Of a stretch of DNA of 64,000 bases, positions 1 to 64,000 are shown one piece after another. Source of the DNA: Promethearchaeota archaeon. GTDB lineage: Archaea > Asgardarchaeota > Lokiarchaeia > Sigyniarchaeales > SOKP01. Each line of letters opens with the position of its first letter. Positions within the stretch are counted from its first letter, which is position 1. The notes beneath the pieces were generated by a model that saw only the letters and a list, made by a program, of their open reading frames with translations, made no database searches and was not told the DNA's origin. Made by a program: the position numbers and the translations under genes. The stretch lies in assembly GCA_019058425.1 (NCBI GenBank), contig JAHPYZ010000002.1, forward strand, positions 27,880 through 91,879. Reading direction: 5' to 3'.

Positions 1-194
<194 letters not shown>

Positions 195-252
195 AGTTAC
201 TGCCAAGAGTAAGCTAAAATGAAAACTATAATTAAATGATATTATTGTAGCT

Positions 253-1092
253 TTATTTCTTTTCAATAGTTTTTCTGATCCTATCAATTCTTTCGTTTCT
301 CGACATTCCATTAGTTATAGGATTATGATCTCCATATAACACTTTATGATACACAGGTCTTGTAGTTCTATAAAATACTCCTACAGTAAACTTATGTTTC
401 TCTTTAGCAGCTTTAATAGCTTCAAACTGAGTATCTGGTTCTTTTTCAAGATATTCAATATTGTTTCGGTATTCCTCCCAATTATGGTATGGAACAGCAG
501 GTTGTAGGACTTCTATAAAAGTGAATCCTTCATGTTCTACTCCTTGTACTATAAGATCGGTGAGATGCTTTATATCCCCCGAAAAACCTCTCGCTACGAA
601 TGTAGCACCGGCTTCGATCATCAACGATATTGGATTAAATGGTTCTTCATAGCTACCTTTGGGTGTGGAGGGCCCTTTCCAACCTTTTTCCGCTAAAGGC
701 GAGAATTGCCCGGTAGTAAGAGCATACACACTATTATTATGTAAAATGTAGGTTATGTCTTGATTTCTTTTTGCCGCGAAAATTGTATGGGCTAAACCTT
801 CTGCTAATCCATTCGCATCTCCAGAAAAGTTAATTACTTTTAGGTCGGGATTTGCAATTTTAATACCTTCTGAATTTGAACAATTACGTCCATGTAACCC
901 ATAAATCCCACTTAAATTAAGGTAATCGAATATTTTCGCATGGCAGCCTATGCCCGCTGTCATAACAATATTTTCTCTTTTGATACCTTTTTGTTCTAAT
1001 AGAGGAATAGCATTTCTTATTGCAGTAAAAATTCCAAAATTTCCACATCCTGGACACCATGTAATTTCAGCATGAGTTTTGAGATCTTCCAT
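253..1092 (-). CDS. 2-oxoacid:ferredoxin oxidoreductase, beta (thiamine-diphosphate binding) subunit
   Basis: 279 aa. N-terminal WCPGCGNFGI Cys motif and SGDANGLAEG (GDG-type ThDP motif) are typical of KorB/PorB-type beta subunits. It starts 1 nt after the alpha gene stop, indicating an operon. Confidence 0.85.
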   Translation of the reverse strand: MEDLKTHAEITWCPGCGNFGIFTAIRNAIPLLEQKGIKRENIVMTAGIGCHAKIFDYLNLSGIYGLHGRNCSNSEGIKIANPDLKVINFSGDANGLAEGLAHTIFAAKRNQDITYILHNNSVYALTTGQFSPLAEKGWKGPSTPKGSYEEPFNPISLMIEAGATFVARGFSGDIKHLTDLIVQGVEHEGFTFIEVLQPAVPYHNWEEYRNNIEYLEKEPDTQFEAIKAAKEKHKFTVGVFYRTTRPVYHKVLYGDHNPITNGMSRNERIDRIRKTIEKK

Positions 1093-1093
1093 C

Positions 1094-2755
1094 CTATCGA
1101 AGCACCTCCTTTATTTTTTGTGATAATTCAATTGGATCAAATGGGCGTCCATCATACTGTTTAATTGTGGATCTTATCTCTAATCCCGCTTTTTCCGTTA
1201 AAAGCTTGGTAAACTGTCCCGTGGAACTCTGTTCTATCACTATATTATCTTGATGTTTGAATTCCTCTAATTCCCATATTGGTAAGGGATTCAGATATAT
1301 AGGTGCAATCGTAGTAGGATTTAATTTTCCATATCTAAGAGCCTCTAAAACACTCATATAGGTTGAACCATAAGAGAAGATATTTGTTGGATGTTCACCA
1401 TATATTTTTCTGACTGTTTCTTGCCCCTTTAAATGTTCAATAAGTGCATCTAACTTTTTATTTCTTTTATCATGCATGAAAGATATTTTTTCTGCTTCTT
1501 CAGTTGTTATACCAAATTCATCATGTTCATAACTATTCCATTTAATTATCTTTTTTGAGGGTGGAAATAACATAGGAGAAATTCCATCTTCAGTATCACG
1601 ATATCGTTTATAATCACCCTTTTCATGCATTTTAGGTTCTGCCCATTTGGTTTTTTCAAAATCAATTTCAATTGTCATGTTACTTTCTGATAGATGTTTT
1701 TCAGTTAGTAATATTCCTGGGGTTTGAAATTTCCATACTAAATCTAACATTTCAGCGGCAAGATAATACGCTTCTCTAACTGTTCTTGGTGAAGCGACAA
1801 TTCTTAAGAAATCCCCATGTCCTACAGTTAATGCAAAAGCTAGATCAGCTTGCTCTGTATAGGTAGGAACTCCTGTCGCTGGTCCAGGTCTCTGAGATAA
1901 TATAATTAAGACAGGTGCTTCAGTCATACCTGCTAGAGAGAAACCCTCTGTCATTAGAGCAAATCCGCCCCCACTTGTACCAACCATTGATCTTGCTCCT
2001 GTAAATGACGAACCAATAGCCATATTAATTACTGCTATTTCACTTTCAGCATGAACAACAGCTAAACCAAAATTTTCAGCTTCATGGGCAAGAAAATGCA
2101 AAATACTTGATGCAGGAGTCATAGGATATCCATAATATACATTTAATCCCCCTGTTATAGCACCTAAACTAATTGCCTCATTTCCTGTAATAATAAGTCT
2201 TTTTTTATCTCCTTTATCCAAAATAAATTTCTTTCCGCAAACAGGATATACCATATTGTAAATTTTATCTGCATAGCTTAAGTTATCTTCAATTCCTCTA
2301 GGATATTCGTCTCTAATAATTTGATTCATTTCATCTTTTTCAAAACCTATAACAGCAGATAATATTGCTACAGCACCAACACCAAACATCAATTCTTTCA
2401 TAGGATATTTTTCTGCTTCTGAAGATAATGGAATTCCGATGCCTTTCTCGACATCTAGTTCATCCGAATTAAAAATCATAATCCCATTTTCTGCAATATT
2501 GTTAATATGAGTTTTATAACTCCTTTTATCAAAATTTACAACTAGATTCGCATTCATGTAATGACTACTAATCCATCTGGGTGCTGTGCTCACCACAGAA
2601 AAATTATGTCCACCCCTTATTAAACTCATATAATCATCCATTTGGAAAACATGACGACCCATACTTGAAAAAATATGTGCTGCTACTGAACCTGCCTTTT
2701 TTACTCCTTCACCAGCTTTACCACCAACAAGAAATGTAAACACATCTGAAGCCAT
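1094..2755 (-). CDS. 2-oxoacid:ferredoxin oxidoreductase, fused gamma-alpha subunit
   Basis: 553 aa. N-terminal gamma-like segment (LVGGKAGEGVKKAG) is followed by alpha-type blocks (GYPMTPASSIL, GTSGGGFALMTEG). It sits directly upstream of the beta subunit gene. Confidence 0.8.
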   Translation of the reverse strand: MASDVFTFLVGGKAGEGVKKAGSVAAHIFSSMGRHVFQMDDYMSLIRGGHNFSVVSTAPRWISSHYMNANLVVNFDKRSYKTHINNIAENGIMIFNSDELDVEKGIGIPLSSEAEKYPMKELMFGVGAVAILSAVIGFEKDEMNQIIRDEYPRGIEDNLSYADKIYNMVYPVCGKKFILDKGDKKRLIITGNEAISLGAITGGLNVYYGYPMTPASSILHFLAHEAENFGLAVVHAESEIAVINMAIGSSFTGARSMVGTSGGGFALMTEGFSLAGMTEAPVLIILSQRPGPATGVPTYTEQADLAFALTVGHGDFLRIVASPRTVREAYYLAAEMLDLVWKFQTPGILLTEKHLSESNMTIEIDFEKTKWAEPKMHEKGDYKRYRDTEDGISPMLFPPSKKIIKWNSYEHDEFGITTEEAEKISFMHDKRNKKLDALIEHLKGQETVRKIYGEHPTNIFSYGSTYMSVLEALRYGKLNPTTIAPIYLNPLPIWELEEFKHQDNIVIEQSSTGQFTKLLTEKAGLEIRSTIKQYDGRPFDPIELSQKIKEVLR

Positions 2756-2954
2756 TTTTTTGCTAACCTTTATTTATTTCTATTATTATTACATTCTAAA
2801 TCGTGTTATTAATTGATTTAGCTATAAATTATTTAAATATATGGTTTATAAAATCTTAATAATTATATTTTGAAAAAATGATTAAATTAATACAAGATTA
2901 TTCTTAAGATTTAAATATCTGAATCGATTAGTAGAAATATATAGTTTTATGTAA

Positions 2955-3878
2955 ATGGGGAAGCTTATGCTAAAAGAACGATTGAAATTAATAAGAATTA
3001 TATATTTGATTTCTATAATTACTTTTTTCGGGTCTTCATTCATCCCGTATCTAGTACATTGGTATACTGGACAACCATATTATCAATTTTTTATGGTTGT
3101 CTTTTATTTTATTGTAAAGTTAATAATATCATTAGTGTTTATGATTTCTTTCTTAGTAACCTATAGAACAATAAGATTAGCTAATTCAATCGCGGGAATT
3201 GGTATTATAGTAATGGGTTTTTTCTTTTTTGCGGATATTGCAACCTTTTTATCTCCTGGTGATGAGTACAATCCAAACGAATCTTGGTTGGGTCTTGGTT
3301 TTTATATGGGAATTATTTCATATGGTGTAATTATTTGGATTAACCTACTGTTATCTAAATATGAAAAAGCAAGAATCAAATCTTTAATTGCAGCGGGTAC
3401 TCAAATAAAATACGTAGAGGTACCTATAAAACAAAGTGTTGAAGCTAAAAGTATTAAAACAGAAAATACTGAAGTTAAAAGGAGTTATATTGGATTTTTT
3501 AGTTATTCCATGAGAGACAGTCAACTTTTTAATATAAAAAAAATCGCGGAATCTCTACAATCTTACAAAGAGATTGATGAAATTTTATGGTGTGAAGAGG
3601 ATACAAGGGATAATTTTATCAAATACATGGATGAAAATATAGGAAAATGTGATGTAATGATCTTATTTTGCTCTCCAAACGCTTTAGAGTCTGGGTTTGT
3701 TGAAGATGAATGGATGGCTGCTCATGCCATGAAAAAGCCGATCATCCCTGTCTTTTTAAATATAGAACATGTTCCCCCACTTCTGAGAGCAAGAATAGGG
3801 GTGGAATTTGATGTTTTTAATTTTAAAAAGAACATTAAAGAAATTTATAATACTATAGAGAAAAAATTGTCTTCTTAA
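2955..3878 (+). CDS. Multi-pass membrane protein with C-terminal TIR-like domain
   Basis: 307 aa with about 4 hydrophobic helices in residues 10-135. The C-terminal 130 aa reads YIGFFSYSMRDSQLFNIKKIAESLQ...CDVMILFCSPNALESGFVEDEWMAAHAMKKPIIPVFL, matching the TIR layout (F-SYS..D strand A; ilf.S.na..S.wv..E block). Assignment rests on motif recognition only. Confidence 0.5.
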   Translation: MGKLMLKERLKLIRIIYLISIITFFGSSFIPYLVHWYTGQPYYQFFMVVFYFIVKLIISLVFMISFLVTYRTIRLANSIAGIGIIVMGFFFFADIATFLSPGDEYNPNESWLGLGFYMGIISYGVIIWINLLLSKYEKARIKSLIAAGTQIKYVEVPIKQSVEAKSIKTENTEVKRSYIGFFSYSMRDSQLFNIKKIAESLQSYKEIDEILWCEEDTRDNFIKYMDENIGKCDVMILFCSPNALESGFVEDEWMAAHAMKKPIIPVFLNIEHVPPLLRARIGVEFDVFNFKKNIKEIYNTIEKKLSS

Positions 3879-5017
3879 AACAAGACAAAACCGCAAGAAG
3901 GACAATTCTTTCTGGCACCCATTATAATTTTACTACAATTAGGACAAATATTTACGTGTGATTTCTTTTTAGTTTCCTTTGATTGGGGTTTTACTTCTTT
4001 TTCTTCAACTTTCGCTCGAATTGCAGCGGCCATAGGATCCTGTGCCTGAATAACTTTGGGCTTGACTTTAGCTTCTAATTCATGTAAATATTCAATAATA
4101 TTCTTTTTCTTAACTTTGTTTAATTCAGCAATAGTGGGTATTTTACCTGCTTTTACATTATTTACATAATTTTTCTCAAGTTTTAAGATATTAAAACAAT
4201 TATGACATCGAAATATATGAGGGATCCCAATATTAGACGTTTCAGACCATTGAGCCCAACATACCTTATGTGCAATAGTCTCACAGGAAGGACATTTAAC
4301 AATATTTTCATTATCTTTTTTAAAACATATAGAACATGTTACCATTTCTTCAACATTTTCAGGCTCATCAGCTAAATTTATATAAAAAGGTTGATTGTCT
4401 GGCAAAATCATCCGTAATCTTTGCTTAACAAATGAAGGATCGGAGACATATTTTTTCTCAGATAAAGTAGTCAGGATGGTATCAAGTTCTCGAATACTAT
4501 CAATTTCATAGAACCCACCATTACTTAATTTTGTTAATTTCATCAATTTTGGACTTATTTCTGAATTTGGTGGTCCTACTCGTATAATATCAATAAAAAA
4601 GGGCATGTCTTTAACAACTTTTACAAGCTCTTCTATTGGTGGGAGGTATTCGGAAGGGATATCATATGCTCCTTCATCAATCAAAATTAATAATCGGAAT
4701 ATTTTTTCAGATATTTTCTTATATACTTCAATTATAAAAGTTATGGCTATAAATATTCCACCAGCGATATTAGCATTAGTAATCTCCCCACTCATAGATT
4801 TTAAAGTTTTGAGTATATGTTCTTGATCAAAAGTAAAATGCTCTAAATAATTCGGACCATCATGTTGAAAGACTATAAGGTTAAATCTGTCAGATGGATC
4901 TGTAATTTGTTTGTTTTTCATAAAGTCTGCAATTGAACTAAAAACTTGACGCATTTTGGTAATTTCTGGAGTAAAGCCATAAAAAATAAGGCAATCTTCA
5001 CTTTTCGTGGATTCCAT
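3875..5017 (-). CDS. vWA-like domain protein with C4HC3 cross-brace (RING/PHD-like) zinc finger and C-terminal zinc ribbon
   Basis: 380 aa. Residues 1-190 have a vWA-type alternating beta/alpha pattern (DRFNLIVF..., RLLILIDEGAY, FFIDIIRVG) but no DxSxS MIDAS. C228-x2-C-x10-C-x2-C-x4-H-x2-C-x17-C-x2-C274 maps to nt 4196-4336. The C-terminal CPNC-x12-CPSC maps to nt 3893-3946. Confidence 0.6.
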   Translation of the reverse strand: MESTKSEDCLIFYGFTPEITKMRQVFSSIADFMKNKQITDPSDRFNLIVFQHDGPNYLEHFTFDQEHILKTLKSMSGEITNANIAGGIFIAITFIIEVYKKISEKIFRLLILIDEGAYDIPSEYLPPIEELVKVVKDMPFFIDIIRVGPPNSEISPKLMKLTKLSNGGFYEIDSIRELDTILTTLSEKKYVSDPSFVKQRLRMILPDNQPFYINLADEPENVEEMVTCSICFKKDNENIVKCPSCETIAHKVCWAQWSETSNIGIPHIFRCHNCFNILKLEKNYVNNVKAGKIPTIAELNKVKKKNIIEYLHELEAKVKPKVIQAQDPMAAAIRAKVEEKEVKPQSKETKKKSHVNICPNCSKIIMGARKNCPSCGFVLF

Positions 5018-5243
5018 GTTCTTTGAAAGGTATTTGAGGGTAATTAAAATTGCGTTTTATTTAATATAAATTTCGTGTAAAGATTAATAAGTTTAAGGGT
5101 AATCTTAATCCATTTTAAGTTTTCATGTATCTTTCTAATGAAGGATGATTAGATATTAAAAATTTTGATTAAATGATTCTTAAAATTTAAATATAGTGTT
5201 GTTTTTCTAATAAAAAGCTTAAAAAATAAGAGTATTAGAAATT

Positions 5244-5783
5244 ATGCTTGAAGGAACAAATATAAACTTAAGAGTTATGGAACAAGAAGATATTCCCCTT
5301 TACCATGAATGGATTAATACACCTGAAATTGTAGGTAAATACAATGCACATACATTTAGACAAATCTCAAAAGATTTATTAACTAAAGCTTTTAGTAATC
5401 TTGCTGATAGTCTTCAAATTTTCATAATTGAGAAAAAAGATAAAACTAGAATTGGTCTAATATTATTTTTTTTAGTAAAGGGAGGACCTGTTGAATTATT
5501 GGAAATTGGGTATTTAATAATTCCATCTGAACGGCAGAAGGGGTTCTGTACCGAAGCAGTCACCATTTTTGTGGATTATTTATTTTTAATAAAAAATATT
5601 TCACGTATTCAAGCTACTGCAGATGTTAGAAATATTGGATCTCATAAAGTTCTTGAAAATACAGGATTCACAAAAGAAGGTATTATACGAGATATGATAT
5701 TTAACCAAGGGAATTGGAGAGATTTCGCTCTTCATAGCATCCTTAGAAATGAATGGAAAGAACCAGTTCTTCTGAAAATTTAA
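5244..5783 (+). CDS. GNAT family N-acetyltransferase (RimJ/RimL-like)
   Basis: 179 aa. N-terminal LRVMEQEDIPLYHEWINTPE and core QKGFCTEAV...ATADVRNIGSHKVLENTGFTKEG resemble RimJ/RimL-type GNATs. Confidence 0.75.
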   Translation: MLEGTNINLRVMEQEDIPLYHEWINTPEIVGKYNAHTFRQISKDLLTKAFSNLADSLQIFIIEKKDKTRIGLILFFLVKGGPVELLEIGYLIIPSERQKGFCTEAVTIFVDYLFLIKNISRIQATADVRNIGSHKVLENTGFTKEGIIRDMIFNQGNWRDFALHSILRNEWKEPVLLKI

Positions 5784-5820
5784 ACTTTAAATGATTAGAA
5801 TCTGTAATTATTTTTTTCTA

Positions 5821-6903
5821 TTACTTCTTCTTTTTCTTCTTTTTCTTTTTCTTTTTTGAACCTTTTGATTCAACTCTTTTTGCATCTATCATAGCTCGTA
5901 TATCAGCAGCAAATGGATCTTCGGCGTGAACAACTTGAGGTTTACTTTGAGTTTCAATTTCTCGTAAATAATCAGTAACATCTTTCTTTTTCATCTTATT
6001 TAATTCAGCAATAGTAGGAATTCTACCAGTCTGAACGTCCATAATATAATTCTTATCTAATTTTAAAATATTAAAACAGTTATGGCACCTATATACATGT
6101 GGAATTCCAATATTGGATGTTTCAGCCCATTGCGCCCAACATACTTCATGAACGTCTGTATGACATGAGGGACACTTCACAATACCCTCATCACCTTGTT
6201 GAAAACAAATTGAGCAAGTTGCTATGCTAGTTACTCTTTCAGGCTCATCAGCTAGATTTATGTAAAACGGTTGATTTTCCTTAGAAATAAGAGGAGTTTC
6301 CTGCTTACTAAATGCGGGTTTTATTATTTTCTTCTTATAAGAAAGCTCCATTAACATGGGATTTAGTTCACTAATATCACTAATCTCATGATAATCACCC
6401 TTACTCAGGTTCACTAATTGAGTTAGATTATTACGTGCTTCATATTCAGGATGACCTATATGAATAACATCGATGAAAAATGGCATATCTTTAACTTTTT
6501 TAATTAACTCTTCTAATGCTGGAAGATAATGGGTTGGAATTGGATAAGCTCCATCATCTACTATGATTAATAAGCGAAAAATCTTCTCTGATATCCTTTT
6601 ATATACTTCTATAACAAAAGTAGTTGCTACAAATACACCCCCTGCAATATTCGCAGTTGAAATCTCATTCTCCACAGATTTTAGCATTGATAATATATTA
6701 TTTGTATCAAAAGTAAAGTGATCTAAATAATTTGGTCCATCTGGTAAAAATAAAATTAAATTAAACCTATCAGAGGGATCTTTACTTTGCTTCTTTTCCA
6801 TATACTCTGAAATTGAATTGTATATGCTTTTGATTTTAGTTAAATCTGGTGTTAAGCCATAGAAAATTAATGTATCCTCAGATTTAGTTATTTTTAGTTC
6901 CAT
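5821..6903 (-). CDS. vWA-like + C4HC3 cross-brace zinc-finger protein, paralog of 3875-5017, with a 12-Lys C-terminal tail
   Basis: 360 aa, colinear with the 380-aa paralog and with identical Cys/His spacing (CSIC-x10-CPSC-x4-H-x2-C-x17-CHNC). It lacks the terminal zinc ribbon and ends in SKGSKKKKKKKKKKKK. Confidence 0.6.
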   Translation of the reverse strand: MELKITKSEDTLIFYGLTPDLTKIKSIYNSISEYMEKKQSKDPSDRFNLILFLPDGPNYLDHFTFDTNNILSMLKSVENEISTANIAGGVFVATTFVIEVYKRISEKIFRLLIIVDDGAYPIPTHYLPALEELIKKVKDMPFFIDVIHIGHPEYEARNNLTQLVNLSKGDYHEISDISELNPMLMELSYKKKIIKPAFSKQETPLISKENQPFYINLADEPERVTSIATCSICFQQGDEGIVKCPSCHTDVHEVCWAQWAETSNIGIPHVYRCHNCFNILKLDKNYIMDVQTGRIPTIAELNKMKKKDVTDYLREIETQSKPQVVHAEDPFAADIRAMIDAKRVESKGSKKKKKKKKKKK

Positions 6904-7244
6904 TATTTAAACCATATAGATTTGATTAATCCTTATCTAATATAATTTTCGTGGGAGGATTAATAAGTTTAGGTATAAACTAACCTTTATTTAGATTTTA
7001 TTAGATATTGTGGATAATACTTCAAATAGCAAATTTTTGAATTTATATTATAAAATTATAGCATAGTGCTTTTTACTAGGTGAACTTTTACATTCTTACA
7101 CGAAATTTTTTATAAAAAAATACTTTCTACAATTTAAGTTAAGTTAAAATATCGAAGGATATTATTAAACGTTTATACATCTACAAATATTTTACGCTAA
7201 TGTAACAAATCACTGCTTAATCTATTTGAATATGAGGGAAAAAA

Positions 7245-7502
7245 ATGCAGATTTATCGATTAAAAATAAATAAGAACATATGTATAGGCTGTAATGACTG
7301 TGTAGTTAGTTGTCCACTCAATTTCCAGCAACTAAAGGACAAAGGTTATTTAACGCAAGAAAATGCTGTGGTATTAGTCAAAAATGGGATGGCTTATGAC
7401 ATTTATGTTGAAGGTAGAGATGTGAACTGTGATGGATGTGGTGTTTGCTTAAAATATTGTCCTGTAAATGCAATTGAATTACAATTAATTAAAGTTAAAT
7501 GA
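7245..7502 (+). CDS. 2x[4Fe-4S] ferredoxin, FwdG-like
   Basis: 85 aa with two CxxCxxCxxxCP motifs (CIGCNDCVVSCP, CDGCGVCLKYCP). GAGGG Shine-Dalgarno-like sequence lies 8 nt upstream. It is the first gene of the fwd cluster. Confidence 0.6.
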   Translation: MQIYRLKINKNICIGCNDCVVSCPLNFQQLKDKGYLTQENAVVLVKNGMAYDIYVEGRDVNCDGCGVCLKYCPVNAIELQLIKVK

Positions 7503-7512
7503 GGTAATAAAA

Positions 7513-8232
7513 ATGTCATTTCCAAAAATATCAAGATCAATCAGTAAAGATATTGAGCATGTAAAAGTACAATTCCTTACTGAAAGTTTAGAGCTAATCT
7601 TAGACAGAACTAAATGTGTAGGCTGTGGCACTTGCGCACGAGTCTGTCCAAAGGAGGCAATCTCGCGTGGACCGGTAGCTGCAGCTCGTCGGTTTCCTAA
7701 TATGGAAGATATAATTCCAGAAATATATGATCCTAAGCTATGCGTATTTTGTGGCACATGTGTAGTTATGTGCCCATTTAGTGCTTTAACGCTTAAAAAA
7801 GACGGAGAGTTTATTGAACTAAATGATATTCAAATTGTCAAGGAAAATGTAGTTCCAAAACTTGAGTTTGAAGCAAAAAAAATTAAAGATAATGCGGGAA
7901 TTGAAAGGATCGCGAAAATTTATGTTGATGGTGAGGTTGATATCGTTGACCCAGAATGTGCGGGTGGTTGCGAAGCTTGCGCTGATGTATGCCCTAGTGG
8001 TGCTATTACTGTTCCGGAAAAATCTGATAAGGGTTGGGAAACAGTACCTAATGTTGTAGTAGACCCAAAAAAATGTATTTTCTGTGGTTCTTGTGATAAT
8101 GCTTGTCCTACGGGGGCTGTTAAACTGAAAATTACCGATGTAAAATCTTCAGGAGATTTTAGTGAACTCTTTTGGGAACCCCTTTTAAAGAGAATAAAAA
8201 CATTAAGGTGGAGCGAACAGAAGGAGGAATAA
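7513..8232 (+). CDS. Polyferredoxin (four [4Fe-4S] motifs), FwdF-like
   Basis: 239 aa with CVGCGTCARVCP, CVFCGTCVVMCP, CAGGCEACADVCP and CIFCGSCDNACP. It lies between the small ferredoxin and fwdD. Confidence 0.6.
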   Translation: MSFPKISRSISKDIEHVKVQFLTESLELILDRTKCVGCGTCARVCPKEAISRGPVAAARRFPNMEDIIPEIYDPKLCVFCGTCVVMCPFSALTLKKDGEFIELNDIQIVKENVVPKLEFEAKKIKDNAGIERIAKIYVDGEVDIVDPECAGGCEACADVCPSGAITVPEKSDKGWETVPNVVVDPKKCIFCGSCDNACPTGAVKLKITDVKSSGDFSELFWEPLLKRIKTLRWSEQKEE

Positions 8233-8236
8233 TCAA

Positions 8237-8632
8237 ATGAGTATGAATAATTTAATTTTGATAACTTGCCGAACAATAAATCAAGGTGTAGCGCTTGAAG
8301 GAGGTAAAAACACTAAAGAAAATGTTCGTGCAGCGGGAATCTGTGCTTTTGACAGCGATGATTTTAAGAAATTAGATTGCCTTGTTGGGACACCAGTCAA
8401 GGTTATCACTGATTTTGGTGAAGTTATAGTATATTCTACGATTTCCGAAGAAGGGCCACATCCAGGAATAATTTTTATCCCAATGGGTCCTTGGGCAAAT
8501 CAAGTTGTCAATCCTGATTCACAATCATGTGGTACTCCCACTTATAAAGGAATGAAAGCACAAGTAGAAGTAATTTCTAGTGGAAAAGTTTTGGATGCTG
8601 TAGAATTAATTAATTTATTAAAGGAGGCTTAA
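8237..8632 (+). CDS. fwdD: Formylmethanofuran dehydrogenase subunit D
   Basis: 131 aa. LITCRTINQGVALEGGK ... IFIPMGPWANQVVNPDSQSCGTPTYKGMKAQVE matches the FwdD/molybdopterin-dinucleotide-binding barrel pattern. AAGGAGG RBS lies upstream. Confidence 0.8.
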   Translation: MSMNNLILITCRTINQGVALEGGKNTKENVRAAGICAFDSDDFKKLDCLVGTPVKVITDFGEVIVYSTISEEGPHPGIIFIPMGPWANQVVNPDSQSCGTPTYKGMKAQVEVISSGKVLDAVELINLLKEA

Positions 8633-8635
8633 AAA

Positions 8636-9961
8636 ATGGTAGAAAAAATTAGAACGGTCACTGACGTGATCTGTCCTTTTTGTGGGACTCTTTGTGATGA
8701 TCTTGAAATAGATGTTGATATAAATGAGGAAAAAGTAGTTGAAGTTCGTAATGGATGCCAAATAGGCACGAAGAAATATTTCTCTTCCAACCCAAGTGAA
8801 CATCGATATGACAAACCATTAATAAAAGATAATGGAGCGTATAAAGAAGTATCTTGGGATGAAGCTATTGATAAAGCTGCAGATATTCTCATAAATACGA
8901 AAAGACCATTATTATATGGATTTTCAAGTACTGAATGTGAAGCTCAGGGAAAAGGTGTGGAATTAGCTGAATTATTAGGAGGTATTTTAGATAACACTGC
9001 TTCAGTATGCCATGGCCCTTCATTACTAGCAATTCAAGACGTTGGTGCCCCTACCTCAACTTTAGGTGAATACAAAAATAGAGCAGACCTCGTTGTTTTT
9101 TGGGGAAGCAATCCTGTTCATGCGCATCCACGACATCTTGGAAGATATAGTGACTTTATCCGTGGTTATTTCAGAAAAGATGGTACAAATGATAGATTTA
9201 TTGTAGTTGTTGATCCTAGAAATACCCATACTGCTCAATTAGCTGATATGCATATTCAAGTTAATCCGAGTGAAGATTATGAATTATTAAATGCTATTAG
9301 AGCAACCTTGAGGGGTACTGAATTGGATGGTGATATGATTTCCGGTGTTCCAAAGAAAAAAATCATAGAATTAGTAAATATTCTAAAATCATGCAATTTT
9401 GGAGTTATCTTTTTCGGGATGGGATTAACTCAAACCTTTTCACATCATCGAAATATCGATGCTGCTATTTGTCTTGTAAGGGAATTAAATGATCATACTA
9501 AATTCTTATTAACGCCCATGCGTGGACATTATAATGTCGCTGGAGCAAATCAAGTTTTTGCATGGCAGACAGGATATTCATATTCTATCGATTTTTCGAA
9601 GAAGTATCCTCGTTATAATCCCGGGGAATACTCTTCTGTAGATGTTTTGTTAAAAGATGAAATTGATGCATCGTTAATTGTAGCCTCTGATCCTGCGAGT
9701 AATTTTCCAGCAGCAGCAGTGAAAAATTTGTTTAAGCATCCTATAATTACAATTGAACCTCATCATACTCCTACATCTGTGAATTCAGATATTATTTTAC
9801 CACCTGCAATTGCGGGGATAGAATGTGAAGGTACAGCATATCGAATGGATAGTGTTCCATTAAGATTAAGAAAAGTAAAAGAAGCTCCAGGTGATTGTTT
9901 AACAGATAGAGAGATATTAGAACGACTAGTTGAAGCTGTAAAACAAAAAAAGGGGGAATAG
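8636..9961 (+). CDS. fwdB: Formylmethanofuran dehydrogenase subunit B (Mo/W-bis-pterin subunit; Cys-type, not Sec)
   Basis: 441 aa. N-terminal CPFCGTLCDDLE cluster motif and ASVCHGPS active-site region with Cys. AAGGAGG RBS lies upstream. Confidence 0.85.
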   Translation: MVEKIRTVTDVICPFCGTLCDDLEIDVDINEEKVVEVRNGCQIGTKKYFSSNPSEHRYDKPLIKDNGAYKEVSWDEAIDKAADILINTKRPLLYGFSSTECEAQGKGVELAELLGGILDNTASVCHGPSLLAIQDVGAPTSTLGEYKNRADLVVFWGSNPVHAHPRHLGRYSDFIRGYFRKDGTNDRFIVVVDPRNTHTAQLADMHIQVNPSEDYELLNAIRATLRGTELDGDMISGVPKKKIIELVNILKSCNFGVIFFGMGLTQTFSHHRNIDAAICLVRELNDHTKFLLTPMRGHYNVAGANQVFAWQTGYSYSIDFSKKYPRYNPGEYSSVDVLLKDEIDASLIVASDPASNFPAAAVKNLFKHPIITIEPHHTPTSVNSDIILPPAIAGIECEGTAYRMDSVPLRLRKVKEAPGDCLTDREILERLVEAVKQKKGE

Positions 9962-9965
9962 AAAG

Positions 9966-10817
9966 ATGGCAGAAATCAAATTAAAATTAAAAACTAAACC
10001 TGAGTTTCCATTAGAAGCTGAAAATATATCACCAGATAAATTTGCTGGTAAATCAGCAGCAGATATCAAGAAACTAGTTGTTTATCATGGAAATGAAGAA
10101 AAATCACTTGGAGATTATTTTGATGTTTCGGGAGCGGGCGGAGAAATCAATGAAATGAAAATTATTATTGAAGGAGATCTTTCAAATGTTAAAAGAATTG
10201 GAGAGAAAATGACTAGTGGAGAAATTGTCATAAATGGTAATATCGGAATGCATGTAGGAAATACAATGACTGGAGGTAAAATTTTAGTAAATGGCAATGC
10301 TGACGATTGGGCGGGAGCTATGTTAAAGGGAGGCGAATTAGAGATTACTGGTGATGCTGGGCATTATGTAGGAGCAGCATATAGAGGATTTTGGAAAGGA
10401 ATGCAAAATGGCGTTATCAAGGTACATGGAAAAATAGGGAATGAAGCATTAACATGGGTAAATGGTTCAAAACCAGCTAAAAGATTTCCAACATTAATTT
10501 GTGGAAGTGCTGGTTCATTCTTAGGAATTCATGGTCATGGAGGAACAATTATAGTAGAAGGTGATTGTGATAGATGCATTGGAGCAGACCAGGTGCGAGG
10601 GACGATTGTTGTAAAAGGAAAAATTTCAAGAATTCTACCCTCATATAAGAAACTTGGTGAAATAAAAGAAATCGAATTGATGAGTGGAGAAAAAATTCAA
10701 GGAAAGTTTATGGAATATAGTGGAGACCATTCAGTTGAAAAAAATCATTCTAAAATCGATAAAAAAACGGGTGAAATTTCAAATAGCTCTAATGGGCGAT
10801 TATTTGTAGCTGTTTAA
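9966..10817 (+). CDS. fwdC: Formylmethanofuran dehydrogenase subunit C
   Basis: 283 aa with repeated G-rich beta-helix turns (INGNIGMHVGNTMTGGKILVNGNADDWAGAMLKGGELEITGDAGHYVGAAY), as in FwdC/GltB C-terminal domains. Confidence 0.8.
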   Translation: MAEIKLKLKTKPEFPLEAENISPDKFAGKSAADIKKLVVYHGNEEKSLGDYFDVSGAGGEINEMKIIIEGDLSNVKRIGEKMTSGEIVINGNIGMHVGNTMTGGKILVNGNADDWAGAMLKGGELEITGDAGHYVGAAYRGFWKGMQNGVIKVHGKIGNEALTWVNGSKPAKRFPTLICGSAGSFLGIHGHGGTIIVEGDCDRCIGADQVRGTIVVKGKISRILPSYKKLGEIKEIELMSGEKIQGKFMEYSGDHSVEKNHSKIDKKTGEISNSSNGRLFVAV

Positions 10818-10863
10818 ATCTCACATAATATAATTATAATAAATAACAAAAAAGGTTAAAGAT

Positions 10864-11496
10864 ATGCGGACCAAATTAGGAATAATTTTGCTAATTATTG
10901 GTGGAATATTAATGATAATTAGTTCTGCCATTGGGAGTATTGGAATTTATGAGATTCTTTATGGTTTAGTAGCTACTCAAATTCCCGCAAATTTCTCGTG
11001 GATAATACCGATATTAAATGTATTGATTACAATTATGAGATATATCGCGGATTTTGGGGGAGGAGCTGTAATAGTAGGTGCGATTTTTATAGCGTTGGGT
11101 ATTGTTAGATTTGGAAAATGGCTTGTTGGTATTGGTCTTACTTTCGGTACTCTTGCTTTAATTATCTGGGTAGTTTCACAAATTGCTAATAATACTAATT
11201 TAATTACAGATCCCCAAATCTTGAGTTATTTAGCTACTTTAAAAGGATTCTTTACATATAATACAGGTCTGCAATTTGGGGGTGTTGCAACCGCGATTAT
11301 TGGACGAAACTTCGTCAAGAAACCTAAAAAAGCTGAAGAAGAAATCGAAGAAGAAGAAGATATTGATTTCGAGGAAGAAATTGAATCATCAACACCATTG
11401 CCTTTTCAAAACATCAATTGTCCAAATTGTGGAACATCAATACCATTTAATGCTGAATTCTGTAGTGAATGCGGACACACTATTGAAAAGATATAA
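10864..11496 (+). CDS. Membrane protein with acidic linker and C-terminal zinc ribbon
   Basis: 210 aa with about 4 TM helices, an EEEIEEEEDIDFEEEIE linker, then CPNCG-x11-CSECG. Confidence 0.5.
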   Translation: MRTKLGIILLIIGGILMIISSAIGSIGIYEILYGLVATQIPANFSWIIPILNVLITIMRYIADFGGGAVIVGAIFIALGIVRFGKWLVGIGLTFGTLALIIWVVSQIANNTNLITDPQILSYLATLKGFFTYNTGLQFGGVATAIIGRNFVKKPKKAEEEIEEEEDIDFEEEIESSTPLPFQNINCPNCGTSIPFNAEFCSECGHTIEKI

Positions 11497-11613
11497 TAAT
11501 TTCTTAATTTGAAATAATATTATTTATTGAAAATCTACAATAAATAATATTATTACCATAGGCTAATATTTTAGACCAAATATTTAAATATCTAAGGATA
11601 TCTTGTAGATACT

Positions 11614-12552
11614 ATGAATGCGAATTCTTTTAAGATTAAACCTTATGATAATTCACTAGGGGTTTCTATTCTAGTAGATTTATATAATAAAATGAAAAAA
11701 TATTTAAATCCTGAATCAACAGTTTTAATAACTGAAGAGGTAATTCATACATTTTTAGGTAAAGAAACCGTTCTTTCACGAGATTTCATAATATTTGAAA
11801 CTAACCAAAACAATATTGTTGCACTTGCGGGTATATCCCGTATGCCATTTTTTAAGGATGCATGGTTAGTTATTTATGCTATCTTACCCGAATATTTTGA
11901 ATCAGAACTACCTGGAGTATTAATTGATGCCGTTTTGAATCTTGGAAAGAAATTAAATGCCCCAGGTCTCATATTTCAAACATTTGGAGTTCTATCAGCA
12001 CCTTTAGAGGAGAAATTAGAAAGTATTGGTATCAATCCTGCATTTTATAACTGGTCTATGCATCTGGATAATTTTAAATTATTTTCAAAACCTGATATTC
12101 CACAAGATATAATAATTCGGGATCTCAAGAAGATAGAAGATTATACCAGTTTTATTACTATAATAAACGAGGCTTTTAAAGATTCATTTAAATTTCAACC
12201 ATTCACAACAGCGACATGGAAAATGATGGATGATATGCTAAAAAAGACTTTTAGTGTTGAATATTGCATTGTTTATGAAAATAATAAACTTGTGGGGGGG
12301 TGTATTATTCATTTCAATCTGGAAAAAGATCAAATTGGTTTAATTTCAACTTTATGTGTTCTACCAAACTATCAACATCGCAAAATTGGGACCGGTTTAT
12401 TGGCATTTGGAATTGAAACACTTCATAAAAGAGGGTGTAAAAAATTTGAACTATCTGTTGAAACTAAAAATGAAAGAGCCTTAGGACTCTATAAAAAGTT
12501 TGGTTTTAAAGTAAAGAAAAATATGACACAAAAAACGTATCAAATTATATAA
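11614..12552 (+). CDS. GNAT acetyltransferase (two-domain, MshD-like layout)
   Basis: 312 aa. The C-terminal half carries the acetyl-CoA motif LCVLPNYQHRKIGTGLLAFG...NERALGLYKKFGFKV. Confidence 0.6.
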   Translation: MNANSFKIKPYDNSLGVSILVDLYNKMKKYLNPESTVLITEEVIHTFLGKETVLSRDFIIFETNQNNIVALAGISRMPFFKDAWLVIYAILPEYFESELPGVLIDAVLNLGKKLNAPGLIFQTFGVLSAPLEEKLESIGINPAFYNWSMHLDNFKLFSKPDIPQDIIIRDLKKIEDYTSFITIINEAFKDSFKFQPFTTATWKMMDDMLKKTFSVEYCIVYENNKLVGGCIIHFNLEKDQIGLISTLCVLPNYQHRKIGTGLLAFGIETLHKRGCKKFELSVETKNERALGLYKKFGFKVKKNMTQKTYQII

Positions 12553-12687
12553 GATCTTGTTTGAATTTTAAATGTCTTCTATTTATTTTTTTAAATTTAA
12601 TCTTTAATTACTTCAATTTATTTAAATTAAATAATATATATTATTCAATCTAATAAAAATCAGATCTACATATTAGAAGGTTGAAGC

Positions 12688-13503
12688 TTGTTTAAGAGAA
12701 AAGTAAAAATTTCAAAAATAACGAAAGACAAGAAGGTAGAAATAGAAGATATAATCCTATATGAAACTCCTATTGATTTATACGTGAATTCTAAGCCTTT
12801 AGTTAATATCATTTGCCTTGCTAATGATTTAAAAGAATTAACTGTTGGTTTTTTATTTTCTATAGGAATTATAGACTCGATTAAGGATATTAAAGATATC
12901 GATGTGAATGAATTAGAAAATTCTGTTTATGTAAAATTAAAAAAAGAGATCAATTTTGATATCGAAGCACTCGATGTTAATCCTATAAGTCGCGTGGTTG
13001 ATACGACATGTGGTATATCCTCTCCATGGCGAGAAGTTATCAAAAAATCTTTAGATAAAGCTAATATAAAAGAAGAACTTAAAGCGAAAGATAATATTAC
13101 CATTGAAGCTACAACGATATTATCTGCCATAAAAAAAATGCAAACTTCAACTCCACTTTATCGTGAAACAGGAGGTTGTCATGGAGCTGCTATATTTAAC
13201 AATGAGGGAAATTTACAGACTGTGAAGGAAGATATTGGTAGACACAACGCAATTGACAAAATCATTGGAGATCTGTTATTGAAAGAAATTAGTTTTGAAA
13301 ATGTTTTCTTAACATCAACTGGTAGGTTAACGGGCGATTCAGTGTTAAAAGCAATAAGAGCAAAGATCCCTATTGTTGCTTCTCTTTCTGCAGCAATTGA
13401 ATCTGGGATTCGATTAGCTTTCGCTTACGGGATAACTCTAATTGGTTTTGCCCGTGGTTCTAGAATGAATATCTATACCCATCCTGAAAGGATAATTGTA
13501 TAA
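12688..13503 (+). CDS. fdhD: FdhD sulfurtransferase (Mo/W-bisPGD cofactor sulfuration accessory protein)
   Basis: 271 aa with a TTG start. TGGCHGAA ... DIGRHNAIDKIIG ... TSTGRLTGDSVLKA blocks are characteristic of FdhD. Confidence 0.85.
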   Translation: MFKRKVKISKITKDKKVEIEDIILYETPIDLYVNSKPLVNIICLANDLKELTVGFLFSIGIIDSIKDIKDIDVNELENSVYVKLKKEINFDIEALDVNPISRVVDTTCGISSPWREVIKKSLDKANIKEELKAKDNITIEATTILSAIKKMQTSTPLYRETGGCHGAAIFNNEGNLQTVKEDIGRHNAIDKIIGDLLLKEISFENVFLTSTGRLTGDSVLKAIRAKIPIVASLSAAIESGIRLAFAYGITLIGFARGSRMNIYTHPERIIV

Positions 13504-13645
13504 CACTTAGAATTTAGAGATTTAATAATGTAAAAAAAAAGATAAAAGTTTGAATGATTGTTATTAGTATTTAAAACATATTATCTATAATATATTATCT
13601 CAAATTGAATAATAAATTAAATTAATAAAAATCTAATCCATTCTA

Positions 13646-14281
13646 ATGGCGACAGAAGATTTTCTTGTATATGTTAGTCTAGGGGTTTCAATTGCGGTAC
13701 TTCTCTCTATAATCTGGGATCATATCAAAGATGATAGAATTTTAACCGTTGAAGTTCAAGATTTTTATAGTGATATCGAGATGTTAATCTTTACAAACCT
13801 CCAAGTTAAATATTATGAAATGCTCCAAACTAACAAGGGAAAAATGGAAGAGCAAGAATTAAAAATCATTATCAAGAATAAAAATCGAGATGTGATTCAA
13901 AAGAATTACCTAGAAGCAAAAATCAAACAAAATTTCAAATTATTTGCTCAATATCTTGGATTGACTTATAATAAGGAAAAAAATTCCTATTTAAACGGAA
14001 CTATATATATATTAAAGAATGAAGGTAGTCTACTGAAAAGGAATGTTGAATCTTATACTGAAGAAGATATAATCTCTTCTTTTACTGAAATTAAACCCCA
14101 ACAAATAAAAGAATTATTAATATACCTTAATAGCTTGCGATTCTATTGGAAAAAAAAATATTATAAGCTTATTTTTCGTCCACAATTACACCAAAAAATA
14201 AGCTTTGATGAGTTACTTGGGTATGCAAAACCTTTAGAAAAAAAGAAGAAGAAATTCTATCGAAAGGTACTGGATAGTTAA
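13646..14281 (+). CDS. Hypothetical protein with one N-terminal TM helix
   Basis: 211-aa ORF with no recognisable motif. The C-terminus is Lys-rich. Confidence 0.4.
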   Translation: MATEDFLVYVSLGVSIAVLLSIIWDHIKDDRILTVEVQDFYSDIEMLIFTNLQVKYYEMLQTNKGKMEEQELKIIIKNKNRDVIQKNYLEAKIKQNFKLFAQYLGLTYNKEKNSYLNGTIYILKNEGSLLKRNVESYTEEDIISSFTEIKPQQIKELLIYLNSLRFYWKKKYYKLIFRPQLHQKISFDELLGYAKPLEKKKKKFYRKVLDS

Positions 14282-14394
14282 ATTAATTCATATATTCTTT
14301 CAAAATTCTTTTATATATTAGAAATTTTTATCCCATAGTTATTTTAAATTAATTGATGAGATGAGTAGCGATTTCTGAAGAAAAATATACAAAA

Positions 14395-14907
14395 ATGTTT
14401 AACATGATCTCTGGTCTGGTCATAATTTTATTTTCCATAATAATTTTGGTTTTTTCAACAGTAGCTTTATTAGGCATCATGATATTATTATCTATCACTT
14501 TTATTGTATTTGGGACAGGGAGATTATCTGATTCTTTTTCAGATGAAAAACTTAATAGGTTTGGAGTTATTGCTAGATTCATTACTGGATTGTTAGCGAT
14601 TCTCATAGGAATCATCAATCTTATCATTGCTTTGGTTAATCCAAGTTATTCGATATTACTTCTAATAAACATTTTTGCAATGGTTTTATTTATAATTGGA
14701 ATCACCAGAATATTTATAGGTGTTTTTACACAGGAATATTCAAAAGATTATCGAATATTTTTAATTCTAATAGGGTTAATGAGTTTAATTTTATCTTTAA
14801 TCGTGATGATCGTTCCTTATGTTGGTTATTATATACTAGTACTTTTATTATCTTTAGCACTTTTATTAAATGGATTAATCCGTTTCTTGTCGGGACTGTT
14901 TAAATGA
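14395..14907 (+). CDS. HdeD/DUF308-like small membrane protein
   Basis: 170 aa with 6 hydrophobic helices and repeated G(I/L)xRIFxG-type motifs. Paralog of 16436-17014. Confidence 0.55.
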   Translation: MFNMISGLVIILFSIIILVFSTVALLGIMILLSITFIVFGTGRLSDSFSDEKLNRFGVIARFITGLLAILIGIINLIIALVNPSYSILLLINIFAMVLFIIGITRIFIGVFTQEYSKDYRIFLILIGLMSLILSLIVMIVPYVGYYILVLLLSLALLLNGLIRFLSGLFK

Positions 14908-14966
14908 AGACACAAATAAAATTCTAATGCTCTTTCTGCTCGAAACTATTGCATAAAGAAAAAAAA

Positions 14967-15161
14967 TTATTTTGAAGCAATTAATATAAGAAATATTGTA
15001 ATTTTGAATTGATTTAGAAAAATAGTTAAAGGAGAGAATCTTCTTGAAAGCATTAATTCATTATGGCCATACTTTTCCAATTTAGACATAACCTCCTTAG
15101 AGCTTATTCCCTTAACTCCCAGATTAGATTTCAATAAAGTATCTTTTATATATAAAGGATT
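14967..15161 (-). pseudogene. Relic of a P-type cation ATPase N-terminus (Cation_ATPase_N-like fragment)
   Basis: Minus-strand frame reads NPLYIKDTLLKSNLGVKGISSKEVMSKLEKYGHNELMLSRRFSPLTIFLNQFKITIFLILIASK*. The G(L/I)S..E...RL.KYG.NEL....S.l..fl.QF pattern is the classic P-type ATPase N-terminal domain. The frame is bounded by TGA upstream and TAA after only about 64 codons, and no ATPase body follows. Confidence 0.5.
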
Positions 15162-15386
15162 TCATGCCACATCTTTGTTTATTCAAGTTTTTAAGTGTTT
15201 AATAAATTTTAAGCGTTGTTATCTTCTCATAAAACTAATGCTACCATTTTTGATCATTACTGCAAAAATTTACTATTATTTACAATCAATAGTATAAGTA
15301 AGTTTAAAAAGCTCCTTTTATTATTCAAAAGTTATATGATAATTGGTCTTATATAAAAATTTTTAGAATGTGAAAGATTGTAAAAA

Positions 15387-16013
15387 ATGAACGAGATTAA
15401 AACAATAATTTTTGATTTGGGAGGAGTCTATTTTACACCAGGATCTTTTTTAGCGATCGAAAAAATTAGAGAAATTTATGATATAAAAAATGAAAAATTA
15501 CTTAGAGAATTCTTTAGTGATAATCCAAATTCAGAAGGTAATTTGATAAGGAAAGGATTAATAAGTATTGATGAGTTTGAGGAAAAATTATTTTCAAAAT
15601 TAGAAATTAACAAAAAAGAAAAAAAACACACGCGATATATATGGTTTGGATCTTATTGCATTCATTATGGTATTGAAAATTTAATAAAAGCATTAAAAAA
15701 AAAATATCGATTGCTAATTTTCAGTGGTAATGTTAGAGAGCGTATTGAATACTTAGACAAAAAATGTGATTTTTTAAAATATTTTGATGATGCCCTATTT
15801 AGTTTTGATTATCAGAAAAATAAAGATGATATTGAATTCTATGAAGAATTAGTCAAACATATCAAATGCGAGCCATCAGAAGCAATATTAATTGATGATG
15901 AAAAGAAAAATGTAAAGATTGCTAGATCTTTAGGTTTGAAAGGAATCCATTATTATTATACAGAAAAATTGATAGATGACCTTAAGAATTACGGTATAAT
16001 TCTAGATATTTGA
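15387..16013 (+). CDS. HAD-superfamily hydrolase (subfamily IA-like)
   Basis: 208 aa with motif I IIFDLGGV, later FSGN and a terminal LIDDEKKNV (motif IV). Confidence 0.7.
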   Translation: MNEIKTIIFDLGGVYFTPGSFLAIEKIREIYDIKNEKLLREFFSDNPNSEGNLIRKGLISIDEFEEKLFSKLEINKKEKKHTRYIWFGSYCIHYGIENLIKALKKKYRLLIFSGNVRERIEYLDKKCDFLKYFDDALFSFDYQKNKDDIEFYEELVKHIKCEPSEAILIDDEKKNVKIARSLGLKGIHYYYTEKLIDDLKNYGIILDI

Positions 16014-16435
16014 AATGTTTATAAAAAAACGTAAATGTGTAAAAATAGAAGAAGTTATTTTTTGCTTGTTATATAATATTGAAAAATCTACTTGGTAGGA
16101 ATTCTCAGTTATAAAAAAACTTTATAATAAAAAAATTTAAAACTTAAAAATAAGGATTTTAGTAAAACTGTATTCTTATATATTCACTAATTAAATATAC
16201 TTTTAATTAATAAACTAATTTCTTTAATTCTTGATGAAATAATATAATTTTATCTTACATTTTCTAAATTTGCTTAAAAGTAGATTGATTGAACCTATTT
16301 TTACTAAAAATACGAATTCCTTAATAACATTTTCTCAAAGAATTCATTCGATGATTAGATTTAAAATTTTAATTCAATCCGTAATATTAATAAATTACTT
16401 TTTCCTAAAATATTAGTAATTCATAAAAAAATTAT

Positions 16436-17014
16436 ATGTGTGATATCCTCGTGAGTAAGAGATCAGTTGAGAAAGGACAAGATGCTTCAAATATAATAAA
16501 TGGCCTAGTGGTTATGATACTAGCTATCACAATCTTCTTTTTTTCTGGTGGAGCAATTATAATGCTTATCCTATTATTTGCGACAATTTTAATAATATCA
16601 GGAATGGCTAGAATTATGAATGCGTTCTCAAATGAAGAACTAAGTGGTGCTGGGGCTATTGTAAAATTTATTTCAGGAATACTCTTAATTATAATTTCAT
16701 TTTATATGATATTTGCTCTATTGGCAGATCCTACATTTTCAATAGCAATTGTAATCGTTATTTATTCGATTTCTATACTAATTGTTGGAATTGCGAGAAT
16801 CTTTATGGGTACAGCAGGTGCTAATTATATACAATGGTTTCGAATATTCCTCTTAATTATAGGAATTGTAGCAGTAGTTCTATCATTAATTTTACTTCTT
16901 GTACCAAATTTGGAAAACTCAATGATTTTTTTTCTGTTGGCTATTTCCATGTTTCTGAGTGGTTTTGCTAGATTTCTGCTTGGTTTTACAGGAAAAGAAA
17001 AATTTAAAAAATAA
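16436..17014 (+). CDS. HdeD/DUF308-like small membrane protein (paralog)
   Basis: 192 aa with the same helix layout and motifs (GMARIMNAF, GIARIFMG, SGFARFLLGF) as 14395-14907. Confidence 0.55.
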   Translation: MCDILVSKRSVEKGQDASNIINGLVVMILAITIFFFSGGAIIMLILLFATILIISGMARIMNAFSNEELSGAGAIVKFISGILLIIISFYMIFALLADPTFSIAIVIVIYSISILIVGIARIFMGTAGANYIQWFRIFLLIIGIVAVVLSLILLLVPNLENSMIFFLLAISMFLSGFARFLLGFTGKEKFKK

Positions 17015-17207
17015 ATTTAAAATTTCTTTCTTTTTTTTTAATTTCTTAATTCTTCCTTCTTTCTGATATTTTGAGTTAAGTGAAGAAGTGAATATCTAAG
17101 GAAATCCTGAACTTCCAGTTTTGAATTCTTAATTCATATATTTTTAATTATCTTTGTATATATGACTCAAAAATAACAGATTTATACCATAAATTTATGA
17201 TTCTTAA

Positions 17208-18128
17208 CTAAATTTTAAGTTTATAAATTATATTATAAACATCTTGAGCAAATTTCGGTTGAAAATCAAAAATTTTTTGTGGATTGAATGTTAATAATCG
17301 AAATTTAACAATAATACTAATATTAAAAGTTATAACATCGAATTGAGGTTTAATCCTGAAGATATTTTTCTCATTGTATAAATCACAGAGTGCTGCAACT
17401 TTTTTCATTATCATCCTAAATCCTTTATATGGAAAAGCCATTATAAATGTATAATTATATAACTTAGGATAATATTTTGATGTGAAGGAATCATATGCTT
17501 TTTTCAAATTAGCTTCAAATTCTAATTTTGATTCTGGAGTAATTTCATAAATATCATCAAATCCAATATCTTGAGGTGCTAAAATTTTAGTTTTAAAATC
17601 TTCAAAAGATTTTTTTTTGCCAAGTTTTTTTGTATAATTAACAATTTTTGAAGATAGAATTTGATTATTAGACTTTTCTATTATAATATTATCAAAAGTT
17701 TCTAATTTCATCTTTGTTAAACTGATTTCTCTTACAATCCCTTTGTCTCCTTCAATTTTAATCAAATCACCAACTTCAAAGAGTCTTACTAACATTAATA
17801 TAATCCCTGAAACAAAATTTGCAAATATACCACTAGAGGCAAATGCAATCGCAGTACTAATTGCTCCTGTAATTACTGCTGTGTAAGTTGGATCTATTTC
17901 AGAAATGATGGGAAAGCCTTCAATGATAAAATATGCAATTACAAGAACAGTGGCGATTTTTAAGGTAAAATTTATAATAGCTTTTTGTTTCAAGGGAATC
18001 TTTTTACTTTTACCGACAGTAAAAGACACTAATTTATTTAATATATATAAACTAATACCAATGATTATTACATAAATTAGTGCTTCAAAATTTGTTTTAA
18101 ATATACTCTCTGTACTTATTTTAATCAC
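17208..18128 (-). CDS. MscS-family mechanosensitive channel
   Basis: 306 aa with 3 TM helices followed by VGDLIKIEGDKGIVREISLTKMKLETFDNIII (MscS beta-domain signature). Confidence 0.7.
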   Translation of the reverse strand: MIKISTESIFKTNFEALIYVIIIGISLYILNKLVSFTVGKSKKIPLKQKAIINFTLKIATVLVIAYFIIEGFPIISEIDPTYTAVITGAISTAIAFASSGIFANFVSGIILMLVRLFEVGDLIKIEGDKGIVREISLTKMKLETFDNIIIEKSNNQILSSKIVNYTKKLGKKKSFEDFKTKILAPQDIGFDDIYEITPESKLEFEANLKKAYDSFTSKYYPKLYNYTFIMAFPYKGFRMIMKKVAALCDLYNEKNIFRIKPQFDVITFNISIIVKFRLLTFNPQKIFDFQPKFAQDVYNIIYKLKI

Positions 18129-19068
18129 CTCTTAAAATATTATGTGAATTATTTCTATCTACAGAGTTCCACCCATAATTTATGTCTGGTTCGTAAATTT
18201 TAAAAAGAATCTCTTTCAATAATGGATCTGTATATGTTAAGATTAATTTTGGATCTTCTGTAATAATTTGTATTGTAATACTTAATCGATTCAAGATCCC
18301 ACTCACTGTATTATTAGCATAGAAATAAGGTTTTGTTCCAAATATGGGTTCATACTTTTTAAAAATAGGTTCTAATAATTCTTCAAGTTTCTCTGGATCT
18401 ACTGATGCTAAAAGTTCTACTACTTTAATATATCGTGTAACTTTTTTTTCACGAAATATTAATTTACTAAATTTTTTAACTACCATTGAAAAATCTATTT
18501 TTTTATCTTTTTTAATAGGTTTGTGAGTAAACCGAACCACCGAAGAGTTAAAAGCAGTTTTATTGGGGATATAAGTAATTGACCCGTCAAAATCTTCTAG
18601 TCTTAAATTATTTAATGTAATTTCTTTAATAATACCAACAATTCCATTTGTTTCAATTAAATCACCCACTTCAAAACCTTCTGATGATAATAGCATTATC
18701 CCTGAGGCAATGTTATTGATAATACTTTGAAATGTTAAAGAGATTGCTACCACTAAAAATGAGATTATTGCCACAAAATAAATCGGTGAGGCTATAGAAA
18801 TGAACAAAAATGGAAATACTAACCATGTAATATTTATTATTATCATTAATATATACCGAATAAACAAATTTTTGATCAGACTCTGAAATAAATCAATTAA
18901 AATTGATCTTACAAAATAAGCGACAATATTCAGGATTAATAAATTCAATAATAATTTGTCAAAACCAAAATAATCAAATAATAGTTGCTCAAGACCATAA
19001 AAATAATAAATTAAGATAAAAATTCCTATAAATGATATCCAGATAATTATTTTATAAAGCTTTTTCAA
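18121..19068 (-). CDS. MscS-family mechanosensitive channel (tandem paralog)
   Basis: 315 aa with VGDLIETNGIVGIIKEITLNNLRLEDFDGSITYIPN. It overlaps the downstream paralog by 8 nt. Confidence 0.7.
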   Translation of the reverse strand: MKKLYKIIIWISFIGIFILIYYFYGLEQLLFDYFGFDKLLLNLLILNIVAYFVRSILIDLFQSLIKNLFIRYILMIIINITWLVFPFLFISIASPIYFVAIISFLVVAISLTFQSIINNIASGIMLLSSEGFEVGDLIETNGIVGIIKEITLNNLRLEDFDGSITYIPNKTAFNSSVVRFTHKPIKKDKKIDFSMVVKKFSKLIFREKKVTRYIKVVELLASVDPEKLEELLEPIFKKYEPIFGTKPYFYANNTVSGILNRLSITIQIITEDPKLILTYTDPLLKEILFKIYEPDINYGWNSVDRNNSHNILRGD

Positions 19069-19210
19069 AGGAAGTCACGTAATTATTTTAGTTGTTTTTT
19101 TGCGATTATATAACTCTTAGTTAAAAAAGATATAAAAAAACTTTTATTTTAAAAGATAGTTAATAAATTAATTGTCCAAAATAACCTATAGCGTATTTAA
19201 GTGAGATGAA

Positions 19211-20299
19211 TTGAGAAGATTTTCAAAACCTCTAAAAGATGTAATTTCTTCAAGTAAAAAGAAGAAAAAAATTGGTCTTCCTCCAGGAACTTTAGTTTAT
19301 ACAGGAGATAAAATTAAAGAAAAAACTAAAATTAAAGTTACAGATTATACTGAAGATCAATTCGATTTCAAGGAATTTGAAGATCTTCAGATTGATCTAA
19401 CAAAATTTGAAGAACCTTTAATTAAATGGATTGATATATATGGTCTTGCAAAAATAGATATTATTGAAGAAATTGGGCGTCAATTTGATTTACATCCTCT
19501 GGTTTTAGAAGATATATTAAGTCCAAATCAACGTCCTAAAATGGAAGATTATGGGCGTTATATTTTTGTTGTATTGAAAAAGTTAAGTTGGAATGTAGAT
19601 CAAGAGGATTTTGAATATGAACAAATTAGTTTAATATTGGGGGAAAGTTACGTAATATCATTCCAAGAAAGGGATACTAACCTTTTTAATCCTATTTACG
19701 AGCGGATTCAAATTCCAAAAGGAAAAGTTCGAGTAATGGGGGCAGATTACCTATTTTATGTTTTAATTGACATAATAATTGATGATTATTTTATTGTATT
19801 AGAAAAAGTAGGTGAGGACATAGAAAATATTGAAGACATTTTAATAAAGAATCCTGATCCAGAAACATTACAAAATATTTATCGATTGAAAAGATCTTCC
19901 ATTGAGTTGAGAAAATCAATATGGCCTATTAGAGAAATAATCAATAAATTACAACGTGAACAATCAAATCTAATTGGTGATGAATTACAGATCTATCTAA
20001 GAGATATATATGAACACATTTTTAGAATAAGTGATCTGTTAGAAAATTATCGGGATATAATTTTTGGAATGTTGGATATGTATCTATCAAGTGTGAGCAA
20101 TAGAATGAATGATATTATGAAAGTATTAACTATTATCTCTACGATTTTTATACCTCTTTCATTTATAGCAGGATTTTATGGGATGAATTTTATCTTTTAC
20201 CAAAATTATCAATACAACCTGCTTTTTTTGGTTATAATAGTAATGATAATTATTGCAGTAACTATGTTACTATTTTTTAAAAAGAAGAAATGGATCTGA
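19211..20299 (+). CDS. corA: CorA-type Mg2+/Co2+ transporter
   Basis: 362 aa with a TTG start and the C-terminal YGMNF motif between two TM helices. Confidence 0.85.
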   Translation: MRRFSKPLKDVISSSKKKKKIGLPPGTLVYTGDKIKEKTKIKVTDYTEDQFDFKEFEDLQIDLTKFEEPLIKWIDIYGLAKIDIIEEIGRQFDLHPLVLEDILSPNQRPKMEDYGRYIFVVLKKLSWNVDQEDFEYEQISLILGESYVISFQERDTNLFNPIYERIQIPKGKVRVMGADYLFYVLIDIIIDDYFIVLEKVGEDIENIEDILIKNPDPETLQNIYRLKRSSIELRKSIWPIREIINKLQREQSNLIGDELQIYLRDIYEHIFRISDLLENYRDIIFGMLDMYLSSVSNRMNDIMKVLTIISTIFIPLSFIAGFYGMNFIFYQNYQYNLLFLVIIVMIIIAVTMLLFFKKKKWI

Positions 20300-20341
20300 A
20301 AATTCAAATCTCTTTATTATCTCAATTTCAAGTTTTAAAAT

Positions 20342-21010
20342 TTAATGGGCAAGAATAACTCCCGGATGTCTAATTTTTTCTCTTTCAGCAAATTTCAAAG
20401 AGAGTTCCTTCTTCAAATCAGCCAATTTATTTTCTTTTTTTCTGACGTCTTTTTCTTTATCAAGTACATCATTTTTCCGTTTTAATAATTTTTTTTTTTG
20501 ATTCTCTAGATTATTTTTCGCATTCATTATTTTATTTTCAGGTGCTTGTGCTCGTGCAACCTTCAAGTATTTGCTTTGAATATTAGCTAATTTTACTCGT
20601 ACTTTTGCAACATCTATTCTTTCTTTAGCTAATTTCAATTTTTGTTCAGCAATTTGTTTTTCTGCCAAGGCAATTTTTTTATTTACCTCAGCTATTTCCT
20701 TCTGATTTTTTGAAATCTGCTCATTATATACAGCATAATTATTTTCAATTTTTAATTCATCATCAGAAAAATCTAAGATATGATTTTTCTTTATTTCTGT
20801 CTTTTCTTTGGCTAGGAGTTTTCTTTTAATTGCTAAATCCTTTTTTATTTCAGCGAGGTCATACTCAATTTTTTGCAAGGTCTCTCTGGCTTTTGCTTTT
20901 TTAATTTCAATTAATGCATTACTTTTCAATTTTTCAGCTAATTCTTTCTCAGATTGAGCAATTTTAAGATTATTTTCTGCTTCTTTTTCGATTTGTTTTA
21001 AATTTTCCAT
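20342..21010 (-). CDS. Coiled-coil protein, unknown function (paralog of 22024-22668)
   Basis: 222 aa, K/E-rich heptad-like sequence. Blocks shared with the paralog: KAKARE(T/M)L, A(V/I)YNE(Q/K)I, NKLADLKK(E/D)LS.K.AEREKIR.P. Confidence 0.5.
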   Translation of the reverse strand: MENLKQIEKEAENNLKIAQSEKELAEKLKSNALIEIKKAKARETLQKIEYDLAEIKKDLAIKRKLLAKEKTEIKKNHILDFSDDELKIENNYAVYNEQISKNQKEIAEVNKKIALAEKQIAEQKLKLAKERIDVAKVRVKLANIQSKYLKVARAQAPENKIMNAKNNLENQKKKLLKRKNDVLDKEKDVRKKENKLADLKKELSLKFAEREKIRHPGVILAH

Positions 21011-21022
21011 TTCTTTTTCCTT

Positions 21023-21598
21023 TCATGCCGATTTAATTTTAAATTCAAGATGTATTAGATTAGAAGTTTTTTCTTCAAAATTGGTAGTAAAATCCAATTC
21101 AAAATATTCAGATATTAGATATTTATAAAATTTTGTGAAAAAATTTGAATAAACCTCATCCATATCATGTAAACCTCTAAATGTGAAAGCATTATCTCGA
21201 TTCTGAATGTCAAGAGTATTAAACCATTTTAATCCATTTTTACCAAAAAAATTAATTAAAAAACTTGTATATGACTTTAAAGTATCTTCATTCATAGGTT
21301 TTGCTGTTGAGAATTTCATAATATCTGAGAACAAATCACCAAAATCTTTAGCGATGATCTCAAGAGATTGGTTATCCAATTTAGAAAGAATTTTCGAAAA
21401 AATAGATTTAGATATCATAATCATTTCATTAGTTTGATTGAATAATTCTAAATTGAGCCATTGTTCAATGGCATCTTTGGCAACCAATCCACGTGTCTTA
21501 TTTTCTTGTTTCGCAATTAGTTCTAATTTATTCATTATTTCTTCTGAAAGCCTGAATCCAAGAAAATTACTTTTTTTTTTAAGAGGTTTTTTTGACAT
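21023..21598 (-). CDS. Ribbon-helix-helix (CopG-like) domain protein with unknown C-terminal domain
   Basis: 191 aa. FLGFRLSEEIMNKLELIAKQENKTRGLVAKDAIEQWL fits a beta-alpha-alpha RHH. It ends 12 nt upstream of the coiled-coil gene. Confidence 0.5.
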   Translation of the reverse strand: MSKKPLKKKSNFLGFRLSEEIMNKLELIAKQENKTRGLVAKDAIEQWLNLELFNQTNEMIMISKSIFSKILSKLDNQSLEIIAKDFGDLFSDIMKFSTAKPMNEDTLKSYTSFLINFFGKNGLKWFNTLDIQNRDNAFTFRGLHDMDEVYSNFFTKFYKYLISEYFELDFTTNFEEKTSNLIHLEFKIKSA

Positions 21599-21774
21599 GC
21601 TTTTATTCTAATTATTACTCCTTATAGATTCCTTTTTATAAATAATTAGATGATATCAAAGTATATAAAGTTGTCGATCGTGGGATCTGTTTTCAAATGA
21701 AAACATTTAAATACTATGTAGACTTTAAAAATTCTCAAATAGTCTAATAAAAAATAAGAGGAAAATCAGATAAA

Positions 21775-21936
21775 ATGAATGTAGATACAAAAGAAAAAAA
21801 GAAGAAATATAATTACGAAAATGATGAATATGATGATGAAAATGATGGTGATTACGAAAGTGATGATGATGATTGGGACAATGAAAACGACGATGATGGA
21901 GAATATATAGATGATGATGACACTATCTACAGTTAA
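21775..21936 (+). CDS. Possible hyper-acidic micro-protein (53 aa)
   Basis: ATG...TAA ORF reading MNVDTKEKKKKYNYENDEYDDENDGDYESDDDDWDNENDDDGEYIDDDDTIYS. It is absent from the ORF track (under 60 aa). The GAGG motif is about 16 nt upstream, so the RBS is weak. It could instead be non-coding GAT-rich low complexity. Confidence 0.3.
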   Translation: MNVDTKEKKKKYNYENDEYDDENDGDYESDDDDWDNENDDDGEYIDDDDTIYS

Positions 21937-22023
21937 TAATAGTTAAAATAAAAAAAAAAATTATTTTAAAGCAAATTAAAATCAATATTGAATATACAAA
22001 TATAACTAAAGTTGGTGATTAAT

Positions 22024-22668
22024 ATGGAAGAAGCGAAAAATGTTGAAAAATTGGCTCAAGAAAATACCGAAATAGCTAAGAATGAAAGAAATACAGCAAA
22101 TGAAATGAAAGCTTTAGCAAAACAAGCATTAAAAAGAGCTAAAGCCAGAGAGATGTTAGTAAAAAACGAAATAGAGTTAACAAAAATAAGAGAACGATTA
22201 GCAGAGAAGAGCAAGAAACTAGTTGAAAGAAAGGAAAAAGTAAAAAGCCTTTTAAAATTTAGTGAGGATCTTATAAAAACAGAAAAAAATCAAGCGATTT
22301 ACAATGAAAAAATTGCAGAAATTCAAACAGCAGTAGCTGAAATTCAACGAAAGATCGCGAATGTTGAGACTGAAATTGTTGAAATAAAAGTGAAACTTGC
22401 GAATAAAAAACTTAGTGAAGCTAAAGAAAGAGGAAATCTTGGTAAAAAGCAATTTGCTTATGTAAAGTTAGTAAATGCTAATGCTCTCCCTGAAAAAACC
22501 GCAAAAGCAGAAGAAGCCTATCTCAAAATTCAGAAAGATCTAACTAAGCTTGAAACAGATGTAATGGATATAAACAAAGGAATAATCAGTAAACAGAATA
22601 AATTAGCTGATCTTAAAAAAGATCTTTCTGAAAAATTAGCAGAACGAGAAAAAATCAGACCTCTTTAA
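22024..22668 (+). CDS. Coiled-coil protein, unknown function (paralog of 20342-21010)
   Basis: The track ORF begins at TTG 22012. ATG 22024 (MEEAKN...) has GGTGA 6 nt upstream and aligns with the paralog N-terminus. Confidence 0.5.
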   Translation: MEEAKNVEKLAQENTEIAKNERNTANEMKALAKQALKRAKAREMLVKNEIELTKIRERLAEKSKKLVERKEKVKSLLKFSEDLIKTEKNQAIYNEKIAEIQTAVAEIQRKIANVETEIVEIKVKLANKKLSEAKERGNLGKKQFAYVKLVNANALPEKTAKAEEAYLKIQKDLTKLETDVMDINKGIISKQNKLADLKKDLSEKLAEREKIRPL

Positions 22669-22745
22669 TTGAGCACTTAAAAAATCCATTAAATTTTTTT
22701 TTTTAATTTTTACTATATCAAAAAACAAATTAGAAATGGTTTATA

Positions 22746-22937
22746 ATGGCAAATTATTTAATATTGTTATTTATGTTTTCACTTGGATTAATAATTATAT
22801 CCTCCATAGTAATGATTTATATACTTATCAAACACTTGAAAGAAGATACAAATGCTTATTTATTTATTCTTGCTTTATTAGGGATCGTGTTAAGTTTGCT
22901 AATATCAACAACGCTAGGGATAATTAAAGATATATGA
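22746..22937 (+). CDS. Small two-TM membrane protein
   Basis: 63 aa with two hydrophobic helices separated by KHLKEDTN. Preferred over the overlapping 22736 frame, which looks non-protein-like. Confidence 0.35.
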   Translation: MANYLILLFMFSLGLIIISSIVMIYILIKHLKEDTNAYLFILALLGIVLSLLISTTLGIIKDI

Positions 22938-22954
22938 TTATAAAATTGAATAAC

Positions 22955-23536
22955 TCAATGACTTTCTTTATGACTTTTCTCTATTTTTTTTTTTAATCCT
23001 TCAAGTTCTATTTGATGATTTTCTATATCATTATTTAATTTTTTATATTCAACCTCCAAATCCTCTAATTCTTTAGAAATCTCCTTTTTAAATCCTTCAG
23101 CTGTTCCGTCCTCTATGTCTTTTAACTCCATAGTTAATTTTTCAATTGAATTTTTTTTCTCATTAAGTAATTCTTTTAATCGTTTGAGTTCTTCTTCTTT
23201 TGTTATTATTTCTTGAATTATCAATTCTCTTTCATCCATATCTATTAATTCTTCAATTCTAGTTAAGTACCTTTTAATAGCAGTTAACTTAAGTTCTTTC
23301 TCTTCTTCTCTCTTGAAAAAAAAGGCGATGTTACTATCCTCACCTAATTTCAAAATAATAATAGACATATCATCAGTTTCAAAAATTAATTTTTTGTAAT
23401 CTTCAATATTATAATTACAGATATTATAAAGTTTTTTTACGTGATTCAAGATTTTTGCTAAATTTTCACCTAGTTTTGGTATATTAATATCTTGTTCAAA
23501 TGTAGTTTGATAAATTGTACCATTATTGTAGAACAT
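22955..23536 (-). CDS. Coiled-coil protein; N-terminal half possibly Roadblock/LC7-like
   Basis: 193 aa. KKLIFETDDMSIIILKLGEDSNIAFFF resembles the Roadblock/MglB core strands (weak). The C-terminal 90 aa are E/K-rich coiled coil. Confidence 0.3.
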   Translation of the reverse strand: MFYNNGTIYQTTFEQDINIPKLGENLAKILNHVKKLYNICNYNIEDYKKLIFETDDMSIIILKLGEDSNIAFFFKREEEKELKLTAIKRYLTRIEELIDMDERELIIQEIITKEEELKRLKELLNEKKNSIEKLTMELKDIEDGTAEGFKKEISKELEDLEVEYKKLNNDIENHQIELEGLKKKIEKSHKESH

Positions 23537-23603
23537 GGCAACATGTTTTACTTCTGGTAAAGCTGTTTTTATTCGTAGAATATTTTTAAATACTATTTTA
23601 TAA

Positions 23604-25049
23604 TCACCTTATAATGATTTCTCTTACTTTATTTGTAAAAATAGATATATGTAACTTAATGGTTTGGGGACCATATTTATTCAAACAAAAGATTACTACT
23701 AAAATTAAACCCACAATCCCTAAAATAATAATCCCTATTTGGAAATAAAATACTAAACAATAATAGAGTGAAAGAATTATTAATTGATAGTTAGTCGTAA
23801 TAAATCCTAATTTAAAAAAGGATTTAAAAGTTATTGGCCGTTTATTTTGTTCAGCAATATTCATTACAAGAATATTATCCCCTAAAGGTGTTAAATTATC
23901 TCCCCAATTTGATCCAAATGCAAGACTGTAAAATATTTGCTTTCTATTAATTAAGGATGCAGTTTCTGTCATAGTATCGGCAACCGGGATTAATACTTTA
24001 GTAATAGGTATGTTATCAATACAACTACTTAAGTATGCTGAAAACCATAGAATTAAAAGAAGTTGTAAAAAGAGATTACTCCCACCAAGATTTAATATAG
24101 AAAGTCCAATAACTTCAGTTGCTCCTGTAATTTCCAATCCTCCAACTATAATAAAAATACCTAGTAAATAAAAGATCAACTCAAAATCTATTTTATTTAT
24201 AATTTCTTTTGGTTCTAACTTCGTGATAATGATTAATATTATAGCAGTAGTTAATGCAATGATATCTGGAGATAGAATTGAAGATGGAATAGTTGTGAGT
24301 AATGTGAATAATATAATTAAAGAAAATAATGATTGATATAATAGTCTTTTATTTTGAACAACATTCCATATATCAAACTCTTTTAATGCTTTTTGACCTT
24401 CTTCTGGAATTGATAGTTCTTTTTTATAGATAACAATGAAAAAAAATAGAGTAAATATGAAAATTATTAAGGAAATCAAACCCACGTTGATAAAAAATTC
24501 AATAAATTCTATCCTTACATACGAAGTGATCAAGATATTTGGAATTGATGAAATTGAAAAAACTGTGCCACCAGCATTTACTAATATTGCTTGCGTAAGG
24601 ATATACGGAGAAGGATTAATATTTAAAATTCTTGAAACTGTAATAGTAAGTGGTATAATAATAATAACTGTTAAAATGTTGTTTAATATTGCCGATAAAA
24701 GTACGGTTACACAACAAAATATAACCATTAAACGAACAGGTTTACCTTTTGAGAGTTTAATAAGCTTTCCTGCAACAAATTGAAAAGTCCCTACCTCATG
24801 TGAGATTTGTACGATCATCATCATCCCAATAATTAAAATTAGGGAATGCAAATTCACAAAACCTTCATCACTTGAACCAAATAATAGATCGACAATTACT
24901 GAAAAATCTAAATTCTCAATAAATATTAAAACGAAATAAGTTAAAATAGCCCCTAATAATGACACAACGGCTCTATTCATCTTTTCAGTAATAATAAAAA
25001 ATATTACTCCGATAAAAGTTGAAAGTATGATAAATATGCTTAAGAGCAT
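23604..25049 (-). CDS. ArsB/NhaD-superfamily (CitMHS-like) anion permease
   Basis: 481 aa with about 11-12 TM helices. AFGSNWGDNLTPLGDNILVMNI resembles the conserved ArsB/NhaD hairpin motif. Confidence 0.6.
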   Translation of the reverse strand: MLLSIFIILSTFIGVIFFIITEKMNRAVVSLLGAILTYFVLIFIENLDFSVIVDLLFGSSDEGFVNLHSLILIIGMMMIVQISHEVGTFQFVAGKLIKLSKGKPVRLMVIFCCVTVLLSAILNNILTVIIIIPLTITVSRILNINPSPYILTQAILVNAGGTVFSISSIPNILITSYVRIEFIEFFINVGLISLIIFIFTLFFFIVIYKKELSIPEEGQKALKEFDIWNVVQNKRLLYQSLFSLIILFTLLTTIPSSILSPDIIALTTAIILIIITKLEPKEIINKIDFELIFYLLGIFIIVGGLEITGATEVIGLSILNLGGSNLFLQLLLILWFSAYLSSCIDNIPITKVLIPVADTMTETASLINRKQIFYSLAFGSNWGDNLTPLGDNILVMNIAEQNKRPITFKSFFKLGFITTNYQLIILSLYYCLVFYFQIGIIILGIVGLILVVIFCLNKYGPQTIKLHISIFTNKVREIIIR

Positions 25050-25294
25050 TTTTCCTTTGAACTTACCTTAAATCTGCTTTTGTTTTAAGAATTATAATTG
25101 AAGAAAAATTTATAGTCATAAAAAAATTTACCTCTAATTCGAATTAAGTATAATGGAATCTAATTTTCAATAATTTTTTTCTAATAATTATTATATTCCT
25201 AAATCTCCAAATTAATAGAGAGAAGATTTTTAAAAAATTCAATATTTACAAATACAAATTATTGTTAATAACAAAAAACTTAAGATGACTTAAT

Positions 25295-26179
25295 ATGGCT
25301 AAAGCAGAAGAATATAAAATGTTTCAAGGATGTGTTATAGGCAACAGAATTCCTTTTATTGAAGCGTCTGCAAGAAAAGTGTTTGAGAAACTTGGAATTA
25401 ATACTTCTGATGCTGCATTTGCTTGCTGTCCAGATCCAGTTGGATTCAATAGCACTGATCATTTAAGCTGGATGGCTATGGGTGCAAGAAATCTTACTCT
25501 CGCTGAAGATGAAGGAAAAGATATCATTTCTTTATGTAATGGATGTTTTCAAACATTAAAACTAGTTAATGAAGAATTAAAGCATGACGATCATGAAAAA
25601 GAACAGATAAATACCATCCTAAAATCAGTTGGGAAAGAATTTAAAGGCACAATTAATGTGAAACATTTTGTAGAAGTATTACATGAGTATGTAGATAATA
25701 TAAAGGAGAATATAACGAAGGAACTTGAGGGGTTAAAAGTTGCGTGCCACACTGGTTGTCATTATAATAGACCATCAGAAAAAGTACAAACTGACGATCC
25801 TATGAATCCTGTGAAATTGAGGGAAATCGTTGCTGCCGCAGGAGTAACCCCAGTTGATTATGAAGAAGAAATGTTATGTTGTGGTACAGGAACAGGAAAT
25901 ACAGAAGAAGAACCTGCAATGCAAATATTATCAAATAAACTAACAAGTGCGAAGAATGCTGGAGCGGAAGTTATAATTGTAAATTGTCCTGCATGTTTCC
26001 AACAATTTGATAACAATCAGAAAAAAGCGGGAGAAATTGGGGGTCAAGCTTTTGATATTCCAGTCTTATATGTAACTGAATTACTAGCTCTTGTTTTTGG
26101 TGAAAATCATGATGATCTTGGATTGAAGTTCCATCGAACCAGATTAACAAAGTTTTTAGAAAAATATGGTTTAAAATGA
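25295..26179 (+). CDS. hdrB: Heterodisulfide reductase subunit B-like (two CCG domains)
   Basis: 294 aa. MFQGCVIGNRIPFIE..., ACCPDPVG, ARNLTLAEDEGKDIISLCNGCFQTL and MLCCGTGTG match the duplicated CCG-domain pattern of HdrB. Confidence 0.8.
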   Translation: MAKAEEYKMFQGCVIGNRIPFIEASARKVFEKLGINTSDAAFACCPDPVGFNSTDHLSWMAMGARNLTLAEDEGKDIISLCNGCFQTLKLVNEELKHDDHEKEQINTILKSVGKEFKGTINVKHFVEVLHEYVDNIKENITKELEGLKVACHTGCHYNRPSEKVQTDDPMNPVKLREIVAAAGVTPVDYEEEMLCCGTGTGNTEEEPAMQILSNKLTSAKNAGAEVIIVNCPACFQQFDNNQKKAGEIGGQAFDIPVLYVTELLALVFGENHDDLGLKFHRTRLTKFLEKYGLK

Positions 26180-26273
26180 TATATAAAAAAACTTCTTAAT
26201 TTTATTATAAACTCTTTTTAATTATTCCTTACATTTAAGGTTTCAAGTGAATGAATTCTTTTAATTAGGGCTT

Positions 26274-27443
26274 TTAATCAGTGGAAATATATGAAATGAC
26301 TTCAGAAATTATATTATCTGGCATATTTTCTAGAAAACCCTGAGAAGATTTAGAATTTCCACCTCCTTTTCCACCATACTTTTGAATTAAAATCTGCATT
26401 AATTTATTAGAATCAATAGTTTCACTGAGTGAGAGTAATCTTAATTTAACTCCTTCAAATTTAACAAGAATTAATGAATTTAAGGGAAAATTCTCCAAAG
26501 ACTTATTCAATAATTTTATATCTACGTTGAAATCAATATAAAAGAGTGGTATATTCCCGATAATTTTAATTGGGGTTTTAGATATTAATTCTAAAAACTT
26601 AATAGATAAGACTTTTTGTTGGTCCTGGATAGTATCAAGAAGTTCCAAACGCTTTTTTATGAGGTTAACAGTATTTTCTAAAGGGGAATTTAGTCTATTG
26701 GCAAGATATATTATATCTACATTGTCGTTTGAACTCATTAGTAATGATTTATCTCCAATAAAATATCTAATCTTATTTCCTTTTTTGAAATCATAAATGT
26801 AAATCTTTCCTATTTCCGTGGTATTCTTAATATGAGTTCCTCCACAACATACTAAATCTAAATCTTCTATTTCCATTAATCTTATGTTAGATTCATCTGG
26901 GATTGCGCTTCTTATTTTCTCAGAACATTTCCTTGCATCTTTATTTGACATTACATTTGATTTGACCTTTAAATTATTCGAAGAGCAAATTTTATTTACT
27001 TCAATTAAGACTTCTTTTAATTGATTATATTCTATTTTTTGAGATATACTGAGAAATACTTCTTCAAAAGCAAGATTAGCTCGAACGGTTTTAATATTGA
27101 ACTTATTTTTAAAAACTGCTGAAAAAATATGTTGAGAAGTGTGAGCTTTCATAATTCCATAGCGATAATCCCAATCAATTTGTCCCTTAACGTTGTCTCC
27201 TATATTAACTTGATTTTTAAAATCAGAGGTAATATGATGCAATATCTCTTCTCCATCTTTAATCACTTTTTCAATTTTAAGTTTGGTATTTTCTATAACT
27301 AATTCTCCTCGATCACTTGCTTGGTTTCCACTTTCGGGATAAAATAAAGTTTTATCAAGAACAATCCCCTCCTCTCTAATCTCTGTTATTTTAGCAGTGA
27401 ACTTAATATCATAAGCATTTTCCCAATATAATTTTTCAGTCAT
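26274..27443 (-). CDS. alaX: AlaX-L type alanyl-tRNA editing protein (editing domain + DHHA1-like C-terminus)
   Basis: HTSQH...CCGGTH zinc/editing motifs and a C-terminal GGKGGGNSKSSQG. The track ORF starts at TTG 27467, but ATG 27443 (MTEKLYWEN) has AAGGTG 7 nt upstream. Confidence 0.8.
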   Translation of the reverse strand: MTEKLYWENAYDIKFTAKITEIREEGIVLDKTLFYPESGNQASDRGELVIENTKLKIEKVIKDGEEILHHITSDFKNQVNIGDNVKGQIDWDYRYGIMKAHTSQHIFSAVFKNKFNIKTVRANLAFEEVFLSISQKIEYNQLKEVLIEVNKICSSNNLKVKSNVMSNKDARKCSEKIRSAIPDESNIRLMEIEDLDLVCCGGTHIKNTTEIGKIYIYDFKKGNKIRYFIGDKSLLMSSNDNVDIIYLANRLNSPLENTVNLIKKRLELLDTIQDQQKVLSIKFLELISKTPIKIIGNIPLFYIDFNVDIKLLNKSLENFPLNSLILVKFEGVKLRLLSLSETIDSNKLMQILIQKYGGKGGGNSKSSQGFLENMPDNIISEVISYISTD

Positions 27444-27559
27444 AAAATACACCTTTTTTGGCAACACTCTCTTTTTAGATAAAATTAATATGAGATTATA
27501 TCAATTAATTATCAAACTTATTTTAAATTGTATAAACTTTCATTATTTCTATTCCTTAT

Positions 27560-28873
27560 TTAAATAAGACTTCCAAAAAGATTAAATCCATCAACTTTGT
27601 CTATTTTAGCGTTGACAAATGAGCCATATTTACCTTTAAAATTATCTATAAATATATTTTTATACGCAAAATTTCTTCCAAAAGCTTGATTACTCTCTGT
27701 TCCTTCATGTAAAATCAAGACTTCTCCCTCCCAATCTTTCCAATTTCTATTTATATCCATCAAATTATTACGAAAAACTCGTGATAATCTTATAGATCTT
27801 TCTTTTATAGTCTTACTGCTAAGTTGCTCCATTTTTTTTGCTTTAGTTCCTGGTCGAGGCGTGAACTTAGATATATTTAGGATTTCGGGTTTCAACCATT
27901 TTATAAAATTAATTGTTCTATGGAAATCATACTCAGATTCTCCAGGAAATCCGCATATAATATCAGTAGAAACTGTTAGATTCTTGAAATTTTTCTTTAA
28001 TAAATCAAGATTATCAATTATATCAGAGATTACATATTTTCTTTGCATTCTCTTTAAGACATCATCACTTCCAGATTGAATTGGAGTGTGAAGAAACTGA
28101 TAGACTTTCTTTTGATTAAAAATTGAGATTAGTTGGTTAGTTTGATCAAGTAAAAAACTAGGATTTATCATTCCTATTCTTAGAAGAAATTTATAATCTA
28201 ATTTGATTATTCTTTCTACTAATTTAGATAGAGTAGTTCCATTATATTGATATGTACTGCAGTCTTGCGAAGTTAAATATATTTGCTTAATCCCTTGATC
28301 TAACTGATATTCTACATTTTGAACAATGTGTTCTGGATCATAACAATTTAGCTTTCCCCTTGCATTTTTAACACAACAATAAGTACAAGAACCTAAACAT
28401 CCTTCTGAAATTGGTATTATTCCAGTAATTTTCCCAGGAGAATGGTCTATAGAAAACTTAGCTTTATCAATTAGTTTGTTTGACTTTGAAATTATATTCT
28501 TCTTACCACTCTTAATTTCTTGAAGGATTTCAGGTAGATCGATTATCATATTTAAATCAATTATGGCTGCAAATGAAGGAACGATTTTTTTAATAACATC
28601 AATATAATTTGGAGCGATATGAGGCAAACATCCTGCAATAATAATATATTTTTTAAAAGAACTATGAAACCATTCATAAAATTTTTCCAAGCGTGCTTTA
28701 ATTTTATTTTCTGTTTGTTCTTTAACTGCACATGTGTTAATAATTATAAATTGGGCATTTTTCAGTGTTGTTTCTAAATAATTAGCTTTTCTTAAAACAT
28801 TCGAGATTATATATGAGTCCGCTTTATTTGAGGCACATCCATAAGTTTCAATATAGAATGAGTTTTCTAACAC
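27560..28873 (-). CDS. Radical-SAM methylthiotransferase, MiaB/MtaB (CDKAL1-like) family
   Basis: 437 aa. N-terminal UPF0004 domain (IETYGCASNKADS...NTCAVK), radical-SAM CLGSCTYC and a C-terminal TRAM-like region. GTG start. Confidence 0.8.
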   Translation of the reverse strand: MLENSFYIETYGCASNKADSYIISNVLRKANYLETTLKNAQFIIINTCAVKEQTENKIKARLEKFYEWFHSSFKKYIIIAGCLPHIAPNYIDVIKKIVPSFAAIIDLNMIIDLPEILQEIKSGKKNIISKSNKLIDKAKFSIDHSPGKITGIIPISEGCLGSCTYCCVKNARGKLNCYDPEHIVQNVEYQLDQGIKQIYLTSQDCSTYQYNGTTLSKLVERIIKLDYKFLLRIGMINPSFLLDQTNQLISIFNQKKVYQFLHTPIQSGSDDVLKRMQRKYVISDIIDNLDLLKKNFKNLTVSTDIICGFPGESEYDFHRTINFIKWLKPEILNISKFTPRPGTKAKKMEQLSSKTIKERSIRLSRVFRNNLMDINRNWKDWEGEVLILHEGTESNQAFGRNFAYKNIFIDNFKGKYGSFVNAKIDKVDGFNLFGSLI

Positions 28874-28976
28874 ATTAATCCATTTTTAAACAATCTAATA
28901 CTTTATAAAAAGAACATGATTATTATTTATTTAATCAAAATAATCAATTAATCTGAAGATTGGTGAAAATTTCAGT

Positions 28977-29420
28977 ATGAAAATCAAATATATGTACTGC
29001 AAAATATGTAAAAAAGAGGTAGAAGAAGCACGCAGAAAACCACTAGAAACAATGCAGAAAGTAGTTTGGGTTATTGTCATTGTAGCTACAATAGGAATCG
29101 CGGCTATTGCTTATGCGATATATTTGTCTAATAGACCAAAACACTATTGCCCAACTTGCTATACAAAATTAGACTTTTCAGACAAACCTTTTGAAAAACC
29201 AAAAAAGAAAATTGAAGAAATGACAGCTAAAGAAAAAATACTAGCAAAAACTGGTGTGGAAGAAGAAGCGGAAGAAGAGGTTCTAGTTGAAGATAAACCT
29301 GCTGATAAGAAAAAAGAGAAAAAAGAGAAGAAGAAAATTATTTGTTCCTATTGCGGAGAAGAATTAGAGGAAGAGGTCGCAATTTGTCCCTTCTGTCAAG
29401 CAACACTGAAATCTAAATAA
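28977..29420 (+). CDS. Single-TM protein with split zinc-ribbon Cys pairs
   Basis: 147 aa with CKIC ... TM ... CPTC and a C-terminal CSYCG-x11-CPFC, plus a K/E-rich linker. Confidence 0.45.
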   Translation: MKIKYMYCKICKKEVEEARRKPLETMQKVVWVIVIVATIGIAAIAYAIYLSNRPKHYCPTCYTKLDFSDKPFEKPKKKIEEMTAKEKILAKTGVEEEAEEEVLVEDKPADKKKEKKEKKKIICSYCGEELEEEVAICPFCQATLKSK

Positions 29421-29559
29421 AAAACAAATTTCTCATAACTTAATCTATTTTCTTATCAATAAACTAATAAAAATAAATAATAGTAAAACTAATAATTAAA
29501 ATATAGAAATTTGAATACCAATATAAAATAAATTAAAAATATAATAAGATGATATAATT

Positions 29560-30333
29560 ATGCCACGTGGTGCTAGAAAAGCTCCTAACAGGGTGCCTGA
29601 TCCTTTAGATGATTATTCTACTTGGGATATTAGAATTGCAAAAGTTATATATTATGGTCTTATACTAGCTACGGCTATTGTTGTTCTCGGAATTTGGGCA
29701 GTAATCTTAACAGGTTTATTTGGAACTACTGCTTGGCAAATCTTCGTAGGCCTACATCTCGGAATACAGATTGCTATCATTGCTGCTGCTATTACGGGAC
29801 ACTTATTTTTACTTGTCCTTTTTTATACTTTATTCCGAGGCGGTATGGTAAAACTATGTAAAGCTATGTTTAAAGATCGTCGATTAGCAAAAAAATGGGA
29901 AGATTATAGTACTTTAAGACTTCTTATCGGTGTCGCTTTATTTGGTTTATATATTACCATACTTGCACTGCTAATAGGTTTACTTCCTGCTACCTTTTGG
30001 AATGCTATCTGGAATTTATGGGTATGGATGCTGAATAATTTTGGGCTCGGATTATGGATACTATGGTTTGGTCTTGTGGTCTTTATAATAGTTGGAATTA
30101 TCTTCATAGGTTTTATTTTATGGAATCATGGTGTATTTTGGGTTCTAAAACATGTAAAAACTATAGAAGATGAAATGGAAGTTGATGAGCGTATCAAGAA
30201 AGAAGCACTAAAAGAAATGGATGAAAGAACACTACAATCGGTTTATAAAAATGAGACAGGTAAGAAAGCAATACACCGCGGAAAAGAGACAAGAGGCTAT
30301 ATAGAGTGGAAAAAGAAACAGATGGTAGGATAA
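29560..30333 (+). CDS. Multi-pass membrane protein, unknown function
   Basis: 257 aa with about 5 Trp-rich TM helices and a charged C-terminal tail. Confidence 0.4.
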   Translation: MPRGARKAPNRVPDPLDDYSTWDIRIAKVIYYGLILATAIVVLGIWAVILTGLFGTTAWQIFVGLHLGIQIAIIAAAITGHLFLLVLFYTLFRGGMVKLCKAMFKDRRLAKKWEDYSTLRLLIGVALFGLYITILALLIGLLPATFWNAIWNLWVWMLNNFGLGLWILWFGLVVFIIVGIIFIGFILWNHGVFWVLKHVKTIEDEMEVDERIKKEALKEMDERTLQSVYKNETGKKAIHRGKETRGYIEWKKKQMVG

Positions 30334-30560
30334 ACCATAGCTAAAATTTTTTTTAAATTTTTTTTTGTAATCTATAATAATTGAATTTCAATCAAAATCA
30401 TTTTATTTTAATCAAAATCCCTCTGTTATACAAACATAAGGGGTAAATTCTTCGTGTTTTAATTTAATTTTCTTATATAAATGGCATTCTGATGAAAAAT
30501 AGATAATAAATTTGAAAATTAATTAGAAAAAAAAAGAATAAAAAAGAATAAGTTTGAATT

Positions 30561-31520
30561 TTAACGTCTCATCATTCTAGGGTTCCTAAATAACATTAAC
30601 TCTTGATTAGGTATTTTATAATCTGTGGTTGCAGTCTTTTTCATCTTTTTATAGAGCTGTTTAACCAACTTCTCAGCAACTCTCATAAAATTACATGTAA
30701 TTCCGAATAATATCATGTAGACAACAAACATTTTATCTTTTGCATATGTTTCATCAAGAATTTGAATTTCAAAGTTTTTCTGAACTCTCTGACCGTCAAT
30801 TCTCGCGATCTTCTGGTCTCCGATGTAGATCCAGTAGTTTCTTCCTGGTCCTACAATTCCTTTTGCTGAAACCACCTGTAGTTTATCATCACTCTGTTCT
30901 GGAAGTAAGGGCCATGACCAACGTGTACCCATTAATCTCCACCCTCTCACACATCGTGCTAAGTATATTGTTCTTGGGATTTGAAGGAAAAACACGGGAG
31001 CGGGTGTTCTAATTTCATAACTCTGAACCAATGAATGGGCAATACTTAATTCAACACCCCCTTTGAAATTACCGCCTTTAGCTGTTTTCGCGTCTGTGAT
31101 TTTCTCTTCCATAATTGTAAAAATACGGCATGATAATCTTTTTTCCTCAAGAGGGCTCTCTTCCCATTGCTCCTTATTGAAAGCGATAATATATTTTTTC
31201 TCACCATCTTCCTCAACTACACCTTCAATATCAAAATTCTTACTAAACCAACGAGTCTTTGCTTGATATTTAAGCTGCTGATGGACTCCTAATTCTTCAT
31301 CATGCAATCGGGTTCGCCAAAAGTTTACTTTCAGTTTCTTATAAACCGCACGCGCTGGTTTTACAGGTGCTTCGGGTGTAGCCTCTTTTTTTGCTGGTTT
31401 TTTCACTTTCTTTTTTGTTGGAGTTGTTCTAGATTTTTCACGAGGTTTTTTTGCTGCTTTTACTGCAGTTTTTTCAATTTCTTCAACCGGATCCTCAGAT
31501 TCTTCTTCTTTTTTTGACAT
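30561..31520 (-). CDS. Hypothetical protein with Lys/Pro/Ala-rich N-terminal tail and one C-terminal hydrophobic helix
   Basis: 319 aa. The first 60 aa are KKPREKSRTTPTKKKVKKPAKKEATPEAPVKPA-like. A globular beta-rich body follows, then MFVVYMILFGITCNFM near the C-terminus. Confidence 0.4.
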   Translation of the reverse strand: MSKKEEESEDPVEEIEKTAVKAAKKPREKSRTTPTKKKVKKPAKKEATPEAPVKPARAVYKKLKVNFWRTRLHDEELGVHQQLKYQAKTRWFSKNFDIEGVVEEDGEKKYIIAFNKEQWEESPLEEKRLSCRIFTIMEEKITDAKTAKGGNFKGGVELSIAHSLVQSYEIRTPAPVFFLQIPRTIYLARCVRGWRLMGTRWSWPLLPEQSDDKLQVVSAKGIVGPGRNYWIYIGDQKIARIDGQRVQKNFEIQILDETYAKDKMFVVYMILFGITCNFMRVAEKLVKQLYKKMKKTATTDYKIPNQELMLFRNPRMMRR

Positions 31521-31685
31521 AAAATCACTTCTATAATTTAGTTTTTAAATAATTTTTATGTTAAATTTAAGTTCATTTGGATTATTAATATTTTTTACGT
31601 TAAACAATTGTTTTATAAAATCATATATACAATTTCTTATTTAAAAGATTTTTCAGTTTAATTTATTAAATAATCTTAATTATAC

Positions 31686-33353
31686 CTAACTTTTTTTAAA
31701 AAAATCTTGATATTCAGTTCTCATTACTTTTTTATTAAGCTTCCCTACGCTAGTTCTAGGAATTGATTCTACAAATAAAATCTCTTCAGGTAATTGCCAC
31801 TTAGCGAAGTTTTTAGCAAGATGTCTTTGGATTTCTTCTTTTTTCATTGATTGAAATTCTTCTCGTAAAACAATTAATGCTAAGGGTCTTTCATCCCATT
31901 TCGGATGAGAAACACCAATAACTGCAGCTTCAAGGACTTCTGGAAGTGATACTAACGAATTTTCCATATCAATTGAGCTAATCCACTCTCCACCGCTTTT
32001 AATTACATCTTTCATTCTATCAGTTATTTTAAGATATCCTTCAGAGTCAATACAACCAGCATCACCACTCCTAAAGTATCCATCTTCAGTAAAACAATTC
32101 ATTGTATGAGGTGCCTTATAGTAATTTGTAGTAACCCACGGTCCACGGAAAAGAACTTCACCTGAAGATTTACCATCATGAGGTAGTTCATTACCATTCT
32201 CATCAACAACTTTTACATCAAGCCCAGAAACGATTATCCCTTGTTTTTTCTTAAGTTCCCATAGTTCTTCTTCTGGAAGTTCTTTTTTAAGCCATGGTTT
32301 AAATGAATTTAAGGTGCTATTTGACATAGCTTCAGTAGAACCGTAAGAATGAATTATTTCTCCACCAGTTTCATCCCAAAAACCACGCATTAATGTAATT
32401 GGCGGTTCAGAACCGCCACAGATCAAACGAGTACCATTAAAATCTGGTTTTTTTTCCATTTTTTTTATAACTTCTAGCATTGCCATAAAAACAGCTGGAA
32501 CACCTCCAGTTAGAGATACCTTTTCTCGAACCATAATTTTAGTAAGTGCTTCAACATCATTCAAATTCCACTTTCCTGAGAAAATTAATTTAGCGCCAAC
32601 ATAAGTCGCAGCATACGGCATTGACCAACCCAAAACATGAAACATAGGTACTAACTGTAAAACAACATCATTTACTGTAAATGAAAAATAAGCTGCGAAC
32701 ATTAAAGTTTGCAAATATAAATTTCGATGAGAGTAATAAACGCCCTTAGGTTTTCCTGTAGTACCTGTAGTATAACAAGCCGCATAAGCCGAATTTTCAT
32801 CAAGATTTAACCATTTATATTCTGGTAAAGCATTACTTAAGATTTCTTCATAATTATAAATCGGAATCAGATTCGTCTCTATATCCTTTAAATTCTTTTC
32901 AGTGATAATAATATAACCTTTTACTTTATCACATAAATTCGCTATATTTTCTGCTATCTGTATTAAATCTTCATCAACAATAATATATTTTGCTTCAGAA
33001 TGATTTACAATATAAGCTAAATCATGAGGAGCTAGACGTAAATTCAAGGTAACCATTACTGCGCCCATACCTGGTAATCCATAATATATCTCATAATGTT
33101 GATGTGTATTCCATGCTAAAACACCAACCCTGTCAGCTACTTTAACTCCAATTGATTCTAATGCATTTGCTAATCGTTGCATTCTTTCATATGATTCCTT
33201 ATATGTATATCGAAAAAGAGTACCATCTAATTTTCTACTGATAATCTCTTGTCTTGCGAAATTTCTAACCGCATGTTTCATGAAATTTATAACGTTTAAT
33301 TGGTAAATAGGTCCTCCTTCAGTTTCAGCTGGAAATCCTTTAATCAATTTCAT
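31686..33353 (-). CDS. AMP-forming acyl-CoA synthetase (medium/long-chain fatty acid-CoA ligase-like)
   Basis: 555 aa with the canonical ANL motifs YTTGTTGKPKGV, YGSTE, FRSGDAG and GEWISS...GK. Confidence 0.85.
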   Translation of the reverse strand: MKLIKGFPAETEGGPIYQLNVINFMKHAVRNFARQEIISRKLDGTLFRYTYKESYERMQRLANALESIGVKVADRVGVLAWNTHQHYEIYYGLPGMGAVMVTLNLRLAPHDLAYIVNHSEAKYIIVDEDLIQIAENIANLCDKVKGYIIITEKNLKDIETNLIPIYNYEEILSNALPEYKWLNLDENSAYAACYTTGTTGKPKGVYYSHRNLYLQTLMFAAYFSFTVNDVVLQLVPMFHVLGWSMPYAATYVGAKLIFSGKWNLNDVEALTKIMVREKVSLTGGVPAVFMAMLEVIKKMEKKPDFNGTRLICGGSEPPITLMRGFWDETGGEIIHSYGSTEAMSNSTLNSFKPWLKKELPEEELWELKKKQGIIVSGLDVKVVDENGNELPHDGKSSGEVLFRGPWVTTNYYKAPHTMNCFTEDGYFRSGDAGCIDSEGYLKITDRMKDVIKSGGEWISSIDMENSLVSLPEVLEAAVIGVSHPKWDERPLALIVLREEFQSMKKEEIQRHLAKNFAKWQLPEEILFVESIPRTSVGKLNKKVMRTEYQDFFKKS

Positions 33354-33532
33354 AATACTCTCACCTCAATTTCTTAATAATCACTATTATTAGTTTTTTT
33401 TAAATTATTCTATAATTAATGATTTTTCGTGATTATAAATAGTATTTTAATGTTAAAGCTAAAATGAATTTTTATCTATAGTTAAATTACAAATGAGAAT
33501 TTTTTCAGAAATTTAATACGATATTTATTTGG

Positions 33533-35776
33533 TTAAAATCGAACCTCACAACGGTCAGAATCGCAAAACTTTTCTCCAATCGCTCTATCTCTTGTTTCAT
33601 CTAAATTAAATGAACTAAGTTTACTTATTGTTACTTCATATTGTTCTTTAGTAATCTCTTCATAAGGAGCTTGTTTATAACCATGTTCCTTAATTGGTAA
33701 GAAGCTTACACTTTTTAGCTTATCTTCATAACATTCAAGGACGTGCTTTATTTGATCTGCTTCGTCTTCTTGGAATGTAATAGTTATTGATACTTGATTA
33801 TCTGACCAGTATTTTTGATAAGCGGCAGCATTCTCAGCTTGCTCCCAAATTGAAACTTCATTTTTAGACCGATCAAAAAATTTTTCATGGATAGGGAATT
33901 CAGCCACTACTGTATTAGGTGAATATAAATCGTCTTCAATTTTATAACCAGCGTTCTGAATATGTTTAATAAGATCGGAATTATTAGAAAGACGAATTCT
34001 TCTAATATAATATTCTGAATGGGGATAATGAATTCCTGGTGGAACTCCAGGGAGTAAACTAACAGTACCACTTGGTTTTACTGTGGTTATTTTAATTGAA
34101 CGAGGAATGCAAAGCCATCCAGAATATTGTTCATCTAATTCTTGTAGATAATTATAACCTCTACCACACCATTCTAATATTTTTCTCCTTCCATGTCTCA
34201 CGAAAGCTTCAATTATGCCTGTTTGTGAAATACCCATTCGTCTGTTCTTTAACATAACGGCATTAGTTTCCTGCCAATGAGTATTCACTAAAGTTACTGA
34301 TTTGGAATAAAGATATGCATATTTCAATGTCTCCTGAAATTCCTCATATGATTCATGCCGGGATGGAAAGGTTTCAACAAGACAACATAATTCAAAGCTC
34401 TCAAGTGTCTGTTCTCCACAAGGATTGACTCCTGCTGCTTTTTTATCTTTAAAATCGGGTGTATCTCCCATCCTTGAATATGCCTTAGCATTTTCAAGCC
34501 AAAACACTCCCGGTTCTCCATTTACTGCGATTTGATTTGCTATAAATGAATAATCCAACCCTCTAACAGCGAACACTGAGTTATTACTAGCCCATCTATG
34601 AGAATATAAAGCTTTTTCATCTTGTTTACATGTTACAAAATCTAAATCTGCGGGATCACCTAGGGCAATCTCAGCACTCCTGCGTACATTCCCGGCTACA
34701 ACACATTTTCCTATATGATTCATTATATCTACAATGTCAACAGAAGTTATCTTTTGTCCTATACGAGATTCCAATATCTTTTGAACATCTTCTAACATCT
34801 GTTTTAAAGGTTCAGGACCAGAAGCAATCCCTCCGAACCCCCGTATTGGCTCTCCAGCAGTTCTAATTAAACTAAAATCATAATGAGGAGCTTGCTTTCC
34901 TAAGAAATATGCTTCTAACAGTAATTTCAAGGATTCAACCCATCCTTCTCTACTATCAGGTAGTTGAAAATCGAAGTTTCCTTCCTTTGGTTGCTTTATT
35001 GTAATTTTTTCTGCTCCTTTGGTATCAAATCCAACTCCAACACCAAGCATCAATGCATCCATGACGAATTCAAAGGCTTTAGAATATTTTAGATTGATAT
35101 CTTCAGTAGATGCAAAACCACAGTTATTTAAAGACATTGAACCATGCCGTGCTATGAATTCTGTACCCATCATCCATAATCCTCGCCCAGGAGGAAGGAA
35201 TTTAAAGTTCCAAATCTTTTCGAACATTATTTGAGCAGAGTGTTGAGCTTTTTCATCAGTCCAAGGCAAACTTAGCTTTATACAGTGTTCTTTCTGAATT
35301 GAATAGCAGCCTTCTACAACTCTTCTAATGGTTTCCCAGAATTCTTCTTTTCTATTTTCCTTTTCAATAATTCTTGCATAAGTACGTTTATAAGTAATAT
35401 ATCCTAAAGGGCCCCAATCAGGTTGTTTCCCTTTAAATTTATTTAAAAATTCTTCATCTAATGTAAAGGAAATATTTTCTAAATTAATCGCACGTGCAAA
35501 AAGATTTCTATATTTATTCATCCCTCGCTGAGTTAATTCAACACACACCAATTCTCTTATATAATTTGTCGTAATTTCATCCATTCCAAGACCTATTATT
35601 TTTCGAATGACATCTTCAGCTACTTCCTCAGAAATATGCATATCAAGTCCAGTTTCTTTGTTTAATATCTTAGCGATGCTATCTTCATCGAACTTTTGCT
35701 TTTCACCTTTGGAATTAATAACATATTTTGGATATAAATCTATTAACGAGAAGGAATTATCGGGCATTTTCTTCAT
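33533..35776 (-). CDS. nrdJ: Class II (adenosylcobalamin-dependent) ribonucleotide reductase, monomeric RTPR-like, with N-terminal ATP-cone-like segment
   Basis: 747 aa. FWETIRRVVEG, PPGRGLWMMGT and the active-site NPCGEQTLESFELCCL resemble Lactobacillus-leichmannii-type class II RNRs. Confidence 0.8.
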   Translation of the reverse strand: MKKMPDNSFSLIDLYPKYVINSKGEKQKFDEDSIAKILNKETGLDMHISEEVAEDVIRKIIGLGMDEITTNYIRELVCVELTQRGMNKYRNLFARAINLENISFTLDEEFLNKFKGKQPDWGPLGYITYKRTYARIIEKENRKEEFWETIRRVVEGCYSIQKEHCIKLSLPWTDEKAQHSAQIMFEKIWNFKFLPPGRGLWMMGTEFIARHGSMSLNNCGFASTEDINLKYSKAFEFVMDALMLGVGVGFDTKGAEKITIKQPKEGNFDFQLPDSREGWVESLKLLLEAYFLGKQAPHYDFSLIRTAGEPIRGFGGIASGPEPLKQMLEDVQKILESRIGQKITSVDIVDIMNHIGKCVVAGNVRRSAEIALGDPADLDFVTCKQDEKALYSHRWASNNSVFAVRGLDYSFIANQIAVNGEPGVFWLENAKAYSRMGDTPDFKDKKAAGVNPCGEQTLESFELCCLVETFPSRHESYEEFQETLKYAYLYSKSVTLVNTHWQETNAVMLKNRRMGISQTGIIEAFVRHGRRKILEWCGRGYNYLQELDEQYSGWLCIPRSIKITTVKPSGTVSLLPGVPPGIHYPHSEYYIRRIRLSNNSDLIKHIQNAGYKIEDDLYSPNTVVAEFPIHEKFFDRSKNEVSIWEQAENAAAYQKYWSDNQVSITITFQEDEADQIKHVLECYEDKLKSVSFLPIKEHGYKQAPYEEITKEQYEVTISKLSSFNLDETRDRAIGEKFCDSDRCEVRF

Positions 35777-36184
35777 CTATAATTATGTATAATTTTGATA
35801 TTTTAATTTTATCGGCTAAATTCATTATATACTAATTTTTATTGCCTTAACCGTCCTATAAACTTATGATTTCTTTTAATTTAAAATTAATTATTCCTTT
35901 ATATTAAGCTATTGATTAATCTCTTTAATGCTTACTTATTTAAAGTTTGATAAATCTATGGAATATACACAAATTTATACATATATTTTTATTGATTTTA
36001 TTAAATAGAATCCTAAATATTATTTTGTCGAGATTATATCGGTTTTCTATTATTAAAAATAATCTATTACATTTAAAAGAAAATTCCGATATAAATTACT
36101 AATTTGTAAATTTATGTTTTGCAAAGATTTTTATTCTTAAAGTTTGAATTGGAATTTAATAAAACTGTTCTTAACTTTAAACTT

Positions 36185-36919
36185 ATGACACTTGAATTAA
36201 TCGAAATTATAAACAGTTTCTTTAGCTTATTGTCAGTTACTGTGTTTGCAATTGTTGGAATAATTATTATCATACGGTATTTCGAGTATATGAATAAAAA
36301 TTTATTATATATGGGTGCTGCTTGGGCAATAATGGGGTTACCTTGGTTACCCTCTGCTGTAGCATTCATAGTTTATTTAGCAAGTAGTCAATTTTTACCA
36401 CTTTGGCTCTATTTAATTCTTGGATATCCTCTAGTTCCAGTACAAATAATATTGTTTTCAATTGTATTAACTGAAGCAAAATATAAAGAAAAGCAAAGAC
36501 TTATCGTATTATTCTTAACTCTATTCGGAGCTGTTTTTGAAATATTCTTTTTTACCTTCTTATTTGTTAATCCGTTATTTCTCGCAGAGCCTACGCTTAG
36601 CCCTGTTGATATTGATTTTGGTGGTATTATGATTGGATGTTTAGTGACCTTTTTAATATTGAACGTATCTATGGGTATACTTATTGGTAGAGAGTCTCTA
36701 AAATCTGAAATTCCTGAAGTAAGATTAAAAGGTAAATTTATTCTTTCAGCATTTATTATAGTTTTGTTTGGGGCAGGTATTGATGCAATACTCCCAATCA
36801 CGTTTATAGCATTACCTGTTGTGAGAATTCTTTTAATATTGACAGCAATTCTCTTCTACTTTGGTTTTATAACGCCAGATTGGCTTAAAAAACGTCTTTT
36901 AGATAAAAAGAAGGATTAA
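36185..36919 (+). CDS. Multi-pass membrane protein, unknown function
   Basis: The track ORF starts at TTG 36119. ATG 36185 (MTLELIEIINS...) is the first ATG and precedes about 7 TM helices. Confidence 0.4.
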   Translation: MTLELIEIINSFFSLLSVTVFAIVGIIIIIRYFEYMNKNLLYMGAAWAIMGLPWLPSAVAFIVYLASSQFLPLWLYLILGYPLVPVQIILFSIVLTEAKYKEKQRLIVLFLTLFGAVFEIFFFTFLFVNPLFLAEPTLSPVDIDFGGIMIGCLVTFLILNVSMGILIGRESLKSEIPEVRLKGKFILSAFIIVLFGAGIDAILPITFIALPVVRILLILTAILFYFGFITPDWLKKRLLDKKKD

Positions 36920-37033
36920 ATTTCAGTTCTAATAATTTTTATTTTTTTAATATAAGATAAAACAATAAAAATATCGTCTGATTAATTTTTTTAAATAATT
37001 TGATTTTAAAAACATGTAAAGAGTGAATTATTT

Positions 37034-37861
37034 ATGACATCTATAGAAAATATGTTAATTATTATTGGATTCTCTGCACTAATTCTTTTATTTTATCTTA
37101 TAATAGCTTTTATAGTCGGTACAATAAAAAAAGATAATGGTCTAATGGATGTCTTCTATGGCCCTGGATATTCTGTAGTAGCTCTAACAAGTATTATCTA
37201 TTATTTTATTTTAGAAAATACAATTAATATTCGACAAATTGTAGTAACATTATTAGTTATCATATGGTCAATAAGACTTGCTTCATACGTGTTCATTAGA
37301 AATCGAGGGAAACCAGAAGATTATCGCTATAAAGCTATGAGAGAACGATGGAAAACTAATATCATATTAAAAAGTCTGATTAGAGTATATATTTTTCAAG
37401 GTATCGTTATCTTCATAGTGGCATTTCCTGTATGGTTTGTGAATATGAGCACTAATCCACCCATATTTAATTTATTAGACTTTACTGGAATAACTTTATG
37501 GCTTGGTACGCTTATTTGGTTAATAGGATTTCTTTTTGAAACAATCGGCGATTACACACTCTATAAATTCTTGCAAAAACCAGAAAATAAAGGAGAAGTT
37601 ATGGATAGAGGAGTATGGAAATTGTCACAACATCCAAACTACTTTGGAGAGGTAACTCAGTGGTGGGGAATATATATAATTGCTATAGCAACTCCATTTG
37701 GGTTTATTAGTATTCTAGGACCAATTTTTATTACCTACATGATTATTAAAGTATCTGGAATAAAACTTTTAGATAAAAGATTTGAAACCGATGATAAATA
37801 TGCTGAATATAAGCGAAGAACTAGTGTATTCTTTCCTTGGTTTCCCAAAAAAAAGAAATAA
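37034..37861 (+). CDS. DUF1295 / steroid 5-alpha-reductase-like membrane protein
   Basis: 275 aa. GVWKLSQHPNYFGEVTQWWGIYI is the family signature (S.HPNYFGE..WWG). Confidence 0.7.
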   Translation: MTSIENMLIIIGFSALILLFYLIIAFIVGTIKKDNGLMDVFYGPGYSVVALTSIIYYFILENTINIRQIVVTLLVIIWSIRLASYVFIRNRGKPEDYRYKAMRERWKTNIILKSLIRVYIFQGIVIFIVAFPVWFVNMSTNPPIFNLLDFTGITLWLGTLIWLIGFLFETIGDYTLYKFLQKPENKGEVMDRGVWKLSQHPNYFGEVTQWWGIYIIAIATPFGFISILGPIFITYMIIKVSGIKLLDKRFETDDKYAEYKRRTSVFFPWFPKKKK

Positions 37862-37999
37862 TCTACATTTTCTTCTTTCAACTTTTTATTTTTTTCTCCA
37901 CTAATCCTATGATATTGAATCTGAAAATTTTTAAATATTCAAAAGTATATACACAAAAAAGTAATTGAAAAGCACTTAGAAAAGAAATTTATAACCTTA

Positions 38000-38935
38000 A
38001 TGGGAAAAAAATTGGATTCAAATAACTCCGATCAGAAAAACGAATCTGATAACAAGGTAATTAAAGAAGAAATTAGCTTAAATTTACGCTTATGGCTTCC
38101 TTTATTCTATGTTATTTACTATTGCTCCTTTTTAATACCAGGTATCCTTTTCATGTTGTTCATAATGTTTTTTTATTTACCTCATTTCTTAGAAGTAAGA
38201 AATTTTATTCTACTTTTTACTAATATACCATCTCTTATAGCCTCTTTAACAATACCCGTCGTGATAATTATTTGTTATTTAATCCATTTATTTATTGTTG
38301 CATTAATTACTCGATTATTTTGGAGTTACTCGGAAAGAAAATCTCCATCTAAATCTGGAATAATACCACGGAACATCCCAAGCAAAACATTAAATTTTTA
38401 TCACTTTCGCAGTTTTATTATTAAATATCCTAAAAATGCATTTTCTCGTGGTCCATTTCCCTGGTTATCAAAATGGATGTTTAACTTTGTGGGTACAAAT
38501 CAAATAGGAAAAGGATCTGTGATTGAAGAACAAGTTGCCGGAGATAGATTTGTAGAAGTCGGAGAAAATTCCTATATCGGAGCAAATCCAGGAATAAGTT
38601 CACATTCTGTGGATGGAGTCTTTGGTAATATTTCATTTGCAAAAGTAAAAATCGGAAATAATGTTACTGCTGCAGCTTTTAATTGTTTTGCTCCAGGTAT
38701 AGAATCTGGAGATAATTCTTGGTGGTTGCCGATGACGGGAGCAACAAAATATAATATTATGAAAGGAAATAATTACTATTACGGCACACCTCTTAGAAAA
38801 ATCTTTAAAAAAAGAGTAATGGAATATCTTCAAATTACAGAAGAGGATTTGAAAAGAGGAGAAGAATTATCAAATACTTGGAAATTGTCAAAAAGGAAAA
38901 AAAGCAGGAGAGATAAAGTAAATGGATTTAAATGA
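38000..38935 (+). CDS. TM-hairpin + hexapeptide (left-handed beta-helix) module protein, module type 1 of 3 (Pls/PosA C-terminal-repeat-like)
   Basis: 311 aa. Two long TM helices are followed by RKSPSKSGIIPRNIPSKTLNFYHFRSF...GPFPWLSKWMFNFVGTNQIGKGS. Hexapeptide-periodic VEVGENSYIGANPGISSHSVDGVFGNISFAKVKIGNNVTAAA comes next. It aligns with the N-terminal halves of 48758-50587 and 51086-52939. Confidence 0.6.
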   Translation: MGKKLDSNNSDQKNESDNKVIKEEISLNLRLWLPLFYVIYYCSFLIPGILFMLFIMFFYLPHFLEVRNFILLFTNIPSLIASLTIPVVIIICYLIHLFIVALITRLFWSYSERKSPSKSGIIPRNIPSKTLNFYHFRSFIIKYPKNAFSRGPFPWLSKWMFNFVGTNQIGKGSVIEEQVAGDRFVEVGENSYIGANPGISSHSVDGVFGNISFAKVKIGNNVTAAAFNCFAPGIESGDNSWWLPMTGATKYNIMKGNNYYYGTPLRKIFKKRVMEYLQITEEDLKRGEELSNTWKLSKRKKSRRDKVNGFK

Positions 38936-39803
38936 AAAAACTGAAAAGACTGTGGATTATACTATTGATTTTGTTACTACTAGTGCGATAAGTAAAATAG
39001 GTTATAAATTTCTTGCTTTATATATTCCTATCTTATGGGTATCTGGATATATGACATTTGCAGTGTTTTTCGATGTATCACATTACATACCATGGTATAT
39101 AAATATGTTTTTAATACCTGTATGGTTATTCGTTTTATATTTTATTTTCGTTTTTGGGATAACCATTTTTACAAAAGCTTTTTTACTCATTATAAATATG
39201 GTTCATAAGCCTAAGGAGGGCGTTTTTAGAGCAGAAGAAGGCAATAAAGACTACGAATTCTGGCGAGTGAGGGTGGAACTTAAAAAACTTGTCTTTTGGT
39301 TTATGAATAATGGCCCCATAACTTGGATAGTTATGTGGGGTTTTAGATGGATGGGTATTAAGGTGGATTTTTCAAGTCACATGCAGGATGCTTGGGCGGA
39401 TGGAGGATTTATAGAATTCGGTAGAAATGTTACTGTAGGTCAAGGAGCCGTGGTTATGAGCTCAATGGTAGTAGGAAAATATTTGATAATTAAAAAAATA
39501 GATCTGGGAGACTACAATGTTGTTGGAGGTTTATCACTTATTTCCCCAGGTACTATTATGGGTAAAGAATCTATAATTGGAGCTTTTTCTGGTACAATCC
39601 CAAATCAAAAATTAGAGTCTGGATGGATTTATTTAGGTCCAAATAACGCTAGGAAATTAAAACCAAACAAATTTGCAGAACAGAGAAGAGATCAAATATA
39701 TCAGAAGCATGTTGATGATGAAGTGAAATATAAAGTTACACAAGAAGTGAATATTGAAGATGATAAGAAAGATCTTATAAATAATCATGGTGAGGATGGA
39801 TAA
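38922..39803 (+). CDS. TM-hairpin + hexapeptide beta-helix module protein, module type 2 of 3
   Basis: 293 aa. TM hairpin, then HKPKEGVFRAEEGNKDYEFWRVR..., then IEFGRNVTVGQGAVVMSSMVVGKYLIIKKIDLGDYNVVGGLSLISPGTIMGKESIIGAFS. The start overlaps the module-1 gene by 14 nt. It aligns with the C-terminal halves of the 609- and 617-aa proteins. Confidence 0.6.
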   Translation: MDLNEKTEKTVDYTIDFVTTSAISKIGYKFLALYIPILWVSGYMTFAVFFDVSHYIPWYINMFLIPVWLFVLYFIFVFGITIFTKAFLLIINMVHKPKEGVFRAEEGNKDYEFWRVRVELKKLVFWFMNNGPITWIVMWGFRWMGIKVDFSSHMQDAWADGGFIEFGRNVTVGQGAVVMSSMVVGKYLIIKKIDLGDYNVVGGLSLISPGTIMGKESIIGAFSGTIPNQKLESGWIYLGPNNARKLKPNKFAEQRRDQIYQKHVDDEVKYKVTQEVNIEDDKKDLINNHGEDG

Positions 39804-39805
39804 TT

Positions 39806-40654
39806 ATGTCAGTACCTTCAAGTTTAAAAGTAGGTCCTAATACAACCCTTATTTTAGCAAAAAAGAGATATCTTATTTTCTATATTTTCCTTGTCTGGAT
39901 TAGTCTGTTTTCAATTCAATTTGAGTTTTGGGTGCTCTGGATACTCTATGAACCAAAATTTATTCACTTTTTATTGTTCCTTCCTCTAGTTATTTTTCTA
40001 ATGTATCTTTCTTCAATATTAGTATCATTAATCTTCGCTAAAATAATTCTTATTATTGTGAATCTTATTCATAAACCACGTGAAGGAGTATTTTTAAGGC
40101 ATCAATCAGATAAAGATTATAGATATTGGAGTCTAAGAAGTACTATCAAGAAATGGCCAATATGGTTATCTCATAAATTTCCTTTTCCTTTTATGGATAA
40201 TCTATGTTTCAAGATGTTCGGAGTACGAACTAAACTTTCCAGTTCATTATTTGAAGGATGGGTAGATACTGAATTTATCGAATTTGGAAAAAATGTTGTG
40301 GTAGGACAAGGAGCTATTGTTCAATCTGCAATTATAGTTGGAAATCTGTTTATTATAAGAAAAACTATCATTGAGGATAATGTTGTAATTGGTGCTCAAT
40401 CTGTTGTTATGCCTGGCACACATATGAAAAGAAATTCAATTCTAGGAGGGCATTCCCTAACCACAGTAGGTCAAGAACTTGAAGAATGTTTCATCTATTT
40501 AGGAGCTCCGGCAAAAAAATTCAAAAAAAATGTATTCCTTGAAGATGGATTGGAAGAAATCATACAAGAGCAAGGAGAAAAGCAAATTAAATCAAAAGTT
40601 AGTGTTGAAGAATTATACACGGTACGCAAAGATAAAGAAACTAAGGTCGAATGA
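39806..40654 (+). CDS. TM-hairpin + hexapeptide beta-helix module protein, module type 3 of 3
   Basis: 282 aa. TM hairpin, then IHKPREGVFLRHQSDKDYRYWSLRS..., then IEFGKNVVVGQGAIVQSAIIVGNLFIIRKTIIEDNVVIGAQSVVMPGTHM. It starts 3 nt after module 2. Ortholog-like paralog at 52936-53886. Confidence 0.6.
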   Translation: MSVPSSLKVGPNTTLILAKKRYLIFYIFLVWISLFSIQFEFWVLWILYEPKFIHFLLFLPLVIFLMYLSSILVSLIFAKIILIIVNLIHKPREGVFLRHQSDKDYRYWSLRSTIKKWPIWLSHKFPFPFMDNLCFKMFGVRTKLSSSLFEGWVDTEFIEFGKNVVVGQGAIVQSAIIVGNLFIIRKTIIEDNVVIGAQSVVMPGTHMKRNSILGGHSLTTVGQELEECFIYLGAPAKKFKKNVFLEDGLEEIIQEQGEKQIKSKVSVEELYTVRKDKETKVE

Positions 40655-41505
40655 TAAAAATCTTTCCTAATGTTTTATCAAACTCCCAAGGTAGACTAAA
40701 TATGAAAATTGGATATATTCAATCATCTCCATTATTTGGGGATAAGGAGCAAAATTTTGAAGAAATTAAAAACCTTACATCAAATATAAAAGCAGATTTA
40801 ATTGTTTTACCAGAATTATTTGTTACAGGGTATACCTTTATATCCAAAAAAGAAGCAGAATCTTTGGCAGAAGATCTTGAAGGGGAAACGGCTCAATTTT
40901 TAACTGACATCTCCCAATCAACAGGTGCTATTGTAGTTGGAGGATATATTGAAAAAGATCGTCAGAAGATCTATAATTCAGCAATGATTGTATCAAAAAA
41001 TGGAGTTATTGGCTCTTATAGAAAAATTCATTTATATTTCAAGGAAAAAATGTGGTTTTCTCCAGGAGATAAGCCATTAAAAGTATATGATATTAATGGA
41101 ATTAAAATAGGTATAATGATTTGTTTTGATTGGATTTTTCCAGAGACTGCGCGTACTCTAGCAATCTTAGGCGCGGATATAATTGCCCATCCTGCAAATT
41201 TAGTCCTTCCATATTGTCAAAGTGCGATGGTTACAAGATGTTTAGAAAACAGGGTATATGCGATTACTTCGAATAGAATAGGTGAAGAAATAAGAGGAGA
41301 TGATCATTTTAAATTTACTGGAAAAAGTCAAATAACTTCATATAACGGTGAAATCTTATCATCTGCTCCTAATGATAAAAGTTTTATTGATGTTATAGAA
41401 ATTGATATTCAAAAAGCTAGATATAAAAAACTTAATGAATTTAATGATTTACGTAATGATCGTCGACCAGAATTTTACAATTCCATTGTAAATCAAAAAA
41501 AATAG
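40651..41505 (+). CDS. Carbon-nitrogen hydrolase (nitrilase superfamily)
   Basis: 284 aa with Glu-Lys-Cys triad contexts PELFVTGY, YRKIHLY and GIMICFDWIFPE. ATGA overlap with the module-3 gene; an alternative start is ATG 40702. Confidence 0.8.
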   Translation: MIKIFPNVLSNSQGRLNMKIGYIQSSPLFGDKEQNFEEIKNLTSNIKADLIVLPELFVTGYTFISKKEAESLAEDLEGETAQFLTDISQSTGAIVVGGYIEKDRQKIYNSAMIVSKNGVIGSYRKIHLYFKEKMWFSPGDKPLKVYDINGIKIGIMICFDWIFPETARTLAILGADIIAHPANLVLPYCQSAMVTRCLENRVYAITSNRIGEEIRGDDHFKFTGKSQITSYNGEILSSAPNDKSFIDVIEIDIQKARYKKLNEFNDLRNDRRPEFYNSIVNQKK

Positions 41506-41515
41506 TTATAATTTT

Positions 41516-42421
41516 ATGAAAATTGGATATCCTTGTATAAATTTAACTTTAAATTGCAGAAGTAGTAGAACTTTTCGCTTGGAAAATTATTCAGAAGAAA
41601 GACTTATAGGAACTATTGATAATAACTTAAAATGTTTATCTAAAATCTTAAAATTTAACACTGAAAATAATCTTCTGTTTTTTCGAATTACTTCGGATTT
41701 GATACCATTTGCTTCACATCCAATCATGAAATTCAATTGGCAAAATTATTTCAAATCTAAATTCAAAGAAATTGGGTCATATATAAAAAAGAAATCAATG
41801 CGGATCAGCATGCATCCTGGGCAATATACTGTACTTAACTCAAAAAATAAAAATGTGGTTCAAAATAGCATAAAAGAATTAAAATACCATGTAGAAGTTT
41901 TAGAGGTATTAGGTTTAAATTCAGAAGCGAAAGTGATAACTCATGTGGGAGGTGTTTATGGAGATAAGAAAAGCAGTATTAAACGCTTTCTCCAGATGTA
42001 TAAAACTCTCAGTGATAACATAAAGATGCATTTCATAATTGAAAATGATGATAAAAGTTATAATATAAAGGATTGCTTAAAAATCAATGACAACATAGGA
42101 ATTCCAATTGTTTTCGATTCATATCATCATTTTTGTTATAACCAAGGGGAATCTATTGAAGAGGCTATCCAACTTATCTCGAAAACTTGGAAAAAAAAAG
42201 ATGGATTACCTATTCTACATTACAGTTCTGAACATCCAATTAAGGGAAAATATAGACATGCTGATGAAATTGATATAAGTCATTTTAACAATTTTTTAAA
42301 AAAGTCATGTAATTATGATTTTGATCTAATGTTAGAAGTTAAAAATAAAGAAAAAAGTGCTATTCTTGCCAGAGAGCAATTAATTAATGATGTAAGATTT
42401 AAAACAAATTCAGAACTATGA
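41516..42421 (+). CDS. uvdE: UV-damage endonuclease (UvdE/Uve1 family)
   Basis: 301 aa. MKIGYPCINLTL...RTFRL...NL..L..IL.FN.ENNLLFFRITSDLIPFASHP and later HVGG..GDK / FDSYHH blocks are typical of UvdE TIM-barrel endonucleases. Confidence 0.75.
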   Translation: MKIGYPCINLTLNCRSSRTFRLENYSEERLIGTIDNNLKCLSKILKFNTENNLLFFRITSDLIPFASHPIMKFNWQNYFKSKFKEIGSYIKKKSMRISMHPGQYTVLNSKNKNVVQNSIKELKYHVEVLEVLGLNSEAKVITHVGGVYGDKKSSIKRFLQMYKTLSDNIKMHFIIENDDKSYNIKDCLKINDNIGIPIVFDSYHHFCYNQGESIEEAIQLISKTWKKKDGLPILHYSSEHPIKGKYRHADEIDISHFNNFLKKSCNYDFDLMLEVKNKEKSAILAREQLINDVRFKTNSEL

Positions 42422-42464
42422 AAAAATTAGCAGTATATTTTTAATGTAAAAAAAGCTGATATTA

Positions 42465-42938
42465 ATGATGAAAGTTATTAAATTACCTAAAATGGAAGAA
42501 AGGGAGATATTAGAAGCGATAAATTCACAAAATTTGTGTAGAATCGCTTTTATAGATGGTGATTATCCTTATATTGCTCCATTTCAATATATTTGTATAA
42601 ATAATGAGTTATATTTTCATTTTACGGATTATGGTAAAAAAAAGGAGATTATTTCAAAAAATACTAATGTATGTGTCTCAATAGAAAGATTTGAAACAGA
42701 TCTTAGTAGTTATTATTTTATATCGATGCAAGGTAAATTGGAATTAGTTGAAAATACAGATTTGAAAACGAAAGTCATCTTTCAAATGAAAAATTCTGCG
42801 GGAAGTAGTTATTCAGAGAATTTTCTTTCAGCGCATGGTTTTGATAAGAATCTTGGTTGGGAAGGATTTATAGTCAAAAATCAACTCATTTACAAACTTT
42901 CTCAATCAAGAGATCCAATTGGATTAAAGTCTATTTAA
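42465..42938 (+). CDS. Pyridoxamine-5'-phosphate-oxidase-like (split-barrel) flavin-binding protein
   Basis: 157 aa. LCRIAFIDGDYPYIAPFQYICINNELYFHFTDYGKKKEI matches the PNPOx-like (Pyridox_ox_2) N-terminal pattern. Confidence 0.6.
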   Translation: MMKVIKLPKMEEREILEAINSQNLCRIAFIDGDYPYIAPFQYICINNELYFHFTDYGKKKEIISKNTNVCVSIERFETDLSSYYFISMQGKLELVENTDLKTKVIFQMKNSAGSSYSENFLSAHGFDKNLGWEGFIVKNQLIYKLSQSRDPIGLKSI

Positions 42939-43004
42939 AATTACTTTGATTTCTTAATTTGGTTAATAGTTTAAAATGTTTTTAAAAAGAATTTATTGAT
43001 TTGG

Positions 43005-43057
43005 AAAAGTTTGGCTAACTTTTGGCAATAAAATCTAACATTTATCATTTTATTCCC
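43005..43057 (-). promoter_or_regulatory. Two consecutive hairpins in the 3' UTR of the TGA-containing redoxin gene (candidate SECIS and/or terminator)
   Basis: RNA sense: GGGAAUAAAAU[GAUAAAUGUUAG]AUUUUAUUGCC (43057-43024; 8 A-U pairs, a G-G mismatch, then 2 G-C pairs; 12-nt loop). It starts 7 nt after the stop and is immediately followed by AAAAGUU[AGCCA]AACUUUU (43023-43005). Structure is seen by eye only and I cannot match it to a SECIS consensus. Confidence 0.25.
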
Positions 43058-43063
43058 TCCAAA

Positions 43064-43543
43064 TCATTGATTTTTATTAATTTCTTCAAGAACTTGTAAT
43101 ATTTCATCATTTTCTGGGATATCATGCATATTCTTGCCATAATAAGCATATTGTATTATTCCTTTTTTGTCAATGACTAATAGTCCAGGCATTCGACCAA
43201 GTTTTATCCACCTTGTTTCTTGTTTCAACATCTCAGCAACTGATTTTGATTGGTCGTAAAATATAGCATATTTTCGTGCATATTTCTGCTCCATTTTTTT
43301 AGCATTTTTTTCATTATCTACTAAAATTGGATAGAGAAATCCATCTAATTGTTCAAATTTCTCAATATCTCTTCTTAATCTCGCAGCATGCCATCGGCAG
43401 AAAGGTCAATTAATATCTCTAAATAATATAATAACTACATTCTTTTTATTTTCGAAATCTCGTATGTTAATTGTTTCTCCTCTAGAATTTGGCAAACTAA
43501 ATTCACTTATTTTAGATCCCACTACATTAAATTTATCTTTCAT
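43064..43543 (-). CDS. Thioredoxin-fold redoxin/peroxiredoxin-like protein with in-frame TGA at the catalytic Cys position (probable selenoprotein, UPFC motif)
   Basis: A 160-codon frame from ATG 43543 (GAAGG RBS about 10 nt upstream) reads MKDKFNVVGSKISEFSLPNSRGETINIRDFENKKNVVIILFRDIN[TGA]PFCRWHAARL...LGRMPGLLVIDKKGIIQYAYYG.... The TGA (43406-43408) replaces the first Cys of the F...W-C-P-F-C redox motif. The track shows only the 76-aa part downstream of the TGA. Confidence 0.65.
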
Positions 43544-43575
43544 ATTTATTTACCTTCTTTTTTTAAATTTAAATT

Positions 43576-44041
43576 TTAGATTTCCTTAAGAATCTTAAAG
43601 ATTTCTTCAATTGTAGGTATATCATCCATATAATCACTGTAATAGGCGTATTTTATAATTCCCTTTTTATCGATTATGAGTAATGCGGGCATCCTACCCA
43701 ATTTAAAAGGTTTTACTTCCTGTTTTAATATCTTATTTACTTTCTTTTTACGATCATAAAAAAATTGGATATTTTTTTGCAAAATTGGCTTCAAATTTCT
43801 TAGCACTTTCATAGTCATCTGGTAGAATTGCATATAATAAAGCATTGTAATTCTGAGACTTTTCAAACATATTACTTAACTTTTGAGCATAAACTTTAGC
43901 ATATGGTCAACTTTTACTTCGAAATAAAACTATTACTACACTACTGCCCATATAGTCTCGAATAATCCTAGTTTCACCTCTTGAGTTCGGTAATTCGAAT
44001 TCTTTTATTTTAGAACCTACTAAATTAAATTTATCTTTCAT
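43576..44041 (-). pseudogene. Paralogous redoxin gene with TGA at the same position (UPYA) plus a frameshift in an A7/T7 run; pseudogene, sequencing error or recoding
   Basis: From ATG 44041: MKDKFNLVGSKIKEFELPNSRGETRIIRDYMGSSVVIVLFRSKS[TGA 43907-43909]PYAKVYAQKL...EANFAKKYPIF. The frame then shifts by 1 at the homopolymer 43758-43764 to continue YDRKKKVNKILKQEVKPFKLGRMPALLIIDKKGIIKYAYY.... The span is 466 nt, not a multiple of 3. Confidence 0.5.
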
Positions 44042-44276
44042 TATGCTCACATAATATCAATTTGTAGATTTATCAAATAAGAATTAAATATTATTCATAT
44101 ATATTCCTTTATATTAATTCTAAATGTGTTTAATATTATTAATCTGGATATAGATCGAATTCTCTATATTTTATTAATTAATTTCATTTTTTTTTTCAAA
44201 TTTTAAAGAATAGAATGTCATAAATTTATAAATTTAAGTAACATAAGTTAAAATCTAATTTCACATATTTTGAATT

Positions 44277-45116
44277 ATGAATTCTATTGAAAAAACAGAA
44301 GAAGGTTGGTTAATTCCAAAATCTCCTATTACTTTCGATTACCTAAAAAAATTCAATCGGAATATGGGTATTTTACATTTGATACAAGGGTTACTAATGG
44401 TGCTTTTTGGGTTTTTACCTCAACTAGCTTTTTCCAGAGACATTTACACTTTTTACCTCAAGTTTGAACTCGTTGGTCCAGATTTCGTTATTTCACCAAA
44501 TCCTACAGTGTTGTTTGTCTTTAGTGCTTTAGGGGCATTTGTTGGCTCTTTTCTATTAATGTCTGCCATCGCTCATTTGTTAATAGCTTATCCGCTAAAT
44601 AAAAGCTATGTTAGAAATTTAAAAAGAGGAATAAACAAAGTACGTTGGTTTGAGTACGCCCTATCAAGTTCCGTAATGATTTTCTTAATAGCTATCTTTT
44701 TTGGAGTCTGGGATTTTTGGTCATTGTTTATGATTTTTATTTCTAATGCCTTGATGAATATGTTTGGCTTAATGATGGAATCATATAATGTATATACAAG
44801 AGAAAGAAATGAGAAGGTTAAATGGGGACCATATTATTTAGGTGTAATCGCAGGAGCCGTTCCTTGGATTGTTATTACTGCATATTTTATAAGTACTGAA
44901 ACCATTGGAGGAGAAGTACCACTATTTGTCTATTTGATTTATGGAATCGAACTATTTTTCTTTAACACATTCGCAATCAATATGATACTGCAATATAAAG
45001 GAGTGGGAAAATGGAAGGATTATCTATACGGTGAAAGAGTATATCAACTACTAAGTCTTGTATCTAAAACCTTTTTAGCATGGCTCGTATTTGCTGGAGT
45101 ATTTAGTCCTACATAA
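44277..45116 (+). CDS. Heliorhodopsin
   Basis: 279 aa with 7 TM helices. Strong colinear similarity, from my memory of heliorhodopsin 48C12: KKFNRNMGILHLIQ, AIAHLLI, KVRWFEYALSSSVMIFLIA, GAVPWIV, FFFNTFAINMILQYKGVGKWKDYLYGERVYQLLSLVSKTFLAWLVFAG. The Schiff-base Lys candidate is K264 (nt 45066-45068) and the counterion-position Glu is E126. Confidence 0.85.
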   Translation: MNSIEKTEEGWLIPKSPITFDYLKKFNRNMGILHLIQGLLMVLFGFLPQLAFSRDIYTFYLKFELVGPDFVISPNPTVLFVFSALGAFVGSFLLMSAIAHLLIAYPLNKSYVRNLKRGINKVRWFEYALSSSVMIFLIAIFFGVWDFWSLFMIFISNALMNMFGLMMESYNVYTRERNEKVKWGPYYLGVIAGAVPWIVITAYFISTETIGGEVPLFVYLIYGIELFFFNTFAINMILQYKGVGKWKDYLYGERVYQLLSLVSKTFLAWLVFAGVFSPT

Positions 45117-45154
45117 TATAATAGTCTATATTTTTTTCTTTTTTTTTAGTTAAA

Positions 45155-46795
45155 TTATACATCTAATACATAAATCGGCCACTTTTTCAAAATACCTTTG
45201 GGATTTTTCCCGTTTCGGACTTTATTTAACATTACAGATCTGGTTGCTAAGAAGTCTACCGGATTATTTTTGATTAATTCTAATTTAATATCTCTGTTTA
45301 AAATGGCTCGTTTAAAATTTTCATTTTTAATACACTTTACCAATATCTCACGATAATCTTGTAAATTTGAACATTTTGTATTGTCACTCGAGTAAAGATA
45401 TAATTTCTTTGCGTTATTCGTAGATCTAATATGGTTTATTAAAAGAAGTGAGTCAATATATAAAGCACAATTCTCTTTCAAGCAATTTAATAGTAACCGT
45501 GGATTATTAATATCGAAATTTGGAAAAGTAAAATAATCACCCGCATAGACTTTATAATTCGATGGTAAACTAATCTCACTTGATACATTTATTGGATATT
45601 TTAGTTGAAAACTTGATCTTAAGATTTTTCCGTCAATTTGAGGAAGCCCATTCTGATTTAAAAGAGAGATTACATCCCCTATATTTATATTAATTAATAC
45701 TCCTGTGGTATGAAGCCGAGAAACATAAAGCTTACCAAATTTATTTTGTGATCTAGAAACTGGTTCTCTCTTTCCATCATATTCTATTGCAGGTAAGGTT
45801 AAGGGAAAGATGTACATTCTATTAGAACGAGATATTTCAAAATCTCCCGCGTTAATACTTGCCGCAAATGGCCCAATTTCAGAAGCGACATAGAGATTAG
45901 TAAATTTTTCTGTGCCTTCTTCCCATTTCATAAATTTACGAATTAATAACCAATCTGATTTTGATAACGAACTAATACTAAAAATTAAAGTTGCCCTCGA
46001 TATTTTTTTTGATAATTCTTTCTGAATTTGTTTTGAAGTATTATACAATCCATTTTTTTCTATTTTCAACAAGAGATCTTGAAGTTTAGGATTTTTATTT
46101 TTTTTAATTAAATCAAGTGATCTTCTTATCCCCTCCTGGAGTCTATTAATATCTGCCCATCCTAAAATTGTTATAGCGGGAGCAGAAATAACTGAGATAT
46201 TATTCATCGTTAGAATTTGAGCTATAATCGCTAAATTCCTTGAATTTTTATATTCATAGAACAAATAAGATTTTGGTTTAATAATAGAAAGCATGATCCT
46301 TTGAGAAAATTCTGAAGAATAGAGTGAGACGTACTTCTTTGACTCAAAAGTACTAATTCCATCAAATTTCAATCTCGAGGGTACGAAAATTATAGCAGAT
46401 GATTTTGAATCTAATCCACTGGATTCAAAAATTGCTTGCATACCAGGAGCCCATTGCCTCTTTACAATATCTTTTGCCATATGAAACCATTTTAGCATAG
46501 ATAACTTACTGTTTGTTGTCCCTGATGTATGACAAAAGATTAGGGGATCATTTTCTTGTTTTTTTTTCAAGAAATCTTCTAAATCTATTGAGAAACTTCT
46601 TGATTCAGTGGTATCAGACTTTAATCTTTCGAAAATGTCTTCAACAGACGATAATCCCGAGAATTTTAAAGATATTTCCTCATATTCTTCCCGAGAACTA
46701 ATATCAAGCCATTTCTTCCAATCTGTTCTTTGAATATTGGAGAAATTATTATCGAAGATTCTTTGAGTCTCTAAATCAAAATCAAACGCATTCAA
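45155..46795 (-). CDS. Divergent adenylate-forming (ANL / PaaK-F390-synthetase / GH3-like) enzyme, putative
   Basis: 546 aa. FCHTSGTTNSKLSMLKW resembles the (T/S)SGTTG.PK P-loop motif. LYVASEIGP, NIGDVISL and PQIDGKILRS sit where motifs A5, A7 and A8 would be. All motifs are degenerate, so the call is tentative. Confidence 0.35.
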   Translation of the reverse strand: MNAFDFDLETQRIFDNNFSNIQRTDWKKWLDISSREEYEEISLKFSGLSSVEDIFERLKSDTTESRSFSIDLEDFLKKKQENDPLIFCHTSGTTNSKLSMLKWFHMAKDIVKRQWAPGMQAIFESSGLDSKSSAIIFVPSRLKFDGISTFESKKYVSLYSSEFSQRIMLSIIKPKSYLFYEYKNSRNLAIIAQILTMNNISVISAPAITILGWADINRLQEGIRRSLDLIKKNKNPKLQDLLLKIEKNGLYNTSKQIQKELSKKISRATLIFSISSLSKSDWLLIRKFMKWEEGTEKFTNLYVASEIGPFAASINAGDFEISRSNRMYIFPLTLPAIEYDGKREPVSRSQNKFGKLYVSRLHTTGVLININIGDVISLLNQNGLPQIDGKILRSSFQLKYPINVSSEISLPSNYKVYAGDYFTFPNFDINNPRLLLNCLKENCALYIDSLLLINHIRSTNNAKKLYLYSSDNTKCSNLQDYREILVKCIKNENFKRAILNRDIKLELIKNNPVDFLATRSVMLNKVRNGKNPKGILKKWPIYVLDV

Positions 46796-46852
46796 TTCAA
46801 AACCAATATAAATTTATGTAAAAAAAAAGGAAAAAGAAAATAAATAATTATG

Positions 46853-47401
46853 TTAAAATCTTATAGAATGCGGAATAATACCATAAAGACCAGTCTCGGA
46901 ATCTAGAAATAATTGTATGTTTGGAGGAAAATATGTGAATATTGCAAATAATAACCCAAATCCAATGAATATCAACAAAGAAGTAATCATATACCACTTA
47001 GATAATTGGTCTTTTGTCATAATTTTATAACTTACATATTGACCTATTATAACTCCGAATACAAAACTTAATATATCTATAATGAGTAATTCCGTTCCGA
47101 GTATAGCGGTATAAGAATAAAAAATAATCAGTATTGTACTAATAGCTATTAAAAATGAAATGGTTTTTCCTATAATGAAATTTTTCGCTTCTTCTTTAAT
47201 GAAATTATATTCTATTATTGAAAATATGATTAATGGCCAATATGGTAATTTGAGATGCTCCCACACACTTTCATTGACGGGAAAGATCGCGCCTAAAGGA
47301 CTCCAGTAATTCAATATTGCGAACATAAAATGGAATAAAGCACCAAGTATAACAATGACAAGTATTCCTAATGATTCCCATTTTAATATTGTATTTTTCA
47401 T
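46853..47401 (-). CDS. Small multi-pass membrane protein, unknown function
   Basis: 182 aa with 5 TM helices and no diagnostic motif. Confidence 0.4.
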   Translation of the reverse strand: MKNTILKWESLGILVIVILGALFHFMFAILNYWSPLGAIFPVNESVWEHLKLPYWPLIIFSIIEYNFIKEEAKNFIIGKTISFLIAISTILIIFYSYTAILGTELLIIDILSFVFGVIIGQYVSYKIMTKDQLSKWYMITSLLIFIGFGLLFAIFTYFPPNIQLFLDSETGLYGIIPHSIRF

Positions 47402-47614
47402 AATTTTACTCCTTCAAATTTAATTTTAGAATTAAAATACTTAGAAATTGTATTTAAAAGTAGGAGTTCTGATGATCTATATTTATTTTTAGATAAAAAA
47501 GTGCTGTTTAGATTATATAAACTTTATAGGAAAAAAGATTAATTATAAACTATATTTGAGCAATTTTAATTATAATTTCTAATATCAAATAATGTACTAA
47601 TTTAAGATGAACAA

Positions 47615-48625
47615 GTGATGAAAGCAGCTATCTTTGATGGTAAAGAAATCAAAATTGAAAATGTGCCTGAACCGATGATAAATGATTCTCAAGTATTGGT
47701 TCGTGTCAAGGCAGTAGGTATATGTGGAACAGATTTGGCTATAGCTCATGGAGATTTACCAACTCCTACGCCAATAATTCTAGGTCACGAATTCGTAGGA
47801 GAAGTGGTGAAATTAGGCAATAAAATTGAAAAAGATTGGCTTAATAAACGGGTGACTTCTGAAATAAATAGTAATATTGATTTTAGTTGCTATTATTGTA
47901 AGCAAGGACTATATACTCAGTGTTTATCTCGTAAAGCATTAGGTATTGATATAGATGGTGCTCTAGCAGAATATATCGCATTAGATCCTTATCTATTGCA
48001 TGAAATACCTGATTCAATAAGTTATGTGGAAGCAACCTTTATTGAACCTCTCGCTGCTGCCTATCAAACATTTGAAATGATGCCAATTGATAAAAATGAT
48101 GAGACTATGGTAATATTTGGGCTTGGAAAGTTAGGATTACTTATTACTCAAGTAGCATTGTCTAAAGGATTAAAGTTAATAGTTATAGATGGTTCAGATA
48201 AAAAACTGAATTTAGCAAAAAAATATGGAGCAATTCAGGGCTTAAATAGACATAATATTAAAGAAATTCCAATGGAAATTAAAAATCTTACTGCAGGATT
48301 AGGGGCGGATATAGTAGTTGATACAACTGGTAATCCCAATGCTCTTAAAGATATTATTTCATCTTGTAGAACTCGTGGAAAAGTTCATATAAAGAGCACT
48401 CATGGTCTTGAAACACCAATTAATTTAACAGATATCGTAGTTCGAGAGCTTACTCTTTATAGCAGTCGATGTGGACCATTTGAAAAAGCAATCGAAGGTC
48501 TGAAATCTGGGGATATACAAGTTAAAGAATTAATTTCAAAAAAATTTGATTTAGATAATGTACATGAGGCTTTTGACTCTTATAGCATAAGTAGTGATTA
48601 TATTAAGACTCTAATTTTGATTTAA
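47615..48625 (+). CDS. Zinc-dependent medium-chain alcohol/polyol dehydrogenase
   Basis: 336 aa with GICGTDL, GHEFVGEV, a structural-zinc Cys cluster (CYYCKQGLYTQC) and a GLGKLG Rossmann motif. Confidence 0.8.
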   Translation: MMKAAIFDGKEIKIENVPEPMINDSQVLVRVKAVGICGTDLAIAHGDLPTPTPIILGHEFVGEVVKLGNKIEKDWLNKRVTSEINSNIDFSCYYCKQGLYTQCLSRKALGIDIDGALAEYIALDPYLLHEIPDSISYVEATFIEPLAAAYQTFEMMPIDKNDETMVIFGLGKLGLLITQVALSKGLKLIVIDGSDKKLNLAKKYGAIQGLNRHNIKEIPMEIKNLTAGLGADIVVDTTGNPNALKDIISSCRTRGKVHIKSTHGLETPINLTDIVVRELTLYSSRCGPFEKAIEGLKSGDIQVKELISKKFDLDNVHEAFDSYSISSDYIKTLILI

Positions 48626-48757
48626 TGCTCTATTGTGTATTAAAACTCAAAAATTTATAAGCACAAGTAAAAAAACATTGAATTTTTTAGAAAATAAATT
48701 TTAATTATAACATATATAATTAAAACCATAATTTAGTACTTTTAAGGAAAAGTAAAG

Positions 48758-50587
48758 ATGGGGATGACAGAATTAACTTCAATTGAGACTGTCCCAGAGA
48801 AGCACTCTATTCGAGAGGAAATTGATACTCAATATTTTTGGTATCTATTTGTTCTTTTCGCAATATTTTTAGCATCATTAGTTATTCCTGCTATTATATT
48901 CATTTTTTATATGATTTTCTTCTTTATACCTAATTTTTTAGAAGTTCCAAGTTTTTTAGCTCTTTTTACACAATTTAAACCTTTATTAGCCTTAGTCTCT
49001 ATGCCTTTAGTCCTAATCGGTTGTTATCTTATTCGTTTATATTTTATTGGATTAATAACACGTGGTTTTAAGTTTTTAACCGAAAAAAGATCTCCTAGTA
49101 AAGAAGGTATTATTCCAAGAAATTTTCCCAGCAAAACCTTAAGTTACTATCAAATCAGAGGGTTTATGATAAAATATGGAAAGAATGCGTTCATGAAAGG
49201 ACCTTTTCCATGGCTTGGCAATTGGTATTTTAATTTTATAGGTGCTAGTAAAATTGGAAAAGGCACTACATTTGAAGAATCCCCCAGTAATGATAAATTT
49301 ATTGAAGTAGGAGAGAATTCCTATATTGGAGTTAATTCATCTTTAGCTAGTCACGTTATTGAGGGAATTTTTGGAAACATTTCATATTTTAAAGTAAAAA
49401 CTGGAAATAATTTTACTGCTGCAGCCAGTAATGTTTTAGGTCCTGGTTCTGAGGCATATGATAATTCTTATTTACTTCCTTTAGCAGCAACCCCAAAGCA
49501 TAGTGTAATTAAAGGAAATAATTATTATTGGGGTATGCCTTTAAGGAAAATTTTCAGAAAAAAGATAATGAATTTTTTAAGATTAACACCAAAAGATTTA
49601 GAGAGAGGTGAAAATGTTGGAGGTTTTCGGGACAAAAAATTGTTAAAAAAATTAAAAACTAGAAAACTCTCAAAACACCTTGAATCTGAGACAAAAATAC
49701 AACAAGAAAACACAGAATCTAGAGAGAGTCTTATAAACCATAATAATATAGATGAAGAAAATCTAAAAATTGATTTTACTACAAGTAGTGCGATTTCAAG
49801 AGTAAATATTAGATTTTTAGTTTTATATATCCCAATTTTTTGGTTATCTGGGATGTTAGATACTGCAATCTTTTATTCTTTCACTTCATATGTTCACAAT
49901 TGGATATTAATGGCCTTTTTTCTACCTGCTATATTTATTATTATGTGGTTTGTTTTCATTTTTGGGTGTTTTATTTTCAGTAAACTTTTCCTAGTCTTAA
50001 TAAATTTAATACATAAGCCAAAAGAAGGAATCTTCAAGGCGGAAAAGGGTGATTCTGATTTTGAGTTTTGGTGTTTACGAACTGAATTAAAAAAGATAGC
50101 ATTTTGGCTTATAAGAAATTGGCCGCTTCCATGGATGGATATTTTAGCCTTTAAATGGTTTGGAATTAAAATGAAATTATCAAGTACCTTATGGGATTCC
50201 TACACTGATGGTGAGTTTATTCAGTTTGGACGTAGAGTAATAGTTGGACAAGGTGCTAGTGTTATGTCTTCAATGGTAATAGGTAAATATTTACTGATTA
50301 AGAAAGTCTTCTTTGATGATTATGTTGTTATTGGAGGGCAGAGTATCATCGCCCCAGGAACGATTGTTGGTAAGGATTCTGTGGTTGGGGCTCTCAGTAC
50401 GACTACTTATAATCAAGTTCTTGAACCAGGTTGGATTTATTTTGGAATTCCAGTAATTAAATTAAAACCAAATAAGTATGCTGAGGGAAGAAGGGAAATT
50501 CTTATGAAAAGAGATGTTGATGGGGAGAAAAAGTTTGAAATAAAGTATGATGTCAATGTCGATGAAGATAAGAAAGATATCGCTTAG
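48758..50587 (+). CDS. Fused module-1 + module-2 TM/hexapeptide beta-helix protein (locus 2)
   Basis: 609 aa. Residues 1-300 are colinear with 38000-38935 (KRSPSKEGIIPRNFPSKTLSYYQIRGF...GPFPWLGNWYFNFIGASKIGKG). Residues 330-609 are colinear with 38922-39803 (IHKPKEGIFKAEKGDSDFEFW...IQFGRRVIVGQGASVMSSMVIGKYLLIKK). No module-3 gene follows. Confidence 0.6.
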   Translation: MGMTELTSIETVPEKHSIREEIDTQYFWYLFVLFAIFLASLVIPAIIFIFYMIFFFIPNFLEVPSFLALFTQFKPLLALVSMPLVLIGCYLIRLYFIGLITRGFKFLTEKRSPSKEGIIPRNFPSKTLSYYQIRGFMIKYGKNAFMKGPFPWLGNWYFNFIGASKIGKGTTFEESPSNDKFIEVGENSYIGVNSSLASHVIEGIFGNISYFKVKTGNNFTAAASNVLGPGSEAYDNSYLLPLAATPKHSVIKGNNYYWGMPLRKIFRKKIMNFLRLTPKDLERGENVGGFRDKKLLKKLKTRKLSKHLESETKIQQENTESRESLINHNNIDEENLKIDFTTSSAISRVNIRFLVLYIPIFWLSGMLDTAIFYSFTSYVHNWILMAFFLPAIFIIMWFVFIFGCFIFSKLFLVLINLIHKPKEGIFKAEKGDSDFEFWCLRTELKKIAFWLIRNWPLPWMDILAFKWFGIKMKLSSTLWDSYTDGEFIQFGRRVIVGQGASVMSSMVIGKYLLIKKVFFDDYVVIGGQSIIAPGTIVGKDSVVGALSTTTYNQVLEPGWIYFGIPVIKLKPNKYAEGRREILMKRDVDGEKKFEIKYDVNVDEDKKDIA

Positions 50588-50605
50588 GTTTTCATTAATT
50601 TTTTA

Positions 50606-50998
50606 CTATATCTTTAAATTGAGTTGTTTTTTCAAGAATTTCTTCAAATTTTTACAAGTATTATTCAATACAGCTTTTTCTTTATAAAATAGATGAGTTC
50701 GAGGACAATACTTATCATATATACATTTTTGTTTTTCAAAATCAAAAATTAGAGGATAAAATCTACAACCTTGTGGCCTATATTCATAAATATTACATAT
50801 TTTTGAATTTTTCTCAAAAAAAATACAATTACCTTCAATATTTTTCAATTGAAAAAGGTTATCTTCATTTTTAAAATAAAATGCTTGATTAGGTAAATAA
50901 TTTTGGCATTTTCTTATTATTAAGCTAATATCATCTTCGGAGACAATCATCTCTGTCTCTATACAACACTTTCCGCAATCCTTACATTTATCAGACAT
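50606..50998 (-). CDS. YkgJ/UPF0153-type CxxCxxCC Cys-cluster protein
   Basis: 130 aa. CKDCGKCC near the N-terminus plus later Cys residues (CIFF, CNIYEYRPQGCRFYP) fit the putative Zn/Fe-chelating YkgJ family. Confidence 0.55.
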   Translation of the reverse strand: MSDKCKDCGKCCIETEMIVSEDDISLIIRKCQNYLPNQAFYFKNEDNLFQLKNIEGNCIFFEKNSKICNIYEYRPQGCRFYPLIFDFEKQKCIYDKYCPRTHLFYKEKAVLNNTCKNLKKFLKKQLNLKI

Positions 50999-51085
50999 TA
51001 TGATTTGTTCTTTTTATCTGAGACTAATACTTTTAAAAGAAAAAAAAATATCTATTAAATTATAATAAGTATCAATTGTTTTTTA

Positions 51086-52939
51086 ATGAAGAAAAAATTA
51101 CTGAAACCTAGCGAAGAAGTTATAAAAGAAGAAGTAAGTCTTCAATTTCATTTATATATTATAATATTCGCTATAATCTATTATGTTTCATGGGTTATTC
51201 CAGGATTTGTTTTTTGGCTATATTTTTTCTTTCCCTTTCGAATATTTTTTCTAGAAAATATTGGATTTTTTTCTTTATTTACTAATCTTAGTTCTCTAAT
51301 AAGCTTGTTGATTATGCCGTTGGTGATTATTGGCTGCTATTTGCTTCATTTATTTTTTCTTGGATTAATTACACGATTAATTTGGGGAATTACAGAAAGG
51401 ATTTCTCCATCCAAATCAGGAATAATACCAAGAAATATTAAAAGTAGGGCTGCCAATTATTACCATATACGAAGTTTCATGATAAAATATGGAAAGAATA
51501 CATTTACAAAAGGAATGTTTCCATGGCTCTCGAATTGGTTTTTTAATTTTGTAGGAACAAACAAAATAGGAAAAGGCTCTACTTTTGAGGAATCTGTAGG
51601 AAATGATAAATTTGTTGAAGTAGGAGAGAATTGCTATTTCGGAGTTAATTCTACTTTAGCAAGTCATCTGATCCAAGGAGTCTTTGGAAACATATCATAT
51701 TTTAAAATTAATGTTGGAAATAATGTTACTTTTGCTGCAATGTGCGGAGTAGGTCCTGGGTCAGAACTTTATGATAATGCTTATCTATTACCGCTAGCTT
51801 CAACTCCAAAACATAGTGTGATGAAAGGAAGTAATTACTATTTTGGAATGCCAATGAGGAAAATCTTTAGGAAGAAAATAATGAATTATCTTGATGTAGT
51901 TCCAAAAGATTTGGAAATGAGTGATAATATTCAGGGGTATTCTGATAAGAAATTATTAAAAGAAATAAAAGAAAAAAAAGGGGTTTTAAAAACTTTTGAT
52001 GAAAAACTCGATAAAGAACAATTATTAAGTAATCAAGAAGATGAAGTAGTAAATATAGAAAATCTAACTGAACAAGATTTAAGGATTGATTTCACCACTA
52101 GTTCAGCAATAAGTAGGGTAAATGCAAAATTCTTACTTGTTTATATACCTATTTTTTGGCTATCAGGACTAGTAGTAACAATAATTTGGTATTGGTACTC
52201 TAGAACACAAGTTGCAACAAACTTTCAATGGTCTTTTTTCTTTGCTTTCCCACTTGTTTTGTTCGGATTAACGTATATCTTTATTTTAGGGTGTCTTCTT
52301 TTTAGTAAGCTTTTTTTGATATTAGTCAACTTAATTCACAGACCTAAGGAGGGGGTTTTCAAAGCTGCGATTGGGAATACTGATTTTGAGTTTTGGCAGT
52401 TGAGAACTGAGTTAAAGAAGATTCCTTTATGGTTTTTTCGGAATTCACCATTTCCATGGACTGATGTTTTAGCTTTCAAACAAATGGGGGTTAATATGGA
52501 TTTTTCTAGCCATTTAGCTGACACATGGTGTGACTCGGAATTTATTAAATTTGGTCGGAAAGTTATGATTGGGCAAGGAGCTACTTTAATGTCTTCAATG
52601 GTAGTTGGTAAATATTTATTAATTAAGAAAGTATTTTTTGAGGACTATGTTATGGTTGGAGGACATACTACAATATCCCCTGGAACCGTAATAGGGAAAG
52701 AAACTGTTATTGGTGCTCTCAGTACAAGTACTTATGAACAGGTTTTAGAACCAGCATGGATATACTTCGGAATTCCAGCTATGAAAATGAAAGAAAACAA
52801 GTATGCTGAAGAGAGAAGAGATATAATAATAAAACGAGAAGTTGCAGATGCTAAAAAGACTGAATTAATACATGATGTAAATATTGATGAAGATAAAAAA
52901 AAATTAATCAAATTAGAAAAAGAGAGTGAGGAAAAATGA
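51086..52939 (+). CDS. Fused module-1 + module-2 TM/hexapeptide beta-helix protein (locus 3)
   Basis: 617 aa, colinear with 48758-50587 over its full length (ERISPSKSGIIPRNIKSRAANYYHIRSF...; IHRPKEGVFKAAIGNTDFEFW...IKFGRKVMIGQGATLMSSMVVGKYLLIKK). Confidence 0.6.
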   Translation: MKKKLLKPSEEVIKEEVSLQFHLYIIIFAIIYYVSWVIPGFVFWLYFFFPFRIFFLENIGFFSLFTNLSSLISLLIMPLVIIGCYLLHLFFLGLITRLIWGITERISPSKSGIIPRNIKSRAANYYHIRSFMIKYGKNTFTKGMFPWLSNWFFNFVGTNKIGKGSTFEESVGNDKFVEVGENCYFGVNSTLASHLIQGVFGNISYFKINVGNNVTFAAMCGVGPGSELYDNAYLLPLASTPKHSVMKGSNYYFGMPMRKIFRKKIMNYLDVVPKDLEMSDNIQGYSDKKLLKEIKEKKGVLKTFDEKLDKEQLLSNQEDEVVNIENLTEQDLRIDFTTSSAISRVNAKFLLVYIPIFWLSGLVVTIIWYWYSRTQVATNFQWSFFFAFPLVLFGLTYIFILGCLLFSKLFLILVNLIHRPKEGVFKAAIGNTDFEFWQLRTELKKIPLWFFRNSPFPWTDVLAFKQMGVNMDFSSHLADTWCDSEFIKFGRKVMIGQGATLMSSMVVGKYLLIKKVFFEDYVMVGGHTTISPGTVIGKETVIGALSTSTYEQVLEPAWIYFGIPAMKMKENKYAEERRDIIIKREVADAKKTELIHDVNIDEDKKKLIKLEKESEEK

Positions 52940-53886
52940 GTGTTCCAAATACAATGAGAATCGGACCTTTTGTTACAAATGTTTTAGTAAAAAAAAGTTA
53001 TTTAATTTTATATATTTTTATTATATGGGCAAGTCTCATTCCAATCCTTTTGGAATTCTGGATTTATTGGCGATTTTTATGGAATGCAGTGAGACCTGTC
53101 CATTTTTATACATTTCTTCCACTCTTAGCTTTTCTGATGTATATTACTCTCGTTTTTTCTGCAATTATTTTTGCTAAGATCATATTGCTGGTCGTAAATG
53201 TTATTCATAAACCCCGAGAAGGTGTTTTTTTACGAATTCCAGAGGATCAAGATTATAGATATTGGAGTCTTCGAAGTGTTATAAAGAGATGGCCAATCTG
53301 GCTCGCTCACAGATTTCCTTTCCCAGGATTTATGGATAATATTTGTTTCAAAATGTTTGGAGTGAAAACAAAGATTTCGAACTCTTTATTTGAAGGGTGG
53401 GTTGATGCTGAATTTGTAGAGTTTGGTAAAGATGTAGTAGTAGGACAAGGAGCAATTGTACAATCTGCTGTAATTATTGGTAATCTATTAATAATCAGGA
53501 AAACAATCGTTGAAGAAAATGTTAGAATAGGTTCACATGCTATAATAATGCCAGGTACACATATCGGATATAATTGTATTTTAGCAGCGAATTCAGTGAC
53601 TACAGTTGGCCAAGTTTTAGAGAGAGGTTATATTTATGCGGGAGTTCCAGCAAAGAAATTTAAGAAGAATTATTTTTTTGAAGATGGTTTAGAAGATAGA
53701 ATAGGTCATGTAGAAGATGTTGAAGCGTTAAGAGAGAAATATGAAGAAATATATACTAAAAGGCATGATCAAATTACCCGTAAAGACCGCAGGGAAATCA
53801 AGAGAGAAAAGAAGGAAGAAGAAAAGAAGAGATTTGATATCGCCGCCGAAGAATGGGAAGAATTTGATGATGGTTTCAATATATAG
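52936..53886 (+). CDS. Module-3 TM/hexapeptide beta-helix protein (locus 3)
   Basis: 316 aa. ATGA overlap with the preceding gene. Colinear with 39806-40654 (IHKPREGVFLRIPEDQDYRYWSLRS...VEFGKDVVVGQGAIVQSAVIIGNLLIIRK). The C-terminal tail is charged. Confidence 0.6.
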   Translation: MSVPNTMRIGPFVTNVLVKKSYLILYIFIIWASLIPILLEFWIYWRFLWNAVRPVHFYTFLPLLAFLMYITLVFSAIIFAKIILLVVNVIHKPREGVFLRIPEDQDYRYWSLRSVIKRWPIWLAHRFPFPGFMDNICFKMFGVKTKISNSLFEGWVDAEFVEFGKDVVVGQGAIVQSAVIIGNLLIIRKTIVEENVRIGSHAIIMPGTHIGYNCILAANSVTTVGQVLERGYIYAGVPAKKFKKNYFFEDGLEDRIGHVEDVEALREKYEEIYTKRHDQITRKDRREIKREKKEEEKKRFDIAAEEWEEFDDGFNI

Positions 53887-54088
53887 TACAGAAATCATGA
53901 TTTAACTAACTATAGTTTTTACTATTAATTTAATTAGTTTTATAATAGTAATTTTCTTAATATGTAACTTAAATATTATAAGTTAGAATCCAAATTTTTC
54001 AAAAACAAGTTATAAGGATATCTCTTCACTTGAACTAATGATCAATGAGATCTTTATCAGTAAAACAATCTAGTTTAAACAATTTAGC

Positions 54089-54796
54089 TTATTTTAATAT
54101 GAAGTACATTCTTCTATTGTTTTTACCTTTATTGACTGTTTTAGTTACCTCAATTTTGCCAATTTCTTTTAGATGATTGATATGTGTGCCTCCGTCTACT
54201 TGTTCATCGATATCTCCAATTCTAACAATTCTAAATTCTTTGATATTCTTAGGTAATCCTACAGCTAGGCGTGCTAATTCAGGTTTTCCTAAAACCTCAT
54301 CCCTAGTCATGTAATCGATAGTAGTTGGTAAGTCTTGCTCGATAATACTATTAGCTTCATCTACAAAATCTCTCAATTTTTCAGGAGAATAATCTAGCAT
54401 TGAGAAATCCATTCTTGTTTTATCCATTTCTATTTGATTCCCTGTAATTTTCGCATCAGCTCTCTTATAAAGTATATTACTAATGAGATGAGAAGCTGTA
54501 TGATATCGCATATAGGTATATCTACGTTCCCAATTGAGTTCACAATGAACCTTATCACCTTCTTTTAACCCTGACTTATCTACTTCATGACTAATATTCC
54601 CTGAAAACTTTCCAACATAAACCACCTTATACTCTTGATCATCCTTTATGATTGAGCCTTCATCCCAAGGTTGACCTCCTCCTTTAGGGTAGAAAGCAGT
54701 ATTATCTAATACCACATATTTATCATCTGTGACACTTACCACTTTCGCATTCCAGCTTTTAAGGTAAGAATCATCCATATAGAGTGCTCTAGCCAT
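54089..54796 (-). CDS. alaX: AlaX-M type alanyl-tRNA editing protein
   Basis: 235 aa with an N-terminal beta-barrel region, YHTASHL and VDGGTHINHL editing-site motifs. Confidence 0.8.
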   Translation of the reverse strand: MARALYMDDSYLKSWNAKVVSVTDDKYVVLDNTAFYPKGGGQPWDEGSIIKDDQEYKVVYVGKFSGNISHEVDKSGLKEGDKVHCELNWERRYTYMRYHTASHLISNILYKRADAKITGNQIEMDKTRMDFSMLDYSPEKLRDFVDEANSIIEQDLPTTIDYMTRDEVLGKPELARLAVGLPKNIKEFRIVRIGDIDEQVDGGTHINHLKEIGKIEVTKTVNKGKNNRRMYFILK

Positions 54797-54827
54797 AAAA
54801 AGAAAAATAATCCTTTACCTTATAACT

Positions 54828-54980
54828 TTAATCCTTTTCATGGATTTCAGAAGGTTTTACGCCATCAAATAATTCAAGTTTCAAAAATTTAACTTCTTTT
54901 TCACATTGAGGGCAATAATAATACCCGGGTTCTTTATTTTCAAAATGAAAACCACATTCTTTACAAACAGCGTAAAACAT
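54828..54980 (-). CDS. Zinc-ribbon micro-protein (50 aa), copy 1 of 3
   Basis: MFYAVCKECGFHFENKEPGYYYCPQCEKEVKFLKLELFDGVKPSEIHEKD, with CxxC-x13-CxxC. Absent from the ORF track (under 60 aa). Support comes from conservation with the two neighbours. Confidence 0.55.
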   Translation of the reverse strand: MFYAVCKECGFHFENKEPGYYYCPQCEKEVKFLKLELFDGVKPSEIHEKD

Positions 54981-55005
54981 ATATAAAGAAAAAGAAATTT
55001 AGTAT

Positions 55006-55158
55006 TTAATTTATTTCATTGAGTTCATTAGGTTTAGCACCACAAAAGGCTTTCACTGTAATAAACTTCATTTCTTTCGAACAATTCGGACAATAATATT
55101 TTCCTTGTTCTATATCTTCGAAAGAGTATCCACAGTTCTTACATGCTATAGCATTCAT
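55006..55158 (-). CDS. Zinc-ribbon micro-protein (50 aa), copy 2 of 3
   Basis: MNAIACKNCGYSFEDIEQGKYYCPNCSKEMKFITVKAFCGAKPNELNEIN, with the same length and Cys spacing as copy 1. Confidence 0.55.
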   Translation of the reverse strand: MNAIACKNCGYSFEDIEQGKYYCPNCSKEMKFITVKAFCGAKPNELNEIN

Positions 55159-55374
55159 AATAATCATATCCTAAATAGAGCTTTAATAAGTTCTCATTAT
55201 GATTTAGAAAAGACGTGAAAAATAATTAATAAAAAGATAAGTTTTAACTAAAGCAATGTATAAAATAAAGAAAAACTGATGAATCCCTTTACCATTGCGG
55301 GTTGTCATCCTACAACAATAATTTATTTGAAGGAGTCATTCTTAACAAGGTTCATCTTTTTTTGATATTGCTTA

Positions 55375-55485
55375 TCACTTAAAGCTTAAGACCATAAAAT
55401 ATGTTGGTTTTCCACAAGTCGAACAATAATAATAACCGTCTTTATTTTCATTTCTTTTGTATCCACAATTCAAACAGAAAATCAT
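55375..55485 (-). CDS. Zinc-ribbon micro-protein (36 aa), copy 3 of 3
   Basis: MIFCLNCGYKRNENKDGYYYCSTCGKPTYFMVLSFK. It has the same CxxCG(Y/F)...YYC.xC core and a shorter tail. Confidence 0.45.
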   Translation of the reverse strand: MIFCLNCGYKRNENKDGYYYCSTCGKPTYFMVLSFK

Positions 55486-55644
55486 TCTGCATCATATGGT
55501 TAATGAGGAACAGGTTTTAAAATATTTGAGTTATAAGATAAAAGTGGATTTTAAGAATTATAAATAAATAAGAAGTCTTATATAATTATACATACGGATT
55601 TAGAATAATTTCGTTAATTTTGAAAGCCTAATAAGGGAGTACAC

Positions 55645-56682
55645 ATGAAAGTTGTTGAAGTAGCTGGCACTAAATTTGAGGTTAAAAAAGGATTTCTTGA
55701 TTTAAGTCTTTTAGAAATAAAAAATATTAATGAAATACAAGGATTGTCAAAAATAAAAGATTTAAAGAATCTTGAATTAAGCTCAAATGATATTGGAACA
55801 GTAGAAGGGTTAGATGATTTAGCTGAGTTGGAGATTTTAAATTTGGGTAATAATAATATAATTGACATACAAGGATTAGACAATTTACAAAATCTTAAGA
55901 TTCTACATCTTATAAGCAATCGAATATCTGAAATTAAAGGATTAGAGAATTTAACAAATTTGGAGGAACTGTATCTAAGGGGAAATCAGATATCTGAGTT
56001 AAAAGGGTTAAAAGAATTAACTTCACTAATAAGATTAGATCTTTCTTGGAATGAGATTTCAGAAATAAAGGGGTTTGAAACACTAAGAAATCTCGAAGTG
56101 CTATGGATTGCGGGAAATAAGTTAGAAGAAATCAAAAATTTAGATAAATTAGAGAACTTAGAAGTATTAAATCTTGCAGGAAATCAGATTAAAAATATTG
56201 GAGGTTTAGAGAATTTAAAAAGTCTAAAAAGTCTCTATTTAAATAATAATTTAATTCAAGAAATTCATGGTTTGGATACTCAGGAAAGCTTGGAAACGTT
56301 ATGGCTCAATACCAATCACATTTCAAATATAAGAGGATTAGATAATTGCAAAAGTTTAAAAATTCTAAACCTAAAGCAAAACAACATATCTCAGATAAGA
56401 GGATTATATTCCTTAAATGAATTAGAAACACTTTTTCTTTCAGAGAATAGTATTGGTGAAATTAAAGGTCTAGAGGCATTAACTAAATTAGAAACGCTTG
56501 ATTTAGGTCAAAATCGTATAATTCAGATAAAAGGATTAGAATCTTTAATGAATTTAAAGGATTTATGGCTAGCAGATAATGTCATCCCTCAGAAAATATT
56601 GGAGGAATTAGGAGGTTTAGACTCAGGTGGATGTGCACACGATCCTTTAAAATTTGTCCAATATAGTCTTATTAATTTATAA
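55645..56682 (+). CDS. Leucine-rich repeat protein (about 14 tandem 22-residue SDS22-like LRRs)
   Basis: 345 aa with the repeating unit NLxxLxLxxNxIxxIxGLExLxxL at 66-nt DNA periodicity from about 55730 to 56590. No signal peptide or TM helix is visible. Confidence 0.85.
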   Translation: MKVVEVAGTKFEVKKGFLDLSLLEIKNINEIQGLSKIKDLKNLELSSNDIGTVEGLDDLAELEILNLGNNNIIDIQGLDNLQNLKILHLISNRISEIKGLENLTNLEELYLRGNQISELKGLKELTSLIRLDLSWNEISEIKGFETLRNLEVLWIAGNKLEEIKNLDKLENLEVLNLAGNQIKNIGGLENLKSLKSLYLNNNLIQEIHGLDTQESLETLWLNTNHISNIRGLDNCKSLKILNLKQNNISQIRGLYSLNELETLFLSENSIGEIKGLEALTKLETLDLGQNRIIQIKGLESLMNLKDLWLADNVIPQKILEELGGLDSGGCAHDPLKFVQYSLINL

Positions 56683-56781
56683 ATTCGTTAGAAATTTTTT
56701 AAATATTAAAGAGTAATAATACTGATCATATATCATAATCAAGTTAAATTTAAAATTCACAAATTTAAATGGTAAAAATTT

Positions 56782-58032
56782 ATGGTAATAAGTGCATTTG
56801 ACGTAGTAAAAAAGCAAATTGATATTGTTGCTAAAGAAATGGGATTAGATCCAAATATAGCTAAATATCTTAAAAGAGTAGAACGTTCTTTAATTGTGAC
56901 TATTCCTATTAGAATGGATAATGGCGATCTTGAGATTTTTGAAGGATATAGAGTACATCATAGTACAGTAAGAGGTCCTGGTAAGGGTGGTTTACGATTT
57001 TCACCTGAAGTTAATTTAGATGAGGTTAAAGCGTTAGCTACATGGATGACCTGGAAATGTAGTCTTTTGAATCTCCCATTAGGAGGAGCAAAAGGTGGAA
57101 TATGTGTCGATCCAAGAAAGTTAACGCGAAGTGAATTAGAACGACTTACTCGAAGATTTACTTCGGAAATAATTAATATGATTGGTCCGGATATTGATAT
57201 ACCTGCTCCTGATGTCAATACTAACGCTCAAATAATGGCTTGGATAATGGACACTTATTCGATGAATAAAGGAAGATCTATACCAGGAGTAGTAACAGGA
57301 AAACCAATAGAGATAGGGGGGTCTATCGGACGAGAACAAGCTACAGGAATGGGATTATATATTATATTTGAAGCAATGTGTGAAAAATTGGGATTAGATT
57401 TAAAAGCTCAAAAGATTGTTATTCAAGGTTTTGGGAATGTAGGAGGTACCATTGCTCAAATATTATTTGAACAAGGCTGTAAAATATTGGCGGTGTCAGA
57501 TATTTCTGGAGGGATTTATTATTCAGAAGGCTTAGACATTGACAAATTGTTAGATTGGACTCATGAAGGTAATTATTTAAAGGATTATAAGGATGATCGT
57601 TATAAATTGATTAAAAACGAAGATTTGCTTACAATTGAATGTGATTGCTTAGTTCCTGCTGCTTTAGAAAATCAAATAACAATAAATAATGCCCGCGCAA
57701 TAAAGTGTAAAATTGTATTAGAAGGTGCAAATGGTCCTGTTACCCCTGAAGCAGATAGAATTTTATTTGAAAAGGGAATTCATGTGCTTCCTGATATTCT
57801 TGCAAATGGAGGGGGAGTCTGTGTATCATATTTCGAATATGTTCAAGATATTCGTGCCTACTTTTGGAGCTTAGATAGAATTAATAAAGAACTGAAAAGA
57901 ATAATGCTTGAAGCATTCGAAGAAGTGTATCGAATTGCAAAAGAAAGAAATATCGCACTTCGTACCGCAGCATATATAATTGCAGTTTCTAGGATTGCGC
58001 GAGCAATAGAATTAAGAGGATTTTTCCCATAA
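56782..58032 (+). CDS. gdhA: Glutamate dehydrogenase
   Basis: 416 aa with GPGKGGLRF, PLGGAKGG and GFGNVG Rossmann motifs. Confidence 0.9.
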   Translation: MVISAFDVVKKQIDIVAKEMGLDPNIAKYLKRVERSLIVTIPIRMDNGDLEIFEGYRVHHSTVRGPGKGGLRFSPEVNLDEVKALATWMTWKCSLLNLPLGGAKGGICVDPRKLTRSELERLTRRFTSEIINMIGPDIDIPAPDVNTNAQIMAWIMDTYSMNKGRSIPGVVTGKPIEIGGSIGREQATGMGLYIIFEAMCEKLGLDLKAQKIVIQGFGNVGGTIAQILFEQGCKILAVSDISGGIYYSEGLDIDKLLDWTHEGNYLKDYKDDRYKLIKNEDLLTIECDCLVPAALENQITINNARAIKCKIVLEGANGPVTPEADRILFEKGIHVLPDILANGGGVCVSYFEYVQDIRAYFWSLDRINKELKRIMLEAFEEVYRIAKERNIALRTAAYIIAVSRIARAIELRGFFP

Positions 58033-58074
58033 AATTTAAATTATTATTATTTTAACTAATTTGAGGATCTTATT

Positions 58075-58368
58075 ATGAGAAATAGAATAATATTAATTTT
58101 ATTTATTTCAATCATTGAAGGACTTCTAATTACATATATTACAGGATTCTTTATCTATCCTATGAATGGATTAATAGGTAGTGAGAGATGGGGCTTTCCA
58201 TTTTATTGGATAACTCAGGCCATTGTACCAGGGGCTGAAAAAGTTATTAATTGGACTAATTTTATTATAAATACTATGTTCTGGGGATCTATAGTCTTCA
58301 TAGTTAATTATCTTATAGTATACTTATTATTCAAATATAAGAATAGAAAAGATAATAAAAAAAGTTAA
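58075..58368 (+). CDS. Small membrane protein, unknown function
   Basis: 97 aa with 2-3 hydrophobic helices and a basic C-terminus. Confidence 0.35.
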   Translation: MRNRIILILFISIIEGLLITYITGFFIYPMNGLIGSERWGFPFYWITQAIVPGAEKVINWTNFIINTMFWGSIVFIVNYLIVYLLFKYKNRKDNKKS

Positions 58369-58415
58369 AGTTAATGTTTAAGATCAATCTCTATATACTG
58401 AAGGATTTACTTTCC

Positions 58416-58838
58416 TTAAAGTTCCTTTAATACATCCCCGACCATTCCATTAATTTCTCCATATGCTATTGCATCTTGGAGATTACCTTCAATTTGCAGA
58501 TCCCCCGCCATATAAGCACTAGTAGCTTCTAATTCCCCAGATCCTAAAGCACCCCAGGTAGCACCAGTTGCTATCATGGTTACAGAGGGATCTTCTGCTT
58601 CTCCTTCTGCATATTCAACTTGACCTTCCCCAAATTTCACCCAATACTTGTAACCAACATCAGACCATTCAAATTGAACAACTGTGAGGTCCATATCTTC
58701 TACTTCTTCTTTAATATCTTCATTTTCAGCAGCGAGTTGTTTAAAAGCTTCACACAATAAAAGAGCATCGGATGGTTTTCTTTCTCCTTTTCCATCTCTC
58801 ATCTCTGCCAATTTTTTTAATAAGTCTTCACTAACCAT
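58416..58838 (-). CDS. SCP2 (sterol carrier protein 2-like) lipid-binding domain protein
   Basis: 140 aa. TWGALGSGELEATSAYMAGDLQIEGNLQDAIAYGEI matches the SCP2 C-terminal pattern (G.l....a.m.G.L.i.G). Confidence 0.6.
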   Translation of the reverse strand: MVSEDLLKKLAEMRDGKGERKPSDALLLCEAFKQLAAENEDIKEEVEDMDLTVVQFEWSDVGYKYWVKFGEGQVEYAEGEAEDPSVTMIATGATWGALGSGELEATSAYMAGDLQIEGNLQDAIAYGEINGMVGDVLKEL

Positions 58839-59056
58839 ATTTTATACCACTTTTTTTTATATTTTAACTTCTATCTTTAATTAAAAGATAATTAAATATA
58901 TCATGTATATTTTAAAAGGTTTTTAATTGATTTACAATAATGTAATTCCAGAGTAAAATAAGATAGATTGATTCTAATAAGAAATTGAATGTTTCTTAAA
59001 AAATTTTTATTAAATATTAGAGAAAATTAAAAAAAAAAAAATTAAAGATTATAGAT

Positions 59057-60142
59057 TTATAAACTTTGACCGATCACTTCTATACTCCCTGTTGATGTAG
59101 AAATACCTAATGTGTACTTATTAATTGCAGTAGAATAATCCGTAGAAGATATAACTCCCCCAGCTTTACTCATGCCTCCTAAACCTAGTGGATTATATGA
59201 GATGGAGCCTGTACCTACAGAACATGTAAATTGTGCACCAATATTGCTTAATGAATCATCGTATATTATATCTATACTTCCAGTAGAAGATCCTATGGAT
59301 CCGGTGATGCTAGCATTCATTTCAATATATTGTCGAATTTCAATATCAACACTCCCAGTACTTGTATGTACATTCCAAACAGAATCTTTTATATATCTCA
59401 TATTATAGCTGTTAAGAGTTACTGAGCCTGTGGAAACAAATCCGATTAGATTATCACCCATTACACATTGCGAAAAGTTTAAAATAAGAGAGCCTGTTGA
59501 TGAACTTGTACTTAATCCACGAGAAAAATTTGTTTGTTTAGCATATAGACTAACTTTTCCTGTACTAGTACTCATTCCTAGTAATCCTTGAAATGTTGTA
59601 TTTTTTGCTGAATTTAAGACAACAGATCCAGTAGCCGTACTTAAAGAAGTATTGTTAATAACTATGTTATCTGGAACATTCATATCTATAGCCCCTGTGC
59701 TACAATATGCATTTATATCATAAACTACATCAGTTCTAAGAGTTATATCAATGATTATTCTATGTGAGAGCCCAAAAATAAATACTGGATTAGTCTTTGC
59801 ATCAAGTTTAAAAGTTATAGGACTACTGACATTTGACCATTCAATAGGGTGAAAGAAATCAGAGAAAGATGTTTCAGCAACAAAACCTCCTACAACTCTA
59901 ATATCTAAATCTATATGAGCAATATGATTAGTCGGTGTCGTATTATATTTAATATTTACTTGTCCGATGTCACTAATGACATTTAATTTCTCAATTGGTG
60001 AAGAAATATCTGGATTATATTGATAAGAATCAGTAAATTCATATTCTCCCCATGTAGTTGCTATTACAATTCCAAATGCTGTTCCACCAAATACAATGCA
60101 GGCAGCGATAACCATTAAAACTATACTTGTTTTTCTTTTCAC
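59057..60142 (-). CDS. N-terminally anchored beta-helix repeat protein (DUF4097/putative-adhesin-like), STGS-repeat version
   Basis: 361 aa with one N-terminal TM helix followed by about 10 repeats, each containing (S/A)TGS(V/I/L).(L/I). Confidence 0.5.
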   Translation of the reverse strand: MKRKTSIVLMVIAACIVFGGTAFGIVIATTWGEYEFTDSYQYNPDISSPIEKLNVISDIGQVNIKYNTTPTNHIAHIDLDIRVVGGFVAETSFSDFFHPIEWSNVSSPITFKLDAKTNPVFIFGLSHRIIIDITLRTDVVYDINAYCSTGAIDMNVPDNIVINNTSLSTATGSVVLNSAKNTTFQGLLGMSTSTGKVSLYAKQTNFSRGLSTSSSTGSLILNFSQCVMGDNLIGFVSTGSVTLNSYNMRYIKDSVWNVHTSTGSVDIEIRQYIEMNASITGSIGSSTGSIDIIYDDSLSNIGAQFTCSVGTGSISYNPLGLGGMSKAGGVISSTDYSTAINKYTLGISTSTGSIEVIGQSL

Positions 60143-60297
60143 TTAGATCACTCTTTTAAAATACTTATAACTTATGAAAGAGCAATAATTATATGTATTT
60201 AAATAAACTTTAGACTAATTTTTGATTTTTTTATAAAAATCTATAAAAAGAGAAAACTATAGAAAAAAAATTGATTTGATTATATAAATTAAATTAG

Positions 60298-61386
60298 CTA
60301 GAAGCTTTGACCATTAATATTGATATTACCTGTAGTAGATGTAAGATCAAGATTGAAAGTATAATTAGCAGTTGAATAATCACTAGTTCTAAAGTTATCA
60401 AATGTAGGAGTATCAAATCCGCCTGAACTTACTGGATTAAAGCTACCAGTAGAAGTAGATGCTGTAAATGTAGCACCTACTGTAGAGAGCCCATCAATAT
60501 AGTCTAGATTGATATTTCCCGTAGTTACAACCCAAATACCATCAACATTTCCACCCATATCTACATATTGGATGATATTGCTATTCAAATTGCCCGTAGT
60601 AGTTGTCAAATCCCAACTAACAACACTACTACATCTTGCATTATATGAATTAAATGTAAGCCATCCTGTTGTTACTTCTGCGGTAATATCACCGTTAAGA
60701 AAACAATTAGAAAAATTCAATCTAAGATTTCCCGTAGTTGCTTCTGCAGTTATAGATGTAAAGTTCGATTTCTTACCATATATAGATAATCCCCCTGTAG
60801 TTGCATCTGCTAGAATGCTTCCTATTGATGCCTCTTCTAATGTAGTAATTGAATTTCCAGTGGTTGTCTCAAGTGTTAGATCCTCAATGTTTACACCAGT
60901 TGGAATGTCATTTACTATATTACCTGTAGTAGCATATTCTTCAATTTGATATATTATATCCGTTCTAAGAGTTACGTTAATTGTGATTCTTTTTATCGAG
61001 AACCAATTTGATGGATCTAAATTAACTCCAGGTTTGATACTTAAAAGGAAACTCGTTTTCTCAGTTGGTTGTGAGGTTATATTATCCCATTCTATAAGAA
61101 AAAAGCTTGAAATAGACTTTCCAATCATATAGGTACCACTCATACTAATGTCATAATCAACCTTCATTACATATTGTGTGGCAGATGTATTATATCTAAC
61201 ATTAATATTTCCAATATCGGTACGTATAAGAATTGGTTCTGGAGACCTAGCTATCAATGGAGCATAGGTATGAGATCCAGATGATTGAATGGTACCATAA
61301 GTCAAAAATCCCACTAAGAAAAAAATTCCAGTACCAGCTGCAACTGCTATGGTTAAAATAAGACCTATAAGTCTAAATCTTCTCAT
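60298..61386 (-). CDS. N-terminally anchored beta-helix repeat protein (DUF4097-like), TTGN-repeat version; paralog of 59057-60142
   Basis: 362 aa with the same architecture and length. The repeat core is (T/A)TTGN(L/I/S). Confidence 0.5.
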   Translation of the reverse strand: MRRFRLIGLILTIAVAAGTGIFFLVGFLTYGTIQSSGSHTYAPLIARSPEPILIRTDIGNINVRYNTSATQYVMKVDYDISMSGTYMIGKSISSFFLIEWDNITSQPTEKTSFLLSIKPGVNLDPSNWFSIKRITINVTLRTDIIYQIEEYATTGNIVNDIPTGVNIEDLTLETTTGNSITTLEEASIGSILADATTGGLSIYGKKSNFTSITAEATTGNLRLNFSNCFLNGDITAEVTTGWLTFNSYNARCSSVVSWDLTTTTGNLNSNIIQYVDMGGNVDGIWVVTTGNINLDYIDGLSTVGATFTASTSTGSFNPVSSGGFDTPTFDNFRTSDYSTANYTFNLDLTSTTGNININGQSF

Positions 61387-61510
61387 TTATTTAAATACTC
61401 TCATTCTAATTAGATTTCATTAATTGACTTAATGTGTCTTTACAAATAAAAATTCATCTATTTTCCTTTAAGAATATAAAAAAAATTAGAGTTTTAAAAA
61501 TTTCAATCAT

Positions 61511-62041
61511 TTATAGCTTATCTATAACAGATTGCGTAAACTTCTTCGCATTTTCGAGATCTTCTTCATTTGGATGTCCTTTTACATATTTTAGATATGT
61601 TTCTTCTGCTTCCTTCCTTTCTTCAAGTGAAAGTCTAGAATACATTGCCTCTCGCTGCTCTTGTGCTTTAGGGACTAAATTTTCTCCACAACAATCAAAT
61701 TCGCCTAATACATCACAATTCTGTTTAAGAATTATATTATTTACAGAGTTGAACGCTTTCGGCCATGGAGTTGAGCTTTCATGTGTGTAAAAATAGGCAA
61801 ATTTTGATGGAAGTTGTGTAGCTTTTTTTACCAAGCTAGTAATCTTTCTGCTTACATTAAAACCATAAGTACCTGATCCTAAAAAAGCCAGATCATAAGA
61901 TGAAAGTGTATTTGGATCTACTTCTTTTACCGGGAAAAGATCAACCTCATGTTCTTCTAATGCATCTTTAATTGCTTTTGCAACTTTTTCTGTATTGCCA
62001 GTTCCAGTATAATAAGTAACTAGAATTTTCAAATAAAACAC
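61511..62041 (-). CDS. Flavodoxin-like protein
   Basis: KILVTYYTGTGNTEKVAKAIKDAL is the flavodoxin FMN phosphate-loop pattern. The start is GTG 62041 or TTG 62032 (GGTG upstream). Confidence 0.7.
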   Translation of the reverse strand: MFYLKILVTYYTGTGNTEKVAKAIKDALEEHEVDLFPVKEVDPNTLSSYDLAFLGSGTYGFNVSRKITSLVKKATQLPSKFAYFYTHESSTPWPKAFNSVNNIILKQNCDVLGEFDCCGENLVPKAQEQREAMYSRLSLEERKEAEETYLKYVKGHPNEEDLENAKKFTQSVIDKL

Positions 62042-62101
62042 CCATATTGATAATTTTGTATTAATGAATGAAATTTCATAAAAGAATATTATTCAAAAAA
62101 T

Positions 62102-63010
62102 TTAAATAGTGATTTCAAGATTAAAAAATTGTATAGCATTCTCTACAGTTTTTTCGCTAACAATTTTTTGAGAAATTTGATGGCTGTGAGCAATAGCAGC
62201 TATTGAATATCTCACATTTGAAGGTACATTTATTGGTCCTCTCTTATAGGGATGCTGATAATAAGAATCAGTCTCAGTTAATAATGATTCTAACGGCGAA
62301 AATTTGGAAACTTTTCGCCATCTACTGAAACCATAAGCAGAACTCGGAACAGAAAGCTTAAATCCTTGATTTGGTAATAATCTTCCATATTCTTCTGGTC
62401 CTGAGAAGCAGTGCCATAAAACACGATGAGGATCTATTTTAAATTCGCTTATTATGTTGAGAATTTCTTTATTTACTCCATCTCTTTTATTGAATCTATG
62501 TTTTGGATTTTGCCTATCGATTTCATGCTCTGCTGCATTACGAACATGTAAAACATATGGTTTATTTAGATCCTTTGTCAATTCAAATATATGTTTTAAA
62601 ACCTCAATTTGAGTATTTCTTTTATCTAAAGTTTTGGCATGATGAAAGTCTAATCCAATCTCTCCAATTCCGAGATATTTATTCGGATTATTTTGAATAA
62701 AATCAATCCATTTTTTCCATTCTAATTCATATTTATGTTTTGGCGTATATGTTACTGTTTGTGGAGCCCACCCACACGTAAAACCAAAATTTTTGTCAAA
62801 CTTTTTCATAAAATCTAACGTTATATTTAATGTTTTCATATCTATAGTGCTGGTGATTAAATACACTCCTCCTATTTTAAAAAAATTTAAATATTGTTCT
62901 TTATCTGTTGGTAATTGATCGTTCTTAGGGCGATAAAATGGTAAATGGCAATGAACATCTATAAATTTTAATCCTCCTTCAGGTTCTGGAATGGAAATTC
63001 TGTTGGGCAT
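62102..63010 (-). CDS. tatD: TatD-family metal-dependent hydrolase
   Basis: 302 aa with IDVHCHL, GEIGLDFHH and later His/Asp ligand motifs (HVRNA..., HCFSG, TETDSYY). Confidence 0.75.
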   Translation of the reverse strand: MPNRISIPEPEGGLKFIDVHCHLPFYRPKNDQLPTDKEQYLNFFKIGGVYLITSTIDMKTLNITLDFMKKFDKNFGFTCGWAPQTVTYTPKHKYELEWKKWIDFIQNNPNKYLGIGEIGLDFHHAKTLDKRNTQIEVLKHIFELTKDLNKPYVLHVRNAAEHEIDRQNPKHRFNKRDGVNKEILNIISEFKIDPHRVLWHCFSGPEEYGRLLPNQGFKLSVPSSAYGFSRWRKVSKFSPLESLLTETDSYYQHPYKRGPINVPSNVRYSIAAIAHSHQISQKIVSEKTVENAIQFFNLEITI

Positions 63011-63115
63011 TATAAGGTTAAGAAAGATTAATATATCCTATTTTTTGATTAAGTTAAATTTTTAAATAAATTGTAGTATTAAGATTTTATCAAATCAATA
63101 AATTTTGAACTTAAA

Positions 63116-64000
63116 ATGACGTTGGATACAGAAAAAAAAGGGAATCGCAAATTTTTAAGCACTGTTATTGGTTTCGCAGTTTCACTTACAATTTTCTTTG
63201 TAATTTATATATTATCAATATTGCAGAAAAACTGGGCTATGGGAGATTTAATTCCGCATGAATATATTATAGATTTCGTAGCAATCTTACCAGGACCATT
63301 ATGGACAGATACCATTTTACTATATTTATTTCCTTTAACAATCTATGGTTTATTTCATTTAATAGCTCCATACATAACGATATTTTTCCTAAGATTGCAT
63401 CAAATGATTTATAGATCAAAAAAAAGATTTCATTACGGTATAATAAAATTAGGAACTCGAGTAAAACCTTTTATGCTATTTCGTAGATCTGTTATTGTAA
63501 GTCTCTTTGCATTTAGTATTAGCGCCCTTATTGTGCAAGCAGGGTTTGGTTCATTATTCAGATTGGGGATAATGGAAGGATCAGCGTTAAATGAAGCAGA
63601 AGCAATATTTTTGGGAACATTCCTCATTATATCTATTGTTCTATTACTTTTTTTACCATTATGGCTATTGGAAGATTCTGGTATTGTAATTTGTAAATTA
63701 TATTCAGATAGACGTAGACCCCCTCTTATCGAAGGAACTCATGCTCCTTTTGTTAACATTCTCCAAGGATATGCCGGAATTTCAACAATAATAATTCTTG
63801 TAACATATATAGTTCAAACACTTGGCGAATCTGTTGGTCCATCAATACTAACTCCAATAATCTTGATAGTACTTCCATTTTTCGTAACTGGACTTATATC
63901 ATTTGCAGTTTATGTATATGAGAAAAATGTTCCTAAACTTATTGAAAAAATTCAACCACGTTTAGACAGATTAAATATATCTGAGATAGAAATCCCCACA
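63116..64000 (+). CDS. Multi-pass membrane protein, unknown function (3' end outside window)
   Basis: ATG 63116, then 295 codons with no stop up to the window edge (MTLDTEKKGNRKFLSTVIGFAVSLTIFF...). Several TM helices. Not in the track because it is open-ended. Confidence 0.45.
   Translation, partial: MTLDTEKKGNRKFLSTVIGFAVSLTIFFVIYILSILQKNWAMGDLIPHEYIIDFVAILPGPLWTDTILLYLFPLTIYGLFHLIAPYITIFFLRLHQMIYRSKKRFHYGIIKLGTRVKPFMLFRRSVIVSLFAFSISALIVQAGFGSLFRLGIMEGSALNEAEAIFLGTFLIISIVLLLFLPLWLLEDSGIVICKLYSDRRRPPLIEGTHAPFVNILQGYAGISTIIILVTYIVQTLGESVGPSILTPIILIVLPFFVTGLISFAVYVYEKNVPKLIEKIQPRLDRLNISEIEIPT

Follow-up and report, generated by a model that had tools for sequence, protein, structure and literature searches.

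Computational comparison of domain identities, zinc-ligand conservation, taxonomic range, and gene order showed that two paralogous proteins, A (vRA) and B (vRB), are members of an unannotated family uniting a MIDAS-less vWA domain with a RING/PHD-type finger. Their genes lie in the window, a 64,000-nucleotide stretch of DNA from an Asgard (Loki-type) archaeon, in agreement with the archaeal origin assumed in the original prediction, and both of the predicted open reading frames are present (Table 1). Alignment of the two products over 343 aa gives 61% identity and 79% similarity (E = 7e-166), and the homologs of A are full-length, with 60 to 88% identity. No model in curated Pfam, NCBIfam, or PADLOC names A or B, and no published paper on the family was found. 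The reading that we prefer, to which we give somewhat less than an even chance, is that A and B are cytosolic zinc-dependent proteins and putative RING-type E3-like ligases or adaptors.

Table 1. Features of the vRA/vRB region, in window positions.
Feature	Position	Strand	Description
Paralog A (vRA)	3875..5017	-	380 aa; vWA, C4HC3 finger, helical/disordered basic linker, C-terminal zinc ribbon
vWA domain of A	4457..4999	-	residues about 7-187; degenerate MIDAS
C4HC3 cross-brace finger of A (predicted)	4196..4336	-	C228 to C274
K/R-rich linker of A	3962..4177	-	residues 281-352; helical, then disordered
Four-Cys zinc ribbon of A, C-terminal	3893..3946	-	C358-x2-C361-x10-C372-x2-C375
Paralog B (vRB)	5821..6903	-	360 aa; vWA, C4HC3 finger, 12-Lys tail; ribbon absent
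vWA of B	about 6337-6879	-	
C4HC3 finger of B	6076-6216	-	
12-Lys tail of B	5824-5859	-	
GNAT acetyltransferase	5244..5783	+	Acetyltransf_3 family, RimJ/RimL-like; convergent with B, divergent from A
Intergenic region, 341 bp	6904..7244	.	between B and the divergent ferredoxin-fwdFDBC operon
Membrane protein with C-terminal TIR domain	2955..3878	+	Pfam TIR_2 5.8e-13

In the AF2 model of A (mean pLDDT 74), the N-terminal region consists of alternating beta and alpha elements with pLDDT values of about 80 to 90. When compared by Foldseek, this domain matched the vWAs of Rpn10, p34, and p44 with TM scores of 0.71 to 0.73 and rmsd values of 3.3 to 4 A, and hhalign aligned the family to the p44 vWA with a probability of 97.5%. 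The MIDAS position is occupied by G-F-T-P-E in A, where the remnant is G14-x-T16-x-E18 and D114 is retained, and by G-L-T-P-D in B. On profile and model evidence, the N-terminal domain adopts a vWA fold and lacks the metal-binding MIDAS motif, as had been proposed. Searched against the PDB, the family profile (alignment A2) gave Rpn10 (7e-12), MERIT40 (2e-8), p44 (5e-7), and Tfb4 (4e-6), with extracellular vWAs scoring more weakly (5e-4 to 1e-2). A bacterial BatA-like vWA (4rck) scored in the same range, at 1.5e-7, so the similarity to Rpn10 and MERIT40 may reflect a VWA_2-type branch rather than a specific link between Asgard archaea and eukaryotes.

The main rival reading, which we consider rather unlikely, is that A and B form a noncatalytic scaffold resembling TFIIH p44/p34, in which the finger would serve as a protein-protein interface only. 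The vWA of one copy would bind the finger of the other (yielding an A-B heterodimer, or a homodimer in genomes with a single copy), and the vWA face would hold a partner enzyme, for example a helicase or other ATPase. The p34 and p44 subunits are paralogs of each other, each with a vWA and zinc fingers, and a tandem paralog pair is also present here. Tfb4/p34 (6.6e-12) and p44/Ssl1 (9e-11) were the best whole-model Foldseek matches, ranking above targets consisting of a vWA only, and Tfb4 and p44 were significant in the profile search as well. Whole-chain superposition on p34 and p44, however, gave TM scores of just 0.37 to 0.47 and rmsd values of 16 to 20 A, the hhalign alignment with p44 was confined to the vWA, and the C4C4 RING of p44 was outside the top 60 matches of the finger profile. 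The similarity to p44 and Rpn10 noted in the original prediction held for the vWA; the zinc modules did not align with p44. In addition, the A/B duplication is recent and limited to the closest genomes, so the A/B pair is not the p34/p44 split, and no XPD or XPB gene was seen nearby.

The finger of A has the ligand pattern C228-x2-C231-x10-C242-x2-C245-x4-H250-x2-C253-x17-C271-x2-C274, and B has the same pattern with positions shifted by +2. The spacing was therefore as predicted, but the CWAQW segment that had been placed after the motif begins at the sixth ligand, C253, and lies inside it. Across 60 diverse relatives, seven of the eight ligand columns were invariant and the eighth (C253) was Cys in 59; because mean column identity among these relatives was 16%, such conservation argues that the motif did not arise by chance. 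The finger domain was modeled with a pLDDT of 93.7 as a beta-hairpin and an 11-residue helix beginning at ligands 5/6, and in A, a conserved helix with the sequence FYxNLA (approximately residues 205 to 217) precedes it. Its Foldseek neighbors were almost all E3 RINGs (Deltex, RNF12, TRIM2, AO7, NSE1, and SLX1), with matches below significance (best E = 0.04), and NSE1 superposed on the model with an rmsd of 2.0 A over 57 columns. In profile searches, PHD readers scored best (1.3e-6), followed by RING-H2 (4.5e-4), NSE1 (1e-3), Doa10 (2e-3), and FANCL (3e-3). Both proteins scored under all Pfam RING and PHD thresholds; the commonest Pfam match of the finger, found in 34 of the 60 relatives, was Prok-RING_1 (PF14446), for which A and B reached 23.2 and 21.2 bits against a threshold of 29.1. 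Taken together, the models and profiles suggest that the module behaves as a RING/PHD-type cross-brace finger rather than as two ribbons, in line with the original prediction, with cross-brace ligation judged from fold neighbors because the AlphaFold models contain no zinc.

The positions that contact E2 in RING fingers were largely conserved, with I, L, or V at C1+2 in 54 of the 60 relatives, W, Y, or F at C6+4 in 53, and Pro at C7+1 in 30. Conversely, the linchpin position after the last ligand held F, Y, G, D, or E in these relatives, with no instance of Arg or Lys, an absence that also favors the scaffold reading. The predicted RING-like central helix with its Trp, combined with PHD-like spacing, makes the finger an intermediate form. 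Its PHD-like side raises the possibility, which we regard as improbable, of a reader or adaptor tied to protein acetylation, whose finger would bind a peptide, possibly at an N terminus or lysine acetylated by the neighboring GNAT, and whose vWA would couple it to a downstream complex. The PHD matches included the acyl-lysine-reading fingers of DPF2, DPF3, and KAT6A (1e-6 to 1e-3), an aromatic residue occurs two positions before ligand 7 (F269 in A) in 55 of the 60 relatives, and an unrelated GNAT gene is immediately adjacent to a remote member of the family on a Helarchaeota contig. Against this, PHD similarity is generic, and a central helix with a conserved Trp is of the RING type and absent from PHD fingers.

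The GNAT itself was predicted to be RimJ/L-like and to lie between A and B on the opposite strand. It does lie there, and it matches Pfam Acetyltransf_3 (6e-21); its best NCBIfam match was a RimJ model, but with 43 bits, far under the cutoff of 190. About 18 of 54 related loci have a GNAT homolog within this syntenic block, which favors the acetylation reading. Against that reading, the homolog is variously convergent, divergent, or kilobases away, and the whole block appears to be inherited synteny. GNATs are also abundant, a second one being present in the window (11614-12552). The flanking of a GNAT by the two paralogs is real here, but it is a local rearrangement found in three genomes only, and both the A/B duplication and the position of the GNAT are lineage-specific. 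The TIR gene is context only and is not conserved. Its 3' end overlaps that of A by 4 bp, and its adjacency to a family gene is limited to the closest genomes (L001/L019 and L002); in L009, a copy lies at a distance of about 4.5 kb. Its product had no PADLOC match.

The C termini of the two proteins differ as predicted, with a CPNC-x10-CPSC ribbon in A and 12 Lys codons followed by TAA TAG in B. A basic tail and a four-cysteine ribbon are the C terminus of most family members, the ribbon standing at the extreme C terminus in 169 of 223 full-length members and the 25 residues preceding it containing a median of 8 K/R. The ribbon of A gave sub-threshold Pfam matches to UPF0547 and DZR. No ribbon is encoded downstream of B in any frame; B-type proteins of L001, L011, and L040 retain one and others, copy B among them, have lost it after the poly-Lys. 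Much of residues 304 to 352 in the linker of A has a pLDDT of <50, and the linker bears a clade-conserved (E/D)DP(F/M)AxxhRA motif (alignment A1). No ubiquitin-interacting motif was found, and by-eye alignment showed that DP(F/M)AxxhRA does not fit the UIM consensus.

The family numbers 315 matches in a first database and 224 cluster representatives in a second, and all named homologs are from Asgard archaea (Loki/Hel lineages), to which the family is apparently restricted. MIDAS-bearing relatives connect to it at 1e-11 to 1e-17. Several exceed the Pfam thresholds for VWA_2, VWA, and Ssl1, and one, P0230, carries an additional finger at its C terminus whose score exceeds the zf-ANAPC11 threshold (31.5 bits versus 25).

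The family gene is located between the fwd (formylmethanofuran dehydrogenase) and POR (pyruvate:ferredoxin oxidoreductase) operons. Divergent orientation relative to the fwd operon is a conserved feature, a homolog of the 85-aa ferredoxin being present in 38 of 52 loci carrying a family gene, including those of orthologs about 50% identical. This placement would suit a regulator or assembly factor of ferredoxin-dependent neighbors (formylmethanofuran dehydrogenase and 2-oxoacid:ferredoxin oxidoreductase), a reading to which we give only a slight chance. Such a protein could be a vWA-type maturation adaptor, and vWA proteins act with MoxR ATPases in metallo-cofactor insertion (CoxE, NorD, CbbO, and ChlD); alternatively, with its basic tail terminating in a ribbon, it could bind nucleic acid and so regulate the fwd operon transcribed divergently from it. 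However, no MoxR-type ATPase is adjacent, such adaptors normally keep the MIDAS that is degenerate here, and in profile comparisons the vWA is nearer to Rpn10 and p44 than to chelatase-type or CoxE-type vWAs. Distant subfamilies occupy unrelated neighborhoods, and Fwd and POR proteins are 80 to 94% identical across related genomes, so that common descent alone may account for the synteny.

Genes for Ub, E1, and E2 occur in Asgard and Loki genomes. Within the window, the 53 ORFs scanned (at least 85 aa; three ORFs of at least 100 aa near the 3' end, nested ORFs, and most ORFs of <100 aa fell outside the scan) contained no Ub, E1, E2, or JAMM domain, which agrees with the predicted absence of Ub, E1, and E2 genes. 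Nor was any found beside the family in 11 gene-called, Pfam-annotated loci (L001-L007, L062, L064, L066, and L068), except for one ThiF/E1-family gene adjoining a relative. The recurrent neighbors in 54 further loci, named without a domain scan, are metabolic genes. Counted for the E3-like reading are the likeness of the vWA to those of Rpn10, MERIT40, p44, and Tfb4, the ligand conservation, the RING neighbors of the model, the E2-contact positions, the recognized RING of P0230, the ThiF/E1 neighbor, and the presence of Ub, E1, and E2 in Asgard and Loki genomes. Counted against it are the lack of linkage to ubiquitin genes, the metabolic neighbors, the missing linchpin, the PHD-like spacing and profile matches, the sub-threshold Pfam scores, the nonsignificant finger Foldseek matches, and the zinc-free models. 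For an E3-like protein we would infer ligase activity, a partner, and dimerization as follows. The vWA, of the broad branch that includes Rpn10, MERIT40, and TFIIH p44/p34, would dock a partner or substrate protein, and the finger would bind two zinc ions and present a RING-like surface, with the Ile after the first Cys and the central-helix Trp, as a possible docking site for an E2~ubiquitin-like conjugate or for some other protein. A second anchor may be provided by the disordered, basic tail together with the terminal ribbon, the ribbon being dispensed with in B, and the two recent paralogs may pair via the helices flanking the finger.

Several known systems share parts of this architecture. 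TFIIH p44/Ssl1 (GTF2H2) and p34/Tfb4 (GTF2H3) likewise have a cytosolic vWA, homologous by profile to that of A and B, followed by zinc-binding modules, and the Pfam Ssl1 threshold is exceeded by distant relatives in Asgard archaea. The first six ligands of the p44 C4C4 RING are spaced x2, x11, x2, x4, x2, close to the x2, x10, x2, x4, x2 of A and B. The order of modules differs, with a C4 finger and then a C4C4 RING in p44 and a C4HC3 finger and then a ribbon here; A and B had no Pfam Ssl1, Tfb4, or C1_4 match, and with the alignment limited to the vWA, no evidence of orthology was seen. Rpn10/PSMD4 and MERIT40/BABAM1, the top vWA profile matches (TM 0.69 to 0.73), are intracellular vWAs working in ubiquitin-handling complexes, Rpn10 being a proteasomal ubiquitin receptor, but unlike A and B they have no RING/PHD finger. 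The archaeal small RING finger protein srfp, an E3 from Caldiarchaeum subterraneum and from the ubiquitin operons of Asgard archaea, is also a cross-brace finger, and its I30 and W58, both needed for E2 coupling and activity (PMC5654768), are equivalent to the conserved C1+2 and C6+4 positions of the A/B family. It is a RING-H2 protein that needs the linchpin R69, as many RING E3s need Arg/Lys, whereas A and B are C4HC3 proteins without a linchpin, lie outside any Ub-E1-E2 operon, and are much larger, with a vWA domain. Eukaryotic PHD fingers have a ligand pattern and spacing identical to those of the A/B finger, and the eukaryotic C4HC3 fingers or RING variants of NSE1, FANCL, SLX1, and Doa10/MARCH resemble it by profile or structure, although it reaches no family threshold and is fused to a vWA. 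No Pfam Copine match was among the families listed for A, B, and their relatives. In plant E3 ligases of the RGLG and WAV3 families, a single polypeptide contains both a RING and a vWA/copine-type domain; likened to A and B by this general description, they are presumably independent fusions.

The original prediction described two paralogous proteins, A (vRA) and B (vRB), each joining a vWA-like domain to a C4HC3 zinc finger and flanking a gene for a GNAT acetyltransferase. Its interpretation was essentially right, and the finding is real. The open reading frames of this trio were found as claimed in a window of approximately 29% G+C, and A and B were 61% identical over 343 residues (E = 7e-166), as expected of the paralogs that had been proposed. 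The GNAT scored 75.9 bits on Pfam PF13302 (Acetyltransf_3; cut-off, 25.4 bits; E = 6e-21); it had been called RimJ/L-like, and its resemblance to RimJ was weak, with 43 bits on the NCBIfam RimJ equivalog model against a cut-off of 190 bits.

Coordinates of the features discussed, in the window or in homologous loci of other genomes (L numbers)
Feature	Sequence	Positions	Strand	Remarks
Membrane protein with C-terminal TIR_2	window	2955-3878	plus	TIR_2, 5.8e-13; about 4-5 predicted helices by eye
ORF A	window	3875-5017	minus	380 aa
GNAT gene	window	5244-5783	plus	179 aa; Acetyltransf_3 member
ORF B	window	5821-6903	minus	360 aa
C terminus of B	window	5824-5859		twelve lysines, then TAA TAG
Operon of ferredoxin, FwdF-like polyferredoxin, FwdD, FwdB, FwdC-like GXGXG protein, and the further genes named in the text	window	7245-13503	plus
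AlaX-like proteins (alanyl-tRNA synthetase editing domain + tRNA_SAD)	window	26274-27467; 54089-54796	minus	two proteins
Protein with LITAF-like zinc-ribbon domain	window	28977-29420	plus	147 aa; 3.6e-6
Hexapeptide-repeat (left-handed beta-helix) proteins	window	39806-40654; 48758-50587; 51086-52939; 52936-53886	plus	four proteins
UvdE UV-damage endonuclease	window	41516-42421	plus	8.9e-66
Heliorhodopsin	window	44277-45116	plus	Pfam, 4.8e-86
Leucine-rich-repeat protein	window	55645-56682	plus	345 aa
Small GTPase regions	L005	3200-4219; 9365-10570
Small GTPase region	L062	8523-9845
Small GTPase region	L066	526-1206
ThiF/MoeB/UbaA-like E1-family gene	L062	5017-5841	minus	274 aa; divergent from P0273, a distant relative with a MIDAS and two fingers

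The AF2 model of A, built from a 30-sequence alignment, contained alternating beta and alpha elements from residue 7 to residue 187 (pLDDT approximately 80 to 90), and Foldseek matched it to vWA domains of the PDB at TM scores of 0.66 to 0.73 and rmsd values of 3.3 to 4.6 A, including those of Rpn10, p34, p44, and the integrin I domains. This fold agrees with the vWA-like domain originally proposed, as does the loss of the DxSxS MIDAS motif: the MIDAS of A and B is degenerate, with G-x-T-x-E/D in place of DxSxS and only D114 retained. The first MIDAS Asp was present in 40 of 60 relatives, and the full DxSRS-type motif was found in 13 among the relatives listed. A scored below the Pfam thresholds (18.5 bits on VWA_2, for which the cut-off is 27 bits, and 12.3 bits on VWA), and B had no VWA or VWA_2 match. 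Relatives linked to the window proteins at 1e-11 to 1e-17 passed the thresholds of VWA_2 (highest score, 72 bits) and VWA (highest score, 59.6 bits) and retained the canonical DxSRS MIDAS; some also passed the Ssl1 threshold. Since A and B are themselves subthreshold but these linked relatives pass, their vWA membership is transitive. PDB sequences were searched with a narrow profile of the close family (A1), which gave nothing significant, and with a profile of 60 diverse family sequences (A2), the only one of the profiles tried that reached Rpn10 and p44. The matches of A2 were to Rpn10/PSMD4 (7e-12, positions 7 to 172), MERIT40/BABAM1 (2e-8), a bacterial BatA-like vWA (4rck; 1.5e-7), TFIIH p44 (5e-7), Tfb4/p34 (4e-6), the anthrax toxin receptor (5e-4), and integrin I domains (1e-2). 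Aligned by hhalign with a vertebrate p44 alignment, the family gave a 97.5% probability and an E value of 7e-12 over 166 columns, within columns 12 to 190. Taken together, the transitive links, the A2 ranking, and the p44 profile alignment indicate that the N-terminal domain, judged by its sequence profiles, belongs to the VWA_2-type branch, together with the eukaryotic intracellular vWAs, a placement that does not imply orthology to any of these.

The eight-ligand motif had been quoted exactly. In A it reads C228-x2-C231-x10-C242-x2-C245-x4-H250-x2-C253-x17-C271-x2-C274, and in B the same positions are shifted by +2; the string CWAQW, placed after the motif in the original prediction, is present and begins at ligand 6. 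Seven ligand columns were invariant and C253 was Cys in 59 of the 60 relatives, with a mean column identity of 16%. A model of the finger alone (A residues 203 to 302, 20 sequences; pLDDT, 93.7) was laid out as a beta-hairpin, an 11-residue helix from ligands 5 and 6, and two more short strands. This predicted secondary structure is a RING layout, and the model does not have the two independent ribbons that would have counted against the original interpretation. Its Foldseek neighbors were almost all E3 RINGs (Deltex1, RNF12, TRIM2, AO7, NSE1, SLX1, and PHF7), of which NSE1 superposed with an rmsd of 2.0 A over 57 columns (probability, 0.97); the best E value was 0.04 and none was below 1e-3, in keeping with the small size of the domain. 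When the finger profile was compared to the PDB, the best matches were PHD fingers (1.3e-6 to 1e-4), with a weaker match to the RING-H2 finger of Arkadia (4.5e-4) and matches of 1e-3 to 3e-3 to the C4HC3 RING variants NSE1, Doa10, and FANCL. The x2, n, x2, x4, x2, n, x2 spacing is that of PHD fingers, as is the aromatic residue two positions before ligand 7 (F269, conserved in 55 of 60 relatives). Pfam scores stayed below threshold for PHD (B, 10.2 bits, with a cut-off of 24; A, 10.1 bits on PHD_5) and for Prok-RING_1 (PF14446; A, 23.2 bits, and B, 21.2 bits, with a threshold of 29.1), for which the best E value among relatives was 1.9e-6.

Positions that contact the E2 in RING ligases were largely hydrophobic. 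The residue two after the first ligand (C1+2) was I, L, or V in 54 of 60 relatives, and that four after the sixth (C6+4), the helix Trp position, was W, Y, or F in 53; C7+1 was Pro in half of the 60 relatives and His in A and B. The "linchpin" residue after the last ligand was F, Y, G, D, E, L, Q, or N, and Arg or Lys in none of the 60. In srfp, an archaeal small RING finger protein E3, I30, W58, and R69 are all required for activity (PMC5654768); the counterparts of I30 and W58 are C1+2 and C6+4, conserved here, and R69 is the linchpin, absent here. Given a RING-like predicted structure, a PHD-leaning sequence signal, and conserved E2-contact positions, we call the finger, as modeled, a C4HC3 cross-brace type between PHD and RING. 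The PHD-like signal and the adjacent acetyltransferase are what an acetylation-linked PHD-type reader would call for, a reading we hold to be very improbable; the 11-residue central helix of the model is contrary to PHD topology, which is without a central helix, and the GNAT is flanked by B and A in the window, L008, and L010 alone; in other loci it is convergent with A or kilobases distant.

The safest statement is that the A/B family is a zinc-dependent multidomain protein-protein adaptor. As to mechanism, we tentatively favor a RING-type E3-like ligase or adaptor as the most likely, on the basis of the predicted RING structure of the finger, the main E2-contact residues, relatives with recognized RING-H2 fingers, and the ubiquitin roles of the vWA relatives. 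A second finger is present in some other subfamilies, and that of P0230, a distant relative bearing a MIDAS, passed Pfam zf-ANAPC11 (31.5 bits; cut-off, 25). The nearest characterized vWA relatives work in ubiquitin-handling complexes or, in the case of Ssl1, have reported ligase activity. Three findings are real evidence against the E3 reading: no linchpin Arg/Lys is present, the sequence signal resembles that of PHD fingers, and no linkage to a ubiquitin system was found. No Ub, E1, E2, or JAMM gene was present among the window ORFs scanned for domains, in line with the earlier statement for Ub, E1, and E2, and none lay beside family members with annotated neighbors except for the ThiF gene of L062, the sole hint of a ubiquitin-like system found.

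After the finger, conserved helices lead to a disordered K/R-rich stretch, in which the close clade conserves an (E/D)DP(F/M)AxxhRA motif. A putative UIM in the DPFAADIRAM sequence was rejected, as a manual fit to the UIM consensus needs a register-breaking gap; no UIM family was among the Pfam matches of A, B, and the 60 relatives. The ORF sequences bore out the described ends of the two proteins, A terminating in CPNC-x10-CPSC and B in its lysine tail, and a four-Cys ribbon was found at the C terminus of 169 of 223 full-length family members. A frameshift hidden in the B poly-A tract was rejected on account of the tandem stop codons and of zero Cys codons downstream in the window, where no frame encodes a ribbon, and no ribbon followed the B poly-Lys in any frame in L008, L009, L010, or L014. 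B-type copies end at or just past the poly-Lys in L008 to L010, L014, L015, L038, and L041 and retain the ribbon after it in L001, L011, and L040. The C-terminal ribbon may be especially prone to being lost at the long A-rich tract encoding poly-Lys. The B-type tails of L038 and L041 are short and odd and have a frameshift-like look. Some other subfamilies have an additional CxxC in loop 1 or long coiled-coil extensions, in proteins of up to approximately 1,100 aa.

A search with A matched 315 homologs, the best 120 of the 315 being full-length or nearly so at 60 to 88% identity; all named homologs were from Asgard MAGs, and no precomputed Pfam domain was present on the close family. When 1.84 billion cluster representatives were searched with a profile, only 224 proteins were returned at E <=1e-3, and the named members among ten clusters looked up were from Lokiarchaeia, Helarchaeota, or Promethearchaeota. 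Genomes, one for each GTDB species, were scanned with A1, which limited the reach to close orthologs; the 54 loci obtained were all titled Asgard MAG or "uncultured archaeon." The JBHL... MAG series (L008, L010, L016, L017, L029, L036, L038, L039, L046, L049, L050, and L061) carried Thor-, Hermod-, Hod-, and Odinarchaeota labels. The fwd/POR/vWA-RING gene order of these MAGs was that of "Promethearchaeota" MAGs, with protein identities of up to 87 to 95%, and their phylum labels look unreliable. Because such mislabeled-looking MAGs share 87%-identical copies and synteny with "Promethearchaeota," we claim only a Loki/Hel-type distribution, and the vWA-finger family appears confined to Loki/Hel-type Asgards. 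NCBIfam and PADLOC scans of A, B, and the TIR protein gave no match, which leaves a role in known defense systems unsupported. We found no published description of the family in the open-access literature, and its members carry no annotation beyond "hypothetical" or "vWA domain-containing." Since A and B fall below every membership threshold, they are members of no curated family; the relationship of the family to known kinds is nevertheless clear.

Most of the 54 loci share one gene order: ferredoxin-fwdFDBC (formylmethanofuran dehydrogenase; divergent), B where present, A, the GNAT where present (opposite strand), and PORab (pyruvate/2-oxoacid:ferredoxin oxidoreductase). In more distant orthologs (52 to 58% identity), the family gene is separated from the fwd operon by POR, and the B copy is restricted to the closest genomes. 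Further genes of the window operon encode a 210-aa protein with a zinc ribbon at its C terminus, a GNAT of 312 aa, and FdhD, and the window also carries POR and heliorhodopsin. Such linkage might point to a factor tied to the neighboring Fwd and POR enzymes, to which we assign little probability: the Fwd and POR proteins are so conserved across related genomes (80 to 94% identical) that the synteny may be mere inheritance, and the neighborhoods of distant subfamilies are unrelated to the fwd/POR block. The TIR protein is convergent with A, with a 4-bp overlap, and adjoins the family gene only in the closest genomes. A radical-SAM cassette of approximately 4 kb is inserted about 1.2 to 5 kb downstream of the A ortholog, between it and the GNAT/POR genes, in 12 loci (L008, L009, L013 to L015, L018, L020, L022, L024, L030, L035, and L037) and is absent from the window; a thirteenth, L043, has the radical-SAM gene alone, upstream and on the opposite strand. 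The cassette comprises a radical-SAM-like gene (CxxxCxxC, approximately 380 to 398 aa), one to three ORFs in tandem (each approximately 90 to 100 aa), a gene for a 449-aa protein, and one or two genes for 363-aa proteins and looks like a peptide-modification cluster.

The neighborhoods of six distant subfamily members had no consistent partner. Arf, Rag/RagA, or Ras-type small GTPase genes adjoin distant members on three independent contigs (L005, L062, and L066), and in L005 a Gtr1/RagA-like GTPase is flanked by two family members; Asgard genomes are rich in GTPases, so this adjacency may be due to chance. A different GNAT adjoins a distant member in L007. Elsewhere, the window encodes the AlaX-like, UvdE, and leucine-rich-repeat proteins listed in the table, a LITAF-like domain, which is better known from eukaryotes, and the hexapeptide-repeat proteins, two of which are paralogous, of approximately 610 aa, and without other recognized domains.

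Eukaryotes have their closest known relatives in the Asgard archaea, whose eukaryote-like proteins are the main evidence on the origin of eukaryotic machineries. The family is of use for the study of eukaryogenesis, being unseen by curated models, joining a vWA of the Rpn10/p44/p34 branch to a predicted PHD/RING-intermediate finger, and seemingly occurring in Loki/Hel-type Asgards only. If it were an active E3 or a p44/p34-like scaffold, the archaeal ubiquitin or TFIIH-like repertoire would be wider than the small RINGs of Ub operons, and the family would provide a tractable prokaryotic model of cooperation between a vWA and a cross-brace finger; if it is merely another interaction adaptor, it is still a well-defined family, now with domain assignments. 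A bolder reading, which we think quite improbable, is that the family is a surviving Asgard form of the stock behind the intracellular vWA and zinc finger adaptors of eukaryotes (TFIIH p44 and p34 and, for the vWA alone, Rpn10 and MERIT40). On this reading, family members would already act as dimers interlocked through vWA and finger, as E3 ligases whose finger is a PHD/RING intermediate, or as both. If true, archaea would have an ancestor-like form of the TFIIH p44/p34 module and of both finger types, PHD and RING variant. The bearing of the family on the evolution of eukaryotic vWA and zinc finger adaptors and of the ubiquitin system is moderate.

Compared to known systems, the likeness to TFIIH p44 and Rpn10 that had been noted holds for the vWA domain, by both profile and Foldseek, but the zinc modules of p44 were not aligned. 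Pfam Ssl1 (PF04056) was unmatched by A and B at E values up to 1 and was matched by 8 of 60 relatives, some at 30 to 33 bits, above the cut-off of 27. The p44 homology lies in the vWA domain alone, and collinear zinc finger homology with p44 was rejected, as the hhalign alignment stops at column 190 and the p44 RING was absent from the best 60 PDB matches of the finger profile; C1_4 (PF07975), the p44 C4C4 RING, had no match in A, B, or the 60 relatives. A noncatalytic p44/p34-like interlocking scaffold is the main rival to the E3-like reading. It accords with the p44 and p34 matches of the vWA domain and less well with the unaligned zinc modules, and neither the window nor the annotated loci showed an XPD or XPB gene; we judge it rather unlikely. 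The vWA domain of the family is homologous to that of Rpn10 by profile, with Foldseek TM scores of 0.69 to 0.73, whereas the C-terminal UIM(s) of Rpn10 have no detected equivalent in the window proteins. The linchpin Arg/Lys of RING E3s is not shared by the family, but two hydrophobic E2-contact positions are, and although the central helix of the model is not PHD-like, the ligand spacing and the aromatic residue preceding ligand 7 are shared with PHD fingers.

Follow-up and report, generated by a model that had tools for sequence, protein, structure and literature searches.

Membrane-anchored β-helix modules of an Asgard archaeon as putative pseudo-threefold acyltransferases distantly homologous to Pls/PosA

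What kind of machine is encoded by three neighbouring archaeal loci that repeatedly join a transmembrane (TM) hairpin to a left-handed β-helix (LbH) domain, an architecture stated to be known only in Pls-related synthetases (PMC8117764)? The loci lie in a 64,000-nucleotide stretch of DNA from a Promethearchaeota archaeon (GCA_019058425.1 JAHPYZ010000002.1:27880-91879), hereafter the window. A first-pass annotation had suggested that they might be a dissociated form of the Pls membrane polymerase without its A and T domains. Our own reading, to which we assign a probability of roughly 0.6, is that they encode membrane-embedded, pseudo-threefold LbH acyltransferase complexes distantly homologous to the "polymerisation" domain at the C-terminal end of Pls/PosA.

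The three loci were recovered with all ORFs at the positions first reported, on the plus strand, and with the same layouts: three genes in locus 1, a fusion of modules 1 and 2 alone in locus 2, and such a fusion plus module 3 in locus 3 (Table 1). The reported total of seven genes has to be amended to six genes carrying eight modules, which fall into three types (M1, M2 and M3); an HMM scan of all window ORFs of at least 50 aa detected no module copies beyond these six genes, and an ORF at 52926-53177 (83 aa), which overlaps the junction of fusion B and M3b, was discarded as spurious. Start and stop codon overlaps between adjoining module genes measure 4-14 nt, with the M2 start overlapping the M1 stop by 14 nt in locus 1. 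The module alignment reproduces the junction motifs quoted earlier, as IHKP(K/R)EG(V/I)F...D(Y/F).(F/Y)W in M2 and M3 and as SPSK(S/E)GIIPRN... in M1. Identity is 33-37% between M2 and M3 and 17-21% between M1 and either of them, and type-specific HMMs match the other module types with E-values of 1e-10 to 2e-19; judged from sequence, the module repeat is far beyond chance.

Table 1. Module genes and conserved neighbours in the window (positions counted from its first nucleotide).
Feature	Coordinates	Strand	Remarks
M1, split locus (locus 1), 311 aa	38000..38935	+	2 TM helices, SPSKSG junction, LbH domain, His (SSHS)
M2, locus 1, 293 aa	38922..39803	+	HKPKEG junction; Ser at His position
M3 copy a (M3a), locus 1, 282 aa	39806..40654	+	Ala at His position
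Carbon-nitrogen (CN) hydrolase (nitrilase/amidase superfamily)	40651..41505	+	Overlaps M3a stop by 4 nt
u546, Asgard-only "hypothetical" family	45155..46795	-	Predicted PaaK/GH3-like ANL adenylate-forming enzyme
DUF6512 small integral membrane protein	46853..47401	-	Adjoins u546 in 28/80 loci
Zn-dependent medium-chain dehydrogenase (Zn-ADH)	47615..48625	+	Tdh-like, below Tdh cutoffs
M1+M2 fusion A, locus 2, 609 aa	48758..50587	+	No M3 of its own
CxxCxxCC protein (PF03692), putative Zn/Fe-binding	50606..50998	-	Conserved neighbour
M1+M2 fusion B, locus 3, 617 aa	51086..52939	+	AF2-modelled; H194
M3 copy b (M3b), locus 3, 316 aa	52936..53886	+	Overlaps fusion B stop by 4 nt
AlaXM alanyl-tRNA editing protein	54089..54796	-	Syntenic downstream in 37/80 loci

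Every module has the two long hydrophobic helices first ascribed to it. In the AF2 model of fusion B, which is only moderate (pLDDT 66.8), each module comprises two long TM helices (19-56 and 68-105; 347-377 and 382-417), two junction helices and an LbH domain, the same elements as in the published model of the PosA C-terminal part (PMC10522769). The β-helix had been credited with 8-10 hexapeptide turns; the model gives about five coils instead (about 90-100 aa), in agreement with the "five turns" of the PosA model. Hexapeptide repeats and the LbH fold are evident from PF00132, AF2 and Foldseek alike: four of the six proteins exceed the PF00132 gathering threshold, at 29.8-38.5 bits, the locus 1 proteins M1 (19.1 bits) and M2 (22.2 bits) stay under it, and Foldseek returns 3nz2, 1kqa and 3vbi with a probability of 1.0, these matches being CoA-dependent LbH acyltransferases. 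Because the loops joining the TM helices are short and K/R-poor and the flanks are K/R-rich, every LbH domain is predicted to lie on the same, cytoplasmic side; by both charge pattern and AF2 model, the β-helix domains are not predicted to be divided between the membrane sides, the layout that the first-pass annotation had named as telling against its reading.

A profile built from the eight window modules retrieved 702 representative clusters at E ≤ 1e-10, among them P0367 (1320 aa), a true Pls/PosA NRPS that contains an A domain and scores 589.8 bits on TIGR02353 (cutoff 423.1). P0367 was matched in three stretches, the best of which covers profile positions 42-249 at an E-value of 7.4e-26 and spans TM2, the junction and the β-helix, bearing out the suggested homology to the TM hairpin and LbH repeat of Pls/PosA; M3 aligns with P0367 at 96.3% probability (hhalign). 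The recommended comparison with TIGR02353 gave a divided answer, with E-values of 2e-9 to 7e-13 for four of the six proteins, 7e-5 for M2 of locus 1 and an insignificant 0.2 for M1 of that locus. The family is the top or second NCBIfam match for five of the six proteins and the fourth for locus 1 M1, and M3a residues 44-236 align with its positions 508-695, TM region included (E 2e-9). The bit scores place all six proteins outside TIGR02353 itself, at 47.9 for the 617-aa fusion and 9.9-46.8 for the others against the cutoff of 423.1. Beyond the hexapeptide repeat, Pls and the window modules have in common a [KR]EGx[FY] motif that follows TM2, as well as a Trp helix and the motif F..MG.K(V/I)G. 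These sequence comparisons show a genuine homology to the Pls/PosA C-terminal domain, one that is not confined to the generic hexapeptide repeat.

Searched against Pfam and NCBIfam, all six proteins match Hexapep/LbH families and nothing else, which upholds the view that they lack A and T domains. Each chain holds one or two units, and gene order suggests that three are reached solely by combining gene products. The idea of a dissociated Pls fared less well. Pls and bacterial modules, compared with M1, M2 and M3, follow no positional pattern, and a one-to-one orthology of M1/M2/M3 with C1/C2/C3 was rejected, all of these modules being nearer to M2 or M3 than to M1. Since no such correspondence exists, the window genes are probably a parallel elaboration of a common single-module ancestor. 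Nor is the A/T-less form peculiar to archaea: fused stand-alone triples occur in bacteria, and these three-module proteins belong to a wider family in which the window proteins form an Asgard branch. The published PosA survey was confined to homologues of 1100-1800 aa. PDB sequence search, Foldseek and the literature yielded no solved Pls-type structure, only soluble LbH enzymes; the literature searched assigns no catalytic residue to the Pls/PosA membrane half, and searches on Asgard TM-LbH proteins, TIGR02353, stand-alone Pls-like domains and Pls cryo-EM returned nothing relevant.

The manner in which the three types are combined was surveyed in 80 loci from Asgard species representatives; because all come from related Asgard MAGs, some of the linkage described here and below may be inherited synteny. 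Operon-like groups took the form "M1-M2 M3" 57 times, "M1 M2 M3" 23 times and "M3 M1-M2" four times. All 108 fusions are M1-M2, a 797-aa Asgard protein reads M3-M1-M2, and none of the 80 loci has a non-cyclic module order. A lone M1-M2 gene always lies beside an M3-containing set, and fusion A probably shares M3b. One exception is the closed genome L033, with an "M2 M3" pair and no M1 detected beside it. M3b is 61-94% identical across the 80 species representatives, genomes carry two to three paralogous module sets, and distant homologues occur in the cultured Lokiarchaeum ossiferum. MAG phylum labels proved unusable, M3 copies of 93-94% identity being labelled Thor-, Hermod- and Promethearchaeota.

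The module types also differ at match column 181, where M1 has His, M2 Ser and M3 Ala. The M1 residue, H194 in fusion B, is invariant in 40 homologues and aligns with the catalytic His in the LacA TG-H-P and MAT AT-H-P motifs, in weak pairwise matches (E 0.06-0.9). His occupies the same column only in C3 of Pls and only in module 2 in four of five bacterial triples, the remaining triple having it in all three modules. M2 and M3 have been kept at 60-94% identity although they lack this His. Its restriction to M1 suggests one active site per complex and, combined with the fixed cyclic order, points to a pseudo-trimer of M1, M2 and M3 that would have six TM helices but a single active site. Gene order and residue asymmetry are the evidence for this putative complex.

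Around the modules, a conserved neighbourhood comprises u546, DUF6512, Zn-ADH, fusion, CxxCxxCC, fusion and M3. The arrangement ADH> (fusion)> CxxC< is kept in 51 of the 80 loci, and in 64 the CxxCxxCC gene lies divergently, directly upstream of a complete M1, M2, M3 set. The CN-hydrolase gene, present in 22 loci and directly after M3 in 14, also follows the split trio in L005. AlaXM was considered as a link to aminoacyl-tRNA and set aside, other genes intervening in L002; its association may be inherited gene order. Contexts in bacteria are heterogeneous: one Elusimicrobia triple is flanked by an SDR and an AMP-binding enzyme, a second triple lies in a cluster of GT1 glycosyltransferase, GMC oxidoreductase and sugar-nucleotide genes with an SDR two genes downstream, and a third is fused to an SDR. 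A partner gene universal to the family was sought and rejected, no single neighbour being common to distant Asgard and bacterial loci. SDR and AMP-binding neighbours recur only anecdotally among relatives.

Between loci 1 and 2 lies u546, passed over in the first-pass annotation, which is a candidate for the trans-acting activator. It has no Pfam, NCBIfam or PDB sequence match, permissive E-values included, the Pfam AMP-binding/GH3 and NCBIfam ligase models being among those left unmatched. Its AF2 model (pLDDT 90.2, pTM 0.89) retrieves PaaK1 (1.4e-10), JAR1/GH3.11 (5.5e-10), McbA and FscC in Foldseek, and the sequence carries HTSGTT (P-loop), YVASE, D374 and a C-terminal GK...K, with H89, S91, G92, T93, T94, Y302, S305, E306, D374 and K533 invariant. 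By modelled fold, u546 is predicted to be a PaaK/GH3-type adenylating enzyme and a new, sequence-orphan branch of adenylate-forming enzymes. Of the 47 loci with 6 kb or more of upstream sequence, 26 contain the gene, which was not found in more distant Asgard relatives. No carrier protein or PPTase was seen near the module loci.

These observations can be assembled into a working model. One M1, one M2 and one M3, supplied as separate proteins or with M1 and M2 fused and M3 apart, would bundle their six TM helices in the membrane and form an LbH trimer on the cytoplasmic side, and the window would encode up to three such assemblies: M1·M2·M3a, fusion B·M3b and fusion A·M3b, with M3b shared. A single active site at an M1 interface would use a phosphopantetheine thioester as donor, as in all LbH acyltransferases and in Pls, and pass its acyl or aminoacyl group to an acceptor held at, or passing through, the TM bundle. 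The donor would probably be made by the neighbouring u546 in about half of the related genomes, and the product would be membrane-proximal or exported. The Zn-dehydrogenase, CN-hydrolase, CxxCxxCC protein and DUF6512 may contribute accessory steps.

How far should the likeness to Pls be pressed? All characterised members of this architecture are polymerases (PMC10522769; PMC8117764), a six-TM bundle needless for an ordinary acetyltransferase has been retained, and the conserved neighbourhood contains an adenylating enzyme (u546) together with an amide-cleaving CN-hydrolase, all of which would suit a Pls-like iterative polymerase, in which an amino acid loaded by a trans-acting activator is turned by M1·M2·M3 into a secreted homopoly(amino acid) or similar amide-linked polymer. 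We nevertheless regard this as doubtful, because the nearest structures to u546 (PaaK, GH3, AjiA1, McbA and aryl-acid A domains) are activators of carboxylic or aryl acids and not of diamino acids, no carrier (T) domain was seen, the modules reach only 10-48 bits on TIGR02353 and are not orthologous to C1-3, and the SDR, glycosyltransferase and sugar-nucleotide neighbours of the bacterial relatives suggest small-molecule or glycolipid acylation.

At the other end of the scale, each type might form a homotrimer of an ordinary membrane-tethered acetyl-CoA O/N-acetyltransferase that modifies a glycan, lipid or xenobiotic, its neighbours unrelated and its resemblance to Pls a matter of anchor plus LbH ancestry. 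Generic LbH families do score like TIGR02353 (heptaprenylglyceryl-phosphate O-acetyltransferase 1.8e-14, WcaF, Vat/CatB), the best PDB and Foldseek matches are maltose and galactoside acetyltransferases, and many relatives have a single module, such as 245-aa Helarchaeota proteins. We consider this explanation improbable all the same, given the conservation of M2 and M3 without the His and given that M1, M2 and M3 hardly ever occur separately and are fused in cyclic order only; moreover, better matches to ordinary acetyltransferases, which had been named as the outcome that would tell against a Pls relationship, did not emerge: those families match only the last ~100 residues, and similarity to Pls also takes in the junction and TM2. 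Loss of the putative catalytic His from two of the three types, and PDB matches of M3 to γ-carbonic anhydrases and complex-I CA subunits (E 1e-5 to 1e-7), might alternatively indicate a non-catalytic role, as a membrane-anchored structural or γ-carbonic-anhydrase-like module akin to the CA domain of plant and protist complex I, or as a scaffold or transport accessory. This seems to us very improbable: there is no conserved three-His zinc site and no His among the columns invariant across modules, the His that M1 keeps invariant lies at the putative catalytic position of acyltransferases, and the closest full-length relatives are enzymes. For want of a conserved His triad, the γ-carbonic anhydrase reading was rejected.

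We therefore favour the pseudo-threefold acyltransferase complex, within which a bolder and rather unlikely version can be framed: a conserved, multi-copy, heterotrimeric Pls-type polymerase of Asgard archaea, fed by u546, that would build and export an amide- or ester-linked oligomer or polymer, or an acylated envelope lipid or glycan. If this were true, the prokaryotes most closely related to eukaryotes would possess a new biosynthetic machine together with a product, displayed on the cell surface or secreted, that is likewise new. Of the uncharacterised membrane proteins that we encountered in this analysis, the module family is one of the better conserved, and its conservation, its paralogous sets and the L. 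ossiferum homologues suggest that the product is probably important for the envelope or for interactions between organisms. No part of the commercially important Pls/PosA enzyme is less well understood than its membrane half; a natural split into separable subunits, one of them His-bearing, makes the single-active-site model directly testable, and the prediction carries over to Pls through the C3 His.

Set beside known systems, the window proteins resemble Pls/PosA in the repeat unit (TM hairpin, two junction helices and ~5-coil LbH), in the [KR]EGx[FY] and further junction motifs, in the predicted cytoplasmic placement of the LbH domains, in a putative assembly of three units with six TM helices in total, and in a His at the putative LacA-type catalytic position in one unit of three. 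They differ in lacking A and T domains, in spreading over two or three polypeptides what Pls has in one chain, in their longer modules (~280-310 aa against ~230 aa in Pls) with a K/E-rich C-terminal tail, in occurring as several paralogous sets per genome and in their archaeal (Asgard) host. The uncharacterised bacterial A/T-less triples (e.g. Elusimicrobia MBK8576353.1, 651 aa) likewise consist of three TM hairpin-LbH units, have the His in a single module in four of five cases and sometimes adjoin an adenylate-forming enzyme and a dehydrogenase, but hold all three modules in one chain, are much nearer to Pls (157-184 bits on TIGR02353) and neighbour an SDR rather than a Zn-ADH, a canonical AMP-binding enzyme rather than u546, and GT1 glycosyltransferases. 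With GAT/MAT enzymes (LacA 1kqa, maltose O-acetyltransferase 3hjj, VCA0836 3nz2 and AntD 3vbi) the modules share the LbH fold and, in M1, the putative catalytic His position, and a CoA thioester donor and trimeric packing are expected; those enzymes, however, are soluble, and their trimers of identical subunits have three equivalent active sites, whereas the window proteins have N-terminal TM hairpins, three diverged subunit types and apparently a single active site. As for u546, it shares with the PaaK/GH3 branch of ANL enzymes the two-domain fold, P-loop, YxxSE motif, Asp and C-terminal Lys, and stands apart from it in having no detectable sequence-family membership and homologues confined to Asgard archaea.

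The window holds six genes in three loci that encode eight copies of a module joining a transmembrane (TM) hairpin to a left-handed beta-helix (LbH), and a search of all ORFs in the window with type-specific HMMs picks out exactly these six; the first-pass annotation had the three loci right, and its count of seven genes is hereby corrected. The modules, which fall into three types (M1, M2 and M3), align across ~250 columns, with a Ser in TM1, a Pro in TM2, a junction Gly and several LbH glycines invariant. Identity is 17-21% between M1 and M2 or M3, and 33-37% between M2 and M3. Since the HMM of one type finds the other types with E-values of 1e-10 to 2e-19, the single repeating unit read from the sequence earlier is real. 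Adjoining genes overlap (M1/M2 by 14 nt, M3a and the CN-hydrolase gene by 4 nt, fusion B/M3b by 4 nt) or nearly abut, which suggests that the module genes are translationally coupled with their neighbours.

Module genes and other features (window coordinates)
Feature	Position	Strand	Remarks
AMP-binding acyl/aryl-CoA ligase, canonical	31686-33353	-	555 aa; ~4.6 kb upstream of locus 1
Unannotated polytopic membrane protein	36119-36919	+	266 aa; directly upstream of M1, with DUF1295
DUF1295 (steroid-reductase/ICMT-like) membrane protein	37034-37861	+	directly upstream of M1
M1, locus 1	38000-38935	+	311 aa
M2, locus 1	38922-39803	+	293 aa
M3a, locus 1	39806-40654	+	282 aa
UvdE UV-damage endonuclease and PNPOx-like flavoprotein	41516-42938	+	after CN-hydrolase; gaps 10 and 43 nt
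Heliorhodopsin	44277-45116	+	orientation varies among genomes
u546	45155-46795	-	homologs: Asgard-only 'hypothetical proteins'
M1+M2 fusion (fusion A), locus 2	48758-50587	+	609 aa
M1+M2 fusion (fusion B), locus 3	51086-52939	+	617 aa
M3b, locus 3	52936-53886	+	316 aa
Leucine-rich-repeat protein	55645-56682	+	345 aa, nearly all LRR; LRR_4, E 1.5e-50
K/E/D-rich module tails	38700-38935, 39650-39803, 53680-53886, ~51900-52100		last: fusion linker

The proposed resemblance to the repeat of the epsilon-poly-L-lysine and delta-poly-L-ornithine synthetases (Pls/PosA) was upheld by several comparisons. TIGR02353, the family of the Pls/PosA terminal domain, ranks first among NCBIfam matches for M2, M3a and fusion A and second for fusion B and M3b, with E-values of 2e-9 to 7e-13 for M3a, M3b and the two fusions and 7e-5 for M2 of locus 1; M1 of locus 1 gave no significant match to this model (E 0.2). 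The M3a match spans residues 44 to 236, thereby including the TM region. The window's eight trimmed modules alone were used to make a profile, and a search of 1.84 billion representative proteins with it yielded 3303 matches at E<=1e-3, of which 702 reached E<=1e-10; one-, two- and three-module proteins are among the matches. These included P0367, a 1320-aa protein matched at E 7.4e-26 in three stretches, the best of which covers profile positions 42-249 (TM2, junction and LbH), and which the M3 alignment matches with an hhalign probability of 96.3%. Alignment with hmmalign also revealed motifs outside the hexapeptide repeat that are common to Asgard modules, bacterial stand-alone triples and Pls: [KR]-E-G-x-[FY] directly after TM2, a conserved Trp helix, F..(M/L)G.K(V/I)G and (I/V)(W/Y)xGxPA(K/R)K. 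At the sequence level, homology of the modules to the Pls/PosA C-terminal domain is thus supported. P0367 is a true Pls/PosA NRPS with an amino-acid adenylation domain in its chain (424 bits) and 589.8 bits on TIGR02353, whereas all six window proteins score far under the 423-bit cutoff, and their membership of that family is not supported. Pfam sees Hexapep only in the six proteins, bearing out the reported absence of adenylation and thiolation (A/T) domains.

In every module, two long hydrophobic helices are separated by a short K/R-poor loop and have basic flanks. In an AF2 model of fusion B, of moderate quality (pLDDT 66.8), the TM helices lie at 19-56/68-105 and 347-377/382-417, and each pair is followed by two junction helices and then ~five LbH coils. 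From the loops, flanks and modelled helix layout, all LbH domains are predicted to be cytoplasmic, in agreement with the expectation of two TM helices per module and beta-helices on one side of the membrane. A K/E/D-rich tail of 30-70 residues, poorly conserved and modelled with low pLDDT, closes every module. The published model of the PosA C-terminal region has six bent TM helices arranged as three pairs, two helices separating each pair from an LbH of five turns, and pseudo-threefold packing of the three LbHs (PMC10522769). Neither sequence nor fold searches of the PDB returned a Pls-type structure.

When GTDB species representatives were scanned with the M3 alignment, 299 loci were confirmed; the best 80, all from Asgard MAGs, were typed by module HMMs into operon-like groups. 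Within these 80 loci, 57 groups had the arrangement M1-M2 M3 (a hyphen marking fusion), 23 had M1 M2 M3 (plus 3 with extra M1 pieces), 4 had M3 M1-M2, and 37 were a lone M1-M2 gene, always beside an M3-containing set. All fusions (108/108) were M1-M2, and the orders M2-M1, M1-M3 and M3-M2 did not occur in this set; such a fixed cyclic order would be expected of a ring-shaped pseudo-trimer. M1 has His, M2 Ser and M3 Ala at HMM match column 181, and the M1 residue (H194) is invariant in 40 homologs. phmmer alignments to PDB entries place this His opposite the one in the TG-H-P motif of LacA (1kqa) and in the AT-H-P motif of the maltose acetyltransferases 3hjj and 6ag8, consistently across these targets despite weak individual E-values (0.06-0.9); the LacA residue is the catalytic base His115. 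We infer that M1, M2 and M3 assemble 1:1:1 into a heterotrimer whose single active site lies at an M1 interface, and fusion A, without an M3 of its own, probably shares M3b.

The rule of complete sets breaks down in the closed Asgard genome CP070831: its syntenic fusion is followed only by a 138-aa ORF at the M3 position (CP070831.1, L001 11884-12299), and the genome has a complete M3 ~1 Mb away, adjoining an M2-only gene without detectable M1 (L033). M3s of three further loci (L015-L017) are 93-94% identical to the window's, yet are titled Thorarchaeota, Hermodarchaeota and Promethearchaeota; the phylum labels of MAGs are thus a poor guide to distribution.

BLASTP of the window proteins against the ORFs of the best 80 of the 299 loci delineated a super-locus with the order [M1 M2 M3 CN-hydrolase] ... 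u546< DUF6512< Zn-ADH> (fusion x0-2)> CxxCxxCC< (fusion or M1 M2)> M3> AlaXM<. Because many contigs are incomplete, neighbour counts are lower bounds: CxxCxxCC is present in at least 68 of the 80 loci (divergent and directly upstream of a full set in at least 64), Zn-ADH in at least 53, AlaXM in at least 37, DUF6512 in at least 33, u546 in at least 31 and the CN-hydrolase in at least 22 (directly after M3 in at least 14). Where at least 6 kb lay upstream of CxxCxxCC (47 loci), ADH was found in 32, DUF6512 in 27 and u546 in 26. Other neighbours recur less often. A heliorhodopsin gene (PF18761, E 5e-86) lies between locus 1 and u546 and occurs in 15 of the 80 loci; UvdE and the PNPOx-like flavoprotein, whose synteny holds in 11-13 of the 80, may be co-transcribed with the split trio; and DUF1295 stands beside a split trio in one other locus only (L092). 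The 345-aa LRR protein gives this Asgard genome a eukaryote-like repeat protein.

u546, encoded between loci 1 and 2, has no sequence match in Pfam, NCBIfam or the PDB. Its AF2 model, from a 40-sequence alignment (pLDDT 90.2, pTM 0.89), matched PaaK1 (1.4e-10) and JAR1/GH3.11 (5.5e-10) in Foldseek, as well as AjiA1, GH3.15, FscC and McbA, and its invariant residues (H89-x-S-G-T-T, Y302-x-x-S-E, D374 and K533) are consistent with ANL motifs. These motifs and the predicted structure mark u546 as an adenylate-forming enzyme, an orphan at the sequence level, that could plausibly serve as a trans-acting activator. The canonical AMP-binding ligase could be a second candidate activator, or unrelated; a similar 573-aa gene lies near AlaX, downstream of fusion+M3, at L002/L004.

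Our preferred reading, to which we give a probability of about 0.6, is a thioester-dependent acyltransferase complex of Pls-like build with a single cytoplasmic active site, which u546 would feed in many genomes and whose six-TM bundle would bind or conduct the acceptor or product. That the complex is instead an iterative Pls-like polymerase seems unlikely, given that the enzymes structurally closest to u546 activate carboxylic or aryl acids, not diamino acids, and that no carrier protein was seen nearby. The near-constant co-occurrence of M1, M2 and M3, the cyclic fusion order and the single-His pattern together disfavour independent homotrimeric acetyltransferases, which we consider more doubtful still. 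Least probable is a non-catalytic or gamma-CA-like role, as the His triad is absent and M1 keeps its His.

Outside the Asgard set, bacterial A/T-less proteins carry three modules in one chain (651 and 662 aa in Elusimicrobia; others 680 and 683 aa). In P0341 (960 aa; L013 8001-10883) a mycolate-reductase-like SDR is fused to three TM-LbH modules, with a separate soluble hexapeptide protein directly upstream. One bacterial triple has an SDR on one side and an AMP-binding enzyme on the other, and a GT1 glycosyltransferase is encoded downstream; another is followed by GT1 glycosyltransferase, GMC oxidoreductase, SDR and sugar-nucleotide genes; two more loci have differing neighbours. The parallel of activator, dehydrogenase and three TM-LbH modules between bacteria and Asgard is suggestive, if anecdotal. 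At L097 (1626-3500) a stand-alone bacterial triple comes after a FemAB-like (PF04339) protein and two EamA half-transporters, hinting at an aminoacyl-transfer and export context. Asgard triple fusions also occur (for example a 797-aa protein ordered M3-M1-M2), as do other arrangements, and distant homologs are found in the cultured Lokiarchaeum ossiferum and in Helarchaeota.

With 157-184 bits on TIGR02353, the bacterial triples are nearer Pls than the more distant Asgard modules are. The column-181 His is found in C3 alone of the Pls C-terminal units C1-C3, whereas the Asgard set has it in M1 alone; four of five bacterial triples have it in module 2 only, and P0357 in all three modules. M1, M2 and M3 have no positional counterparts among C1, C2 and C3, all Pls and bacterial modules being more M2/M3-like. 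This speaks against a broken-up Pls, the 'dissociated' enzyme first proposed, and the Asgard triplet looks, on sequence grounds, more like a parallel differentiation. The architecture has been stated to occur only in Pls-related synthetases (PMC8117764), and a broad PosA survey restricted homologs to 1100-1800 aa. A/T-less or split Pls-type domains are not described in the literature searched, so that a split system in archaea is, as suspected, apparently undescribed. Compared with the known Pls type, what is new here is that the system is split, by inference heteromeric, multi-copy and found in archaea, and that it has a new family of candidate partner enzymes.

Follow-up and report, generated by a model that had tools for sequence, protein, structure and literature searches.

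Organization of the locus

The window, that is, the whole stretch of 64,000 nucleotides analyzed here, is part of the Lokiarchaeia MAG GCA_019058425 and contains two homologous genes arranged head-to-tail on the minus strand, with gene B (44041..43576) upstream and gene A (43543..43064) downstream. Both proteins share the N-terminus MKDKFN(V/L)VGSKI.EF.LPNSRGET, and in-frame TGAs are present on the minus strand at 43406-43408 (gene A) and 43907-43909 (gene B), as an earlier note on this DNA had pointed out. The features of the locus are the following:

43754..44041, minus strand: N-terminal part of gene B in frame 0, MKDKFNLVGSKIKEF...LFRSKS-U-PYAKVY...AKKYPIFL, obtained by translation and ending at a premature UGA (43754-43756)
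43907..43909, minus strand: in-frame UGA of gene B at the putative Sec position, motif U-P-Y-A, recognized by translation and by the motif of the orthologues
43758..43764, minus strand: U7 homopolymer with a +1 frameshift in gene B, recognized from the frame of the orthologues and present in a Logan assembly
43576..43757, minus strand: C-terminal part of gene B in the +1 frame, YDRKKKVNKILKQEVKPFKLGRMPALLIIDKKGIIKYAYYSDYMDDIP...KEI (YDRKKKVNKILKQEVKPFKLGRMPALLIIDKKGIIKYAYY...KEI), ending at the UAA stop 43576-43578
43544..43575, minus strand: spacer of 32 nt between genes B and A with a Shine-Dalgarno-like GAAGGU, read from the sequence, without model match
43064..43543, minus strand: gene A, predicted Prx-like selenoprotein gene, one frame of 159 codons closed by a UGA stop
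43406..43408, minus strand: predicted Sec codon of gene A, UGA, codon 46, with TGA at the same codon in 79/80 loci and Cys in homologues
42998..43065, minus strand: SECIS-type three-way junction of 68 nt in the 3'UTR of gene A, from its fold, covariation, covariance model and TGA association
43059-43065 with 42998-43004, minus strand: outer stem of the element, GAUUUGG with CCAAAUC (fold)
43026-43055, minus strand: hairpin 1 of the element, 9-bp stem GAAUAAAAU/AUUUUAUUG and 12-nt loop GAUAAAUGUUAG (fold)
43005-43023, minus strand: hairpin 2 of the element, AAAAGU-UAGCCAA-ACUUUU (fold)
42984..42990, minus strand: U-rich tract UUCUUUUU, likely an archaeal transcription stop judging from its sequence

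Gene A and the conservation of its TGA codon

Gene A translates as MKDKFNVVGSKISEF...LFRDIN-(UGA)-PFCRWH...INKNQ, followed by the UGA stop. Its redox motif is U46-P-F-C49, in which C49 is the sole Cys of the protein. It had been claimed that reading through one TGA gives a full-length product in each gene and that the frames are intact around both TGAs. This holds for gene A (159 aa), whereas gene B, which carries a +1 frameshift and has no SECIS of its own, reaches a second stop at the UGA 43754-43756. Gene A matches the Pfam AhpC-TSA profile (PF00578) over profile positions 1-123 of 124 (E = 1.7e-19), and the frame-repaired gene B matches it over the same positions (E = 8.7e-20).

Asgard genomes were scanned using one genome per species (GTDB species representatives), and the best 80 loci were scored. 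At exactly the codon of gene A, a TGA is found in 79 of these 80 loci, the lone exception being a Helarchaeote with Asp at that position. The TGA loci span Lokiarchaeia, Jordarchaeia, Freyarchaeia, Atabeyarchaeia, Borrarchaeum, and Hod- and Hermod-labelled MAGs; among them are P. syntrophicum MK-D1 and L. ossiferum, whose genomes are closed. At the TGA position, CPFC is read in P0063 and P0075, two Cys homologues with 46-48% identity. The same position corresponds to the first Cys of WCPYC in the Trx-family protein PDB 3hdc, and in an alignment with the BCP 2cx3 it falls on the Ser of SPVC; the correspondence between U and Cys columns anticipated in the earlier note is thus recovered in both homologues and in 3hdc. 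In a comparison with 21 close relatives, purifying selection on gene A is reflected in a pN/pS of 0.12 on the 5' side of the TGA and of 0.11 on its 3' side, with a pS of about 0.6. With about 60% of difference at synonymous sites, these two values show that both halves of gene A are translated in one frame under equal constraint.

On these comparative grounds, gene A is a convincing selenoprotein gene, and Sec insertion can be predicted for the MKDKF subfamily of PrxL proteins. The idea that a Lokiarchaeon has thioredoxin-fold redoxins with Sec in place of the catalytic Cys is upheld by the comparative data and by two previous studies (Mariotti et al., 2016, PMC4989117; Huang et al., 2024, PMC11227280), which also agree with the use of redox selenoproteins by Lokiarchaeota. 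The Sec codons had been correctly spotted by a reader using the sequence alone.

The relatives of these proteins in the databases are of two kinds, namely proteins of about 155 aa encoded on contigs of about 1 kb and C-terminal fragments of about 90-100 aa encoded on long Promethearchaeota/Lokiarchaeota contigs. The full-length homologues have W at the TGA position and several of them continue past the terminal TGA (...KKQ-W-FGGNKI..., e.g., P0001 and P0008). These W-bearing sequences are artefacts of a TGA-as-Trp translation and not genuine Trp proteins.

Elsewhere in the window, a scan for single in-frame TGAs between long open frames retrieved no further redox-motif case. A Sec codon in the molybdopterin oxidoreductase at 8237-9961 was considered and rejected: the two same-frame ORFs lie 3 nt apart, and the stop separating them is a TAA, followed by GGAGG and an ATG. 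They represent two distinct genes with Cys, one FwdD-like and one FwdB-like. The tRNA scan of the window retrieved none, and no Sec-machinery domain was detected within it, in line with the earlier statement that the window lacks genes of the Sec machinery.

A three-way junction element in the 3'UTR of gene A

The 68-nt element starts at the stop codon of gene A, which is overlapped by an AUGA at 43064-43067. The MFE fold of the window sequence alone gives the three-way junction (z = -2.7), with a G.G mismatch as the basal pair of hairpin 1 in the window copy. In a MAFFT alignment of 27 diverse copies, 16 of the 22 pairs change on both sides and 88% of the cells pair; this result was equalled by none of 500 shuffles, and slid controls showed only 32-55% pairing. 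The corresponding number is 21 of 22 pairs in the 84-copy covariance-model alignment, which is structure-fitted and hence biased towards the structure. The covariance model R1 scores 83.8 bits at 42998-43065 and at most 22 bits in the rest of the window, so that the covariance search for a SECIS proposed in the earlier note retrieved an element after gene A and none for gene B.

The model matches after all TGA loci (79/79), in 5 copies beside additional PrxL genes and in the B-type loci L096-L099. Every scanned TGA-bearing copy, except gene B of the window, has the 3'UTR element. Its absence was scored on three Cys/Asp homologues with a readable 3' flank: the element was found neither after the Cys-type gene in L100, where a convergent neighbour extends over the stop, nor after the Cys-type gene of L101, located downstream of an element-bearing Sec-type copy, nor in the Asp-variant locus L074. 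Mainly because it is present after TGA genes and absent after these Cys/Asp homologues, the element can be proposed as a candidate SECIS, its function being suggested by the association with TGA. In nearly all loci, the model consensus shows a U-rich sequence 3' of the element. An Rfam scan of the whole window, including the eukaryotic and bacterial SECIS families, retrieved no match at gathering score.

These data bear on two other readings of the TGA codons. If the TGAs were plain stops, the redoxin genes would be decayed or split and at most short pieces would be translated, as could be expected from the C-terminal fragments that gene callers exclusively give and from the second lesion of gene B. 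However, the TGA is kept in 79 of the 80 genomes while synonymous changes approach saturation, the sequences before and after it are under equally strong purifying selection, the AhpC-TSA domain spans it, and a dedicated covarying 3'UTR element tracks it, which leaves this reading very improbable. A reassignment of TGA, e.g., to Trp (code 4) or Gly (code 25), would place a residue other than Sec in the active site and would match the public full-length homologues with W there. Nevertheless, this W is a gene-calling artefact on contigs of about 1 kb, since P0001 and P0008 also run through their terminal TGA into the 3'UTR. In addition, TGA is an ordinary stop in the window, where it closes 11 of the 54 long ORFs, including gene A, and no other gene of the window needs TGA read-through. 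A reassigned codon thus has a close to negligible probability.

Gene B and its orthologues

The 96-aa ORF that the ORF track of the earlier note gave for this gene is the frameshifted C-terminal piece of gene B. One U less in the U7 run restores the ...KKYPIF-YDRKKKV... of the orthologues, and the C-terminal part can be aligned gap-free with B-type orthologues. Cys is missing from the whole protein. No SECIS of its own was detected for gene B, as the window has no second element (model matches elsewhere of at most 22 bits) and the 32-nt spacer contains neither a SECIS nor a U-run.

The motif U-P-Y-(A/S/T), with zero Cys, is found in 15 orthologues from different species. As these share the motif and each has its own SECIS, U-x-x-A represents a conserved variant and not decay. 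At least 19 loci besides the window belong to this U-x-x-A subclade with its own SECIS; what had been described as an unusual variant without a resolving Cys is rather a conserved subclade. The gene order is syntenic (546-aa protein, heliorhodopsin, PrxL, PNPOx-like, UvdE, CN-hydrolase), and the PrxL slot is held by an A-type or a B-type gene. Most genomes have a single PrxL gene in this slot; the window genome and L003 carry both types. In L003, a B gene with its own SECIS is followed by an A gene, and in L014 the A gene comes first and a B remnant, which has a SECIS, lies after it. These A and B loci fit an old tandem pair that was reduced to one gene in most genomes.

The frameshift was absent from all the gene B orthologues compared, and no near-identical intact copy of gene B was found in other assemblies, the closest intact homologue being 75% identical. 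A Logan assembly made from run SRR14817123 shows 100% identity along 4134 nt that contain the U7 run. The pN/pS of gene B against its orthologues is 0.24 (orthologue range 0.19-0.31), and gene B has 6 unique changes at otherwise invariant columns (0-5 in the other orthologues). Past the shift, 60 codons remain open and are conserved. Since no degeneration is visible, either the lesion arose recently or gene B remains in use with the SECIS of gene A. We lean towards the first possibility, namely that gene B is a recently disabled paralogue, i.e., a pseudogene. A programmed +1 frameshift at the U7 run was rejected, as its context is poor and it is not shared by the orthologues.

According to the other possibility, gene B would continue to work as a selenoprotein gene by being co-transcribed with gene A and borrowing its SECIS, the extra U being a sequencing or consensus error, a minority allele or a position bypassed by transcriptional or ribosomal slippage on the U7 run. 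The spacer between the genes, only 32 nt long and without a U-run terminator, would allow this, a pN/pS like that of the orthologues and the conserved open codons after the shift are in agreement with it, and a precedent exists in the HdrA-VhuD gene pairs of Loki, which share one downstream SECIS (Mariotti et al., 2016, PMC4989117). As in those pairs, genes A and B are adjacent TGA-containing genes on the same strand, separated by very few nucleotides and served by one SECIS at most, which lies downstream of the second gene. In contrast, the upstream gene B is frameshifted and its orthologues have their own SECIS. Indeed, all the other B-type genes examined keep their own element, and because the orthologues elsewhere have one, any SECIS sharing by gene B would look secondary. 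The same U7 run in an independent Logan assembly speaks against an error, the shift is seen in no orthologue, and the context for +1 slippage is poor, as the P-site UUA cannot re-pair on UAU and there is no hungry codon. A still functional gene B is therefore doubtful, and its inactivation is preferred.

Relationship to known Prx-like selenoproteins

Both genes are already published, as their exact sequences are contained in the catalogue of Huang, Xiao and Zhang (ISME J, 2024; PMC11227280). In supplementary file 79 of that work, the entry Lokiarchaeia_GCA_019058425_U_2 is identical to gene A, and Lokiarchaeia_GCA_019058425_U corresponds to gene B, beginning with the GTG at 44050 and ending with ...KKYPIFL, where it is cut at the frameshift. 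There is no difference between genes A/B and these catalogued PrxL proteins, gene B being given there as a 98-aa product without comment; we found no mention in that study of the frameshift, of the absence of a SECIS for gene B or of the two genes being in tandem. The entries of GCA_019058425 belong to six families (2 SelD, 1 FrhA, 4 FrhD, 4 HdrA, 1 DsbA-like and 4 Prx-like); the catalogued SelD is a Sec-SelD, and a PrxL entry of the DFFRGNW-U-SHC type is also present (Huang et al., 2024). The same study reports the PrxL family in 43% of the Sec-using Asgard archaea and required at least three Sec-machinery genes, including tRNA-Sec, for the inclusion of a genome. The presence of tRNA-Sec, EFSec, PSTK and SepSecS in GCA_019058425 would thus be expected, indirectly, from these inclusion criteria and from the SelD entries.

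The Prx-like class was defined by Fomenko and Gladyshev, as cited by Mariotti et al. (2016, PMC4989117). Like the PrxL.1 (UxxU) and PrxL.2 (UxxC) proteins of the latter authors, the proteins of this locus have a thioredoxin fold with Sec first in the redox box and no Cys outside it. They differ in subfamily, gene A having MKDKF...LFRDIN-U-PFC instead of ...DFFRGNW-U-xHC. The UPFC of gene A is of the UxxC/UxxU type; the UPYA of gene B is not, though it was filed in this family by Huang et al. (2024).

The fold and an alignment over about 150 residues also relate these proteins to the BCP/PrxQ peroxiredoxins (PDB 3drn, 2cx3). The difference lies in the active site, where Sec stands in place of the Thr/Ser of T/S-x-x-Cp, and the position of the peroxidatic Cys is occupied by C49 in gene A and by Ala in gene B. 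The T/S-x-x-Cp motif of typical Prx is accordingly not found, as Sec occupies the Ser/Thr position when compared with 2cx3. Judging from the sequence, the chemistry is more likely a Trx-like thiol-selenol exchange rather than classic Prx catalysis.

Comparison of the element with lokiSECIS

The lokiSECIS consists of an AUGA, a 9-bp stem, an 11-nt A-rich loop ending with AG, and a GA, and it was already noted that standard SECIS models miss the Loki elements (Mariotti et al., 2016, PMC4989117). Moreover, a location right after the stop, with the AUGA often overlapping the UGA stop, was described by Huang et al. (2024, PMC11227280). The element of gene A likewise lies directly after the stop, which is included in its AUGA at 43064-43067, and has a 9-bp stem and an A-rich loop of about 11-12 nt ending with AG; as in lokiSECIS, the element of the MKDKF subfamily is strictly tied to genes with an in-frame UGA. 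Across this subfamily, hairpin 1 has 9 pairs that covary, and its loop measures 11-19 nt and in most cases ends with UGAN or GAG. In contrast to lokiSECIS, no AUGA lies flush 5' of the stem, where the MKDKF element has a variable 3-nt linker (AGG in the window), and no GA/AA lies flush 3' of it (CC in the window). An AUGA/NUGA is found 8 nt upstream of the stem in only 36 of the 84 copies, and the conserved GA pairs Watson-Crick with UC. On the 3' side of the stem, UU, UA and CU are the commonest dinucleotides over the 84 copies (GA in 5, AA in 5).

In the loci of the other PrxL subfamily (...DFFRGNW-U-SHC...), the stem is flanked by invariant GAAUGA and GGAC, and this lokiSECIS motif is embedded in the same three-way architecture, with an outer stem and a second hairpin. 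The MKDKF and DFFRGNW-type elements thus have in common the stem length, the loop and the architecture, whereas their flanks differ, the AUGA/GA quartet being replaced by G-C and A-U pairs. The loop of the second hairpin, UAGCCA, is strongly conserved across Asgard classes, each position being identical in 77-84 of 84 copies. Neither the three-way junction nor the UAGCCA loop is mentioned in the main texts of Mariotti et al. (2016) and Huang et al. (2024).

Two other structural candidates were discarded. A search with the canonical lokiSECIS pattern (AUGA, 8-12 bp stem, loop, GA/AA) gave only scattered matches of the kind usual in AT-rich DNA, none of them near genes A and B. Some copies could form a kink-turn or K-loop, at the junction or on top of hairpin 1, through tandem G.A pairs (N-GAAAA...UGA-N); this idea was dropped, since the window copy and its nearest relatives do not allow such pairs.

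The best explanation is that the element of gene A is a diverged form of lokiSECIS. A more speculative possibility is that the MKDKF PrxL element constitutes a distinct, undescribed SECIS class, defined by its three-way junction, the UAGCCA hairpin and a kink-turn-like quartet replaced by Watson-Crick pairs or, in a lesser version, that the locus holds a shared-SECIS PrxL pair and that the UxxA clade is a true redox enzyme having one Sec and zero Cys.

Proposed function and implications

Considering all these data, the joint best explanation, to which we give a probability of roughly 0.85, is that gene A is a Sec-decoding PrxL gene with a diverged-lokiSECIS element in its 3'UTR and that gene B is a recently inactivated UxxA paralogue. 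Gene A would encode a 159-aa thioredoxin-fold Prx-like thiol:disulfide oxidoreductase, in which the UGA at codon 46 would be read as Sec to form the U-P-F-C redox centre. This centre may cycle through a selenenylsulfide. The 68-nt three-way-junction element would direct the recoding of the gene A UGA, presumably, in analogy to what is known from other archaea, by recruiting the Sec-specific elongation factor loaded with Sec-tRNA. In the window genome, gene B has lost its own SECIS and acquired the +1 frameshift. The two genes may be co-transcribed, and the DNA of gene B would now mainly serve as the 5' leader of gene A.

As for the genes themselves, there is little new, since they confirm a published catalogue entry; what may be undescribed is the anatomy of the SECIS variant, a three-way junction without the AUGA/GA core, and the degraded state of gene B. 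The catalogue entry for gene B, being frameshifted and without its own SECIS, should be counted as a functional selenoprotein only after more checks. More generally, gene callers fragment the PrxL genes or use code 4, with W at the Sec position, and the database entries of this family are systematically wrong.

If the element does form a distinct SECIS class, the Sec machinery of Asgard archaea would read the apical loop and the second hairpin, with no quartet. To our knowledge, SBP2, which would read a quartet, is missing from Asgard archaea, and for this reason an element without the AUGA/GA core could inform the debate on the relation between archaeal and eukaryotic SECIS.

Database annotation of PrxL proteins

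In public protein collections, every full-length Prx-like (PrxL) selenoprotein entry is a translation that places W at the selenocysteine (Sec) codon (P0001, P0008, P0009, P0011, and P0019), and some of these run past the terminal TGA into the SECIS, the 3'UTR RNA element of these genes (…KKQ-W-FGGNKI…). The entries derived from long contigs are C-terminal fragments. The annotation error is systematic across the PrxL family.

Tandem paralogues at other PrxL loci

Two metagenomic contigs carry a Sec-type PrxL gene with its SECIS followed by a tandem paralogue, which is of the Cys type in one (L101:1091-1989) and of the Asp type in the other (L102:75-1562). The gene next to the Cys-type copy lies 10 nt away, leaving no space for a SECIS-type element; the 3' flank of the Asp-type copy available on its contig is only 66 nt long. 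Pairs of Sec, Cys, and Asp paralogues seem to recur at this type of locus. In another homologous locus (L014:4712-4955), a remnant of a B-type gene (the subclade with the U-x-x-A motif), reduced to residues 107-154, is found downstream of the A-type gene (the type of gene A in the window) and has kept a SECIS that looks intact. This remnant is a further stage in the loss of one tandem copy.

Other gene content of the window

7513-10817 and 12688-13503: apparent formylmethanofuran-dehydrogenase-type genes
20342-21607 (-): a 191-aa and a 222-aa ORF that share a frame, with a lone TGA between them (…FKIKSA*KEKEMENL…)

The first set encodes a 4Fe-4S protein, an FwdD-like protein, an FwdB-like molybdopterin subunit, an FwdC-like GXGXG protein, and FdhD, and looks like the formylmethanofuran dehydrogenase type. 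The FwdD-like and FwdB-like genes share a common frame and are separated by 3 nt; Sec is absent here, as the intervening stop is TAA and FwdB has a Cys. Neither the 191-aa nor the 222-aa ORF has a Pfam match, the TGA dividing them does not lie within a redox motif context, and an ATG comes soon after it; they are probably two genes. The regions 2955-3878, 26274-27467, 48758-53886, 54089-54796, and 55645-56682 encode a TIR-domain protein, two AlaX-like editing-domain proteins, three consecutive large hexapeptide-repeat proteins, and a leucine-rich-repeat protein.

Genomic context of the PrxL genes

40651-46795: conserved gene block
44277-45116 (+): heliorhodopsin gene (PF18761, E = 4.8e-86)

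The block, kept in about 20 Lokiarchaeal genomes, comprises in order a 546-aa protein without a Pfam match, heliorhodopsin, the PrxL selenoprotein, a PNPOx-like flavoprotein, the UV-damage endonuclease UvdE, and a CN-hydrolase. The heliorhodopsin gene is oriented divergently from gene B, the upstream PrxL paralogue. Across nine related genomes its protein is 93-96% identical, whereas the adjoining 546-aa gene reaches just 69-79%; further relatives have a heliorhodopsin copy that is 52-60% identical and lies on the opposite strand. Since light sensing, redox, and UV repair are mixed in this block, its genes may have a common role in stress.
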